Positions 1 through 64,000 of a DNA stretch of 64,000 bases are shown here, one piece after another. The first letter of the stretch is position 1; each line of letters begins with the position of its first letter. The position numbers were made by a program, and so were the translations under genes. The notes under the pieces are model-generated. The model was not told where the DNA came from, did no database searches, and worked only from the letters and a program-made list of their open reading frames with translations. Where the stretch lies: positions 18,028,795-18,092,794 of the forward strand of contig NC_092670.1 of assembly GCF_964355755.1 (NCBI RefSeq), written 5' to 3'. The DNA is from Antedon mediterranea. Lineage: Eukaryota > Animalia > Echinodermata.

Positions 1-304
1 AAACAAATAAATAGACACAATTATTTATGTAGTCAACCAAAATTAGCACCTAGAAACTTGTCACAAAATGAGTCGAAATTTGTTATTTGAACTCATTTAA
101 GCAAACCCAATTTTGTTAAATTATTCTTTATATTTCTTTATTATCCAATCAGTAACGAAATATTTTTTTTATAGGCCTATAAATAATATACCACTAAATA
201 GAGTAAAACATTTCCGATTTAATAATTTATTAAAACTGTCACTGTCTCATGGTCGATTGAAATAGTAAAGTACATTTAAAGACCACTAATACGTTTATAT
301 TTTT

Positions 305-430
305 GTAATTATTAATTAATACAAACGTTGAGAAACAACTGACAGTAATAAAGTATATTATGTGTTTATAATCTAAAAGTAGGAGCTACCCACACTCACA
401 GTGATAACGTTTATTAGTATATTTGTTTAT
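305..430. repeat. Dispersed repeat with an inverted copy at ~50850-50975
   Basis: attaattaatacaaacgttgagaa.caactg.cagtaata and acccacactcacagt.ataa both occur reverse-complemented in the 50870-50975 region. Confidence 0.6.
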
Positions 431-2206
431 ATTCTAACAGTACCAACACACTTTTGATTCAAATGGCAATCAAAAGTGGTTAATACCTATTTCCAGTATT
501 GTATAGCATTACAATACTATTTCTGTTTATTCTCCAAGGGTCTATAAATTTACCTACTTGTGTTAAACCATGGAGGTATGCAATAATTTGGAATGTTCCA
601 TTCATTGCAAATCAATACATTTCTATAAACGTATATTAAATCTATCAAAATAGTATTTTTTAAAGAAAATCGGCCTGTCTTCAACATTATGATGCTGTAC
701 TCGAGCTGTTCAACCGGTTTTCAGTCATTAAAAACAGTTATCTTAGGAGGAGATAGGAAAATGCGAAGCATCCTCGTATTATTGTTTGCGGGTATTTTTC
801 ACAATGGACATGTATTAGACAGTGTATACCACGATCGGAAAACATCCCTATTTGGGGCAAATCGTTGAACCTAAATTCGTTTTAATTGTCAATAACTAAT
901 TATCTGACTCAATTTAATTAGTAAAAAGGGTTACATCAGGTGGTTAAAATCAGTACCGAAAGTACGAACCAACTTTATATACCATCGAGTAAACATTATA
1001 GAAGTAAGGCGCGATTTACCGAATTTTGCCCTTACGTAAATTTATATATAGATATATAAGTTAGTATAGTTTCATATTTATTATCTTGCAGTATTATAAA
1101 AAACTGTTTTTAGTAAATTTTCGATTCTTTCATGCATAGGCCTACCATTAAAATAATTTGTTTATATTTTTAAAGGGTGCCACAGTTGTAAAGCTTTGCT
1201 TGATCGTGGTTGCCCTATTCCTTTTCATATTATTGCATTTGTTTTAAAATTGTTAAGTTAAAAATTATGATTTGGAATAAAGTGAAGGAAAAATTCAAAA
1301 AAGAGAGATTAAAGTTTTCCATAGTATGTTATTGAGGCATTCGGAGTCCCAAACCCTTCCTTATGATTGTAAGCCTGTATTAGCACTTATTTCCTGAGAT
1401 GGGCAAGAGCTTAGTTTGATAGCAGTGTTGCAGCAAACTGTTAAAAATAGATCAGGCAAAGATCTTTTACAATTATTAAGGTATACAAGGTGTGTCATGA
1501 GATTGGGAAAGTGGGGGAAGAAGGAAGTGAAACAATTGAAAGTTTTAGGCAACGTGGCCGCATGCTCGCTAAAGCCGTGTAGCATGGAGCCATCAACCTG
1601 CAGTATAATAACCTTCTCACAGCATAGTAGAATCTCAATAGTATTATTTTGAACAAGACAAAATCAGGTCATATTGTGGTATGTTGTAAATATCAAGTAA
1701 ATTTCATGCAAATTATGAGTAACTTGAGGTAACAGACACAACTTACCATTAAAAAACAATGTATAATGACAATATTGAGAATACAGAATTATTTTATAAT
1801 TTTAATGGCGTCATCTGTAAAATTGAGGAACTTAAAATAAAGGTCATAGTGTGTATAATATCAAGCGTCCTCTACTTCTATGGTTTTCTTGTAACGAAAT
1901 TCTTAAATGTGAGTACAATGCATACATTTAATGTAAAACGACAAGCTGAATTTGTTTGTTTTTAACCATGAAGATATAAAAAAGTTTTATTGTGCAAATC
2001 TGCTGCTTATATACATTACATGTGTCTAATATAATATTTTTTTTACGTTGTTAACCATGACATGTTTCTAGACTTTTTAATGTTGTCCAATAAAATGTTT
2101 TGAGCCTTGAAATGAAACTTAGATGAAAATCAGATCTCTTAAAAAATTGTAGAAAAATTGGCGACTGAAAAAATTCTAAACATTAATATTTCTTAAGCAA
2201 ACTTAC

Positions 2207-2333
2207 TTTAGTAATTCTGAGTTGTCCTCGTATGCACTCGTCAGGTCATGTGATGGCGGGCGGTCTGTGGTGTCAACCGCTAAAAAGATGTTACCATCTT
2301 CCAGATCTGGGTCAGCAAACATACTCACAGATG
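2207..2333 (-). CDS. HS1BP3: Distal HS1BP3 coding exon (exon 6)
   Basis: Acceptor cttacAG and donor GTAAGT. It starts in phase 1, matching the exon ending at 29158, and encodes ASVSMFADPDLEDGNIFLAVDTTDRPPSHDLTSAYEDNSELL, similar to HS1BP3 LFDDPDL..KELF. Confidence 0.75.
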
Positions 2334-5300
2334 CTGTAAGATATAATGTACCAAACCAAATAATAATTGTGTTAGATACTTCTTTAATCTATACAAAATC
2401 ACTTCCTTTTCAGTGCTGACGTATCCTCACGTATAACAATATTATTTGTTCAGTATTATAGGAAAATTCCTTAAATATAGCATATTATTTTGGCGCCTGT
2501 ATGATGGAAGTTTAGGTTAAGGGCTTGGGTTTATGATACAAAGGGCATGTGGCGCATTGTGTTGGACATTGGATTACTGATTGTGAGATCGTGAGAATCC
2601 AACTATCGCTGCATCGCTTATATCCTTAGGCAAGACACTTTACTTTGCCTCTCTCCACCCAGGTGTATAAATGGGTAACCGGTTAATTCAAGACAACTTA
2701 GCGCTGATTACTAGCTGCATTATTGGAGCATGTTTCCATAAATGTTCGATAAAAAAAAAAACCAGGATAATAATGTGAAGCACTTAGTAGCATTGTGCAA
2801 TAAGCCCAATATAATAATGAAGAACGAATACAGATATCACATGTGAAACACATGTGCTGCTGTATCATAGTAGTTGGATTGGATGGCAACTTAATATCTA
2901 TTGTGATCAACAGATAATAAAATCTGTGAGCATGAAATGAAGATTATCTGCAGCCTACAACAGAGAGTTAGTCCACTAGGCATTCATCTATTAAAAGACT
3001 GAAACTCTTTTCATCATCTATATAATTTATTTATTGTTTTGACAGTTAACTTAAAGGGATGACAAGTGTCAGCACTCATAGGATAGCAACAAACTGTCAA
3101 GGGTATACAAATAAATTGAAAAAGTAAATTGTCTATCTAAAAAAATCACAATAGACACAATCCGGAAATAAACTAGATGATTGTGATTTACTTTTAAACC
3201 AACTACTAAAATAAAGCTCATTAATAACATCAAAGATAAACATGGAAAAAAAACTAGGACATATGATGGAATAGCCATCTTTTTTAATTCTGCTTGATGA
3301 TCCTTCAAAACTGTTTACTTTAGACATTGATTGTGAGTCAAATTACTATATGATTAAGCTCTGTCTACACTATCCAACTAGTTTGACAAAAAAGTGTGAT
3401 GTGCCCAAATATGGTAGTGATATGCCCAAATATGGTATCACCCTGTTCATATATGGGCACATCAAATTTTTTGTCAAGCTAGTTTGATAGTGTAGACAGA
3501 GCTTTACGCTTCACAATTTCTTTACCTACTATCACAGAAAAAGGATGAAATTATTTCCAGGCCCGTAGCCAGGGGGGGGTTTTTATGGTTCGGGCGAACC
3601 CCCCCCTTTACAGCGAACCTCCCTTAACCGACTGCGAACTCCCATCCCCGACATGCCCAATACCTCACCCTCATCTCCGAAAATCGTCCAAATACGTGCC
3701 CCACAGTACAAAAAGTTGTTCGTAAATTAAAAAATTCGTAAACTCGTTCGGAATAACTCATACAGTACCTTCTTCCCTGTATGAGCGTACTTCGAGCGAT
3801 ATAGTCTGTAAAGAGTTGCAAATGAATTGCCGATTTTAACCTGAAAAATAAATGTTTGGTCCCTGCATGTAACATGATATTGACGTGTCTCACAGCGAGC
3901 TGGGGGACGAACGATTCGTACAAAGGACACCGCCAGACAACTGCGTACCAATTGTTTAGATCACTGGCAGTCAGGCAGCATGCATAAAGTATATAGCCTT
4001 CCGACATACATCAGTATTTATGTGTGGCTATGAAGTATAATGTATCAGAGGATTATAGTGAATATTAATATTTTACACTATAATATCTATGGTATCATGT
4101 GCTGTAGTTCACATTATGGCATCCGATTATTTTTTTCTAGACCACCAGCCGATACGTACTCAAATGTATCAATATCACCTATTTACATTGGCATATTTAA
4201 TTTCCTCAACAAATTGCTGTAAATAAATATTATAGATAGAGCTATAATAAGAATTGCATTTGCCTTCACCCAGTGTGCTTTTTTCGGGGCTTCTCCTAGA
4301 CGTACGTTCGCATTGAACTTGAACGCAAAACAAAATATCGAGTAAATGATCAAACAATCGGCGGTTTCGCACAGAGCACGCGCATCTAACATACGGCAAC
4401 AAATGTTATCGTTTAAATAGTCCACGAGTCCAAGTACGATCGTTTTGCTCATTGGTAGCATGCTGCATGAGAGTGTCTTTTCCGGCCATCTAGGGGTGTC
4501 ATTTAACAAAATTTGCTTCGCCTCTGGGGGGGGGGGTAGGTATGGGGGTGGGGCTGACCCAAATACTTAGTGTGCGAACCCCCCCCCCCCCCCCCCCCCT
4601 TGACAGATCCTGGCTACGGCCCTGATTTCAACATAACATTAGTTTAAACTTCCTCAGTTTTACATGTCCGGTTTCATTTAATACAGCTGTATGCACAATA
4701 GACCATTGAGATTCATATTAAATGTTAATATGCACTTAATACATTTTATATCATAAAACACTACTGGGCGGTAGCAGTATTAATTATTATGATCGCTGTT
4801 AAAAATTTAAAAATATGGGAATGTTCATGCAAGTAAATGGGATAGAATAATATGGCAAGCACTAAAGCATCAAATTTAAATGACTAAAAAAAGGATTATT
4901 TTTCCTGATTTTTTTGTACTACTGTAGCAAAAAAAAGTTTTGACACGAAAACAAAAATAATAATATTACCAAGAAGAGCAAATGTTTTATAATGAATAAT
5001 GTAAATGAGAATAATAAAGGTGGGTGATACCCACAAAGGGAAAAAACTGTTTTGACACGCTAGTTTTTACATGGTGATGTAAACGTGATAAAAAAACTCA
5101 TTAGAAAGATGTACGCATACGCAATAATACATACACCGATTTGTCTTGTTATATCAATGTAACACAGAAATACTTTCACGCAATAATCGTACGAAGGTAA
5201 CAACTGGTTACATTTTGTAAGATTAATGTACGTGTGAATCGTGTGTAAAAAAAATCTACTATTTGTTTTCAGAATTGCTTGCAAAAAAGGTATTTCTCAA

Positions 5301-8300
5301 GTGAGCTATTCACAGTAAATAAAAATCAATTTGTTGATAGGTATAATGATGATTACCTACAGCAGGCTCCTAAGGGGATACACAATTCTAATACTTTGTC
5401 TTTTAATCATTTTTAATCTAAGTTTTATTTTAAACATTAATGATATTCAATTCAATCGCAGATATGTAGTGACAAAACTGTATATCTTCTAAATAAGGAA
5501 TCGGGTCTGGTGGTTGGATATCAATTACTAGTACATGAAGTGAATACAGTGCCCATTAAATGAGATTTCGTCATCGTCTTGATGCGAATGTAGAATTTTC
5601 TTTAAGTTAAACTTTTTTAAAAATCACAAAAACAAAAATACTGCATATTTTAGACAATTCAGATTACTGTATATAAAAAAATTTTAAGAAAATAATCCTG
5701 ACATGATTCAACATCGCATTACATTTTATTCAATATATTTGACTTAAAACATTGAAACGTATGATATATTAAAATATACTACTGAAATTATTATCTGAAA
5801 CGAATAGAATAACGAGATACAATTTTATATTATACATACATATATTTTATTGTACACTCATAATAATTAGTAATATAATAGTATCTACTTACTATAATTT
5901 TATAATTATATATACAGAAAAAAGGGTATATATAAATATACAATCATGATAAATTGCAATAAATATAATAGATACAGTATATTGTAAGCCTACTTTAGTT
6001 GTATCTTGTAAATGTATATGATACAGAAACAAATAGTATTAGAGCTTGACTCCAACTTGGACGTAACGGCAGGATTGACTGATCACAAAGCGATGGACCA
6101 TTCAAACTGTCACATGGGAACCAAGCTTAACGGCATGCAGTATTGTAAAGCTCTGTCTACACTATCAAACTAGTTTGACAAAAAAAGTGTGATGTGCCCA
6201 AATATTGTAGTTATATGCCCAAATATGGTAGTGATATGACATCATCATGTCCATATATGGGCACATCACATTTTTTTGTCACATAAAGTTTGATAGTGTA
6301 GACAGAGCTTAATAAATAATTTCATAAACTGTAGCCAGGTAAACGATCAAAGTATGATTGTATTTCATACATTCAGATCACTTTTTTTTATAATTTTCAT
6401 GTAATTATAGATTATTTATACAATTATAATATTATATATATAATTCATCATGAAAATATAGTAAGCATAATCTATATACGTGTATAAATTTACGTAAGGG
6501 CATATTTACAAATCCTAATTAAATAATATATATTGAAAAATTCACATGAAGTTCAATTTTATGTACAATAAAACCTCATTAAGCGAGGGAGGGGGGAGGG
6601 GGGGGGTGGAAATGGGGTGATGGGTGTATGAGTAAAATGGCCTAAGTGGGTATTTCTTTAAAATGCAGTATATTAACTGTAAAACAAACAATATTAAAAA
6701 AGGAAAATAAATGGTAAGAATGACCAGAATAGTAGTAATGAGAAGTTTATTTTTCACAAATAACATACATCATCACATAGTCATCTGGAGTCGTCATCAA
6801 TTACCATCAACACATACCATGTCATAAACTGCAACATTTAAATCTTCATCACCACCATTGTCAATATATACAAGCTAATGTTAAGTTTTGTTGCTGATCA
6901 TGAACATATAGCCATTCTTAAGCGTGGTTCCCACTAGAACGCAACGTAACGCAGCGACGTATCGACGCAAAGTGTTGTATTGCGTAATCAGTGGGAACCG
7001 ACGATGCACTAGTGCTGCAAACATCGTAGGTTTGATTTCACGCAGGCAGGGGCAAACACAATTATTAGAAGGGCATTTTCTTAAGTTGCGTAGATTGTGT
7101 TACGTTGCATCGCTAGTGGGAACCAAGCTTTAAAATTAACATACTGTTTTGTGTACTATGTCAATGTGCAAATATAATAGTTATTTTACACGCAATCCAA
7201 AAAGTTAAATGTATTTATTCTGATCCTCAAGCTTAACTGTAAATTATGAGAAAATTCAGATTAAGCTCCCAACAGACACGGCAGCCAGCAGTGCAGCGAC
7301 CAGGAGACAATTCCCTACTTTCGAATAGTGTACCAAGCTATGTACACAAGACGGAAACGGCTAAGCATCTTAAAATATAAGAATGTTACAATATTTTTTG
7401 CAACAGTTTTGTTCACTCAAAGTGGCAGTCCAGTACACAAGACAAATATATACATGCTCTACATAAACAAAGCCTTAATATAATACAGCTGGTTTTGTCA
7501 TGAGAATACATGATTAATAAATATAAAAAATTATATAATTATTTCTTCATCCATTCATCATTTTATCAAACTCACTTTCTCCAGATCACTAGCCTGGCAT
7601 TCATACTTCTAGACCACTGAGCTTGTGCTGATGCCCAAGTAAGCAGTGGGTACTGCCCCAGCAGGATCATAATTTTATAGCTTTGCGTCTGGGAGTTGAG
7701 TAATTGGTCAGATGTTTGCCCTACTCCTACTTATATATAGAAATATAATGTTTCTTAAAATTCATATGAAAGACAGAAAGAGATATATATACACAATTTT
7801 TTTCGCAAATTGTAATGCAAAAGATAGGACATCAAATTAAGCTCAGCTATTCATTTCACTATTGTTAGCCCTTTGGGCTCCCCTATTTCAAAATCCTGTG
7901 TCCGCCACTGATGCCGTTCCATAGACGTGGACCAGAAAGGGATATGAAGTGAACACACTTGCTTTTCCTTTCCTTTAAACAGCAATATTAATCAAATCTC
8001 AGATGCAGTGAATAAGCCAAGCTTTTTTACAATGCATACATCTGAAAGAAAACGGAAACAAATTTAATCAACATTTAGATAAATCAAGGACACAAACTAA
8101 AAGGAATAGATTAAAATCAAAATTGCTAATATAGTAGCAAACATTTACTACTACTAAAAGCTTTGTATTTTGTTTTTATATTTAAAATAAGAGTTAGGCA
8201 AAACCATAGAGATATTAAACAAATAAATTTATTACAAGGAAATATTTCTCATATTTTACTAAACTCACCAATTAATGTTTAAAGTCTTTTTATTTTGTGC

Positions 8301-11300
8301 ATTACAATTTTTTGTGAAAATATAGGTTTTATGTTTAGCCATTAACAATGTACAACTACTTCAACTTATTTATGGTTTAAAAAAAAATAAAATATTTGCT
8401 TTTAACAAAATAGTATGTAAAACCATTTCTAATTTATTGCCTGACATGTAGTAAATTTTATTTTCAAAAAACAAACCAAATTCAATAAATTTACCTTTTT
8501 AAAAAAAAAAACGGTTCACTTTAAAAGTTTAAAACTCATACAGGAGACGAAATAGAAGTCATTTGCGTTCTTGTAATACTGTTGTAGCACTTACGGTCCA
8601 GTCGTCGGCGACACCTACCAAAGATCATATCCATAAAAGCGTGTCGAAACTTCTTTGACATCATATTATACAGAATTGGATTTATCATGGCACTTATGTA
8701 TAAGAAGGTGATGGATAGAGGGTAACAGTATTTATAATAGAAGTTCACTACAGAGTCTGACCAGTTCTCGAAGCCAAATATGGGCGAAACGCGGATGAGA
8801 TGATACGGTAACCAACAGATTAGGAAACAGATCGCAACAATCGCTGAAAATATAAAAATTACAAGTTTATACAATATTGTAAAAAACTAACAATATTTTA
8901 AAATCAAATTGGAATATTGATTATTTAAACATCCTTCTTCAAAGTTAAGTTAAAATAAAGTATGACATTCACTAATTTTATGCTGTGACTATTTCCCAGA
9001 AACTGTACAGTTACTGCATCAAATTGCAGTAAATTGATATACTGTAGGTATGCAGTAACTGCAGTAAATAAGTATGTAGTTACTTACAGTAAATACACAT
9101 ATGTATGCAGTTAATGCATCAATTGCAGAAAAATAACATATCGTATGTACAGTAATTGCAGTAAAGTGACATAATGCAGTCACTGCAGTAATTTCAGTAA
9201 ATCGACCCATTTGTATGTACTGTAGTCACTGCAGTATTTGCAGTAATTGACACATCCATATGCAATCACTGCAGTAATTGCAGTAAAATGACACATACAT
9301 ATGCAGTAATTACTGCAGTAATTGCAGTAAAATGAAAAAATGCGTACCAAGAAGTTTAACGACCTGACGTCTTAACACATCTACTTTGTCGTCTTCTTGT
9401 ATTTTATCAGTGTGTTTAATTTTGTTTGAGGGACGCAAGGCAGATGACCTCCTCAAATTAATATTCATATACTTTCCACTCAGCGTCCTCGCGATCAACA
9501 TGTACAACACGGTCATTGTACTCATCGGCAGAACGAAGAGAAATACAGCGGACGCCATGTAAAAGTAGTTTAATAATAAATTCACGTCAGTTTTGGTGGT
9601 GCAAACTTTAGATTCTGAAACACCTGGAATGAAAGTTACGACCTCATATGCTAACAGAAGCGGACTTGATATGGTATAACCTATGATCCATATAGGAATG
9701 ATCACCTTCTTTGTACGATTTTTTGAGAGGATGCTCTTCGCTTTGATAGGATGACAAATTGCAACGTAGCGTTCGATCGTAACGGCCGTAATACACATTA
9801 TCGTACAGTATGTTGCCGAGTCGATGATGTAGTAATGACCAACGCAGAAGAATGTCCCGAAAATCCATGGACGGTACTGTACAGCTGAAAAGATCTCTCG
9901 TGGTCCAGTTAACGTTACCAAAACCAAATCGGAGACAGCTAGACACAAGAGATAATAATTAATTGACGTTTGTAAACTTTTCGTTCTTAGTATTACGGAA
10001 ATTGTTAACGCGTTGCCGATTAATCCTGCTATGCAAAGAATACCGACAACAAGTACGTAAAAAATCATTTCATTCTTCCCGTTTGTTTTTGGCCCAACCA
10101 AACCATTTAAAATAACATCAGTTGCGTCATACATACATTTTGACGTGTCTAAGTCAGAAGTGATCCATAAATCTGGATCATGAGCGCTGGAATTAACATG
10201 GCACATGTCACCGAAATCAGAAGTGCATGGTTCGAGTGAATCCTGAACATTGTAATAGACATCTAACACAGCTGCAGATGTGTTTAGTCTTTTTACTGTT
10301 TCGCATAGGTAGTTTAAGCTGTGTATATACTTGTCAAATACGGTATCTGTCATTGTTATCAGCTGACTTGAATAAGACACACTAAATGGTCACCAACTAA
10401 TTCAGCAACAAATTGTCACAATCATTTCAGTTCTAAAAAAAAAAATAATTTAAATATGAAAAATTGATTTTATATTTACAAGCTGTATTTATTAATTTAG
10501 TTTTAGTGTAAATAATATTGGATGAAAAATGGATGAATCAATCAATTCAAATCTTTATCTCATTTTTTTCCAAGAATGATGAAAACTTCAGCACATTCAG
10601 AAATAGCGCGAGTTCACAGTGCCTGTATGGATGCCCTACTTTGTTCAACAATATTTACTTGATTGTCCGATTAAATTGTTGTGATTGGGAACACTTTATT
10701 GGCAACACTTTATTGGCAACACCGTGTCACACGTAGCACAAAAGTCAATTAATTAATCCTTTTTTAACATACTAATCTTGAAAACCATAATTACTCAATT
10801 TCAGATGCGAAAGCTGTCAAATTCTAATGATATATAATTGATAAATGTGGTACTGTTATACAAAATCTCCGGAGACTCAAGGCGTCAAATGAAACTTGAA
10901 CGAACGTGCCATTACCCAAAAAGTCTTCCTTGCATGTGTACCTTCATTTAACTGACATCCTATTAGATAAATAGTTTTTGGAAAAGGCATGTTTCGGAAT
11001 CATAATTTATTATGTACATTTTCAATATGAAACAAACACATTGTGAATAAAAAAAATCACAACATACATCAGATTCTAATTTAGATAAGGCGAATTATTG
11101 GATAATTTTTGACAATCAAAACACGGCCAGTAAGTTTTGGAATATTTTTTTATGACGATATGATTGAAAGACTAAAATCATTACCAACTAATAATAGATG
11201 AAAATTTACTACATTAAGTCAGCACTGTAATATAAATAATTATTTAGTGTTAGCAGACTTAACATATTTTCGAGAAAGTATGTCAACTTTTAAGTGTCGT

Positions 11301-14300
11301 ACATTCACATCATATCAATTTTTTTATTACAGTATTGTTATCCTATTACGCAGTATAACCTATAGCAATTACTATAATACCTGTTTTTAACAGCATTTCA
11401 TGCAATTTTTTTTCAAATTTGTTTTTAGTATCAAATTTTTACATTTAACCTAGCAGTAGAACAAAAGCTTGGTTTGCACTGCAACGCTTCACCGGATAGC
11501 GCAACGCATCAATTTTGACCAATTACAGGCGACAGTTCAGATGATCTGTCACTTGTTATTGGTGGAATTGCGTTCAAGTGAGAACTAAGCATAATGCAGG
11601 AAATGGGAGTTTATTATTCTACTGCAACTACTGCAGTAGCTACACTTTGTTTAAACTGCTTATTTTTTAATTTCTTTCCTTTATTTCGGATAGTATAGTA
11701 TATCCACATACAAAACATACTGTACAAGACAACAAATGTCACCTAGAAATTAACAATATTTTATAAAAAACAGACCTAAATATCCTAAAATATAATTTGC
11801 ACTATCTCATAAACTTACAAAATGTAGTCACTGCAGTACTGAACAGTAGAAGTAATCTCGACACGATCCCTATCGTAAACCATTTTTATAATTTTGCTTT
11901 ATAAACATCACAATAAAATGTATTTTCTCTTTGAAAATCTTGTTTATTTATTTCATGAATATGTTATCATAACCTTTATCTGAATTAAGAATGAATGCAA
12001 ATCCATTTCATTATAAACAACAACATAAAATACAAAGATAATGTCCAAGATTGCTAATTTGTAAGTCCAAAATGACCATTAAATCAAAATAAGTAATAGG
12101 TTACGTTCTCAGAAAGCATTTAAAGTAAATGCCAGACTATTATATTTAAAAAAATGAGGTATTATCATCCACCATAACAATTCATTACAGTATGTACAAT
12201 GATAAATGAATTAAAGGTTCACATTCACATTGTATTCTGAGACAGTTCAACAAAATGAAAAGAATAGTGAAGATTTTACCTGTTGTGTTGTAAGCTGTGG
12301 TCATTGACTAAGAGGTCTTGTGCAGTAGTAAGAGGGCTTTGGTTCAAATCCATTCAGGGAATATATTTACTTAATGCACAATTTCATTGATGGTCATTGA
12401 TTGAAATTGAATGACCATTTTGAAATTACCTTAATTTTAGCTGTTATTCATAGATACTGTTATATATACAGTAACTGGAATCAGGGGTGGATTCAAGTCG
12501 ATTTCGATAAATTTATGTAAATGATAGGACATCAAATTATATTCAGCACTTCATTTCACCATTTTTATGCCCTATTTCAAAATCCTGGGTCCTGGAAAAT
12601 GCTGACTCTTAATTTTAATTGTAACATAGTGCTTCTTTATGTTGGCAAATTTTATGAATCTGTTTTTTTAATGTAATTTAATATGTATTTTTTATTAATA
12701 AAAATACTAGTAAACATATTTTAATGAATAAATGATGAGACAGGGTTCTCTTAGCTTAATGTATTATTATCTGATCAAAGTAAAAACAATTTTTATTTAT
12801 TTTTCATATTTTCTGAATTATTTCTGTTAGCCTCATGGGCTTATACTAAGTTTCTATCTACCTACTAATCCTCATCAATAAGCTATTGGTTTAAAACTTT
12901 TTCTAGGCATTTAGACTAGAATTATATTATTACCCCCCACCATGAACAAGGTAACTTAATGCTTAACCTGTAACCCCAACCATGAACAAATCACAGATAT
13001 GACAATTCTAATAAACTTATTACAGATACCGTTACAGCTACAATATCAACTTACAGTTTGTGATTTTTTTTTGCACATTCAAAAATTATACTATTCTACC
13101 ATACCAACTGAACCACCAAATCAGCCAATGCATTTACCAACAAACAAACCAAACACACACAACTAACCAACTAATACCAGACACACCTACTAAACCACCT
13201 AACCAGTCAACACATCTACCAATAAACTAACCAACACACAAACCAACACACACAACTAACCAACTAATACCAGACACACCTACTAAACCACCTAACCAGT
13301 CAACACATCTACCAATACTAACCAACACACACAACTAACCAACTAATACCAGACACACCTACTAAACCACCTAACCAGTCAACACATCTACCAATACTAA
13401 CCAACACACACAAACCAACACACACAACTAACCAACTAATACCAGACACACCTACTAAACCACCTAACCAGCCGACACATCTACCAACAAAAAAACCAAC
13501 ACACACAACTAACCAACTAATACCAGACACACCTACTACACCACCTAACCAGCCAACACATCTACCAACAAACTAGCCAACACACAACAAACCAACTAAT
13601 ACCAGACACACCTACTACACCACCTAATCAGTCAACATATCTACCAAAAACTAACCAACCAATACCTGAATCATCTACGGTACTAAACCACTAACACATT
13701 AAACCAAAGAACCAACCACCAATACCAAACCACCTAACCAACACATCTGTACAATCCAATACAAAAAAACCAAACCAAACCAGCAACAGACCAACACAAG
13801 ATGATGATTCCACAGTAATAAGCTGGGACAAACGTTTTGCATTGCAACATGTGGAATGACTAGCAAAGGAAAATTAATAGTCCACAAGTACAGTAAAATG
13901 CTAATGCCATTTCATCCAACATCTATTATATTCATTTGTCTATTTATTTAAAAAGTTTGTAGCAAATTTTGTGAGATAAGACGCATATAAATGCCCACTT
14001 TCTGTCATTTGCCTTTTGCATGGCTTACTGTAGTACATGCCAATTTCAATGTCCAAAATGAGCATTAAATCAAAATAAAAGAAAGAGAAAATAGAAGATT
14101 TTTCCAGATAAACATTTAAAGTAATGCTCTACTATATTTGATAAAAGATGCTGCTTATGTCTGGATTCCACGTCCATTACATTATTTTTCGGCCCAATTT
14201 GATTGGGTCATATCTTGTATCTTATATTTATATTACCTCTGATAACACTACCTAGTTTTAACTGATGATTTTCAAATCTCATAGCATATTTGTTTATACT

Positions 14301-17300
14301 GTAATATGCACAACTTGTTTTAAAACTGAAGGATTACATGTTCTTATGTTAAACCGATTTGATATGTTCGCTAATCTTGACTTATAGCTGCAACAAACTG
14401 TTATAGTTATAAATATTTATATAAAGTATTGCTGATTGATTTTCTTACAACCAGCTGATGTAACTTAACATTCAACTTTTGTTAACTTTTAACAGATCAT
14501 TTAAAAAAAACCAGTTAATTTGACGCAGGCACCAACTTGGAAAATTTAAATTAAAAAAAAAAATAAAATGTTTGATTTTATGAAAGTGTAGCCAAGCAAG
14601 GGAGCATGCAATAATTGTTTTTAAAATACATTAAATTATAAACAGTACTATTAAAACTATTATTAAATTTGTGGTATCTAAATTTAAAACAATGGACACA
14701 GGGTGCTATCCAGACGACAGTAGCAAAGCCAAAAATAGAATTTTTGTTTTGCCTTTACTTTCCAAAATATAGTCTAATGATAAAGCCTAAAAAATATATA
14801 AATAAATTATCAGGATGAATTAGTTTGTTTCATAGTAGAAGGTAATGGGACAGTCAGTGTAATAATGTAGACAGGGGAGAGAGCACTGACATGACCCTTA
14901 AGCTCTGTCTACACTATCAAACTAGTTTGACAAAAAAAAGTATAGTAGTGATATGCCCAAGTGATATGACATCATCATGTCCATATATGGGCACATCACA
15001 CATTTTTTTGTTACACAAAGTTTGATAGTGTAGACAGAGGTTTAGAGGAGAAGCTTTTAGTTGAAAAGCAAAACATCTAAGTCCACAGCAAGAATTTGTA
15101 AGAATGATGCAACACAAATTTAAATCTTACATTACATTGCATTATGAACTCTAGTGAAAACCAAGCTTAAACATTTAAGGTAAAGTCATTCTAGACATTA
15201 AAAGCACATTTCAAATAAAGGCATCATCATAATATATAAATATTAATTTCTAAACACCAAATTTGTTATCATAACAATAATGATCAAATAAAATTTTTTT
15301 CACAAAAAGCAAGGACATATCTGCAACAATTTAATTTAGATGATCTACTGTACCGCGTTGTGATTGGTCAAATTACTAGTGTTGCGTGTACGTCCTTCTT
15401 GCATCCTAGTAGGACCAAGCTTAAGCCTAACTACTCACAGCTGTATATCAAAGTATTATTTTCCAGATTGCAAATAACACAATAGTATACAATACAACAC
15501 ATAGTAAATTGATATAACCTTCGATTAAACAATTACGGATCAATCAATGTAAATGTTCACACCATGTTGCATTTAATTAATAAACATTAGGATACCATGT
15601 CAAAATTACTCTACTGCAGTTACTGCAGTAACTACATTTTGTTTACTTTTAACCCGTTTATGCGATGGTTTTGCAAGCCTTTTTAGGTGAGAAACGGGGA
15701 AGGGGGGAGGGTGGTGGAGGAGAAGTAGATCATACACACAGATTGCAATGAGTGCCTCAACAAACTAAAGTCATTATTATATTATTGCAGAAATAAAAGT
15801 AGTTACTGCAGTATCAAATGCATTATAATAATTTTAAGAGATTATCTCTAAACAGTGCCTTTAAAAATGTTATTATTGAGAGAAATAAATGTCAATTAGA
15901 TTTATTTAATAAACTAGATATTTAATTGCTAAAATTGTTTATTTGTTAATATTCTATATAAACAAAAAATCCAACAGACAATAATTCAAAAAATATACAT
16001 TTGAAAAAAAAAATGATTTATTCTGCAGATGTGATTGGTTTAATTAAATTAACAATGCTGTTAACAAAAACAGTAACACCATCTTGTAAAATTATTTTGA
16101 TTAATTAAAATTGGTTTATTAAAAGAGTCATTCATGCTAACAAAATGAGATGTAAATAATATACAGTATGCATTTTATTAATTTCCTGTCAACTAACTGA
16201 AATCTATCTATTATGAATTTTTGTGTAAATTTGTAAAATGTTTCCTACAATAAAAACCTATAAAATAATTATATGATATTATCTAATACAGTATTCTTTA
16301 TGTATGATTTAATGTTTGTTAGATGTCAACCAATTCTTTATCCATGATGTTGCTGCAAGTAATTTGTTTCATTTGTTACAAATTTAGAAACTGTTACATA
16401 ATTGTGGTTTTATGTAATGCTTCAATGTGAACCAACTTAGAGAATGTTACATCATTTTATTATTAGCAATGTTTCAATGTGAACCAACTTAGAGAATGTT
16501 ACATCATTTTAATATTAGCAATATTTCAATGTGAACCAACTTAGAGAATTTTACATCATGTTATTATTAGCAATGTTTCAATGTGAACCAATTTAGAGAC
16601 TGTTACATAATTTTATTATTAGCAATGTTTCAATGTGAACCAATTTAGAGAATGTTACATTGTTTTATTATTAGCAATGTTTCAATGTGAACCGATTTAG
16701 AAACTGTTACATCATTTTATTATTAGCAATGTTTCAATGTGAACCAATTTAGAGACTGTTACATCATTTTATTAATAGCAATGTTTCAATGTGAACCAAT
16801 TTAGAGACTGTTACATCATTTTATTATTAGCAATGTTTCAATGTGAACCAACTTATAGAATGTTACATCATTTTATTATTAGCAATGTTTCAATGTGAAC
16901 CAACTTAGAGAATGTTACATCATTTTATTATTAGCAATGTTTCAATGTGAACCAATTTAGAGACTGTTACATAATTTTATTATTAGCAATGTTTCAATGT
17001 GAACCAATTTAGAGAATGTTATTGTTACAATGTTTTATTATTAGCAATGTTTCAATGTGAACCGATTTAGAAACTGTTACATCATTTTATTATTAGCAAT
17101 GTTTCAATGTGAACCAATTTAGAGACTGTTAGATCATTTTATTATTATTAGCAAGGTTTCAATGTGAACCAATTTAGAGACTGTTAGATCATTTTATTAT
17201 TAGCAATGTTTCAATGTGAACCAATTTAGAGACTGTTACATCATTTTATTAATAGCAATGTTTCAATGTGAACCAATTTAGAGACTACATCATTTTATTA

Positions 17301-20300
17301 TTAGCAAGGTTTCAATGTGAACCAACTTAGAGAATGTTACATGATTTTATTATTAGAAATGTTTCAATGTGAACCAACCAAAGGCCAATTTAAACAGATG
17401 AGCGGTAACGGTAAGCACGGAAAACCATGTATGTCACCACCTAGAACCTGTATTTATCCTGAGCGGAAACCGCCCATCCACTCTGTATTATGTGTTTGGA
17501 CACAACAAATTGATTGACGAAACTATATTTCTATTACGCTCTGTTCCATAATTTTATTAAATGTCAGAACTGTATTTATTTTTGTCACAATTTTTGCCAA
17601 AACCAATACATTATTTAAAAGTAAATTTGATTAATAACTAATTTTGTGCAAAAATAACATTTCTAATTTTCAATGCCTATTCTTACAGCATCAATAAGGT
17701 TTGATTTTATTGAGAAGTTTGACAGGTAAAGATTGGCATGTCCAGGTCCTAGGTTTGATTTAGGCAGATGAATTATTGAGCCCAGGGCCTCAGTTCAATT
17801 TAAGCTCATGATTATTATCATTAGTGAAAGAACAAGACTAACAAAATAACATCAGATGTAGTTTGCCATCATAATGATAGATTATGGTGGGTTTGGATGG
17901 AAAATGTTCATAAATCAATGCTACATAAAATGTAGCAGTGTCATATTGAGAAAAAAAAATGAAAATGTCTGTGTTCAATATCTTTATGATATTGCAATAA
18001 AATATACAATTAATAATAATAATTACTATTATTATTTTGTGGAATTTCAATGTTAATAGAGCCTTCCTATAGAGTATCACGGTGTGACGTCACAACGATA
18101 GAGGGCGCTGCAAGGTTGCTAGCCAACCCAAAAATGTGTTCAACGCTACTATGTTGATAAACTGTAAAGATCTAATTTCTATCAAATTATGTATCTTAGC
18201 TTGATTGTTTTTAGCTGAAACTGTAGTTGAAGAATAAATAGATTATTAAAAACAAATATTTAGTGATCTTTTGAAATTTCAGTTGGTTTTTATTGAAAAA
18301 TATTAAGTTTTAAAATGACTACTTCAATAAGCCTATTCCAAAGCATTGGTGACCTTAGAGTCACTAAGGCAGGTTGAACGCATTTTTGCGTCGTGAGGTC
18401 ATCACTGTGATACTCTATGCGTACAGTATCAATTATCGTTTCAAAGAACAAGATGAGAGTCAGAAGAACACATCAATGTCTAGGTACATGGCACCATTCA
18501 AGGAAAGTGGTTATATAACATGATTTTAAAATAAATCATTTAAAAAAAACTATCCATAATTTGTACACAATGGATTTAACAAATTCAAATTTACTGCATA
18601 TCTCGACAAGACGATAAAAGACTTATTGATGTCCAGAGACACTGCACTATAAAAAGAAATTGTATTGTAAAGCAATTAAACTTGGAAATAGGTTTTAAAC
18701 GGCAAGACGTCGATGAAAGTAATAATTGAGGTTTGAGTGCTAAGTCCATTGGGAATTTCACATTAATTAACTATCATTCATTCATGTTTGCATTTTAATG
18801 TTTTTTATATACCAAATGAACTGTATTACAACACACCTAACTTTATCCTTGTCATTTGATTGGTTGATTTCGTATCACATACTGTGCATTTCTTTGTCCT
18901 ATTTCAACGAATGAAGGTACTATTGCACGGTCGTCTTTGTGCAATGCGCTTAGGCTGGTGATCCATTAATAAAATACTAACATGTATTGTGCGCTATAGT
19001 ATGTGCCCAAAATATGGGAGCTGCCTTTGTGAATGGCCTACAGTACTAGCCTTTCACAATTACAAATTAATTCAATACCAAATAGCATGTGTGAGCACTG
19101 TTACACTATCAACCTTGACAAAAAAGTGTGATGTGCCCAAATATAGTAGTGATATGACATCATCGTGTCTATATATGGACACATCGCATTTTTTTCGTCA
19201 CATAAAGTTTGATAGTGTAGACAAAGCTTTATAAAGTAAATCAGCTTTTGTATTTTTTCAATAGTGATAATATTTACATATTTTGAAATCCTGATTCTTC
19301 CAGTCATTGAATAGAACATTAAATATTTCAACTGTTATACCATTAACTGAAGATTTTTGAAATGGTGATGGGTACAGATATAGGGTTACAATGCTTACAG
19401 TAACTCTATACTAAATGCCAGTGGTATATATTTGATTTGATTTATTTCAAAATGTACAATTATAATAATGTAACAACATGCAACAAGTTGTCTAGCCTGA
19501 TGGTCTCATGAAATTGAAAGTGTTTACATTTGTTATAGAAATGTTTGCTACTGCACGTTTACATGTGTACACAGGGCATTAAAACGTTAGGAATTGTACT
19601 GGGAAGGTTTTAAACTACTGAGTGAAAGGGTTGAGGCTACTATGGGGCAGGTATCTTTACTGGTCTTGAAAGAGATAAATTCTTAACTTTTTTTATCTAA
19701 ACTTTTCATAGTATTTTGATTATAATCTTTTACACTTACTGGTATACATTTTACCATTTTCGTCACATTACAAAACTACTTGATTAAGCTCCACTCTTTT
19801 GGTTTGACTTGGTTTTGAAATTGTTAATATTAATTGTGTTATTAGACAAATAAATGAAATGAAACAAAACAACCAAGGAAAAAAGAAGTAGTAGAAGAAG
19901 AGGAAGACAAAAAAAAGAAATACATCAAGTGACATTTGGAAACATATAATTGGACAACAATGGCGTCAGATGAGAACAAAATGGAAACTGTAGAAGGGGT
20001 TCACACAACTGTGGGTGAAAAAATGTGATGATGATGATGAGATGATGATGATATGATGATGATAGGATGATGATGATATGATGATGATAGGATGATGCTG
20101 ATATGATGATATGACGATGATGAAATGATGATGTTGATATTATAATGATAATGATGATATGATGATGATAATGATGATGATAATGATGATGATATGATGA
20201 TGTTGATATGATGATATGACAATGATGAAATGATGATGTTGATGTAGAAGATGATGAAATGATGATAATGTAGATGATGATGATATGATAATGATGATAA

Positions 20301-23300
20301 TATGATGATGATAATGATAACGATGATGATATGATGATGATGTTGATATGATGATGATGATAATGATGATGATATGATGATGATATGATGATGATGTTGA
20401 TGTAGATGATGATGATATGGTGATGATAATGATGATGAAAGGATGATGCTGATATGATGATATGACGATGATGAAATGATGATGTTGATATTATGATGAT
20501 GATGTAAATAATGATGAGATGATGATAATGTAGATGATGATGATATGAAGATGATAATGATGATGATATGATGATGTTGATGTAAATGATGATAAGATGA
20601 TGATAATGTAGATGATGATATGATAATGATAATGTTTACTTTTAGTTCTTTTATGTTACTATTTATGATTGATTCAAAATTAACTGTCAGTTTATAATTG
20701 GATTTAGATTCTTCCGACACTTTGACAAATATTTAGTGAATAAACATAAATATTACATTATGACTACACATATTATTCACAGTCTGTTCTGTCCTCTTAA
20801 TATTAATAGGATAAGAAAATATGAACAAATCAATGTTCTTGACTTTTTATCGCTTTCTCCCGTTTCTCATTTTTGCCATTTTACAATTGAGTTTTTCATA
20901 ATTTCCTAGTGGTTTAGAGTTTCTCGTTCTGATTAAAATTAAAATTGCATAATCCTTGCTAGGCATAGTATCATTTACTAATACAGCATACATGTAATAT
21001 GAACATACTTTAAATGTAAAGCTTTTCAAAATTCATCAAAGAACTTGTGGAATACAAGGACAAGAGGCACTTTATTGCAGTCATTCTACGTGGTTTAATG
21101 TTTTAATTACTATCAACTCTCTCTATATATTTTGTATATTATAAGAGAGAGTTTATACGTTTGTTCGTTATACACATTTTTCCTACAGCATGCATCCATA
21201 CATAAGAGGTACCAAAATGACTTTTTGTAGAATTAAATAATTTGCTAAAAATTGCTTACTTGCTAGTTTTGGGGGTTTTTTTTCTAGTTACATTCTAGAA
21301 AAGGTTTGCTAGTTTGTAGCCCTGATTGATTGTTGAAATGTACGACGCTGATACCCAGGTAAAATTATTGAAAATCTACGGAAAAGACTATATTTTTAGA
21401 AAGAAGAAGAAATGCTTTAATTTACAACATTTATCGTAAACGTTTTTGGTACTTAAGAATGCTCTTTGTAAAACTATCATCATTAACTTTCTGATTAGAT
21501 AGAATGCTGAGTTACATAAGCATCTTACAACCTACACTTGACCGTTTATTTTCATGTTTGTTTAAAACTGAATCATGAATTTATATTGCTGATTGCTCTT
21601 ATTGTCAATTCACAAATCTCTACAAACATGTACATCGCATCAAGATTACTTGTAAAGATTTGTTTGAAACGTTAACATTTATTTTAAACATACAATTTAA
21701 ACTTAATGAATTTCTTTATAATTTTAAAAACTAATGGAATTCATCGTAAAAAATAAAAATGCTTACCTTGAAAACTATCTTCAGAAAGTCTATGGTATTC
21801 AATAAACGATGCTGTCTGTACGCAAGGTCTGTGAAATGTTAAACAAAATGTCTGTAAAAAGCTGTAGAGATTTACAGTTTATTGTTAAACGTTAATTGTG
21901 CAGAAAAAATCTATCAATAATATTATCAAAAAGTTGAAGTAGAACTGATTCAATGCAACCCTCGTGTCTAAACGCATTCTGAGCAAGTTAGATGAATATA
22001 AATGATTTTAGAAACATTTTAAGAACTGGAATCACTACCAACACTCAGTTGAATGTAAGCTCCGCCTCTTTGTGGGAGGAGCCACCAGGATTACTTATTG
22101 TGATTGGTGATCTGTACAACAGCATAAACTTATATTACACTTTCAACAAGGGGTTTAAAAAACGGGAATTAATCTATAGGGGTTGCTAATGGTTTTCATC
22201 TACAAACGTGGAGCAGTAGCAATGCTTTATAAATAGTGCATTCACTTTGAAGAGTTCCTAATGCTTTTAAATAGTGCACTCAAGGATCCAACAAGCTTCT
22301 AATAGTAATTAGTGAACTGGTAAATTGTGCATTCATATAGCGGCTAGAGTAGGTCTAGTAAAAAATATACTGTAGTGAAATAAATGACACTATTGTATTT
22401 AAAGGGCCTTTCTTTGCCACAACCATTGGTACTGACAGGGTTTAAAACATGCTCATTAACTAGTATGTCAATAATAGCACTGAAAATTGTATTAATATTA
22501 GCTAGGCTAGCTCTGTAAGTAGGCTATAGTATGCTGGCACTAGTAGTAGTGCCCTCTAACAACCATATACTTGTTATGAACCTTGTCATTGTAAAATATT
22601 GCACAATGATTCACGTCCACTGGTCATATTGCGCAATATCAGAGACCTATGCTGGCCATAAAAAGAGACATACTGAACGAACTGCCCAACCCGTATCCTA
22701 CTGGGTGCAGATTGTTATGACCCACTTCGCCTCTCCCCTCCCACTCTCTCCGATTCCAGTGAGTAAATGTTGAACGACCCAATGTTATTTCTCAGTTTAA
22801 ATAGGTGTTTTAACTGACAAGATCAGCAGATTGCATGATAGACAATTTTCTGCCAATCAAAATGGTGCAGGACAGCTCGCCGTATGTCCATTAACAGGTC
22901 AATACTTGATCTGAAAAGTGGACCTCAGACATGAGAAGGTCAGACATGACCCATAGGACCAGAAGGCAGTATTTACTGGATTTAAGACCCTAACAGGCAT
23001 GTCCATTAACCCAAAATACAGATGTCATCAACTGATGAGGGGTCAGGCATGACCCATAGGACCATAAGGCAGTATTTACTGGATTAAGACCCTAATAGGC
23101 ATGTCCATTAGCCCAAAATACAGGTGTCTCCAACTGATGAGGGGTCAGGCATGACCCATAGGACCAGAAGGCAGTATTTACTGAATTAAGATCCTAACAG
23201 GCATGTCCATTAGCCCAAAATACAGGTGTCATCAACTGATGAGGGGTCAGACATGACTAGTCTGTAATAGGTAAACTTTTGTTCATAGGTTTCATGTATA

Positions 23301-26300
23301 ACAAATCAATTAAATCATTATTATCTAAATACTGTATTAAACTATGAATTAACTGAAATGTATAGTAATCTGTATATAAAATTTGCCATGGTTTTTTTCT
23401 CTCTTTAAAACAACACAAATAAAAACATTCACTTGTTTTGGTAACGGTTTTTTTTTTCATTCATTAATAATCTATGATGTATGTATCAATCAACATTCTG
23501 ATTAATATTACATACAGCTTATAAATCAATGGTAAATGCAAAGAGTTGAAGGTTACTTTATATTTGATTGCAAAGGTTAGAAATTCAAGTATACATAACA
23601 CTAATTGAAAAAGAGCAACACAGCTATAAAAACAAAAGAAATTAATCACAAAGAAAGAAAAAAAAAAAAACCTGAAGGAATGACAAGCTAAAATTATCAT
23701 CAGAAAAAGTTATCATCAGGGTTGTTTTGATAAAAACAATTTTAATAATCATAAAATGTTATGAAAATGGCATTGAAATATTCCAGTGGATTTGAACATT
23801 GACAATATAATAACAAAGATTAATATTTCAATTTGTATAACATTTTAGAGAAATACACTCATACTTTTACAAAAAACAAAACACCAATCAGTATGGGATG
23901 TTGTTTACTTTTACCTGTTATTTGTTAAGGTCTGCTAGTTGGACAAAAAAGTGTGATGTGGCCAAATATTATAGTGATATGACATCATTGTGTCCATATA
24001 TGGGCACATCACATTTTTTGTCATATAAAGTTTGATAGTGTAGACAGAGCTTTATGAAATGATTTAGCAACTTGGGGTGGTGGAAGTGACTCATAAACTT
24101 GTAAATTTAAACAAAAAAAAATCATAAATCATTTCAGTATAAAATGTAGTGCAGTAGAATAGCTTCGACATGAACTTTAAGCTTGGTTCCAACTATGACG
24201 CAATGTAAGGAAGTAACCGCAACGCAAGCAATTTGACCAATCACGATCATTTTTTAAGCTACTGAATGTAAAACAACGATTGATGAGTTAATAAGGGTAT
24301 ATCCGAAAAGCAAATTCTTAAGTACAACGAAAAACAGATGTAAAATGTTTTGACATCTTTCACAACTAACAGATTATAATGTCACTTACAATTTCTGAAA
24401 ACATACAGAGGATTGTAAAATAAAGATTTTGTTTTAAAAAGAGTAAAATATATTTAACAAAGTGATGGTTAGCCATCTTGATTTTCAATGAAATTAAGGA
24501 TGTGTGAATTTGCATTAAGTGATGAAGTCAGGAGACAGCAAGTCAAACACACACTACCTCGGTTAATTTCATTTTGTGAAACTCTATCATATTCAGAATA
24601 TTTAATGTATAGCATTTCAGCCCAAATCATTTTGTCATCTTACATCTTATTCTGGTCACATGACTGATGACAGAAAATATATATATATAAGCACTGTGAT
24701 TTCCATTATATTGGATAATAAGGAGGATATATCTGTACAATCAAACATTTTTTTTTCCTTGTTTTTTAGAGGTTTTTTTCTCAATAATTTGTCAGTTTCT
24801 ACGTACAGCACTCGGAGGTCTCATCACACTATATAAATCCAGGATATCATTATTATTACAGTATAATTAATTTTGTAGAGGGAAAACCCCTATTTTCCAC
24901 TAGAACAGTGAATAAAGTAAAGTTTACTTGACTGTGTATTTTATTGATTAGTATATGACTTTTCAAATTTAAAGGACTAAAATTGCAAAGTAAAGCATCA
25001 AGTAAAGCTACAATAACCACTAATGTGTTATGAAAGTGAATGCAAATCCACAAAAGCTACAGCTATAAACAGCACATTACAGATAGACATTAGAAAGTTT
25101 TTAATAGTAACTTCCTGATTTTGAACTTGAATCAATTAAGAATTTGCGTTGGTGTATACAGACAATCAATAAAACTGAGGTAAGAAAGGCGTTTAATAGT
25201 CACCATGAAATGTTGAAAAACTGTACAATTATCTCCATTGGAACCATATTTTTGCATTGGAACTTCTTTAGAATGCTCCAAATTTTTAATTACATCTAAT
25301 TTATATATTGCATATGTGACTGATCTAGAGAAAAAGTGACTTATGTCATCATTATTATATAATAATCTATAGCTGCATAAATGTGGTTTACGGCATATTA
25401 TGCAGGGAATCTTTGATTGGTTGTTTTATTCAAGTGTATGGCTCGACCCGGCTCGATGTGCAGTGATGCCTTCTATTGTATTTGCAGTAAATCAAGATCC
25501 TATCTTGCATAGGCCTATATTATAAATAATTTCTGAGAAAATCAATCAATCAATATATCTTTAAAATTTAAATCAATGCCTATAACCTATAATTTGTTGT
25601 CATAGTGACGAACTAGTTTTTATTTTTATATTGTATAAATGTTGAACAACATCCAACCTTTTTGAAAAATAATCTAAATTGGTATTTACTTTTTTATACT
25701 AAAAACCAATAAGAGAAGAAGTTAGAACAAGATGATGGAAATGGATTGGTAAAACACAAAATACGATTTGATTGGCTTAATGTTAGTGACAGTTATTTTA
25801 AAAAGCTGTGTTAATTGAAACAGAAAATGGCATTGCCCTTGACAGCACTTGTCTGTCTGTCTGTCTGTCTGTGTTTAAAAATGTTAAATCTACAATAAAA
25901 ACAGCATTCTTCTAGTTTGACAAAAAATTAGTGAATTTCCATATTTAAATAACAGTAGTGATGACAATTTAATTATTATTGAGTATATATATATATATAT
26001 CAGGAGGGTATGCGGACATCCTAATGACGCTTCCTGATGAGCGACGCGCAAATAAATCAAACATTTCTAGACGACTGCTTTTCAGTAAGCGTCTACACAT
26101 GGTCGTAGTCCCCATACCGTCCTATTACATAAACTCACTAATAAATAATTGTATAATTAATATCATTTGTATATGGAAATCTACAACAAACCTTAATTTA
26201 TGAAAACATATTGATGATTATTACTAATGACAAGGATGTCTGGGTTGAAGTCTGGAGCCACCATTAATGTAAGTTCTTATTTTTTTCAATATTTGCTAGA

Positions 26301-29300
26301 CATACAATAAACAATATTAATACACATATTTTAGATTTCCTGCCCCCCCCCCCCCCCCAAATTTTAACTTATAAGTTTGTTGACATTCCATGATCTAATT
26401 TGATCCATATGATCTTCAGATCTGTATAAGGTCATTGACCTGATTGATGTGAAAAATTGTGTTTTTTGTACACTTAATTATACGAATAAAATTATCTTAA
26501 TGAGAAAGGAATATTAGGATTCTCTAAATTTGTGTGTAATTTTTAGTTGACTCTACAGCTCACTATGTCGATCGTATGGTCGGTCGGTTGGTCGGTAAAC
26601 ACTAACTCAAATTTGAGCATGCGACTGCAGCCATGTATGTGGCCTTGTTTAAAAGGTTCTGAAGAAATAATCATTTTAGTATTTTTTTTCAATTTGATGA
26701 CCTACGCGTCAATGTTTTTGTCAGTTGTTACCTAAAATCTGCTAAAACTGTATAGAGAAATAGAGTGCACGTTCCAACTGTTGGGATGAGATGAGTTGTT
26801 CGTAGGTCGTTGATCGTCGCAACTCAAAAGCTCCCTATTAATCTAGCATAGGTAATCCAATACATAGTATGTTTACTATTCATTAATTGCTATTAGAAAT
26901 TGTTATACTTTCTTTAATTGGGTAAAGTTTGCTGAATCCAAAGTAATTAGTAAGGGCTTAAAACTGTTTCTATGTTCTGTATCTAGATTATTGTACTGTA
27001 CTACTACTGTATGACTTTATAGGGCTTAACATCTATCCTAGTAAACTACAAAATAAAGTAGTAATTTGCTAGTAGATTCTTAAAGCCTTCTAGTTACAAA
27101 TTTCACAGCTAGCTGATGTTTTCCGATAGTTTAGTAAAGTTACTAGTTTGATAAAAAAGTGTGATGTGCTCAAATATGTTAGTGATATGCCCAAATATGG
27201 TAATGATATGACATCATCATGTCCATTATGTGGGCACATCACATTTTTTTGTCACAGAAAGTTTGATAGTGTAGACAAGGCTTAAGGCTTAGTCTGTCAA
27301 TTTCTGTAAAGTTTATTTATATACCAAAAAACATTTGTTTTCTTGTGTGTGGCTTATTGTGTTGGTTAGATAGTGTAGAACTGGCAAGAGTTTACTAGTA
27401 CTATAGTAGATAAAAATAGTAAATTTCAAGCCCTGCCTCTAAGACAATTCTCAAGTAACTATAACCCTACTCTTAAGGAGGTAGTTGTCCAGGGTGTAGG
27501 TAATTATAATTCTACAAGATAGTTGTCCTAAAGGGACAGAAATCAGGGTTGTACTGGACAACAACTGACATCAAACAAACATATGACCTCAAGCACATCT
27601 GACATCAAACAGTGACCTCTGAATCAAACAGTGATCTTTGACATCAAACAGTGATCTCTGACATCAAACAGTAACCTCTGACATCAAACAGAGACCACTG
27701 ACCTAAAAATATAGTCCTCCAATGTATATTTAAAGTTTTTCAATTAACTAATAATGGATCTAGCTTGTTTGTATCCAACATTGTTTAGACCGATCCATTA
27801 AATTGATCATGTGCCCTGGGCAACATAACAATTCTTTTAGGGCTTATTGCTATAAGCTGAATAACAAATCCATGACAGACAGAATCAAATGAAGCTCAGA
27901 TTGGTCTTAAAAGCATTAAATGGAATTCTAAAAATAACAATCTTTCTTTTTCAATAAGAAAGTAATTCCAGTTTTATGTAAACAAGGTCTTCTGTACATG
28001 AAATCTATTATAAGCACAATTTTCTTAAATAAAAACGATGGATGTATACGACTCATTGGATGTTTGAAATTGCCGCAGTAATTCATACAAATTCATGTAA
28101 ACAGTTAAAATGTAATTTAATACGACTTACTTAGTAGTGATTAATGTGTATTCATTCCATTAAAAAAGATCAACATATTGAATCATTTCAAACATTGATG
28201 AGTATTTATGAATCTGAAGCTTTCCTGGGAATCAAGTAATCATGTAATATAAGGTAAAGCCCATCGGCTTCTCCTTTCTTTTTAGGATTCTAGGGTGGGC
28301 TTCATTTCGAGAAAGGCTCCTATTTAAGATGAACTTCTTATTTAAATTACCTTTGAAAACTAAAAAGAATGGCTTCTAAATGAAGCTACTACAAGAAGAT
28401 GCAATCAAAGTACCATTCGGAAAACAATAAACTATAAAATAAATGTACGAAGCATGATTGTTGAGATAATTAAGGGTTGTAGGTCATTACAAATTGATAT
28501 TTCAGACACGTTTCTTTCTTGAAAAGGAGCTCAGGATTGGATTCGAACCATGGAATAAAGAAAACCTATGGTCTTTCACGGTTCAGCCACTAATTTAGCC
28601 AACTGCGCTGTGCTGCTCTATTTATTTCATTACTGCACATAAAGACATATGAAAACAAAAAACAAAAACTTACAAATAAAGATGTCCAGCAATATCTCTC
28701 CGTCTATCTGTTCAATTGTGCAAAAAGCAGAAACTATTACTGTTTTAAATAAAATCAATGTTAAATGTCAAAACAATTGTTATTTACAATCACCACTAGT
28801 TAAAAGTTTTAGATATAGAAACATAGCAGATAAGAAGTATTAATACAATTATTATTATTACAAAAAACTGTACTCACCATTTTTTCTGTGAAACTTAAGC
28901 TTTGATGACATGGTGACGCGGAAATCTTTTGTATTACCTCCCTTGCCGATTTGACCGAAGTCTTTCAGGAGAAAAGCGCATTTCTAAACCGTAATTTTAC
29001 GAATCTCGTGCTACAAACCATCTTATTATAATTACGTAAAAAGTACAGGACAAATTTTTATCCAAATGTGCCTCAAAACAAATTGTGGAGGTTACCAATG
29101 TTTTCCACAAAGTGCAAAAATCAGAATGTTTGTTACAAATATTCGAAAGGAACCTACCATTAGGTTTTGGTTTCTCTTGCTTCGGTTTCTCTGGTTTCGG
29201 GTCAGCTGCTCGCATTAAACGGAATAGTTCATTGTCCTCTGCTGACTCTTCATCCTTTGTCAGTTCGTTACCCTCGCTAGATTCAATTTTTGGCTTAGAT

Positions 29301-32300
29301 GTTTTGGAAGTTCCTCCAAAAAGATTATCTTCTTCATCATCTAAGTCGCCAAACAGGTTAACCTCTTCCCGCTTTTCTCTAAAAAAAATTTTAAACTTAA
29401 ACGATGCAATGCACACAATCCAATTAAAAACTTCAATCAGTTCTTGATGTGATACTACTACCCAAGGTAGCTCAAAGAAAGTACTGGAATAAGAATAATA
29501 ACTGCTTTAACATCAAAAGAGGCTAAATTTGGACCAGAACATTAACACTCTACTCTCTCATCACGAAAGATGCAATGCACACAAGCCATAGACAGTATGT
29601 GCAGTACACTGGCCCTTGGTTGTAATCCGTTATCCAAGAAGACTTGTTCTACCATCAGAACTGTGGTCAAGGATGAAACTTGCATCTTAAGGCGCCCTAG
29701 CCTTAACCGCTTGACTGCAAGCTTAGAAGTAAGATACAGTCACACTGACTTTATGCCCAAAAAATTATACCTTCTCTAGGAATTATGGAAGAAAACTTGA
29801 AATTTTATTCTGTGTTTTCAACTATAGGTAATAATTGTTGTTTTAATTCCTTTATTTTTAATAGTTTCTGTTGCTAACATGAAGTGGATAGTTCTTTGCT
29901 CATTGCGCTAACTTTTTAAAAAGGTGTTAGAATGTAATAACATTTTAAATGGTAAATTGTAAATCAGAAAGTATCAAAATACAACTTGCATGCACCATAC
30001 AATTTATACATAAGAAACTATAAACTGTTAGTTGAGAAAATTTTCAAAAATTGTAAGATTGTATTTTGATAACCTATCACCAAACTTGTAATTTTTTTTG
30101 GTTGGTATTGATAAATTGCGTTGAAGATTTTGAAATTCTACTTGACTGATATTACATTAAACGTGTGAAAAAAAAAGCAACAACACTGTTACAGGAGTTT
30201 TAGCTTGCTGGTTAATATTCTCAGACTCCTGGGTTCAATTACTTAAGATTTGTTTATGTAGAAATCTTATTCTTTTTTTTTTTTTTTATTTAACAAAACT
30301 GTATAATAATGGTTGAGATTTACATAGCGCCATATCTATGATAATAATCATCTATGGACTTACACTATTCAACAACATTTTTCTTCTCTAAGGTTTTCCT
30401 CATGTTGGTGCTGTCGACGACTGGGCTATGTGAGTTGGTACACCGGGGGAACCCTCTACTCATCTTAAAAAATGTACTGGTTTTTTTAAGTGCACACACA
30501 TATTTTGTTTACATTTAACCTATAGTTTATAGTCCTCCGCGAAAAAATTGATCTACTACCAGAACTGTGGAGCGAGTGAACCTCGAACCTTTGCCATAAA
30601 AATTAAGGATTACAGTTATACTGTCGTAACTACTCGGCACTCACTCCCACATAAATTATTGCTGTAAATGTGTTGTTTTTCTTCAATATGTAGAGACTAA
30701 AGAACCTTAACATAAACCACTTAAATATACTACTAGCGAATGCTTTTACTATGCCATTTGATTTGTTTTGTTGAGATGTCACAGACAGGATAATGTCAGG
30801 TGTGAGTTATGTTGTAATGCATGTAAAAGAGACATTTCTATTATTTTTGTTAAACGAATAAAGACCATTCTCAAAACACACAACACTGTTTTATTTATTT
30901 TTTTCATTTATAGGGTGATGCATACATTCCTATTATTATATTTTCAAATTTACCTTGAAGCGACTGCATTGTTCACCAGTTTAAAAAAAAAAGGTTTGTA
31001 TGAATGAATGAATCCTTTTACAGGGTCACAAGTAATGTGGATTTTTTAAAAACATTTATCATAATTGACAACCAGAGGTTTTGAAGTCCAATGTATGACA
31101 CGCTACAAATTGAAAAATAGCATGTATGGTAAAATGCCTAATCTACTGTAGAAGAGAGAGATAACAAATTCACATAATAAAGTAAGAAGATAAAAGACCC
31201 ACTGGCGACAAGAGAGAAACTTTCAGGTTTAATGATTATACATACATCTTTTGTTCATTGGTCGACTGCTTCTTGTTTTCACCATTTATTTCTTTAGATT
31301 GTTTAGAGGGAGTTCTATTTCTATTTTCAGCTGTCTTTATTTGTTCCTCTGTAAGGCCTGCAAAATAATAAGAACAAAATTGTTTTTTTTCCACTACTTT
31401 CAATATTAATAATAAAGAATTATTTGTGTCTCTGAAATAATAATCACATTATACACCCTAAAGGAAAATAATAATATTATTCTCCATGTCGTTATAGTTA
31501 CTCATTAAAGTAACTTATGAAAGTAAAATGTTTAATCTAAGGTACAGTAGATGCCATTTATTGATTAAAACATTTTATAAAATATTTTATATATTTCTTC
31601 CCTTTAAAGCTCAGGTACAGGCAAGAATTTTAAATATAATATCTGGTTAATTGTACATAAATCAAATATTTAATAACCAAAATCAATACGAAAAAACATG
31701 AATTTCCCTTAATAATAATATGGGCAAATTCAAAATTTGGCAATATTCTGCCATAAAAACCAGGAAGACTTTTTATCAGTATTTAGGTAGTTAACCTACT
31801 GTAATGTAATAACATGTCTGGTGACTCCATAGCTTGAAAATAAAAATCTGAAGTTGAATAAAAATACCAAAAATGTAAAATTCAAGTTAAATTACCTATA
31901 TTTAGTCGTCTGTTAACATTTTTTACCACACCGTTTAGTTCATAGCTTTTTAAAATGCCTCTCTATTTACAAAATTTGTGTACAAAAGAATAGAGCTTTT
32001 ACTGTCCCCCCCCCCCCCCCCCACTAATAAGAAAGTACTTATTTTCAACAAGCTCGTGTAACACAAATAAAATACCAAAAATGTAATGAAACATAGGGGA
32101 AACTATAGATCGATAATTATTGGAGTGTATGATCAATAGAAATTTTTTGCCCGCACCTGGCCTTTAAAACAGAAAGTCTGTCTTTACCTCCGGAGGTATA
32201 TGTAGTCGATCACATGCATCTGCTTTATTTATTTATTTCATTTCCCAACCAACAGTGAACTCATGGTTCACCACTTACAGAAGGGAACACAGACAAACAC

Positions 32301-35300
32301 GTACACATACAATAAGAAATATTAAACTAAACTACTAACAATAGGAAGGTTTCGCAACCTTACGAATACGATAACAAAAACGGATACGTCATACATTTGT
32401 GAAACTTTTGAGCTGATCCCCATTTCGTATTCGTAAAGCGTATTCGTGTTGACGAATATCACCAGTCATATTCGTAACTACAAAACGAGTATAGTTTTTG
32501 ATCTATTTTGCACATTTTGCATTTGAATCAGGAATGATTCATGATTATAATATAATTATAGATTTATTGAAAGTAATTTACTAAAGTAATTTACTAAAAT
32601 GCCAAGTCAATTTTGATAAATAGCAGTTTTTAAAGTCCTCACTCGCTTTGATGTTACACTAGGCCTAGGCAGCCAAGCACCAAGCAACACGTACCTGCGC
32701 TTTGCTCAAATTTACCGCAGTCATATTTTGGACGACGCGCCTCAATATTTCGTTGCCATGCAAAACAGATTTTTTTATGGCTTAAAACGAATACGTGTGC
32801 GTGACGTATCCGTTTTCGTTATCGTATTCGTAAGATTGAGAAACCTCTCTATTGTTACGAAACTTACGGAGATCATTACTAAAAATATCTAACTAAGGGT
32901 TTCTTAAAGTAAAGAATTATAAGTTTGACTTATTCTACTAATAAAACCATTTTTTAAAACATTTACTCTACTAAAAGAAATATGGAAAGAGGATTTCTTC
33001 TAAGACGACAACAAGGTACTCTAAGATAAAAATAAAACTAAGTTACAGTCAAATAAAGAATTAACACATTTATACAAAAAAAACAAGATCAAAAAAGGTT
33101 CTACAGGACTCAGGAGATTGGACATGGAAATGAAAATCAAGATTCTGGTTGTGGCTGATGTAGCGTAAAAAAACGGCTATGCAGACGCTGAATGCGCGTA
33201 GACTGAGTTTTCGAAATAGAACTAAAAATAACAGAACTAAAGTTGAGAATTGATAGATTGAAAAATAAAGGTGGATTTTGGTTTGCCTGTCAAAATGTTT
33301 ACAATTAATACGCCACATCAGCCCAAGCAGTCAATTGCAACAAGATAAGCAATGTGAAAAGAAAAACAAAGGGAACTATCAATAAAAACACCAAGATCTT
33401 TTTGCGATTGCACCCTATTAATGGGATTGTCATTAATTAAATAATTATGAAATAAAGTGTTCTTTTTCAAAGTAATATAGTTAAAATATTGAACTTTACT
33501 GGATTGAGGGACATATCCCACAAAGCAACATAATTTGTCCAAGTCCACCCGAAGCCTGTCAGCATCCCTCAACAATTTGATTTAATGTACAGGTTTTTGG
33601 ATATGAGTAGTTTTACAAAAACCTATTTCTTTTCACATTCACCCATTTGTAATTTCTGTTCTATTGTTTACAGGTGAAATGCTGCATGGTTACATAACCA
33701 TTACACCAAATTCATATACACATGGTTGTAGTGAAATTAGCCCAATCACTTACAGTATTAAGACACAAAAATAATTTTTTTTTTTCAGGGAAATCTTATT
33801 TAGGAGAATTTACAGAGGCAAAGGTATGCACTCTCAGAGTGGCATTCTAGTTCTAGGAAAATTTTGGGTTTAAATTAATTTTTTTTTCAATTAATTTAAT
33901 GATCATCTAACTAATGCATTCACCAAGATCATAATTTACCTCCGCCAAGGAGGTATATGCAATCGGTAGCGTGTGTTTGTTACTTGGCCAAATTGAAAAT
34001 TGGCCAATTATGTTGATTGGTGCGGTTTGTGTGTGTGTGTGTTTGTTTGTCATCACTCTAGCGCTCACAATTTTGATTCGAATGAGTCCTAATTACTACC
34101 ATACATGTCTCCTGGTGCAAGGACGACACTGCCCAATTTTGGTTAAAATCCGGACCACGGTCCCAATTCTGTACCACTTTTTAGATTATGTTCAGACCTG
34201 CTAGTGTTAAAAGATAGGACAGAATTTTCAAAAGCCGGTGAGCAGTCTTAAGGTAACAAGTAAACTAAAATTAGATTTTCTCGAGAACTACTTGTCCAAA
34301 AAACTTCATTTTTGTACAAGAGGCATGAGTTATAATTTGTGATTTGTAATTTTAAAACATAATTTGATTTAATGTGCACGTTTTTTGATGCGAGTAGTTT
34401 AAAAAACCTATTTCTTTTTAAATTCACTCGTTTGATTTTCGCGTTGCTGTTCTATTGTTATTCAACTGAAGCTATTGTTAATTGTGAAATTAGCCTCAAT
34501 CACAAACAGCATTAAGACCCACACAAATATATATATATTTTTTTTTTCCGGAGACATCTTAGAGAATTTTACAGTAGGCGAATTTATGCACTCTCGGAGT
34601 GGCTTTCTAGTTAAATTATGTAAATAAGCACATATTTTTAATTCCAGAAAATGATTCCATTGTTATTTGATAGTTCAAATTGAATATCATTTTACGTGAT
34701 TAAAATAAAGTCGTTTTTAATACACAACAAATCATGTCTTTAACTACCCACCTGTAGTTGTAGGTGGAAAGAGACAACGTGATTGCCTACAGTCACATAA
34801 AATAACAATTTTTTTACAATATGGAAGCTGAAATCGAACATTTTGAATATTTTAGGTTAAAGGCAAAAATATGGGAGAGGGAATATAAACATTTAGAACA
34901 AACTCGAAGGAAATGTCAACTTAATAACATGTCAAAAATATTTATATATGGCCTAAGCTCTTAGTATAGATACTGTACCTCCACCACTAGTGGGGATTAA
35001 ATTGTCTTTAAAAATCAAGCACCTTTAAAAGTTAGTGAGAGCGATAGGCTTATTTCTTTAAATAAAGGTTTGTCGAAAAACAAAGAGAAAGGAAAGATAG
35101 GAAGGAAAAAGTGTATTATCACTTACCGAGAAAAGTTAACACAATACTACTGAAGCATATCTTTGGATTTTGAGCTATGGCTTTCATAAGCTTATCGAAT
35201 GCTATACGTCTTTCTGACTGTGTACTATCCTTCATCATTAGTAATTTCTTTGGCAGGTCGGGCAAGATGGTAGCAGGGTACTTTTCTCCTAAAGCTTTGT

Positions 35301-37379
35301 GAAGTGCTTCAAATTGGTTGTACCTTTTAGGAACCTGTAGAATACATAATGCATTAGTTGCCTTTATATAATACCTAAATAAATTCCTGTCATTTGATTG
35401 GACGATTGTGAGTCACATGGCATGCAATAGTACGCACTATTTAACGATCGTTTAATACTATTTTTTTCTTTTTTCGCGGACAAAAAAATTCTTTTCGCAT
35501 ATGAAAAAAAATACAAAATTACCAATACCAGAGATGTCTCTGCCATTCCTGTGATTCATTTGTCGTCTCGTGGAAATATAATCTTTCATTATTCTCCCTA
35601 ACCTCGCATTATTTGTACCATTCCACAAATATAAAACATTCATTATTTACATATTCAGGGCAGTCGCAGGACTATTTTAAGGAGGTTGCCTAAGAGTCCA
35701 GGGCCATAATAGAAACCAAGTATTTGCGGCACAGGCCCCCATGGTGGGGGCTGTGGCGAAGCAAATTTTGTAAAATGACACCACCTCTAGGTGACCGGAA
35801 ATGGTACTCTTACGTAAAATTCACGATTAATGGCACCTCTAGTTTTCGCGGCAAATGACACTCTATATCTATCGGGCTACAGTACAGCAGTATTTATCCC
35901 GCCTATTTTTCCGCCGGTAAAACACGCGACTAAGGATAACAATTTTTGCGTTCAATGCGAACGTCGGAAAGTCCCACACAAACTTACTTCCGGTAAGGTA
36001 ATATTATTCTAGCAATTATAATCAATTAATACAAATTAATTACTAGGCCATTATCAATTAATAATTTTAAAAAGTTAGACAGAAAATATGAAGCTGCCGC
36101 TATAAATATATTGAGCAAAACGTTGAATTTTATTATTTTGAAATAAATGCTAAATAAGTCAGTAAAACAACAATTTCCAAAATTCATTTTCATTTATCCA
36201 CTATACTGTACAACAGTGTTGCTCAATCCACACTCAAGAAAAGAAAATATGATCGAAATTTGCAGAAATAAATTACACTGTTATTTCAAAGTTTTGAATG
36301 TACGTAATTAGGCCTACTACAGAAATTCGGCCTAATATTACGGACATAGGGAAATGAAGATAGGGGTACTACACTACTAATACTTAAATGATGTTGAATC
36401 CCCGGCAAAATGCAATAATTAAGGACAAATCAACGACCTATATGACCGGGGGTTTTCCACGTACTGTATCTTCTCATGACGCACACAAGCAATCCAAAAA
36501 AATAAGCTGACCGCCGTTAAATTGTGCACCTATAACTTTACGCTGCAGTCAGTCAATTTACATATAGACTTTTCCAACCCTGGACTTCTGTAACGTTAAT
36601 GGTTAATATATATAATGAAATGGGATCTAAATTTTAATTTAGTGGCAGGAAAAAACATTTATTATGAAATTAAGGGTGTTGCCCGGGCAACTGGGGCAAC
36701 ACCCCTGTGTCCGCCCCTGATATTAGTGTACAGTCTGCATATCTGATTTGTTTTTTCAATCTACATCATCATGTAATCATCGTCATCAAACAGAGCAAAA
36801 TTGCATCGGTAGCCGGCATTGGTGTTTGGGAAGGGAGGTTGTGTCATTCGCCGGTATTCTGGCGGATAGCAAAGCATTGTTGTTGTTTGTGAGAGGAGGT
36901 TGTGTCTTCGGTCTTCCAACCAACTGTATATAACAAAACAAGCTCTCGAACGTGAAATAGTGCGCTTATTTTGAAAAACATGACCCATAATTGTTCAATC
37001 AAATGAAAGAACTGTCATGGCCAATATAATTTACTACTAGAGGCGAAACTCGAAAATGCCACTGAATATCAAATGTGTCTTGTGTCTAATTCTCACATTT
37101 AGCAATGCTTGCCTCAGCACTAGCTTGACACCCAAATCAACAACATTTGTAAAAAGTACAGTATTTTAAAAAAGTACATTCGTTCGTTCGTTTTTATTTC
37201 ACAATGCATCAAACTTAATATTTTTACATAATAAGTATTAAATAAAAAAATGCAAAGCCTGGAAAAGACCAAATAAGCTCAATATAGAGCTTTAAGCCTG
37301 GATTCACCAGTACAAAATACACTAATAATTGTATCAATTACAATAGACAATAATTAAATATTAATTAAAGTAGTAGAAA

Positions 37380-37423
<44 letters not shown>

Positions 37424-40400
37424 TTTTATATTTTTTTTATACACAATTACGCTACAGGACAATACAAACACAACAAGAGGACAAACGTAAAGGGTATAGT
37501 ATATGTACTATCATATATACTTGCAGGAGGTGAGACAAAAAAAAAAGTTTGATGAAAAAGTTTTATTAATACGATCTGTATTGTGATAAAAGGAATTGTT
37601 TATATTTGGATTTGAATGTATTTAAGTTATTAGTATTTAGTAAGGATTGACTTAAATTATTCCATACTAGAGGACCATGGTATTTGATAGAATTCCGGAT
37701 TGTGTTATGGGTTAAATTTATTGTGGCGTAATTGTTGGCGTTTCTTGTATTGTAGTTGTGAAATTCATTATTTTTGATGAAGAAATGTTTGAAAATATTT
37801 GGAAGTTGATTGTTTGAATATCTGTGCATGAATGTGGCGATTTGTAATTTGTTAATATCGAAGATGTTTAGGGTATTAAGTTTAAAGAAAAGGGACTTTG
37901 TGTGGGCTATATAGTGAGAATTGGTACAAATGCGAATAGCCCGTTTTTGGAGTTTAAAGAGTTTGTCTAATTTAGAAATATGTGTGGAAGCCCATGGACA
38001 GAGAGTTTTATTTTTAGTATCTGTAATTCCCCAAGCAATGTTACAATAGGATAGATAAGGTAAAATTAATGTGTTATATAAAGAAAAGAGGATATTAGAG
38101 GGTAGAATATATTTAAGTTTTTTTAAGACACCGATGTTTTTTGAAATTTTATTAGCTATATTTGTTATATGGGTTTTCCAGTTTAAGTTATCATCTATAG
38201 TTACACCAAGGAACTGAGAATAAGTAACCCTTTTGATAGGAGTGTTTTCTATATGGATTGTGTTTTGATTGTCATTGCATGTTCTATTTGGAGAAAAGTG
38301 TATATATTCAGTTTTGTTTATATTTAGTGAGAGTCTATTAAGTTTAAGCCAGTGAGATATATGTTTTATTTCCTTATTAAAAATTCTAGTTAAGGTGTTG
38401 TAGTCAGGATGGGAGGAAAAAATGTTTGTGTCGTCAGCAAACAGGACGTATTCAAAAGAGTAGGAAGCGTTGATGATGTCGTTGACATAGATGAGAAAAA
38501 GTAGAGGACCAAGAATTGATCCTTGGGGCACACCGCATGTTATGGGAAGAACTTCTGAGGAGTAGGAGCCGAAAGAGGTGATTTGTTGTCTGTTTTGAAG
38601 ATAGTTAGAAAGTAGAGATAGAGGAGTTCCACGGATTCCATAGTGACTAAGTTTAGTTAAAAGAATTGTGTGGTTAATAGTGTCAAATGCTTTAGACAAG
38701 TCCAAAAATAAGCCAATAGTATGGTGGTTTTTAGATAAGGCGTTAGAGATTTTACTTTGAATGTCCAGGATTGCAAGATCAGTAGAATGTTTTGGTCTGA
38801 AGCCATATTGGTTATCATGAAAAGATTTATGTGAAGAAAGAAAGTTGTAAAGTCTTAAGTCTTATTGTACATATTAAAAAAAATAATGTTTGTATCAATT
38901 CAATTTTTGTTTGGTCAAAGTGAAAAGTGAATAACTAACTATTATGTGACATTAAAATGGCATACCTAAAAAAAAAATTTTTTATTATTTTTTTAGGGGA
39001 AAATATATTTTTAAGTCTTATTGTAAATGCGGTCCGTTATAAACTGGAATACATTGATATTTTTTGTTCATCTGTGATAATGATATGTCAAACTTTTCAG
39101 CAAGAATACCTCAGACCTGAGGTTGAGAAAGTTTGCCGCAAACTACATTTCTGGTATACTTGTTTTCTCTTTTTATCATAAATTAACCATAGAATTTACA
39201 TTTAATTTAAAGTAATATGCATTATTTTTACAAAACATAAAACAATTGTAGGGAATAGGTCTGAAAGCGTGTCAAATCTATTAACAATGAAAACCTCCCG
39301 GAATTGTTAACTTCTGGGAATATGTATTTAAAAACTATGTGATGACTAACCATGAATTGGACATTTTCATCAGAATCTGATTTGAAAATAGAATTACTGG
39401 TGATGACAATGACCTGAAACTCTTCATCTGTCAGTAATCTGCCAACCTTCTCTTTTACGGTCGGAACACTGATGTCTATCCCGGTTACAGTGTTTTTTAT
39501 TTCCCTACAAAAATGATATAAACCAGAAATAATTAGTTAGTGGATGGGAAAATAAATTACAGACAGTAGTGCCGAAAACTCCAATGGGTGAGTGGCCGAG
39601 CGGTTAAGACAGTGGAACCGTAATCACGTAGCCATAACATCGGCAGGGGTTCGAGGCTCACTCACTCCATGGTTCTGGTGGTAGAACGAGTCTTTTCGGA
39701 TAAGGACTATAAACCGTAGGTCCAGTGTACACAACTTGCTCGTGTGCACTTTAAAGAACCTAGTACATCTTTCGAGACGAGTAGGGAGTTACCCCGGTGT
39801 ATTAGTACATCACAGCCACTGATCACCAACTGGGCCCTCTGGGAGACCAGTCTTTGACATGACTGAAGAGGTTACCCAGTATAAATATATATTTCAATCA
39901 ATCAATCAATCAATGGTACGGTATGGTACGGTATGGTCCTAACTACACATTCTATATTGCGATGATGACATCAGTCTTTGGTGCATATATAAAGTAGTAG
40001 TATGGATAGGGTCCTACTAAAACCCCTCCTGAGTGCACGAAAAACATAAATAGGCCTACGCCTCTAGGCCTATATAATATTATTATACAACTGTTCTGAT
40101 CTGTTTGGTCTTCGGGCGTTTATTTCAGTATCTCGGGTTGTTCAGGCATTCTCCCAGCAGGTTTTAGTAGGACCGGTAGTATAAAACAATAGGAACCTAG
40201 GCTAGGCCTTCTGCTGTCTGTTTATCAGGTCTAAGCCAGAATCATGTGACACTTCCAGCATGCAGACTACAGTCTACTAGGTTCTGATTCAGCACACAAC
40301 AAAAACAAAACAATCCTCCTGACTGACCTGGTCGTCTGCCTAGGCCCTATATATGTGTCTGTATAAACTATCTTAATACCTAATTATATTACGTAATATT

Positions 40401-40438
40401 ATTAATTACCTAGTGGTAATTGTTGGCGTGGTTGTCAT
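2207..40438 (-). CDS. HS1BP3: HCLS1-binding protein 3 (PX-domain protein); 3' end lies beyond the left edge
   Basis: Phase-consistent exons 40438-40410 (MTTTPTITTR), 39504-39351 (EIKNTVTGIDISVP..EFQVIVIT..VQFM), 35334-35127 (VPKRYNQFEALH..ILPDLPKK..ERRIAFDKLM..FLG), 31357-31246, 29378-29158 (NLFGDLDDEEDNLF..KPKP) and 2333-2207 (MFADPDLED..EDNSELL). These resemble remembered human HS1BP3 segments TGLDLTVP, VQFLVSKKY, LPPLPRK, ERRAVF and LFDDPDL. The first five exons are well supported; the distal exon is somewhat less certain. Confidence 0.85.
2543..2818 (+). mobile_element. Degraded tRNA-derived SINE of a second family (CORE-like centre)
   Basis: Degenerate A/B boxes followed by tccttaggcaagacactt..ctctccacccaggtgtataaatgggta, and an AAT-rich tail. 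Confidence 0.55.
3357..3503. mobile_element. PIF/Harbinger-type MITE, family A
   Basis: TIRs AGCTCTGTCTACACTATC / GATAGTGTAGACAGAGCT, TSD TTA. Confidence 0.85.
3558..4624. mobile_element. Non-autonomous TIR DNA transposon, hAT5-like (5-bp TSD)
   Basis: TIRs CAGGCCCGTAGCCAGG / CCTGGCTACGGCCCTG, TSD ATTTC on both sides, no transposase motifs inside. Confidence 0.75.
6149..6309. mobile_element. MITE family A copy
   Basis: Same TIRs, TSD TAA. Confidence 0.85.
6921..7129. mobile_element. PIF/Harbinger-type MITE, family B (other copies or fragments at ~11466-11590, 15350-15421, 24180-24245, 48764-48917, 50676-50720)
   Basis: TIRs AGC(T/G)TGGTTCCCACTAG / CTAGTGGGAACCAAGCT, TSD TTA, internal GCAACGCAA motifs. 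Confidence 0.75.
8536..10353 (-). CDS. Class A peptide GPCR of the ghrelin/motilin/neuromedin-U/neurotensin receptor family, about 437 aa
   Basis: Exons 10353-9348 and 8843-8536, joined by a phase-1 intron (KLL-G|CG-IVA). Motifs: GN (TM1), NYYLLCLAVSD, PWIFG, ERYVAICHP, RRQVVKLLAIV, CWLPYH, INPILYNMMSKKFR. First in-frame ATG at 10353; a splice acceptor at 10433-10434 implies upstream UTR exons. Confidence 0.9.
9000..9330. repeat. ACTGCAGT / TTGCAGTAA-rich degenerate repeat filling most of the GPCR intron
   Basis: Many copies of actgcagta and attgcagtaa; shorter copies near 11620, 15610 and 15800. Confidence 0.7.
13130..13800. repeat. AC-rich tandem repeat with a unit of roughly 65-90 bp
   Basis: Repeated aaccaactaataccagacacacctactaaaccacctaaccagtcaacacatctaccaa. 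Confidence 0.85.
14901..15041. mobile_element. MITE family A copy
   Basis: agctctgtctacactatcaaac ... gtttgatagtgtagacagag. Confidence 0.8.
16420..17378. repeat. 52-bp minisatellite, about 18 copies
   Basis: Unit gcaatgtttcaatgtgaaccaatttagagactgttacatcattttattatta; period measured 16466 to 16518. Confidence 0.95.
18068..18419. mobile_element. TIR element (P-like termini, no clear TSD)
   Basis: (T/C)ATAGAGTATCAC(G/A)GTG..TGAC.TCAC inverted repeats at both ends. Confidence 0.55.
19100..19228. mobile_element. MITE family A copy (left end eroded)
   Basis: acactatcaa..gtgtgatgtgccc..gtttgatagtgtagacaaagct. Confidence 0.75.
20024..20633. repeat. Degenerate (GAT)n microsatellite
   Basis: About 600 bp of gat/gata/aat triplets. 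Confidence 0.95.
22940..23257. repeat. ~102-bp tandem repeat, about 3 copies
   Basis: gtcag(a/g)catgacccataggacc..aactgatgagggg at about 22940, 23042, 23144 and 23246. Confidence 0.9.
23930..24051. mobile_element. MITE family A partial copy
   Basis: Internal core plus the right TIR gatagtgtagacagagct-tta. Confidence 0.7.
27141..27282. mobile_element. MITE family A partial copy
   Basis: ctagtttga..gtgtgatgtgc..gggcacatcac..gtttgatagtgtagac. Confidence 0.7.
27566..27702. repeat. ~20-bp tandem repeat
   Basis: tctgacatcaaacagtgacc, about 6 copies. Confidence 0.8.
30300..30650 (-). mobile_element. Degraded copy of the same Deu-like SINE (a further fragment lies at ~29590-29670)
   Basis: Reverse-complement matches to the 39585 element: cctcgaacc, ctaccagaac, tttatagtcct, acaccgggg. 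Confidence 0.6.
31608..32163. mobile_element. Kolobok-like non-autonomous element (TTAA TSD)
   Basis: Termini AGCTCAGGTACAGGCAAGAATTT and the reverse complement of AGGCCAGGTGCGGGCAAAAAATTT; TTAA on both sides. Confidence 0.55.
32222..33575 (-). mobile_element. Degraded CR1-like LINE 3' fragment
   Basis: RVQSQKDLGVFIDSSLCFSFHI resembles the CR1 RT C-terminus; (TAAA)n tail near 32224. Confidence 0.6.
32343..32850. mobile_element. Non-autonomous TIR element nested in the CR1 fragment
   Basis: ~50-bp imperfect TIRs aggtttcgcaaccttacgaatacgataac..cggatacgtca / tgacgtatccg..gttatcgtattcgtaagattgagaaacct; AT on both sides. Confidence 0.7.
33935..34612 (+). mobile_element. Helitron/Helentron-like non-autonomous element; a related interrupted copy spans ~32183-33851
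   Basis: 5' end tttacctccgccaaggagg, internal (GT)n, 3' hairpin gcactctcggagtg followed by ttctagtt. The 3' ~270 bp is repeated at ~33575-33851 and the 5' end at 32183. Confidence 0.55.
35656..36719. mobile_element. Second non-autonomous hAT5-like element (5-bp TSD)
   Basis: Termini CAGGGCAGTCGCAGG / CCTGTGTCCGCCCCTG, TSD ATATT at 35651-35655 and 36720-36724. Confidence 0.7.
37180..38866 (-). mobile_element. 5'-truncated L2/Crack-like (CR1-group) LINE in HS1BP3 intron 2
   Basis: RT frame QYGFRPKHST..FLDLSKAFDTINH..GVPQGSILGPLLF..FADD..FLGV (ORF 37566-38705, extendable to ~38858). The 3' UTR ends in AATAAA plus a (CGAA)n tail; possible TSD gtacat at 37174 and 38867. Confidence 0.88.
39585..39915 (+). 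mobile_element. tRNA-derived SINE with a Deu/Nin-like central domain, in HS1BP3 intron 1
   Basis: A box TGGCCGAGCGG, B box GGTTCGAGGC, core CGGATAAGGACTATAAACCGTAGGTCC..TAAAGAACC..GAGTAGGGAGTTACCCCGGTGT (similar to the remembered DeuSINE core), and a (TCAA)n tail. Confidence 0.75.
40010..40174. mobile_element. Small inverted-repeat element in HS1BP3 intron 1
   Basis: Perfect 15-bp inverted repeat GGTCCTACTAAAACC / GGTTTTAGTAGGACC. Confidence 0.5.
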
Positions 40439-40737
40439 TCTTGTTGATATTTTAAAACAACACACACAAAACAAAAACACACACACATAAACTTTTTGTT
40501 GAATGTACGATCCGACTACCTAAGTTATTACAATTTTGAAACCAAAAAGAAGCAGCCTAACTACAACTTATTTGGCATTACAATATTCATTTTCAATAAA
40601 TAAAATTTATTAATTTATTTATACCTTTAATATAATATATTACATTTTTAATTAATAATTTTATATTCCTTCACTGCCCACTCTACTAAAACACACTACG
40701 TTAGTGGGTCCACCGGTATCACCGACAAAATGGCTGC
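40439..40737. promoter_or_regulatory. Bidirectional promoter region shared by HS1BP3 and UQCRB, with a YY1-type motif over the UQCRB start codon
   Basis: Divergent ATGs at 40438 (-) and 40730 (+). CAAAATGGCTGC at 40726-40737 fits the YY1 consensus CAANATGGCNGC. Confidence 0.6.
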
Positions 40738-42491
40738 TAACCAAGGTATGCGAAAATAAAATTCGTCTTTAATATTCTCATTCAAAACGTTCATATTTTA
40801 CAGTAATTATGTTCAATTCATTTATTCAATTCATGAAATAATTAATGCCGATGAAAAAAAGTTAACTATAGGGTAACCTACTGCTTAGTTAACTTTGATT
40901 CAAGTTAGGCCCAACTATCGCTAGCCTACTACTAGCCTTCTAATAAACTCGGGTAGACTAGGGCCTAACTAGAGAGGACCAGCCATGCTTACTAGACGGC
41001 CTAATATTAGGCTAGGCCAGGTGGGGAATCTAGCCAGGTGTTGTGTCTTACAGTCCCGCTTACAGTCACACATAACGTGCCTACTACTAGGCCTAACCTC
41101 ACAAAAGCTCTACTATTTATAATTTTTTTTTATATTTTTATTAATTACTTCTTATTATTTATGATTATTTTTCAGGAGCTTTGCAAACTTTTAGGAAGTT
41201 CTTCTACAATCTTTCAGCCTTCAACCAACTGGGTAGGTAGCTGAGTGAAACATGCTCTGCATTTACTTGCTACTATTACTAGGCTTTGTCCTACTATTTT
41301 ACCAGGGATATAAAACATCGACAGGTTTTTGGTTGAATTTAACCATTTATTTTATATTTGTATATTTACAAACTATTTTATTTTTTTCATGCAACTTTAT
41401 TAAAACTGCAAAATGACCTATTCAAAGTCTTTTTTTATTTCTACTTACTATTTTCATGCTTTTGGGGGACAATACATCAAAACATTTTATATTTGATTAA
41501 TTTAGGCCTGCGTAGAGATGACACGCTACGATTGACCCCAGCTGTTGTAGAAGCATTGAGAAGACTACCGGAACAGGATCACAATGAAAGGACGTTCCGG
41601 ATTAAAAGAGCTATTGATCTGACAGGGAAGCATAGGGTCTTACCAAAAGAACAGTGGACAAAGTTTGAAGAGGTATATAGTGACTGTATTTTCGAAATTT
41701 CGATCCAACCTGGCCCTAAACCGTCTACTCTCGGCTAAAGTCAAGTAGGCCCTAAGTCAAGTCGGCCCCTGACCTGCACCCTTTTGACAATATTTCATTG
41801 CCTCTGTTTTCAGTTACTATCTGTGCTTGAGTCATTTACAAATTTGTTTTATTCTTTTTGTATTTTCACTCCTTTTATCATAATTTACATATATTTGACT
41901 TAATTTGTTATTTTACTATTTTTACAAGTTTAAAAAATGTTTTTATGAATGTTTTAACCTTCTATTTTATATTAACAGTACCATATGTAAAACAGGTGCT
42001 ACATCTATACATGATATGTTTTTATCCTGTATAAATATGTTTTAAATAAAAATTTAAAATAAAAACTCCTGAAACTCGTCTGTAGACATTTCTTAAAGTT
42101 CAAATGGTTCCAAATTAGTCACAGTTAGAATACTAGAATTTCTGAGACTAGGCATAGTTTTAGCTTTGACTGGATGGACCAACCTAGTTAAGGCATTGTT
42201 GAAATTAATAAATGCCACTCATGACATCATTTTAACAAGACAAATACAGTAGATAAATTAAGAAAATCATTACAATAATAATATAATACTAAACATTGTT
42301 AAAAGATGGAAAAAAATATTGATATGGTTCAGATTTTAGAAGTTTTGCCTTTTTAACAATAAAAATTTTTTTAACGACGATTTATTCTATCTTTTACTAC
42401 TTTTTTTTTATAGGATAAACGATATTTGAAACCGTATATTGATGAGGTTGAAAAAGAATTCTCCGAAAAAAGTGTTTGGAATAAGATGTAA
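40730..42491 (+). CDS. UQCRB: Cytochrome b-c1 complex subunit 7, 105 aa
   Basis: Exons 40730-40745, 41176-41232, 41506-41672 and 42414-42491 give [93 protein letters not shown] at 42714-42719. Confidence 0.95.
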
Positions 42492-42764
42492 CGGCATCAA
42501 AGAACAATAGAAATACACCCTAATTGAGTGTAACATCTTCAAATGAGCTTGTTGTATTAAGACATTCATTCATCAAAGATATTATGATTTGGTTGATGCT
42601 TTGAATCTTGTGTTAGGTTTCATCTATACACTATTGTACATAATAGATAGATAAAATACATCTAAATTACTTGATCAAACGAATTTGTCTACATCTGTTG
42701 TGCCTATAGATAAAATAAATTAATACAGTTTAATGGGATGTTTTTAATTGAGGAGTCAATTTTA

Positions 42765-42922
42765 TCGTTAGAGATGTTAATCATATATTGGAGATATCAA
42801 TTATTCATTGGAGAGGTCAATCATTCATTCGAGTGGTCAATCATTCGTTGGAGAGGTCAATTATTCATTAGACAGGTCAACTCTTTATTGGAGAGGTCAA
42901 CTCTTTATTGGAGAGGTCAACT
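42765..42922. repeat. 20-bp tandem repeat just 3' of UQCRB
   Basis: Variants of ttattggagaggtcaactct, about 8 copies. Confidence 0.8.
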
Positions 42923-43150
42923 CATATGAAAAGGAATGTTATGTTTGCAGAGTGACTGCCCATGAAATCCTGAGTTCAACAAGAATGTTAAATAAAAAAG
43001 CAATAATAATAATAATGAGTTGTTTTGATTTATTGTGATTTTAATATTGGAGTCACGGTCTAAACAGTAGCTTTATTCTGGCCCAGAAATAAAAATGAAA
43101 TGAAGAGTGTATGGACGGGAAGTCATACAAGAAGTGAGGGATGATGTTAA

Positions 43151-43561
43151 TCTCTGTCTACACTTAATCAAACTTTATGTGAGAACAAAAATGTGATGTG
43201 TCCATATATAGACACGATGATGTCGTACCACTGCCATATTTGGGGTATCACTACCATATTTGGAGATATCTCTACCATATTTGGGCACGTCGCATTTGTT
43301 TGTCAAACTAGTTTTATTCTGTAGACATGACCTTTAGGAAATGGATGAAGAGAAGTTATGAGTATGAATACGTTTGTAAAGTAATGGGAACAAAAATAGT
43401 GATGGTGATATTTAGTTTAGAAGAATATTGGTTTAAAGCTCTGTCTACACTATCAAACTAGTATGTGACAAAAAATGTGATGTGCCCATATCACCACCAT
43501 ATTTGGGCGGGGGCACATCACACTGTTTTTGTCACACTAGTTTGATGGTGTAGTCAGAGCT
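43151..43561. mobile_element. Two adjacent MITE family A copies (~43151-43333 and 43437-43561)
   Basis: Both carry the ctctgtctacac / gtagacagagct-type TIRs and the gggcacatcac core. Confidence 0.75.
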
Positions 43562-44439
43562 TTAGAAAAGGATGTCTGCCTGTCTGTCTTCATTCACTGT
43601 TTATTTACGGTAATTTTTATGAAAGTAATGATGTACACTGTCCTACCAGGATTATATTGTGAGAAATAGACATTTAATTTTAAATATCCTTTAAAAAGGC
43701 TAAGAAAAAAGTCACGATTTGTAGATTTTCTACAGTACAGTGATCAACAATGTGTATGAATATATTCTGCAGTTAGCTTTCGCATTTGAATAAAGTTAGC
43801 ACTGTGGAGCGCTTAAAATAGACTGTCTTAGAAGACAAAGGTGATCGTTCTAATACATCATGTCCACATAACATTAGTAATTTAATATGTTATTCTTCCC
43901 CAATACGTCAAATAGAGAATGTCGTCTTTTTGAATGTGTTTTTTTAAACATGACAATAAATCAAGCGCTGAAATTGCTTTTTTCCTCGGAAAATTACACT
44001 TTTGTATTAATGACATTTTGAATAGAATTAAAGGTACACGTCACAAAAGGGTATCGTCCTTTGGATAAATCTTTTATGACGTCACGTGTAATTTTTACAT
44101 AGGCCTATGTTATGTCAATTCACAATCGTCAGCAGCGAGGAGCCCGTTGGTTACAAAATGGATAACAAATATACATATCTCTTTATTGTCACAATTTAAA
44201 ATAATAATAATTACATTGTTGAACTTATTTGACAATGAAATAAAAAGCTTTCGATTGTCTGGATTTGGCCTTGCAACGTAATTATTTAACAGAGCCTAGA
44301 TAGTTATTAATTGAATATAAAAACAAGAACATCGAAAAATGAACTACAAACATTTCTTAATTTTGGATTTTACATAAAGATACTCACGCACATTTTGAAA
44401 ATAACTAAAACTTAAAAGTAGTCGGGGTTCAAATTGGTA

Positions 44440-45500
44440 TTCCTATTATTATTCCTTATTACAGTGTTTCAAAGTACTACTAGGAAAGATATCCACTCCG
44501 GGGTGCCCGGGATGGTTTACGTGTAGTTTAGAATTCATTTTGATACCTCATATGAATGGAAATTGGTATTCCCATAGTCATCTATGAAAGATATCCACTC
44601 TAGTTGGTTTACATGCAGTTTAAACCCTTCCCAGTAGGCTACAATTAATTTAATTTTGATACCTCATATGAATGGAAATTGGTATTCCCATAGTCATCTA
44701 TGAAAGATATCTACTCTAGTTGGTTTACATGCAGTTTAAACCCTTCCCAGTAGGCTACAATTAATTTAATTTTGATACCTCATATGAATGGAAATTGGTA
44801 TTCCCATAGTCATCTATGAAAGATATCCACTCTAGTTGGTTTACATGCAGTTTAAACCCTTCCCAGTAGGCTACAATTAATTTAATTTTGATACCTCATA
44901 TGAATGGAAATTGGTGTTCCTAGTATTCCTTATTACAGTGTTTGAAGAAAGTAGTTTAAAGTTTAAAACCTTTCCAGTTTCATTTTGATTTCCCATGTGA
45001 ATGGAAATTGGTATTCCATTAGTTTTCCTCATTTTAATGAAGTACTACTATGAAAGATGTGGTGTTGGAGAAAGCTTCTAGGTATTCCATAGACTGCCAG
45101 AAGAACTAATGAAAGTGTAAGGCACGAAATAGGCAAGAAACGCACATTAATCGAATCTATTATAAAACAAAAACTACAATACTTTGGACATATTGCCAGA
45201 CGGGATGGAGATAGTATGGAGGAAATGATTATGTTTGGGAAAGTTGAGGGGAAACGGAAAAGAGGAAGACAGAGACTCAGCTGGATTGATGGCATAAGTG
45301 ATGCTGCAAACCGACCAATAATCAGTTGCTACAATGAAGCTCAAGATCGGCAAGAATGGAGACACCTCATTAGAATGGTCACGAGTATACTTAGATATGA
45401 GTAGAACGACGAGAGAGAGACTGTGAAAGATACCCACTCCGGGGTGGTTTACTTGTAGCATTCCCAGTACAATTAATTTCATTTTGATACCTCGATCATA
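44440..45500. repeat. 116-bp tandem repeat (3 near-identical units plus degenerate flanks), interrupted by the RTE fragment
   Basis: tgatacctcatatgaatggaaattggtattccc recurs at 44541, 44657 and 44773, with a further start near 44889. Confidence 0.9.
45059..45420 (+). mobile_element. 3' fragment of an RTE (BovB-like) LINE inserted into a tandem repeat unit
   Basis: Translation MWCWRKLLGIP*TARRTNESV..LQYFGHIARR..GKVEGKRKRGRQRLSWIDGI, (GA)n tail, and an 11-bp TSD with one mismatch (ctatgaaagat 45048-45058, ctgtgaaagat 45421-45431). Confidence 0.8.
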
Positions 45501-47352
45501 TGAATAGATGTGTGTATTGTAATAGCATACATTATATATCAGACAACCTACAAAACTCTCTTTCTCTCTTAATATAGATTACAATAGCATTAATTGTGGG
45601 TATTATCGTTTTCAGACCCTTATACACTTAATTCCGAATTAGCCTCTTCTATAGATTTTTGCATTTTTCTCCTTCAAAGCTTTTAGGCATCGTCTTCTTT
45701 TCCCATGATTTTTGACTGCCACTCCTCACTAACTCTTTTCTCCAAATAATATTGTTCGTTAGGAAGGTTCTCAGGTAGAATTAATAATCTTTCTTTTTGT
45801 TGTTATTCACTAGCATGTTTATAGTCTGACATTTTGTCTCGTGACATCTCTTATGAAGGTTACACTAATGTTCGACAATGATCCTCAGTATAATACCATT
45901 AATTGCTAAACAAAGTAATTTGCGCAAAACTTATAATAGACATAAATACAGGATAATCATACCGATAAAGCTAATGACGTGCTATATACAATTGTCGTTA
46001 ATTCTGTTTTTGTGTGGCAGAGACACGACGTAAAAGATCGCGTCTCAGTCTAAAAAACAGTCCTTGCCAAATATCGGTACAGATAGTTTTTGGCGTGAGA
46101 AACTTTACGGTACATCTATCTTTTAGACCGGGCAGAAAGTTTATTCACGTGAAAAGCCACAAAAGGTTTTATTTGGCTTTGGCTGATTATGTAGAATGGC
46201 CAAGATTCAATAATCCATATTGCTGCCGGGTCGTTTTCTGTAAATTTATCCATGAGGACACCAAATAGGAAGGGTAAAAAATGGATTTAATTTTGAGAAA
46301 ATCAACAAGGATAAAGGTTGTTAGACATCGTCCCTATATGTGTATACTACAATGTTAAAACAGAAATGACAGCAACTTTATCCTGTAAGTTGCCCGAGAG
46401 CGAATTATTTTTTCGTGATTTAAGTTGGAAACCCCTTATGTGAAAGATAGCCGAACTACTTCCTAACTATAACTAAACCTAACCCTCTAAATAATCTCTC
46501 TCTCACTATAGAGTAAAAAAAGAAGTTGCTCATGGGATTCGAACCCCATACATCGACATACTAATTCCATAGTCTAATCCGGTCAACTAAACAGACGGCT
46601 CGGCAGAAAACGTTTGCATTGGTGAATTGGTGTTAGATCAATTCTTACGTCACACCTTATGTATATGACTAATGAATATTCATGTTTATTTTGTGACGTT
46701 TCATGAGGAGTCCCCAACTTATGTGGGAAAAGAAATAATAATAAAAATGTTAATCATGTCAAGAGCCACACGTCTAATTCCTTTTGTATTGTAACTGTTA
46801 AGCCTACACATTGGGATGCACACAAATAGCAGCATTGATAGCAACTTTATCCAAAAATAGCCCGAAAATGCCCGTTGGGCTATATCAGATTTAATCACAC
46901 AAAGAGCCACACGGCTAATTTCTTTTGCTTTGTAACTGTTACACATTGGGATGCACACAAATACCATTGACAGCTACTATATTCGCAAGAATTGTAGATA
47001 ATGAAACACATTAAATATCAGTGTTTTATCTGCACAATGCTATAGTTTACAACTGGTGTAATTATTTGAAACTAGAAGTAGGTAAAGAATTAGGTTACGT
47101 TGTAAACAACATAATTCTTTTCTGTAAGACAATCTTAGAAATACTACGGTTAGGTTTATCTCAAATCAATTAGTATCCGCGTCATAGTTATCGTTTCGTT
47201 TCGAGTAACTTAGCGTCGCTGAATTTTGTAAATTAATAAAGCCGACACGGATCTATACATTAAGGTAATGTACGGTGGCATTGAGAGATGGTAAGATATA
47301 CACGGAAATGACAACACAAAAACCATGGTAAAATCCTATTGGAACTGTATAG

Positions 47353-47490
47353 AATGAATGAACGAATGAATGAACGAACGAGTCAATGAATGAATGAATG
47401 ATGAATGAACGAACGAACGAATAAATGAACGAACGAATGAACGGACGAATGAACGAACGAGTCAATAAGCGAGCAAATCAATCAATCAAT
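47353..47490. repeat. (GAAT/GAAC)n tetranucleotide microsatellite
   Basis: Direct inspection. Confidence 0.85.
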
Positions 47491-48920
47491 GTTATCTGAA
47501 ACTCAATAATACTTTAATATTTCAATATTTATTTGTAAAAAATGTACAATTGATCAAAATATACACACACACTACAGTAAATAAACGTATACAACATCGT
47601 ACCCTTAGGTCTACTCCCATAAATATTACGGTATGAATTAGTTTTGCACACAAAAAAAATTAATAATTTGGATATCAAGGCGGTAAGTTTCCAACACGCA
47701 GAACAACGGTTACACATTAATTTATTCTCACTTGTTTCGTTTCACGGAACGAAATTTGGAGCCGTGACGAGTGTGAATTTTTATTAATTATAAAATATGA
47801 TTAGAGATATTATTTGTATACTTACATTAGGCTAATCAAGTAGCCACGGGTGACAATTAAGGATGACAATTAAGTGGCCTATAGAGTGACAATCAATTGG
47901 CATAGAGCGACAATCAAGTGGCCCACGGAGGACAATCTTATCAATTATCATAATAATGAATACAGTACATACAGTCAGTCAAAACATGAATTTAACGCGC
48001 GCGTACAAGCTGATAAAATTGTCGCATTACTGTCGAAGGTTTCATAAATACTATTAGTTTAAACGATTTAAATACAAGTTTATGTTTATAAAAATGATTA
48101 CTTTTAAATAATTTACCATAGTTTTGTATATATAGCATTTTGAATTGTACGAAATGGTCAGTATAAATCACAAATATACAGTTGATAGTTAAATTAAGTA
48201 AAGAAAGTGAAATGATAAAGCGAGTACGACGTGTCTTCAGATGTGCTTAATTGTAGTAATATTTCAAAAATTATATATTTACACACATTAAAAGATTATA
48301 TTATATAATTTCATCACAAATCACTTTGCGTTATAAATCATTGTAAAAAAAAACTTAATTTGAAATATGATAAAGACATCCGTTAATAAAATAAAAAAAA
48401 TACGAGTGCATTAGATTTACATAATTTGAATTATCGATAAGCAAACCGGCCATCATTGATATTGAAATAAATATAATACTAAAAAATTAAATAAAAATAC
48501 ACGTATTATATTACTGTATAGTCTAAAATATAAAAACCTTTTAAAATAAAGTTGATAGGCTGTGTACTTAAAATCAACTGATGATTTACCCTCATATAAT
48601 TTGCATCTAACTCTTATTAAAAACAAAAGTAGGCCTATGTACAGTCAAGGCTAGCCTTGATACAAGTATAAAAATATACTGTTCAATAATAACTCGTGTT
48701 ATTAGCTTCTGTTGTATAATTCGGAATTGGAAAAAAAACACATACTGATCTCTATAATACTAAAGCTTGGTTCCCACCTGGACGTACGCATGCTCAACAA
48801 CACAAGTGAGTTAACCAATCACAGGAGGTGACAATTTGGATGATCGTTCTCATCGTCGTGATTGGGCAATATACTAATAACGTGTACGTACGTCATCGTT
48901 GCGTGGGAACCAAGATGTAA

Positions 48921-49100
48921 AGCCGGTTTTCCATTAGACGAATTTATTCACGCGAATCGAAATTGTTTACTGATGCGCATGTGTATATTAGTAGTAGTAT
49001 TCATATACAGTAGGTCTACTTTTGTGACGTAGAAAAACGCGCAACCAATTATTACTCAGTATGTTCGATTCGCGCGAATATTTGCTAATAAAAAAGGGCT
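48921..49100. mobile_element. MITE family C (TAA-flanked; fragment also at ~51380-51450)
   Basis: agccggttttccattagacgaatttattcacgcgaatcga ... tcgattcgcgcgaatatttgctaat..gggct, TAA on both sides. Confidence 0.6.
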
Positions 49101-49931
49101 TAAGCGTCGTATGCTCAAGGTTTGGCGAAGGAATCTATTGAGATATATCATCTTTGTCATATTGCGATTACCCATTTAATAAGCACGCGAATTGTTATAT
49201 TTTATTGTTAACACATAGGTCTACAATGCCAACAATCAACAATTTATAATTGTCAAAATGCTCAATATGTTTTAAAACTATTATTAGGCCCATTATTATC
49301 ATCTAACCTTGGAATATAGCATCACACGGCCATCTTTGCTGTGATCGCTTTAATATAAGTACAGATCATATATTAATGTTGAGACAAAACAGGCATATAG
49401 GCATATGTACAATTGCAAATGTCCAAATATAATATTATATTAATTACTTTATCTAAACCTGGATGACGTAACGACCACCTCTCTGCAGTGATCACTAGAA
49501 ATAAATGTGCTTTTATACCATAGAGAAATTACAAACTATAGTATTCAAATAAAATGGAAGTTAAAATGCAGCGTATAATTCTAAATACAACATTATAATG
49601 TAACATTAATGTATATTTATAACGCGTACAAAGCGGGAAGAAGTAAAGGGTTTCAGTCTGGAATTTTTTTAGATAAAGACGTTATAGGCTTACATAGCGG
49701 AACTAAATTTTATTTCATAGCAATAATGCTATATATCTGTAAGTAAAATTTATCCGTCGAAGTGATAAGTAGGCCTACGAATTTAAGCAATGAACGACAT
49801 CGTATTAAAGAGTTAAGGTATTGCGGATGGCTTATCGATCAAAAGTGAAGTATGTTCCTTTATTCTGCTACATGTTGAGTCTATACAGCCATCGCATAAA
49901 CAGTCACAATCAATTTCAATTTATTCTGGGC

Positions 49932-52900
49932 TTAGAACTCCATTTCTGAACGATTGTTGTGTCTAGCCCATAAACGTTTTTCTTGCGGGGCTGTGCCATC
50001 TCCGTTAGCATCGATACGTTTGAAGCTTCTATGCCGATACACAGCTGAAAAACAAAACAAAAGTCCATCATTGCATTTTTAGATTTTAGAGAATATTTAC
50101 AATATACACGACACAAAGAAATAAAATAAACGCTCTGTCTACACGATTATACAGAAAAGTATGGTTTAGAAAATCATTTTGAAAGCCAAATAATAATAAA
50201 GTATTATTTTGAATCAATTCTAATATTTATTTAGCAAAAAAAAAATTCAATTTCGATATTGTTCGCAAAATAAAAGCGACTCGAAAACTAAACGATCGCG
50301 AAAATTAAACAAACGCGTAATTTTTGGAAACATTTTGAAACATGATGGTAAGAGGATTTATAACTAAAGCCTTGATATTACAATGTTTTAATTAGTCAAG
50401 AAGTCTGCAGTCGCGTTGGAATTTGTTTATAAATATTTTCTTGAATTTCGGATTTCAATTATAAGAATCATTCGAACTTAAATAACCCTTTTGTTATAGC
50501 AAATCACAATCAACTTCTGGCACCGTACTTGAAAGGTGACTGAATTCAACACAGGTAAAAGAGTAAGATAGGTATCCCTATTTATTGTCGTCCCCAAGCT
50601 TAACTGCAATCTTGTTTCTACATTCACACCGAGGCCACCAGACCGGAATCCGCCCTCACTGTGAACGTAGCTTTAAGCTTGGTTCCCACTAGGATGCAAC
50701 GCAAGGACGTAAGCCGCAACACCATTCACAATTATGGGCCCTTGGGGAATAAACTTAAAACTTTAGATATACAGTAGTATTGAAATACTTTGACAATACT
50801 GTTAATTCGTATTAACCATTTTTGGTCGCAATTTGGATCGCAAATTTTTTACTTACATATACAAATAAACTTTATTACTGTGAGTGTGGGTACTGTTAGA
50901 TATATAAACACATAATATACAAAAAAACTCTATTACTGACAGTTGCTTCTCAACGTTTGTATTAATTAATATTTACCAAAAAAAATAGTTAGTGTAATGT
51001 GGCGAACATGTCATCACAGACTCACCTTTGTTTAACTTTGCGCTTCAAGACAAAGTTTCTGATGAAACGCGTAATGTGCGCGTAATTACAGATTTATTAC
51101 CGTATAGTTTGAAGGCAAAATCAACTTCATATAAAAATGATTACATAACTGATGATTGATGGCATCATTGCTTTTACATGACATTTAGAAAATAATTCTT
51201 TTCAAATAGTTGTATTTGCGAAGTAGGCATACAAAATGTCCTTTTATGAAGGGGAGTCCCATAGTAAAACATACCGTACATGTTCACAAGAAATAACCCT
51301 TAATATAGGTGTCTACTAAATAGGGGGTTTCCATGAATAGGAGAGTCACAAAGGAGGGGTACTTTGAAAATAAACATATTGATACGCATGTGCAGTACCA
51401 TAGTCAGTCTTTTGAATCGCGCGAATAAATTTGCCTAATGGAAAAACATACTTAAATCCATCATAAATGAATTAGTTTTATGTTTAATTGTTTAAGTTTA
51501 TTATTATCTTTAATTTTCCTTTTCCATGTCAGTGACCAATCGTTCTCTATATCAAAATGTGTTTTCCACTTTGTTTTACTCTTGGTTGGTTCTAACCGTT
51601 TGTCCTTAATAAAATATAAATATATTTGTTTACTACTTATATTCAACCATCGAACATGTAATGTTTTTAAATCTTTGATTTTTACACCTTGAAGAAATTT
51701 AATAGAATTTGTCATTATGCAGTTTGATTTATATCTAAAGTGTATTTAAGTAATTCATTGAGTTAATGAACCTGTCGTCAATTACAATATCCTTATTATT
51801 TCGCACACCTGACCTTTTTATCCAATTTCTTGTTGATGTAATATAGCATCATAACATAATGGACATTTAATAATACAACAAGTAAGTTGAGCTAAATTAC
51901 ATAGTATCGAATTATTATCTATGGCATGCTTTTAAAAATATTATTTTTCATATCTTTAGAAGCGTTTATCTACAAAAATGAAGATAGTTTCAATGTGTTG
52001 AAAAATAAACAGTGAAATGTCTATCATTAGTTTTACTTATCGCTATAAATTATATAATATGTCTCTCAAAAACATATTTAAAAGTAATTTATTTTATAAA
52101 TAGATAATGTAGAATTCAATTATATAGAAAATGTGTATCTGTAACACTAATATTATATTTCATTTTAATGTATTGAGAATACGTTTGACAATATAAATAC
52201 CGATAGAAAATAATATCACTGTGCATTATCAATAATACTGACAATAGAGAGCCTCTTTATCTTTCACATTAGTTTAATCATACCTCATTGTTTTACATTT
52301 TCCTTTGTTCATTATTCTGTTTGTTATAAATGATATGATTAATAAATGTTTACTGTAACTAGATTTGAACTCGTCACCACGAAGAGTTAGTTGAAACAAT
52401 TAAGGTATATTTATAGCATTGGTTAAAACGAATAAACGTAACGTTTATGTTAAAATACATGGGCAAAGATTTTTTACCTCCATGATTCAACTACCTAGGT
52501 AGAGTTTTTTTGTTGAGAATTCTTTAATAGTCGAAGCTGGGTGATACTATATCCCCAAGTCTGTATAGTTATTGTCTTTTTTATGTTTACCAATCGGCGT
52601 TTCGATTAAGTCCAGTTTACGAGCTCAAGTAGTATACGTATGAAACGCAATATGTGCCAAAATATTTATCTTTTTACTAATATTAAGTCAAAACTACTAA
52701 CCTTTGCTCCTTCGATTAATGGTATCCAATGCAGTGCGTTTTCTTTCAACGGGTGGTTGGTTGGTCGTGCTGCCATACAACACCGATTCGTTATCATCAT
52801 CGTAATCCATCACAGAAAGCCCATTTTGCGGTGGTGGTCCAGCTAATGATAAAAATAACAATTAATTAATGAAATAAATAGGCAAGTCAATGCCTTGAGA

Positions 52901-55900
52901 TGTGTAATCTTTAGTGTCATGTTCTTGGTATGAGGGACTGAAAAAATTAAATCCTGATTTAGGATTTGGCGTTATCCGGAAGCGATGAGAAGCTATCACA
53001 ACACTGATAGTTTTTTCATTCATAAACATTTATTTCTATTAATGGTGCATAGCAAATAACAATAACAAATTAAATAAAAGAAGAAATATACCATTAATAA
53101 GAGGTTGTTACCTCTTTACGTTCTCTCATAAGTTTAAGCATGCGCAGATGATTGGAACGTTCTCTCATAAGATTATAAGCATGCGCAGACTGACTGGAAC
53201 TCTAACTAGTACTTTGAGAGTTTCGACGCCTAATAAACAGGTCGTAATTCAAAATGATATAGTCCTACCATTTGCCTTATTTTCGTTAGAAGTTTGCCAG
53301 CTGTATTTGACTGGAGCTCCCTTGATCCTGTTAACTTCTGCTTGCTGGAGTCTAGCTCGACGGCCTTCGGGGTTTTCACGGTTCCCATTGGCTACTCGTG
53401 AACTACCTTTAGCCCACATTCGACTTGCCTAACAATCATAAGAAGAATTGTATTAAATGTTGTTTTATTTACTTTCTTAGATAAAGAATAACGTCGCAAT
53501 TATCAATACGTTTTCAATAATAGGCATAGTCGACGTATTAACTAATGACGCCAACAACCAATCACAGAAAAAGAGCACAAAAAAAAGAAAATAAACAAAT
53601 AGTAGGCTTAATTATCGAAAAAAGCACCAAAATATAATTGATTAAAAATTATATTATTATTACCGATCGTCCCATTTGATTTCTTTCAATGTCAGATGCT
53701 TTCCTGAAAATTTGTAAAATTTCGGTTGCGCCTTCAAGAACTGAAACAAAACATTGTATTAATGTATTAAAATGAATGAAATAAAATATGAATGATCGTT
53801 ATATAAATGCTAACGATTGTTGAATGTTTAGTAAAGTGTATAATCAAACAAATACAAGGCTGCTAAAGTACTGTATATGACGTCACTTGATACCTTTTAT
53901 ATTGTCCATTCTCATTGCTGGTAACACTACAAGAACAATCCAACATGGCGTTTTAGTATCTTCAACTGCGTCTTTCACAAAACTCAGCGCAACAGACGAT
54001 AAGTGGCGGATCCGTGCTCTGTCAACATTCTCTTTACGTGCTTCCAGTGCCAGCTGAACTTTGAACTCTTGAATGTCGAATATCTTATAAAATAAAAAAA
54101 ATCATTGGTCAACTTGTTTGCGTTGCGTCTACGTCATTTGGTTGCCTTCTACAGGGACCAAATCTTTAAGCTTGATTCCCACTTCGCAACGCAACAAGGT
54201 ACGCGAAACGCAGGTGAATTGACCAATCACAAGTGACCATTTGAAATTGTTTGGACAAATTAGTTGCGATGCACTTTACGTCTAACGTTAGCGTTCAAGT
54301 GGGAACCAAGCTTAAGGAATATTCTACATGCTGTGAAACTTCAACGACTAAGCTTATTCTATTTCCGTATTATTATACGATACACGAAGTCTTTTAAAAC
54401 GGTTAAGGCTACATTTAAGTACTCTTCAGTTGAGAGGAATCAACGGTTGACTTAAGACAGAATATTAAAAGTTCAATGTACGTTATTTCTGTTATGATTA
54501 TGTTTTCGCTATTCATAATATTATCAACCATAATAAATTACTGCAATCTAAACATAATTACCTTTAATGGTTGATTCACTTCTAAATGACCCATATTCTC
54601 GACCAGTTCCGGTGAAAGACAATGATCCTGAGGTTCAAAACATCCTTTGACAAACACTTCATTTTTTCCTAGTCTTGTTGCCCAAACATTACCTTCCTGG
54701 TCTACTTCTAGTTGAACTCCTCGCCCTATGTGTGCCCGCACTTTCTCTGTCTGTTGGTCCCGTAACGGGTTTCGCAGAATACCAAAACCTAGCCTGAAAA
54801 AATTAAGGACAATTTTCAAATTCAAATTCAACAAACATTTATTTCATCAAATGCCATACAATTAATACAAAGCATAAAATGAAGACCAACCTAAAGTAAA
54901 CTTGTCTCAGTTGGGCATTTAACAGTGATAATATATAATAAATAATATAATAAAAATGCTTAAACATATTTAAAATAATTCTATTGACTGCACCACCTTT
55001 TCCGATTATCTAGATCAACAACATGATTTATGGGTTATTAATCAAAGTGTGTTGCACCTGAAAAAGCTAGCTACAGACATATACATATATAATAGACTTA
55101 TACATAGATCCCTACTTTTTATAATCGTTAGGACGAATACAAGTATCACTTGTTATGTAATTGCTCCTATTCATGGTAGTTTTGTGTCAAACAACCAAAA
55201 CTGTGTTTCTATATGCATAGTGCATAGTGTATGTGATTACCTTCTTACTAACTCAAACAACTTTAAACTAATATCTTATTTAAGAATTGATGACCGTGTT
55301 GAATCGGATCATATGCCAATTGCCTTTAGTATTCAATTCAAAGACAAAGAACACACCAAAATGATTGTCAATGAAGATGACACGTTTACCCAGAGTACGT
55401 TCAAATGGTCCAACAGTTACATTAATGCATCCAAAGTCAGATGGGAACATGATATCATTGAAACTATTGATAATGATTTTATGAATGCTATCTCTCAAAA
55501 TAAAATTGATGAGGCAGTTTCACATTTATGTAAAATTTTTGAATACGTATGTAAAGGAATTAAGTATACACAAACAAGTAAATCTTCAACTTCTACAAAA
55601 CGAAACGAATGGTTTGATAAAGATTGTAAGAACCTTAAAATGCAGGTTAAACAATCATTAAAGAGATTTAGAATTATGCGCACTCAACCTTTTTTAAATA
55701 ATTATATTCAGATAAAAAAGCAATATAAATCGCTATTAAAATGCAAAAAAAATAACTTTCATAAAAGAATACGCAAACAAATTATCGATTCACTCAATAC
55801 AAAGGATAGCAAAACGTTTTGGATGAAGTTGAAGACAAAACAGAAATTATCTTGCGAACTTTCTATTAATCAATGTTATATTCATTTTAAGAACCTATTT

Positions 55901-58900
55901 AAAAACGATGAGTCTATTGGTAGCGCTGAGTTGCCAAAAATCACAGAATGCCAACAGAATGAAGACGATGATTATTTAGACCACGACATAACGTTGGATG
56001 AAATAAAAAAAGCATTTAATTCTCAAAATAGTGGAAAAGCTCCCGGCATTGATGGAATGAATTTTGAATTTTTGCTAAACGCCCCCAACATTATTTTTGA
56101 TATTTTAAAAATTCTTTTTAACGCCATATTTTTAGTTGAAAAATTTCCCAAACAATGGGCAACAAGCTTAATCGTTCCAATTTTTAAAAATGGAGATAAA
56201 AACAAACCTGAAAATTATAGAGGTATTTCTTTAATTCCAATCCTAGGAAAAATATTTTTAAATATTCTTAATTCTAGGTTAACACAATTTACAAATAGTA
56301 AAAAGTTAATTCATGAGGAACAAGCAGGCTTTCGTAAGGGATATAGAACGACAGATAATATATTCATTTTAGATACCCTCATCTCTAAATACTTAGATAA
56401 AAAGCGGGGTAGGATTTTTGTTTGTTTTGTTGATCTTAAACGTGCCTTTGACTCTATAAATCATACACTTTTACTACATAAGTTGAAATGTATCGGTGTT
56501 TCAGGCAGAATGTTACACATAATAAATTCCTTATACCAAAACTTATCTGCTCATGTTAAAATTGGCAACAAACTTAGTCCATCTTTTAATTGTTCGATTG
56601 GAGTACAACAAGGTTCTCCGTTGTCGTCTTTACTCTTTAATATTTACATTAATGATTTGAGTGGTATACTTAATCAGGTAAACGATTTCATTCAAATTGG
56701 AGATTGTCATATGAATCATCTTCTTTATGCAGATGACTTAGTGCTTGTTAGTGATACGGTGAAAGGTCTCCAAAAATTAATAAATAAACTTGAACTTTAT
56801 TGTGATACTTGGAAACTTACTGTAAACACTACAAAATCCAAAATTATGGTTTTTAAAAATGGCCGCAATTTAAGGAACATTGAAAAATGGAAGTATAAAA
56901 ATATTCAATTAAAAATTGTTAATTCGTATAATTATCTTGGTGTTATTTTTAGTTCAAATGGTGCATGGAACAACTCAATGCAACATAATCAACAAAAAGC
57001 AAATCAAAGTTTATTCTGCTTAAAATCATTCATTTATCGTAACTTATCTTTTCTTCCAATTAATACATGGAACCATATCTTTGATGTGAAAATACTTCCT
57101 ATTTTAACGTATGGAAGCGAAATCTGGGGAATGTCAGATAGCACAAACATTATAGAAAAAACACATACTAAATTTTGTAGATATTTATTGCAAGTTGGAA
57201 AAAATGCACCAAATGCCGCTGTTACTTCTGAGTTAGGTAGATTACCACTTTCTGTGGATTGTTTAGTTACAGTTATAAGATTTTGGTTACACATTATTAC
57301 TTTAGATCATGACAGATTCATTTTTAAGTGTTATGAATTTCAACTTAGAAAAGTTAACCGTAATGAGAATTGTTGGGCACAACAGGTCAAACACTTACTC
57401 TTTTCTACTGGTTTTGGTTATATATGGTTACAACAATATGTTAATAGTAAAGGTTTATTTTTGAGAGAATTTAAGTTGCGCTTATGTGATATTGAAAAAC
57501 AAAAATGCATTCAAAAATTTAGTTTACATAATAAGTTAAGGCTCTTTTCTCTTTATAAAAAAGAAATATGTTTAAGTTATCACTTGACCAACATCATTAA
57601 TTTTAAACAAAGAAGAATATTAACTAAGTTACGTTTAGGGATATTAGAGCTAGAAATTGAAAAGGGCAGATGGGAGGGTGTAGAAAGATATAAGAGAACG
57701 TGTAAATTATGTAAAAAGAACATTGTTGAGGATGAATATCATTTTATTTTGCAATGCACATTTTACAATGATTTAAGAAAAAGTTTTATTCCAAGATTTA
57801 TTCGTGTTTTTCCTTCTATTAATAAGCTTTGTTTATTACTTTCCAACACAAATTTTACTTATAATTTAGGAAAATACGTCTACTTTGCTTTTGAAAGAAG
57901 AAACCATTATCTTAAGTTATAGTTAATTTTTATTTGTTTGTATTAGGGCCAAAGGCCAATATATTTTGAACCAATAAATTCCCTGAAAAGGGAAAGAAGT
58001 AATATGCTATAAGTCTATATGCTATAAGTGGTAATTACCGGATGACACAACAATTAAACAAACATATAAAATTAAAAAGAAAGTGAAAAGACCACCAAGA
58101 AGACCAAAAGGCTTGATAAACCAAATAAAAAGATAACCAAATAAAAAAAAAAGATTTAAAAGGAAAACAAATGTAGACTTTAGCACAATAACAAACTATC
58201 CTGCCCAAAACAGAAAATATTGAAACGAATCGTGGAAAGCGTAATGTCTGAATGACGTAAAATGTTCTAAGAGAGATACAAGTAGTATCAAAGAACTTAT
58301 AACACAAGAATCTCCTGTTCGTCCGAAGCGCGTAACAATTTCGAAAGGCATTGTGGGATAGAATAGAGCTATGGGTGGCGCCATTGTGAGCCATGGAGTA
58401 GGGCGCCCGCATCAAATTAGAAAGTCAAAATCATAGAGGGGATCTGCTAATGCTCTAGAGGGGGTAGAGTAATTGACTTCCTAGTTTGGAGGGGGCACTG
58501 CTCCATGCTGTGAAATGGCGTCGCCCAGTTTGACCTTTTAACCCTGTACTTCCGATACTGTGTTTTGAATGCAAATTGAAGAACAGGAGATTCTTTTGTT
58601 ATAAGTTCTTTGGTAGTATGTTTACCTGCCAGGGTATTGAAATCGGTATCCATCCACAATCAATGTGGGTGATTTTATGCAAAACTCAGTCAGTCTACAA
58701 TGTTTCTCAAGGAAGTAAACTTTGGCCCAACAATCATCATCTATGTCGTTAATTTGTGAATACACTTCATCTGTTAGTTCCTGAAAAAAAAAACCAGTCA
58801 ATCAATCAATATATCAATCAATAAATCCATTTATCAATATTATATTGATCAGTCAATATCAATTAATTAATCAATATATCAAACATCTATCAAAATAATC

Positions 58901-61900
58901 AACAATATAATATCAATAAATCAATATATCAATTATAAAAATACATGTATCAATCAATATTATCAATGTTTTCCTACCTCTTGCATTTTACTTTTCTTTG
59001 TTTTTATGTCTGTTTTGTTAACATTCGGACTTTCGAATTCGCCGTAACTCAATCTTTTTGGTTTTCTTGCTGGTACTGGGGCTACTTTCCTGTTCTCAAT
59101 ATTTACCCGATGGCGATCAGTTCGTACCTTTAGCTCTCCATACAACATCTGAAATCAGCAAAATGAAAAGAAGCTTATTTATTTTATCTATTTTAACTTT
59201 TATTAAGTCATTTGACGCGATGACGTGGGCATTAATAGGTCTATTTATTAAAAGTATTAAACCTTTTTCAAATTTGTCAGGACAATCATAAACTACCGGA
59301 TCATTCGAATTGTCGCTTTCTGATTAGTCAAATTGCTTGTGTTGTCCGTACGTCATTGCGTTGCATCTCCAAGAGTGGATGAGTGGAAGATTCAATATTG
59401 CCTTAAAAATAAATGTATATGTTAACATTCCTACCTCTCGTTTTCGGCTGTCCTGTTTCTTTTGGTCAAGTTTATCTAGCCTCACCAATTCAGAATGAAA
59501 TCGATCACCAAATTGGTGCATCAGTTCAAACATCTGCCGCTGTTCTTTGACTTCTTTTCGCCGTTTCGCCAGAATGGTGTGATAACGCCGCCTTGCCATT
59601 CGTCCGCGAACCATTCGTTGACACGTGATCACACGGTCTATCAAGTTATCAAGGATTGAGTCGAGTTGTTCCGTGTGCCAATATTTTAGGAATACCTGTG
59701 AAAGAAGTTATTCATTTAAATGATCCACAACATAACAATTGGTTGTTTTTTTTGTTATTATTCAATGTGCAGTATGCAGTAGCAGAGTCAATATCATCAT
59801 CGCCTGCATCCTCTTAACTTATCCGTCATAATTGTTACCGCCATTATCGTCGTATGTTAAGTTGCACTTGGTAATAAAGTCGCAATTTGTAATAACAGTT
59901 TTCATTGTAATAAACTTGTCGCACTTTCTTTCACACTTAATAATAATAGGCTTAATACCATGTGTTATATATTTCAGTATTTTTACAATTTCTCGATCGC
60001 AATATAACAACATAAATATCATAAATGACACGATGACCATAAATTGATCCAATTCTTACCTTAGTTTTACCAATCTCATAGCCTTCCAATCCAGCCACTT
60101 CAAGGAGTTTCCTACACGCAGATGACGTTATTTTGATGTCCTTTGATGCATTATATGCGATAAACTTATACCTTAATTCGAGAAAAAAAAACCATATTAT
60201 TTTGCAGACATATACAAACGATCATTAGGTTTAACATTAATTCGAATCGGACGCCATCGCAGTCTCCGATCCTTAAGGAGTTCCCAAGCCCCATACGAAT
60301 ACTACACTAGTTTGTGGTGTGATGTGATGTGCCCAAATATAGAAGTGACATGACGTCATAATGTCCATGTATGGGAACATCACATACAGTTTTGTAGATA
60401 GTGTAGACAGACAGACAATGTTTTTGAATAATCTAATACCTGCGCAAAAATTCTGCAAATATCAGTCGCGTAGGGTATCCTTCGCGACGTATACGAGTAG
60501 TTTCTAACACTCCAGTATATCTTAGTTGTCTGACAACTAGTTGAGGCTCAAATGTGTTTGGCTGACTGTATACGTTTGGCTTGACACAACGAACAAACTG
60601 AGGTTCTGCTCCCAACATCTTCTGCATCAGATCAGTCAAAGATTCCTAAAATAAGAAACACAGTCAAATAAAACAATTTGTTGGTCGATGTTCTGAAAAA
60701 TTTAATTTGTGTTACTATTTCACAGTGTATTGTTTACTAGACTGGATCCATTACTCCCCAATCACACTTTTTTAGAGGAGAATTCTTAAACTATAAGTAT
60801 TTTCTTCAGTGAAACTTACACTGACTTGTAAGTTTCACTATAAGGTTTTGTTATTAATCATGGGAAAAGCTCGATCAAGCTCGATATAGTATTATACACT
60901 AAATTGTTTTGTCGTATGTTAGGTTACACGAAATAGTTTAGAACATGGAATATGTTTGTAGTAGAGCCCGTTTATGGAACGACAATATTCCAAAATAGGG
61001 CAAAAACGCACTATAAAATGGCTGCTGTAAGAAATGCGCTAGCTCGATAATACACTCAAACTGAAGACATATTCTTTATATCCACACATATTTCTAAAGC
61101 TCTGTCTACACTATCAAACTTTATGTGACAACAAAATGTGATGTGCTCTTAATGGACATGATGATGCCTTATTACTACCATATTTGGGCATGTCACTACC
61201 ATATTTGGGCACATCACACTTTTTTGTTAAACTAGTTTGGTAGTATGGACAGAGCTTTATAACTGTATACTGTAATTAATTAGTCATAAAGTAAAATTTT
61301 CTTACTCTAAAATGCAGGCCACTTGATGCGAGTTGCTTTCGTTTTTTGTCGTCCTTCGCTTTCCCCAATCCTTCTTTCATTCTGAAATAAAACAATTATA
61401 CGGCTGTTTCATTCATTTGATTCCCAATTCAAGCAACATGTTACATGGTTTCAAACTTAGTTTCTTTACCGTGGATTAGCAACAGTAATAATCCTATTCC
61501 AATCTTAATAGGCCTATATCAGGCTTTAGTCAACAACTCACCAATATGCTTAAACACGTGTAAACAATCAAGTTAAGTTTTCAGATATTATTCGTATTGT
61601 TACAAAGAAACGTAAACAAAACCGTAGTAGTAGCTTCTGTCAAAGTCATCCACAGCTGATGGCTTATTTAAGTAGAAATAGAGGAAGTGATCAATGACGG
61701 TAGGTCTAACACTGCGGAAGTGGCGACACATTTCTGGCACGCATTTACACACGGAAGGAAACGCGTGCAGTAGTGTTATATATAGGAATTGTTTATATCG
61801 TTAAAGTTATTTAGCGTTGTATTATACAAATGAATGATCAAGGTTGACATATCACAATCCTTCGTGCTCCATATCTTTATCAATAGGCAAGCTGTGTATC

Positions 61901-63647
61901 TATAATAGAAAGCTTAATGCAGACATTTTGAGAGCAGGGTTGAAATTCAGAGGCTGATAAAAACTGAAGGCCAATATTATTATTATTTTTCACCTTTCAA
62001 AACAGTAATTTCAGTATGTAGAAATTGGTACTGAGAGAGCTAGGCCTATACTTACTGTTTCTTGAGTTTCTTGCCCTGGCTACGTGATATGCTCATTGTC
62101 CCGTCGTGGATAATTTTAGTTGGTTTTTTACAGAGCAAGATATCTCGTTGGTTACGAAGAGCTTGTCTTACATCTCTGATAAATATAAATAACATTAAAA
62201 AACATAAAACATGGTACTGTGTTGGATTTGTAAATCAATCTTTTAATAATTTGATTTAAATGTACTTAGGCTTGCTTATATACTTAGGCTTGACTTAGAT
62301 GTAGGATAAAAGCGCTTACTTACTTTTCATTGCCTTGTTCTGAAAACAAAAACTTCACCAAGATGTTGTCACTCTCGCTCATCACATCTTGAAGATTTTG
62401 GCTAAAAGTGTCTCGATTCTTCTCAAGAAATCCGTTTGCGTCATACATAATCTATAACGTAGCAAAAAAAGTCTACTTTCATGATTTATCCAAAGAAATT
62501 TAAACAAACATAAAATAATAAATATTGTAAATTTCTAATTAACATTATTATATAATAAATTATAATAATAATATTGGTAGGCTTTATAGCTTCTAATACA
62601 ATGTTTCTAAGCGCTTTACACACACAAAAATCCATAAAATATTCTTAGATAACCAAAAAAGAGGAACCATTTACATAATAACATATAAAACATATGTCCT
62701 AATCTGGGAATTACTAAAAATTACTAATTATTGTACTTTACTTACATTCCTACTTTTTTTAAAGTTATGTTTCTTTTAATTATTTATAAAAACGTACTTT
62801 AATTCGTAAAACCCAATTTCCAATAAGTACATTCATCCAATCGAAAACGTTCGTTCGTATTCTTAATCAGAGAATATACTGATACAGGTTTTGGTAGAAA
62901 TAGAACCGGTAACAAAATTCGAAAACAAAAAAAAACATAGCTGGACTGATCTTGTTTAAAAAGATGATGTTTTAAAGCAAGATTCCAACTAAATGCTTTT
63001 GAAGGTACCCTACCATTATATCATATGCTTACTTACATCTGCTGCGAAGTGTTTGATTCCAAAGACCGACAGTCCGCTATTTTTCTTCGCAGGTTTAATC
63101 ACGTTTGAATGTTTCCCGTGATTTGATATTATTTTGCTGACCAGTGATTTATCTGATGCTTTTGGAAAACGACTTTCTTCATCCAATATTGCGAATATAC
63201 CAAGTGGTTTCTAAATATAAAGGTCGAAGGTCAAATACGGTCAAACAGTATTACAATATATCACAACCAAATATGGCAACATTATTACTATATATATAGC
63301 AATAGCGACAATGCCAGATAACTATAATTACTTGTCTGGACACAACTTTTCAATCGTTTATCAATGAAAACAAGATCAATATACCATAGTGGAAACATGG
63401 TTATAACATACAACTAATTACCCCAAGAAATAGGTCCAAAGTGGCTTGATTATCGGTAAATTTGATGCTAGATTTGGGAATTCCTTCTTGTGAATATTCT
63501 TGTAGTTCCCACGCAAATATACGTTGATTGAAGTAGAATTGAAGTTGTTCGTTGGTTACGTTTATACATAGTTGTTCGTAGCTGTTTTTCTCAAAGTTCT
63601 CAAATCCGTAAATGTCTAGGATTCCTACCTCGCAACCAGGTTGACCC
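49932..63647 (-). CDS. Unconventional myosin (class III-like motor) with one IQ motif and a C-terminal Smad-type MH2 domain; 5' part lies beyond the right edge
   Basis: Sixteen GT-AG exons with matching phases, in transcript order: 63647-63422, 63210-63037, 62451-62324, 62175-62056, 61381-61306, 60645-60440, 60171-60060, 59695-59435, 59148-58978, 58780-58626, 54793-54562, 54083-53894, 53740-53664, 53428-53269, 52842-52702, 50044-49932 (TAA); about 846 aa in the window. Motor motifs: [11 protein letters not shown] (switch 2), [75 protein letters not shown] (class III-like). IQ-like motif: [16 protein letters not shown]. Confidence 0.9.
51455..51830 (-). mobile_element. Degraded L1/Tx1-like ORF2 fragment in the last myosin intron
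   Basis: [41 protein letters not shown] resembles the post-RT region of Tx1-type ORF2. Confidence 0.5.
53894..58780 (-). CDS. MH2 (Smad) domain exons of the myosin gene (58780-58626, 54793-54562, 54083-53894)
   Basis: The spliced translation [80 protein letters not shown] aligns by eye with the Smad MH2 pattern WCSIAYYELN.RVGE..LTVDGF..RFCLGLLSNVNR..TRRHIGRGV.L..IFNNQEF..MSFVKGWG..TPCWIEL. Confidence 0.9.
54169..54312. mobile_element. MITE family B copy in an MH2-region intron of the myosin
   Basis: agcttgattcccactt ... aagtgggaaccaagct with TTA/TAA flanks. Confidence 0.75.
54815..55225 (-). mobile_element. Probable LINE 3' UTR and tail in the opposite orientation, abutting the RTE-X element
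   Basis: On the minus strand it ends in GAAATAAAATG..(TTTGAA)n, preceded by a short stem-loop-like segment; it has no coding capacity. Confidence 0.45.
55225..57980 (+). mobile_element. 5'-truncated non-LTR retrotransposon (RTE-X-like) with the end of the APE domain, RT and a C-terminal zinc finger; inside a myosin intron, antisense to the gene
   Basis: ORF 55049-57922 contains DYLL..SDHMPI (APE end), [52 protein letters not shown] and [16 protein letters not shown]. The frame is uninterrupted and followed by a short 3' UTR with AATAAA. Confidence 0.9.
58289..58612. mobile_element. P-element-like MITE with a 7-bp TSD
   Basis: ~32-bp TIRs CAAAGAACTTATAACA(C/A)AAGAATCTCCTGTTC; TSD GTAGTAT at 58282-58288 and 58613-58619. 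Confidence 0.8.
60300..60410. mobile_element. MITE family A degraded copy in a myosin intron
   Basis: gtgatgtgcccaaatat..gatagtgtagacag. Confidence 0.65.
61098..61256. mobile_element. MITE family A copy in a myosin intron
   Basis: Full TIRs with TAA/TTA flanks. Confidence 0.85.
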
Positions 63648-63826
63648 CTGCAGATAGTTTTGTAACATTAAATAATGGAATAGTGTGATTGAAAACGGAA
63701 ACTGTAGCAACCATGGTGCCGAAAATGAATATGTAGATGATAATGTTGGTGATGATTGCAATAATGTAAATGTAGGGGATCGGAATAGCATAAATAAAAA
63801 CTGTAGAAGATGTCATATACAACTAA

Positions 63827-63880
63827 AGGGGCATTCACACTTGTTCCGTTTCGCGAAACGGAACAGGTGTGTATGCCCCT
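63827..63880. mobile_element. 54-bp palindromic mini-MITE with TAA TSD
   Basis: Two 27-nt arms (AGGGGCATTCACACTTGTTCCGTTTCG / CGAAACGGAACAGGTGTGTATGCCCCT) with two mismatches and no spacer; TAA on both sides. Confidence 0.75.
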
Positions 63881-64000
63881 TAAGGGTCCCTTTGTTTCGT
63901 ACAACTGCCACCAAACGGCGGTCGTTCATTGTCTGTCCATGACATGAGTTAAGATGGACCGGTACACATGTGCAATCCCCTACTTATAAGATGCACTGGA

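Follow-up and report, generated by a model that had tools for sequence, protein, structure and literature searches.

Organisation of the locus

The window (the 64,000-nt stretch of Antedon mediterranea DNA analysed here) contains a receptor gene nested inside intron 5 of HS1BP3, on the same (minus) strand; all coordinates hold (Table 1). The intact coding sequence of this G protein-coupled receptor (GPCR; 10353-8536) falls entirely inside the intron at 29157-2334, as the preliminary description had placed it, and its translation is exactly XP_071948507.1. The A. mediterranea RefSeq proteins are identical to those encoded in the window: HS1BP3 (over residues 1-283) and the receptor are two separate, complete proteins in RefSeq and both are reproduced exactly. 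We add that the receptor is not a single block but two coding exons, separated by a 504-nt phase-1 intron (9347-8844).

Table 1. Features of the HS1BP3/receptor locus (window coordinates)
Feature	Position	Strand	Remarks
HS1BP3 coding exon 1	40410..40438	-	ATG at 40438; phase 2; residues 1-10 of XP_071961831.1
HS1BP3 coding exon 2	39351..39504	-	phase 0; XP_071961831.1 match; tblastn with Anneissia protein
HS1BP3 coding exon 3	35127..35334	-	PX domain core; phase 1; Pfam PX E 8.7e-14
HS1BP3 coding exon 4	31246..31357	-	phase 2; its 3' end is a loose end of the X1 contig
HS1BP3 coding exon 5	29158..29378	-	acidic region; phase-1 donor GTAGGT; X1 contig covers it exactly
HS1BP3 intron 5	2334..29157	-	26,824 nt; hosts the receptor; junction in X1 and RefSeq models
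HS1BP3 coding exon 6	2207..2333	-	FADPDL..EDNSELL block; further 215 codons outside the window
Candidate 62-nt exon (GPCR 5' UTR exon or cryptic host exon)	21767..21828	-	splice-site ranks
Candidate GPCR promoter zone (inferred, weak)	11400..11900	-	CpG step near 11571; TATA-like site at 11890
GPCR first coding exon	9348..10432	-	ATG 10353; TM1-TM5 and ICL3; phase-1 donor; Pfam 7tm_1
GPCR intron	8844..9347	-	504 nt, phase 1, just upstream of TM6
GPCR second coding exon	8536..8843	-	TM6, TM7, C-tail, stop; X1 piece 8502-8844
Possible long GPCR 3' UTR, or host pre-mRNA	4949..8535	- (strand candidate)	X1 pieces and poly(A)-type hexamers

HS1BP3 exons 5 and 6 are joined across the receptor gene

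Joined by coordinate, the six minus-strand exons give residues 1-283 of XP_071961831.1 (498 aa) letter for letter. Exon 5 ends in phase 1 at 29158, as previously described, and has a TAG acceptor and a GTAGGT donor; the exon at 2333-2207, proposed from its HS1BP3-like FADPDL..EDNSELL segment, is flanked by a CAG acceptor and a GTAAGT donor and its residues match RefSeq HS1BP3. The protein carries an N-terminal PX domain (Pfam PX E 2.8e-13), and similarity to named HS1BP3 proteins spans its whole length, including the exon-6 block and the C-terminal motif. Six of the nine HS1BP3-side clusters examined are named HCLS1-binding protein 3-like, the other three being uncharacterised or hypothetical. 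Orthologues share with Antedon, in the same order, the PX domain, an acidic linker, the F-x-DPDL / ED-x-x-ELL-x-I-x-DD block, a proline/lysine-rich region and a DDI-x-x-YI...LDLF end. Binding of phosphatidic acid and of cortactin/HS1 SH3 domains, and restraint of autophagy, are known for human and zebrafish HS1BP3 only (PMC5412012).

The junction 29158>2333, which the preliminary description had proposed to look for in RNA, is present in the only X1 contig on 28990-29500. Its splicing at HS1BP3 exon 5 is our reason for taking run X1 to be RNA. This contig covers exactly 29158-29378, and its loose ends correspond to 2304-2333 (exon 6) and 31246-31275 (exon 4). Each loose end matches at 30/30 letters and occurs once in the window, so a chance junction is not an issue. 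The contig, 1721 nt long, is clean through exons 4-5-6 and continues 1470 letters beyond exon 5; the RefSeq HS1BP3 models carry the same junction. DNA run X3 passes straight through 28990-29500 without splicing. A processed pseudogene is an unlikely source of the spliced contig, since the DNA run yielded a single genomic contig without any spliced counterpart. The RNA evidence comes from one run, in which assembled contigs drop rare forms.

A profile search agreed in rank but was weak in significance: with a profile of 23 of the 27 non-Antedon orthologues, the exon-6 segment came first among 2001 six-frame segments, at an E-value of only 0.011. For exon 6, the motif argument alone is thus weaker than the RNA junction.

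Identity of the receptor

Joining 10353-9348 to 8843-8536 (minus strand) yields an intact class A peptide GPCR of 437 aa. It matches Pfam 7tm_1 over its full length (E 2.8e-51; 174.9 bits against a cut-off of 30.5; profile positions 1-260 of 260) and has the class A motifs ERY (194), CWLP (345) and NPILY (390). Its top matches among solved structures are NTSR1 (E 3e-53), GHSR (3e-47), NMUR1 (8e-47), MLNR (1e-39) and TRHR (2e-37), and by sequence similarity it is a member of the neurotensin/ghrelin/motilin/neuromedin U receptor group. Like its relatives NTSR, GHSR and NMUR, it probably has a neuropeptide as ligand and acts via a G protein.

The sea-urchin (Lytechinus) orthologue is 40% identical. 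A 20-row tree places the Antedon and Lytechinus receptors together in a separate clade (97/92) that belongs neither to the NTSR+GHSR/MLNR clade (96/93) nor to the protostome pyrokinin-type clade (88/98), the deeper order being weak (59/28). We rejected a GHSR orthologue: among these 20 rows, from one search, NTSR is sister (96/93) to a 100/100 clade of the GHSR-like/MLNR rows, and the echinoderm pair is not part of it. Judged from this tree, the RefSeq name "GHSR-like" is a similarity label that overstates orthology. Word-based searches with limited sensitivity (2 hits among 2318 candidates; 40 among 5365) found no Anneissia receptor orthologue, which does not amount to absence. In the alignment, the receptor's phase-1 intron coincides with the point at which an unnamed motilin-receptor ORF (P0046) leaves its family, as intron read-through would make it do.

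Transcription of the receptor

The receptor is transcribed, it appears, and its 504-nt intron spliced in X1 (one run). Two X1 pieces cover the first coding exon (9348-10091 and 10075-10427). The one that breaks off at 9348 leaves 13 letters unaligned and the piece that breaks off at 8844 leaves 6, where the DNA runs pass through; these letters presumably represent the other side of the intron. An acceptor-like site at 10433/10432, 79 nt upstream of the ATG, is probably used by the receptor mRNA. In X1 we saw no RNA start or upstream exon, the piece ending at 10427 with no loose letters, and it is for this reason that we infer the promoter. By a splice-site matrix built on generic frequencies, not trained on Antedon, the candidate exon at 21767-21828 has the donor ranked 1 of 1637 GTs and the acceptor ranked 5 of 1209 AGs in the intron.

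The CpG observed/expected ratio is 0.47 over 12001-29157 versus 0.76-1.23 in the stretch leading from 12000 through the receptor. A change point fits best at 11571, with a log-likelihood ratio of 25.7 against 9.0 for the highest of 300 permutations, which ignore clustering by repeats. The signal is weak when 10354-12000 alone is compared with the remaining intron (CpG versus GpC p = 0.23), and CpG retention extends to the intron end. Such a step would be expected were the receptor unit to escape the gene-body methylation of its host. Downstream of the receptor stop, poly(A)-type hexamers occur at 8462, 8438, 5429, 5417, 5407 and other positions, and X1 pieces at 4949-5278, 5265-5693, 5852-6169 and 6626-6942 differ by about 1% from the window.

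Passage of the host transcript over the receptor

The earlier point that the host transcript must pass the receptor's splice and poly(A) signals is right: intron 5 holds 56 sense-strand AATAAA hexamers and, by the same rough matrix, the GPCR acceptors outscore the true exon-6 acceptor (ranks 12 and 16 versus 62 of 1209 AGs). The two genes may still compete or form chimeric RNAs, as was suggested; X1, a single RNA run, does not show it, exon 5 being clean in its one contig there, but contigs drop rare forms. X1 holds both the clean exon 4-5-6 HS1BP3 contig and apparently spliced receptor RNA. Among 15 joints listed for 1-20000 in four runs (2045 further, swamped by repeats), none falls at 10432, 9348 or 2333, which is not evidence of absence.

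HS1BP3 splices exon 5 to exon 6 over an intact, intron-bearing receptor gene, and we consider it fairly likely that this gene is a separate transcription unit, driven by a promoter of its own inside the intron. That promoter would be silent in most cells, and the host polymerase would read through while the receptor exons go unrecognised. In a few receptor-expressing cells, by family analogy probably neurons or neuroendocrine cells, the promoter would be on; the receptor mRNA might start near 11.5-11.9 kb or near 22 kb and use one of the poly(A) signals below 8536 as its end. Only in these cells, then, would any interference with HS1BP3 arise. In four other echinoderm species the HS1BP3 models stop at intron 5; frequent failure to read through this intron may be the cause, which would count against this explanation.

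Alternative explanations

Receptor transcription could instead stop the host early in intron 5, by intronic polyadenylation or a cryptic last exon, leaving a PX-only HS1BP3 that keeps lipid binding and loses the proline-rich tail; this is compatible with a receptor promoter and would supply a further, regulated product, but we regard it as rather unlikely. A sense-sense pair with this mechanism is already described: H13/Mcts2, where the nested gene has its own promoter and the host uses intronic polyadenylation when that gene is on (PMC13309782). The functions of human HS1BP3 are reported to split by part, the PX domain alone displacing PLD1 and the C-terminal part binding cortactin (PMC5412012). 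The RefSeq models of HS1BP3 go no further than the exon-5 boundary in Anneissia japonica, Lytechinus variegatus, L. pictus and Patiria miniata; in A. japonica all four isoforms stop there, with four different tails. Judged from protein only, the tails GE-stop, GK-stop and GKF resemble read-through of a phase-1 donor. Against this, X1 gave one clean contig and no cover beyond the exon-5 donor (28990-29157), which is not proof against a short isoform, and the models from Antedon, Diadema and Glandiceps have a complete C-terminus. Nothing in the Antedon intron matches the Anneissia tails, the best hit (E 0.17) lying outside it. Gene predictors, moreover, often break at long introns holding another gene. 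A lizard HS1BP3 model is cut at about the same place, and the truncation is therefore not specific to echinoderms. The truncated echinoderm models are either annotation failures or real PX-only short isoforms.

It is also unlikely that the receptor lacks a promoter and serves HS1BP3 as an alternative 3' end, with a host exon spliced to 10432 directly or via 21828-21767. Because an acceptor-like site precedes the receptor ATG, an upstream donor is needed, and the intron's best-scoring donor lies at 21766. Since both introns are phase 1, in-frame fusions are possible (the PX region with TM6-7, or a 5-TM receptor with the HS1BP3 tail): exon 5 joined to 8843 is open in frame, as is the receptor's first coding exon joined to 2333. 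Forms with 5 TM are known for ghrelin and motilin receptors (PMC3477067). Such a phase match is, however, expected by chance one time in three, and exon 5 spliced to 10432 gives no fusion protein because a stop follows after three codons; the receptor ORF would then form a downstream cistron, and 10425 holds another ATG. The 1721-nt contig shows no branch at 29158 or 2333, although X1 contains receptor sequence; this check of host donors covered the exon 4-5-6 contig. RefSeq has one receptor isoform in Antedon, and the sea-urchin isoforms differ at the C-terminus only.

More doubtful still is a nesting that predates the crinoid-sea urchin split and acts as a switch, in which receptor activity yields PX-only HS1BP3, or the genes swap ends in frame (giving, for instance, a 5-TM receptor that bears the proline-rich tail of HS1BP3), so that neuropeptide signalling would be coupled to autophagy control throughout the echinoderms. 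The layout by itself, apart from any switch, is possibly shared with sea urchins: in L. variegatus, the receptor orthologue and HS1BP3 lie on one chromosome with near-adjacent accessions, a hint of an ancient arrangement. Accession order is an imperfect guide, as the nested Antedon pair is itself distant (XP_071948507, XP_071961831), and the L. pictus contig recorded as 44,300,000 for both genes is a suspiciously round number. If shared, the layout would be roughly 480 million years old.

Finally, a misjoin at one of the many repeats, with the receptor really elsewhere, is very improbable: no listed DNA contig spans the interval and the DNA pieces break at repeats, but both proteins come from one 41.4-Mb contig, three DNA runs of one sample give depth in 30/30 bins over 1-20000 as well as long pieces, nearly identical to the window, near the receptor, and the L. 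variegatus orthologues share one 96.7-Mb contig.

Comparison with known nested genes

The statement that nested genes are more often antisense to their host reflects a real but moderate bias (71% of fly, 74% of human and 78% of mouse pairs), the same-strand share being 29% in fly, 26% in human (76/296) and 22% in mouse (55/248) (PMC3814207, PMC8467205). Same-strand nesting is therefore a known minority, not a rarity, and the Antedon pair, with a complete gene in its host's largest intron, resembles the fly and mammalian cases and would be a real but fairly ordinary further example. Among nested fly genes on their host's strand, 73% have a single exon (Lee and Chang 2013, PMC3814207; Assis 2021, PMC8467205), whereas the Antedon receptor, with at least one intron, belongs to a smaller, spliced subclass of about 8% of fly nested genes (the product of two published shares). 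Unlike those pairs, it may represent not a young insertion but a very old arrangement.

Mouse Gpr21, in an intron of Rabgap1, is likewise a class A GPCR gene inside a trafficking gene; it apparently lies on its host's strand, since the figure legend puts it on the positive strand and Strbp opposite (PMC4813635). A cassette in Gpr21 lowered downstream Rabgap1 mRNA 5-15 fold (PMC4813635), and a GPCR-in-intron locus can therefore interfere with its host. Receptor and host are unrelated to those in Antedon, where the receptor coding region is split by an intron. Omp in Capn5, on the same strand with its own promoter, shows nearly exclusive expression and cell-type separation (PMC6549253), but is single-exon, unlike the spliced Antedon gene. 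H13/Mcts2 differs in being imprinted; its host also has a short isoform, and no such isoform was seen in X1 at the Antedon exon-5 donor. A record-level literature search found nothing on this locus and no description of a nested receptor at HS1BP3.

The Antedon pair is a verified case of the less common, spliced, same-strand nested gene. If the layout is common to crinoids and sea urchins, it has persisted against selection thought to purge such genes, and sea urchins would be a tractable system for how a host skips a whole spliced gene. The locus also draws attention to a peptide receptor of the neurotensin/ghrelin/neuromedin U group that is still an orphan in echinoderms, and the nesting suggests why public HS1BP3 models of several echinoderms end after the PX region. 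Knockout of either gene must control for the other, as Gpr21/Rabgap1 shows (PMC4813635).

Elsewhere in the window, Rfam gave 0 matches in 1-42000. A TGA/TCA microsatellite accounts for the long His/Ile/Ser frames at 19925-20732, and the arrays at 13.1-13.7 kb and 16.4-17.4 kb are minisatellites; neither kind is a gene.

HS1BP3 splices across the intron that contains the receptor

With the PX-domain exon (35334-35127) as query, 2 proteins matched among 8 candidates, one from Antedon mediterranea at 100% and a HCLS1-binding protein 3-like protein of Anneissia japonica at 90%. The Antedon HS1BP3 cluster consists of XP_071961839.1 (438 aa) and XP_071961831.1 (498 aa, here P0003). The HS1BP3 exons of the table carry GT donors in 6/6 cases and AG acceptors in all five internal exons. 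Beyond residue 283, P0003 has no match anywhere within the window; the remainder of the gene sits past its left end. A protein-representative search gave 199 matches with E <=0.001, and we aligned P0003, the Anneissia protein P0002 and 26 of the 150 matches listed. The exon-6 block takes its expected position, after the acidic linker and ahead of the proline-rich region. A profile of this block from 23 of the 27 non-Antedon rows (four truncated rows excluded) put the exon-6 segment at the top of 2001 six-frame segments, though with an E value (0.011) that is modest. The preliminary description had assigned this exon to HS1BP3, and both its agreement with P0003 and the place of the block among orthologues bear this out.

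Five sequencing runs contain the receptor region, none (0/5) recorded as RNA. One of them, X1, was treated as RNA because it is spliced at exon 5: over 28990-29500 it gave a single contig of 1721 nt covering exactly 29158-29378, and the DNA run X3 gave a single contig uninterrupted across the whole stretch. The loose ends of the X1 contig correspond to 2304-2333 and 31246-31275, each occurring once in the window, which shows exons 4, 5 and 6 joined and a 26,824-nt intron removed. The predicted 29158>2333 junction is thus present in this contig. Beyond exon 5 it runs for 1470 letters, against 773 coding letters still to come, which fits a full-length HS1BP3 mRNA. The nesting is real and the host junction confirmed.

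Features of the window
Feature	Position	Strand	Remarks
HS1BP3 exons 1-6	40438-40410, 39504-39351, 35334-35127, 31357-31246, 29378-29158, 2333-2207	minus	joined, P0003 residues 1-283 exactly
Receptor coding exons	10353-9348, 8843-8536	minus	joined, 437 aa, identical to XP_071948507.1
Candidate exon, 62 nt	21828-21767	minus	donor rank 1 of 1637, acceptor rank 5; open in two frames
UQCRB	40410-40744 (with HS1BP3 start), 41343-42500	plus	Pfam UCR_14kD E 1.9e-19; likely ATG near 40730
Unconventional myosin exons, then MH2-domain exons	54538-63667	minus	motor 63.7-59.9 kb; IQ near 59.6 kb
Non-LTR retrotransposon ORF, 982 codons	54974-57922	plus	Pfam RVT_1 E 8e-37; antisense in myosin-MH2 gene
5'-truncated LINE-type reverse transcriptase frame, 431 codons	37566-38861	minus	RVT_1 E 1.8e-30; HS1BP3 intron 2, host strand
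Short element, six copies	3353-3511, 6143-6330, 14897-15046, 19094-19235, 23935-24065, 27142-27290		inverted ends, inner 21-nt repeat

The nested receptor

RefSeq names the receptor growth hormone secretagogue receptor type 1-like. Its 7tm_1 domain is complete, with ERY, CWLP and NPILY motifs. Three X1 pieces map to it, at 8502-8844, 9348-10091 and 10075-10427. The first and second end at the receptor-intron borders with 6 and 13 unaligned letters, where the DNA runs continue through. From these break positions the pieces probably represent spliced receptor mRNA.

Among solved structures the receptor most resembles NTSR1, GHSR, NMUR1, MLNR, NMUR2 and TRHR. The top-ranking database protein is a Lytechinus variegatus receptor (40% identity, E 2e-85), whose own best match among the receptor hits gathered is the Antedon protein. 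A 20-row tree, built from the query, 18 of the remaining 39 main-search hits and one further hit (21 bird and turtle motilin-receptor-like rows excluded), pairs the two at 97/92. The pair falls outside the NTSR plus GHSR/MLNR clade and outside the protostome pyrokinin-type clade, deeper branches having low support (59/28). The Antedon receptor is best called an orphan of the neurotensin/ghrelin/motilin/neuromedin U group rather than a demonstrated ghrelin-receptor orthologue. Its phase-1 intron lies directly before TM6, at the aligned point where an unnamed motilin-receptor ORF diverges from its family; vertebrate GHSR and MLNR have an intron at that same position. Retention of this intron is computed to give a 347-aa, 5-TM product, which would resemble GHS-R1b and GPR38-B (PMC3477067); no such form was observed.

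CpG pattern and a probable start of the receptor unit

No upstream receptor exon was seen in X1, where the piece stops at 10427 with no loose letters. After masking of repeats within the window, the CpG observed/expected ratio comes to 0.47 at 12001-29157, 0.76 at 10354-12000, 1.23 in the receptor coding span and 0.77 at the positions below that span. The strongest change point falls at 11571 (log-likelihood ratio 25.7 vs <=9.0 in 300 permutations, which ignore clustering), with a TATA-like sequence at 11890. Compared directly with the remaining intron, 10354-12000 shows no significant CpG difference (p = 0.23), and around the 21.8-kb candidate exon there is a second, smaller patch that retains CpG. 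Methylation tends to deplete CpG in the bodies of invertebrate housekeeping genes; together with the step at 11571, this fits a receptor unit starting near 11.5-11.9 kb. Near-identical X1 pieces also occur at 4949-6942 and 12876-13182; their strand is not given by the contigs, and they could stem either from the receptor UTR or from host pre-mRNA. We consider it probable that HS1BP3 and the receptor are two separate genes kept apart by cell type, the receptor likely having its own intronic promoter.

On the myosin side (46000-64000) CpG observed/expected is 1.02, vs 0.47 upstream in the HS1BP3 intron (12001-29157). The mosaic across the window fits gene-body methylation of housekeeping genes.

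Short HS1BP3 models and possible interference

Nested genes can trigger exonisation, retention and cryptic polyadenylation (PMC3192792), and the mechanism has been demonstrated at H13/Mcts2 (PMC13309782). That such interference yields a PX-only HS1BP3 form here is unlikely: no second X1 contig shows an alternative acceptor or read-through at exon 5, in one run of unrecorded tissue whose contigs drop rare forms. Several HS1BP3 models do stop at the exon-5 boundary: 4/4 isoforms in Anneissia, of 236-286 aa, the 220-aa models of both Lytechinus species and the 229-aa model of Patiria. The conserved C-terminal half is missing from P0002, P0004-P0006, P0049, P0050, P0200 and P0201 (Anneissia, two Lytechinus, Patiria) and present in Antedon, Diadema and the hemichordate Glandiceps. 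The short models end in GE-stop, GK-stop or GKF. Judged from the proteins, these tails look like translation continuing into a phase-1 GTGAGT or GTAAGT donor, suggesting that three echinoderm classes have this intron. A lizard model (P0065) is cut at roughly the same point, which makes plain annotation failure a live explanation.

The L. variegatus receptor isoforms XP_041480623, 632 and 640 and the HS1BP3-like XP_041480679 lie on one contig of 96,709,854 nt, and the L. pictus receptor and HS1BP3 share a contig given as 44,300,000 nt. Such co-location is a hint that the two genes lie close together in sea urchins, short of proof for nesting or strand. Accession order is an imperfect guide, as the Antedon pair is nested yet its accessions are distant. 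Possible echinoderm-wide conservation of the layout, with recurrent truncation of HS1BP3 models at intron 5, is worth following.

Decoy signals and hypothetical chimeric joins

The host was expected to bypass the receptor splice sites and poly(A)-type signals, and correctly so, as X1 joins exon 5 straight to exon 6. On a rough matrix built from generic rather than species-trained frequencies, the true acceptor of exon 6 comes 62nd among the 1209 AGs of the intron and is outscored by the receptor acceptors 8843 (rank 12) and 10432 (rank 16). The sense strand of the intron also holds 56 AATAAA hexamers; long AT-rich introns hold many such decoys anyway.

A shared promoter or a chimera of HS1BP3 and the receptor seems quite improbable. 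As computed, joining exon 5 to 10432 meets a stop after three codons, or after 22 codons by way of the 62-nt candidate. Exon 5 to 8843, and the receptor first coding exon to 2333, both leave the frame open because host and receptor introns are both phase 1, a match with a chance of one in three; neither join was found in X1, whose contigs drop rare forms. Misassembly is very unlikely.

Antisense nesting had been described as commoner, which agrees with a 71% share of opposite-strand cases among Drosophila nested genes; of those sharing the host strand there, 73% are single-exon, and selection against mis-splicing was proposed (PMC3814207). The bias is only slight once non-coding genes are included, the largest host intron being preferred (PMC11694760). 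Same-strand pairs number 76/296 in human and 55/248 in mouse (PMC8467205). Close precedents are Omp in Capn5 for a same-strand nested gene (PMC6549253) and Gpr21 in Rabgap1 for a GPCR within a host intron (PMC4813635). Literature searches on HS1BP3, Antedon and echinoderm receptors of this group turned up no paper on this locus among the titles listed.

Other features of the window

HS1BP3 (minus, ATG 40438) and UQCRB (cytochrome bc1 subunit 7, plus) lie head to head with ~300 nt between them, an arrangement suggestive of one bidirectional promoter serving both. A Pfam MH2 match at 54843-54541 (E 3.4e-13), on the same strand as the upstream myosin exons, suggests that this myosin carries a Smad-type MH2 domain in its tail; a holozoan myosin class has such a domain layout. 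The six-copy short element, probably a miniature DNA transposon, has a very high copy number and dominates read depth.

Follow-up and report, generated by a model that had tools for sequence, protein, structure and literature searches.

Sixteen exons on the minus strand of the window (the whole 64-kb stretch of DNA analysed here) splice into 846 codons and a stop, without internal stop and with GT-AG borders at 15 of 15 introns. The product is identical at 846 of 846 positions to residues 373-1218 of XP_071961883.1 (P0001), an Antedon mediterranea RefSeq protein labelled 'myosin-IIIb-like'; the first (5') 372 codons of the gene lie upstream of the window. Together with a spliced contig, these data bear out the initial annotation, which had read an in-frame 16-exon fusion of myosin, IQ motif and MH2 domain at this locus.

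Exon 1 in the window (63647-63422) encodes switch-2 (DIYGFE) and the motor relay helix (Myosin_head E 6e-25). The 50-kDa domain and the long basic loop-2 region follow in exons 2-5 (63210-63037, 62451-62324, 62175-62056 and 61381-61306; spacing in the contig, 499 letters), the SH1 helix region and the converter in exons 6-7 (60645-60440 and 60171-60060). Exon 8 (59695-59435) holds the motor end, a single IQ motif (59632-59579) and an extended neck helix, and exon 9 (59148-58978) a basic linker with proline. The N-alpha helix (about 58780-58745) and first MH2 strands are in exon 10 (58780-58626), the MH2 core in exon 11 (54793-54562; MH2 E 8e-13), and the MH2 helices with a short L3 loop (SFVK-7 aa-TPCW, 53987-53940) in exon 12 (54083-53894). 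Exons 13-15 (53740-53664, 53428-53269 and 52842-52702) encode a helix after MH2, the first of two basic W motifs, RMWAK (53422-53408), a GRR..YSW motif and an acidic spacer. The other W motif, RLWAR (49976-49962), lies in exon 16 (50044-49932) together with the stop; the C-terminus, RSEMEF, lies about 160 residues beyond MH2, with no C-terminal SSXS. All are on the minus strand, as is the 3' UTR (49931-49054), which the spliced contig covers.

A candidate extra exon at 52938-52894 was rejected: it closes the frame and is absent from the RefSeq protein. A LINE-type element sits antisense in intron 10, between two MH2 exons; its reverse-transcriptase ORF (54974-57919, plus strand, 982 codons, RVT_1 127 bits) is not part of the gene.

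Transcript support for the fusion

Run X1 was taken as RNA by guess and not by record: most of its intron bins have depth zero, and the DNA-like run X2 covers the intron bins that are empty in X1. An X1 contig of 2487 nt contains the joints 60060>59695, 59435>59148 and 58978>58780. The sequence that overhangs at 58625 in this contig corresponds to the beginning of the 54793 exon, so all three junctions singled out for checking by the initial annotation (59435>59148, 58978>58780 and 58626>54793) are seen. The same contig extends through 54792-54562, 54083-53894 and 50044-49054: a single intron-free contig spans the motor end, the IQ motif and MH2, into the 3' UTR. Exons 13-15 are not resolved individually in it, the segment measuring 375 letters where 378 would be expected; the shortfall of 3 preserves the frame.

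One junction inside the motor, 60440>60171, is not bridged by any single X1 contig; two contigs end on either side of it. This gap, and one crinoid record that shows the middle of MH2 as a separate fragment (P0012, P0024), could suggest a gene-prediction artefact joining a myosin gene to a separate MH2 gene in tandem. However, the converter, IQ and MH2 exons are joined in one contig, and MH2 lies on the same chain in 29 of the 120 motor homologues listed, across four phyla groups. The tandem-gene reading is refuted by the spliced contig.

Motor, neck and class assignment

On P0001, Pfam finds Myosin_head at residues 9-723 (700 bits) and MH2 at 880-1043 (98 bits, cut-off 25). The expected third hit on the same chain falls short: IQ at 741-758 scores 14.3 bits, below the 20.3 cut-off, and we describe it as a weak single IQ. 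Partly for this reason, long-range transport is doubtful. The P-loop (GESGAGKT), switch-1 (NDNSSRFGK), switch-2 (DIYGFE) and relay motifs are intact, and the loop-2 region is basic (19 K/R vs 8 D/E in residues 541-612). In the sea-cucumber orthologue a lever/neck helix of 62 residues is predicted; the linker ahead of MH2 is predicted to be flexible.

A motor tree of 42 rows places all 22 MH2-myosins in one clade (89/84), separate from kinase, ankyrin and SH2 myosins; the seven kinase myosins form their own clade (7/7, 100/100). The Pfam scan detects no N-terminal kinase, the motor beginning at residue 9 in P0001 and 21 in P0013; this test rests on RefSeq models, as the N-terminal part is outside the window. 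With no kinase and a motor outside the kinase-myosin clade, we rejected a class III assignment and regard the RefSeq name as a nearest-match label, although the motors are related (43-46% identity among the homologues listed). Of the motor phylogeny suggested earlier against class III and chitin-synthase-linked myosins, the tree covers the kinase-bearing class III; none of the 120 homologues listed is a class-36 sequence.

Within the MH2-myosin clade, the bilaterian subset reaches 100/99, and the echinoderm and hemichordate (Ambulacraria) members group at 95/92. The gene combines a motor and a C-terminal MH2 on one chain, an ambulacrarian host and this echinoderm/hemichordate motor grouping. 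It is a crinoid class-80 myosin; we identify this clade as class-80 from its architecture and taxa rather than from a curated Myo80 reference. Class-80 myosins were catalogued with a motor and an MH2 domain by Kollmar & Muehlhausen 2017 (PMC5583752), and the Antedon gene does not differ from them in kind: it is their crinoid member. Myosin III-like MH2 myosins were also described in the choanoflagellate Salpingoeca rosetta and the sponge Oscarella carmela (Sebe-Pedros et al. 2014, PMC3942036), with the same two-domain architecture as the Antedon protein. The earlier suspicion that the architecture had already been catalogued was therefore right.

Lophotrochozoan 'orphans' join the clade at 100/99; cnidarian and sponge MH2-myosins join more weakly, at 89/84, with the sponges Corticium and Sycon at the base. 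In PMC5583752, lophotrochozoan MH2-myosins group beside or with the chitin-synthase class-36 myosins, and these 'orphans' were separated from class-80 by class-36, which the present tree lacks.

An Expansion-type MH2 domain, by sequence and predicted fold

Across nine non-crinoid echinoderm orthologues, identity is 54-69% in MH2, 58-68% in the motor and 16-26% in the distal tail; MH2 is conserved to the same degree as the motor. The initial annotation had called it a Smad MH2. Judged by sequence and predicted fold, it is of the Expansion/Rebuf type: PDB profile, fold match and L3 length all point there.

In a profile search of the PDB, Expansion (4r9p) scores 106.5 bits vs 69.1 for the best Smad, and the match to Expansion starts at profile position 3. 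An AlphaFold model of N-alpha-MH2 (pLDDT 93.9) predicts a helix at residues 2-9, which superposes on 4r9p residues from 39. Foldseek gives 4r9p a TM of 0.88 (rmsd 1.9) and the R-/co-Smad chains 0.66-0.75. VIA aligns 194 residues of the model, beginning at its first, with 4r9p (Z 28.8, rmsd 1.8); R-/co-Smads reach Z 20.2-21.8, in alignments beginning at residue 11-17. As the AlphaFold alignment is rich in Expansion homologues and 4r9p is older than the training, its agreement with the model may be overstated. The profile search, which uses sequence alone, is free of this bias. An ESM Atlas search returned generic MH2 clusters only.

The L3 loop tells the two types apart. It has 17 residues, with the phosphoserine site, in Smads, and is short, 11 residues, in Expansion (PMC4388265). 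In 32 of 33 myosin-type rows we counted a spacer of 7 residues. Of 21 Expansion-type rows, 17 likewise have 7 and the other four 8-9, against 13 in 4/4 Smad4-like rows. The Antedon loop is six residues shorter than that of Smads and has the short (11-residue) Expansion form. For sponge and cnidarian members, the match to the echinoderm MH2 profile does not begin until position 10-17, so that the N-alpha helix sequence of bilaterians seems to be missing from them.

Expansion/Rebuf (PDB 4R9P; PMC4388265, PMC4305360, PMC9894549) is the best sequence and fold match; the N-alpha helix and the short L3, the two hallmarks of Drosophila Expansion, are both shared by the Antedon MH2. Its overall build differs: Expansion has no motor, an N-terminal MH2 and the motif CM2 in its tail, whereas the Antedon protein has a deuterostome motor, MH2 after it and basic W motifs. 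Of 32 myosin tails, 26 carry a basic W motif, [RK]x{0,2}W[AS][KR] (20 of them twice), sponge members included, against a mean of 1.3 and a maximum of 5 in 500 shuffles; the count in Expansion tails is 0/21. The motif presumably resembles calmodulin-binding helices. Conversely, a CM2-like motif is found in 10/21 Expansion tails vs 0/60 motor-plus-MH2 proteins; the pattern was read off Expansion-type matches and equated with CM2 via primers printed in PMC9894549. No motif common to Expansion and MH2-myosins was found among the tails compared.

A motor linked to TGF-beta, carrying receptors or Smads on a Smad-like MH2, appears very unlikely. The core beta-sandwich and helical bundle are common to the MH2 of Smad1-4 and Smad7 (20-29% identity in structural alignment), the residues DGY and RLG are kept, matching VDGY and DRFCLG of Smad4, and a myosin origin of the Smad MH2 has been proposed (PMC3942036). 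Against this, L3 is six residues short, a predicted extra N-alpha helix would lie over the trimer face, about 160 residues follow MH2, and both MH1 (by Pfam) and the C-terminal SSXS are absent; Expansion, with the same features, transduces no TGF-beta signals (PMC4388265). With an MH2 of Expansion/Rebuf type, receptors or Smad partners, initially suggested as cargo, are improbable; a matrix-synthesis enzyme, the third candidate named there, stays a putative one.

Origin of Expansion and possible function

Expansion/Rebuf, on which insects depend for the export of chitin, has been called protostome- or ecdysozoan-specific (PMC4388265, PMC4305360). Motor-fused MH2 spans sponges to echinoderms; the motor-less clade contains the named nematodes and arthropods. 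Of the 22 motor-less rows in the MH2 trees, 21 fall into a single clade (100/99); among them is a beetle protein with a score of 350 bits against 4r9p. The remaining row, P0155, clusters with Hydractinia and was set aside as probably a fragment, not an Expansion. The earlier proposal of an MH2 phylogeny against Smads and Expansion was carried out with four Smad4-like rows as outgroup, leaving out R-Smad, I-Smad and choanoflagellate MH2.

With Smad4, Expansion groups with lophotrochozoan myosins (93/97); without it, Expansion is sister to all bilaterian myosin-MH2 (67/85), and the protostome grouping appears in only 22% of bootstrap trees. In the tree without Smads, a split supported at 99/96 puts the motor-less clade together with the bilaterian rows. 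The AU test rejects a grouping of Expansion with sponge MH2 (p-AU 0.0085, in a test named after the trees were seen). It does not reject single clades of all myosin-fused MH2 (p 0.251) or of bilaterian myosin-MH2 (p 0.343). Nine alignment columns are exclusive to Expansion and lophotrochozoan myosin-MH2, four to the lophotrochozoan and ambulacrarian, and none to Expansion and the ambulacrarian. Expansion groups with bilaterian myosin-MH2; its exact position is unstable.

As the Antedon MH2 is closer to Expansion than to Smads in sequence and predicted fold, Expansion is likely a motor-less descendant of the class-80 family. On balance, the trees lean towards Expansion/Rebuf being the ecdysozoan remnant of this ancient animal MH2-tailed myosin: the motor would have been lost on the way to arthropods and nematodes, with an apical-targeting motif in its place.

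No functional study of class-80, and no link between Expansion and a myosin, was found in the literature searched, in agreement with the initial annotation; subscription papers fell mostly outside its scope, and the class descriptions in PMC5583752 may say more. We slightly favour a reading in which class-80 would act on actin as a single-headed motor and, by way of its MH2, hold or move a partner at the cortex, probably in membrane trafficking or surface-matrix secretion and probably outside TGF-beta signalling. By analogy with Expansion (PMC4388265, PMC9894549), the N-alpha helix would cover the face through which Smads form trimers, and the phosphoserine site would be lost with the shortened L3, so the MH2 would be a monomeric adaptor. 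The motor would place its bound partner at the actin-rich cell cortex. In Expansion, MH2 is the effector and the separate CM2 brings the protein to the apical membrane (PMC9894549); in class-80, that delivery would be the job of the motor.

The protein might instead be an actin-anchored tether or tension sensor and not a carrier, its MH2 and two W motifs folding back on the motor or binding calmodulin or membrane, and thereby regulating the motor. The single weak IQ, the predicted flexible linker and the basic W motif, above shuffle in the tails and kept in sponges, would suit this reading. We nonetheless consider it unlikely: the MH2 surface is conserved like the motor and the MH2 of Expansion acts without any motor (PMC9894549), which together indicate an outside partner.

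That the partner of the favoured cortical motor is specifically chitin synthase, to which the motor would carry its Expansion-type MH2 at the apical membrane, seems distinctly improbable. Expansion's N-alpha-MH2 is necessary for translocating chitin (PMC9894549), and PMC5583752 sets lophotrochozoan MH2-myosins beside or with class-36. However, our literature search gave nothing on chitin synthase in echinoderms or on chitin in crinoids, the motor tree includes no class-36 sequence, the patterns of Expansion and Kkv are largely complementary, and an additional, unknown factor was invoked (PMC9894549).

Altogether, the gene in itself is unremarkable within a myosin class already described, which is here widened to cnidarians and sponges, and its main value is the kinship of its MH2 tail to Expansion/Rebuf. 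The result is also relevant to the proposal that Smads took their MH2 from a myosin. If Expansion/Rebuf do descend from a myosin tail, their partner should be conserved in the animals that kept the motor.

Gene model and transcript

On the minus strand, 16 exons running from 63647 to 49932 splice into 846 codons and a stop, with GT-AG borders at 15/15 introns and matching phases. A search with the MH2 exon retrieved XP_071961883.1 ('myosin-IIIb-like isoform X2', Antedon mediterranea, 1218 aa), to whose residues 373-1218 the product is identical (846/846); the single frame proposed in the initial annotation is thus upheld. Isoform X1 of this protein differs only in 12 N-terminal residues. Exon by exon, Pfam finds Myosin_head in four exons and MH2 in two, with IQ below cut-off (E 0.0012). 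On the whole protein it places Myosin_head at 9-723 and MH2 at 880-1043 (98 bits), and detects neither kinase nor MH1; motor and MH2 therefore share one chain as predicted, while the IQ at 741-758 falls short of its cut-off (14.3 against 20.3 bits).

Transcript evidence comes from a single run of a single study, X1, which is RNA by the tool's guess and whose contigs attest presence only. Independently of gene prediction, a 2487-nt contig omits the introns 60060>59695, 59435>59148 and 58978>58780, all covered in the DNA-like run X2, then enters the exon at 54793, thereby also crossing 58626>54793, the last of the three junctions initially proposed for checking. Exons 11, 12 and 16 lie within the same contig together with 880 nt of 3' UTR, and exons 1-6, exactly spaced, within a second; neither bridges 60440>60171. 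That the fusion is an artefact of prediction seems to us extremely improbable. Over exons 13-15 (52702-53740, minus strand) the spliced contig is three letters shorter than the model, which may reflect an allele or an alternative splice site.

The intron splitting the MH2 domain holds, in antisense, a reverse-transcriptase ORF from a LINE-type element, open over 982 codons without a break (54974-57919, plus strand). A 2890-nt X1 contig matches it with 27 differences and its X2 depth is well above single-copy, which makes it a young multicopy family. Elsewhere in the window, Pfam identifies rhodopsin-family GPCR exons (7tm_1; 8539-10389, minus), a PX-domain exon (35122-35412, minus), a cytochrome bc1 14-kDa subunit exon (UCR_14kD; 41343-41735, plus) and a second reverse-transcriptase ORF (RVT_1; 37569-38861, minus). 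An acidic exon at 29000-29506 (minus) probably belongs to one gene with the PX-domain exon, and a short ORF without Pfam match (45093-45401, plus) resembles the end of another retroelement. The long trinucleotide-rich, low-complexity repeat at 19928-20732 opens His/Ile/Ser ORFs in three frames; nothing in the analysis supports it as a gene.

Distribution and motor phylogeny of MH2-myosins

The crinoid gene is already in RefSeq and its myosin class already published. In PMC5583752 a C-terminal MH2 defines the class-80 myosins of echinoderms and hemichordates, and lophotrochozoan orphans of the same architecture are placed near class-36; PMC3942036 describes myosin-MH2 proteins from Oscarella and Salpingoeca and puts forward a myosin as the original host of MH2. 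Among the best 120 of 7976 motor matches, 29 carry MH2. These come from each of the five echinoderm classes and from hemichordates, with molluscs, annelids, a brachiopod and the sponge Corticium also represented. Conversely, a profile of six echinoderm MH2 sequences gave 670 matches among 1.84 billion representatives, with a motor on 16 of the best 150. Among the matches listed (20 matches and homologues identified), Rhopilema, Hydractinia, Sycon, Patella and Batillaria have the motor, and Trichuris, Caenorhabditis, Strongyloides, Blomia and Agrilus lack it; no ecdysozoan protein combines both among the named matches, a non-exhaustive 20 beside many nameless ones.

In a motor tree of 42 hand-picked rows (LG+G4, 700 columns, rooted on myosin II), one clade (89/84) holds 22/22 MH2-myosins and a partial Capitella motor. 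Its order matches the animal tree, from sponges to cnidarians and then bilaterians (100/99), the latter divided into Ambulacraria (95/92), including the Antedon protein, and Lophotrochozoa (98/96). Myosins that carry kinase, ankyrin or SH2 domains fall outside the clade in this tree, built without class-36 sequences. The catalytic motifs of the Antedon motor are intact; aligned with myosin II, its TEDS position is Glu and no insert precedes the IQ, which by the usual rules would fit an unregulated, plus-end motor. The MH2-myosins of Patella (P0138) and Rhopilema (P0151) have altered P-loop and switch motifs (in Patella, RGYSGSGKT and DPPGFE) and long branches. Such changes suggest that motor function was lost in some lineages and the MH2 retained.

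Type and origin of the MH2 domain

PMC4388265, in whose text the word 'myosin' does not occur, defines the N-alpha-MH2 by two traits: an N-terminal helix lying over the face with which Smads trimerise, and an L3 loop shortened from 17 residues to 11. By sequence and predicted structure, the Antedon MH2 is of this Expansion type, and its earlier labelling as a 'Smad' domain has to be revised. The echinoderm profile scores 106.5 bits against Expansion (4r9p), matching from position 3, and 69 bits against Smad4, from position 15; the SFVK-TPCW spacer has 7 residues in 32/33 myosin-type and 17/21 Expansion-type rows, against 13 in 4/4 Smad4-like rows. The model of residues 863-1068 (pLDDT 93.9), whose underlying alignment is rich in Expansion homologues and may bias the fit, superposes on 4r9p with TM 0.88 and rmsd 1.9 (Foldseek), or Z 28.8 and rmsd 1.8 over 194 residues including the first helix, compared with Z 20.2-21.8 for R- and co-Smads (VIA). 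That the myosin carries a Smad or a receptor appears to us improbable.

MH2 trees were built from 58 rows picked from about 200 MH2-bearing proteins (LG+C20 PMSF, 200 columns). All but one of the 22 motor-less rows form a nematode and arthropod clade (100/99), confirmed as Expansion by an Agrilus protein (350 bits to 4r9p). Rooted with four Smad4-like rows, this clade joins lophotrochozoan myosin-MH2 (93/97). Once those rows are left out, it becomes the sister group of bilaterian myosin-MH2 as a whole (67/85), 22% of bootstrap trees recover the protostome grouping, and the sole firm split sets sponges and cnidarians against bilaterians and Expansion (99/96). AU tests reject neither all myosin-fused MH2 as a clade (p 0.251) nor bilaterian myosin-MH2 as one (p 0.343). 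They reject Expansion with sponge MH2, as expected of a pre-sponge paralogue (p 0.0085; a hypothesis named after the trees were seen). Exclusive columns number 9 for Expansion with lophotrochozoans, 4 for lophotrochozoans with ambulacrarians and 0 for Expansion with ambulacrarians. Because of these trees, tests and column counts, descent of Expansion from a bilaterian myosin tail, as direct orthologue or early duplicate, is favoured, though not proved. Among the papers searched, we found none linking Expansion to a myosin or testing a class-80 protein; the supplement of PMC5583752 may bear on the point.

Tails and proposed role

A sea-cucumber orthologue model (mean pLDDT 75) predicts an unbroken 62-residue helix from the converter to beyond the IQ, followed by a disordered linker, the N-alpha-MH2, another helix and a low-confidence tail. 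The tails of myosin-MH2 and Expansion are unlike in sequence. Of 32 myosin tails, 26 carry a basic tryptophan motif, [RK]x{0,2}W[AS][KR], 20 of them twice (shuffle control of 500: mean 1.3, maximum 5), as against 0/21 Expansion tails; a CM2-like motif occurs in 10/21 Expansion tails and 0/60 motor-plus-MH2 proteins, isoforms counted. Antedon has two copies of the tryptophan motif, RMWAK (53422-53408, minus) and RLWAR (49976-49962, minus), a motif kept from sponges to echinoderms; between them lies a GRR..YSW motif, and none of the three matches Pfam. A tether with a self-regulating tail is conceivable though unlikely, and a role specifically as a partner of chitin synthase is rather doubtful.

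The division of labour would be as in Expansion, where the MH2 is the effector and a separate CM2 motif targets the apical membrane (PMC4388265, PMC9894549), except that here the myosin motor would be the localiser and the MH2 the partner-binding part. By this analogy the simplest reading, to which we lean slightly, is that of a single-headed actin motor that would position at the cortex a partner bound by its MH2 and acting in trafficking or matrix secretion.
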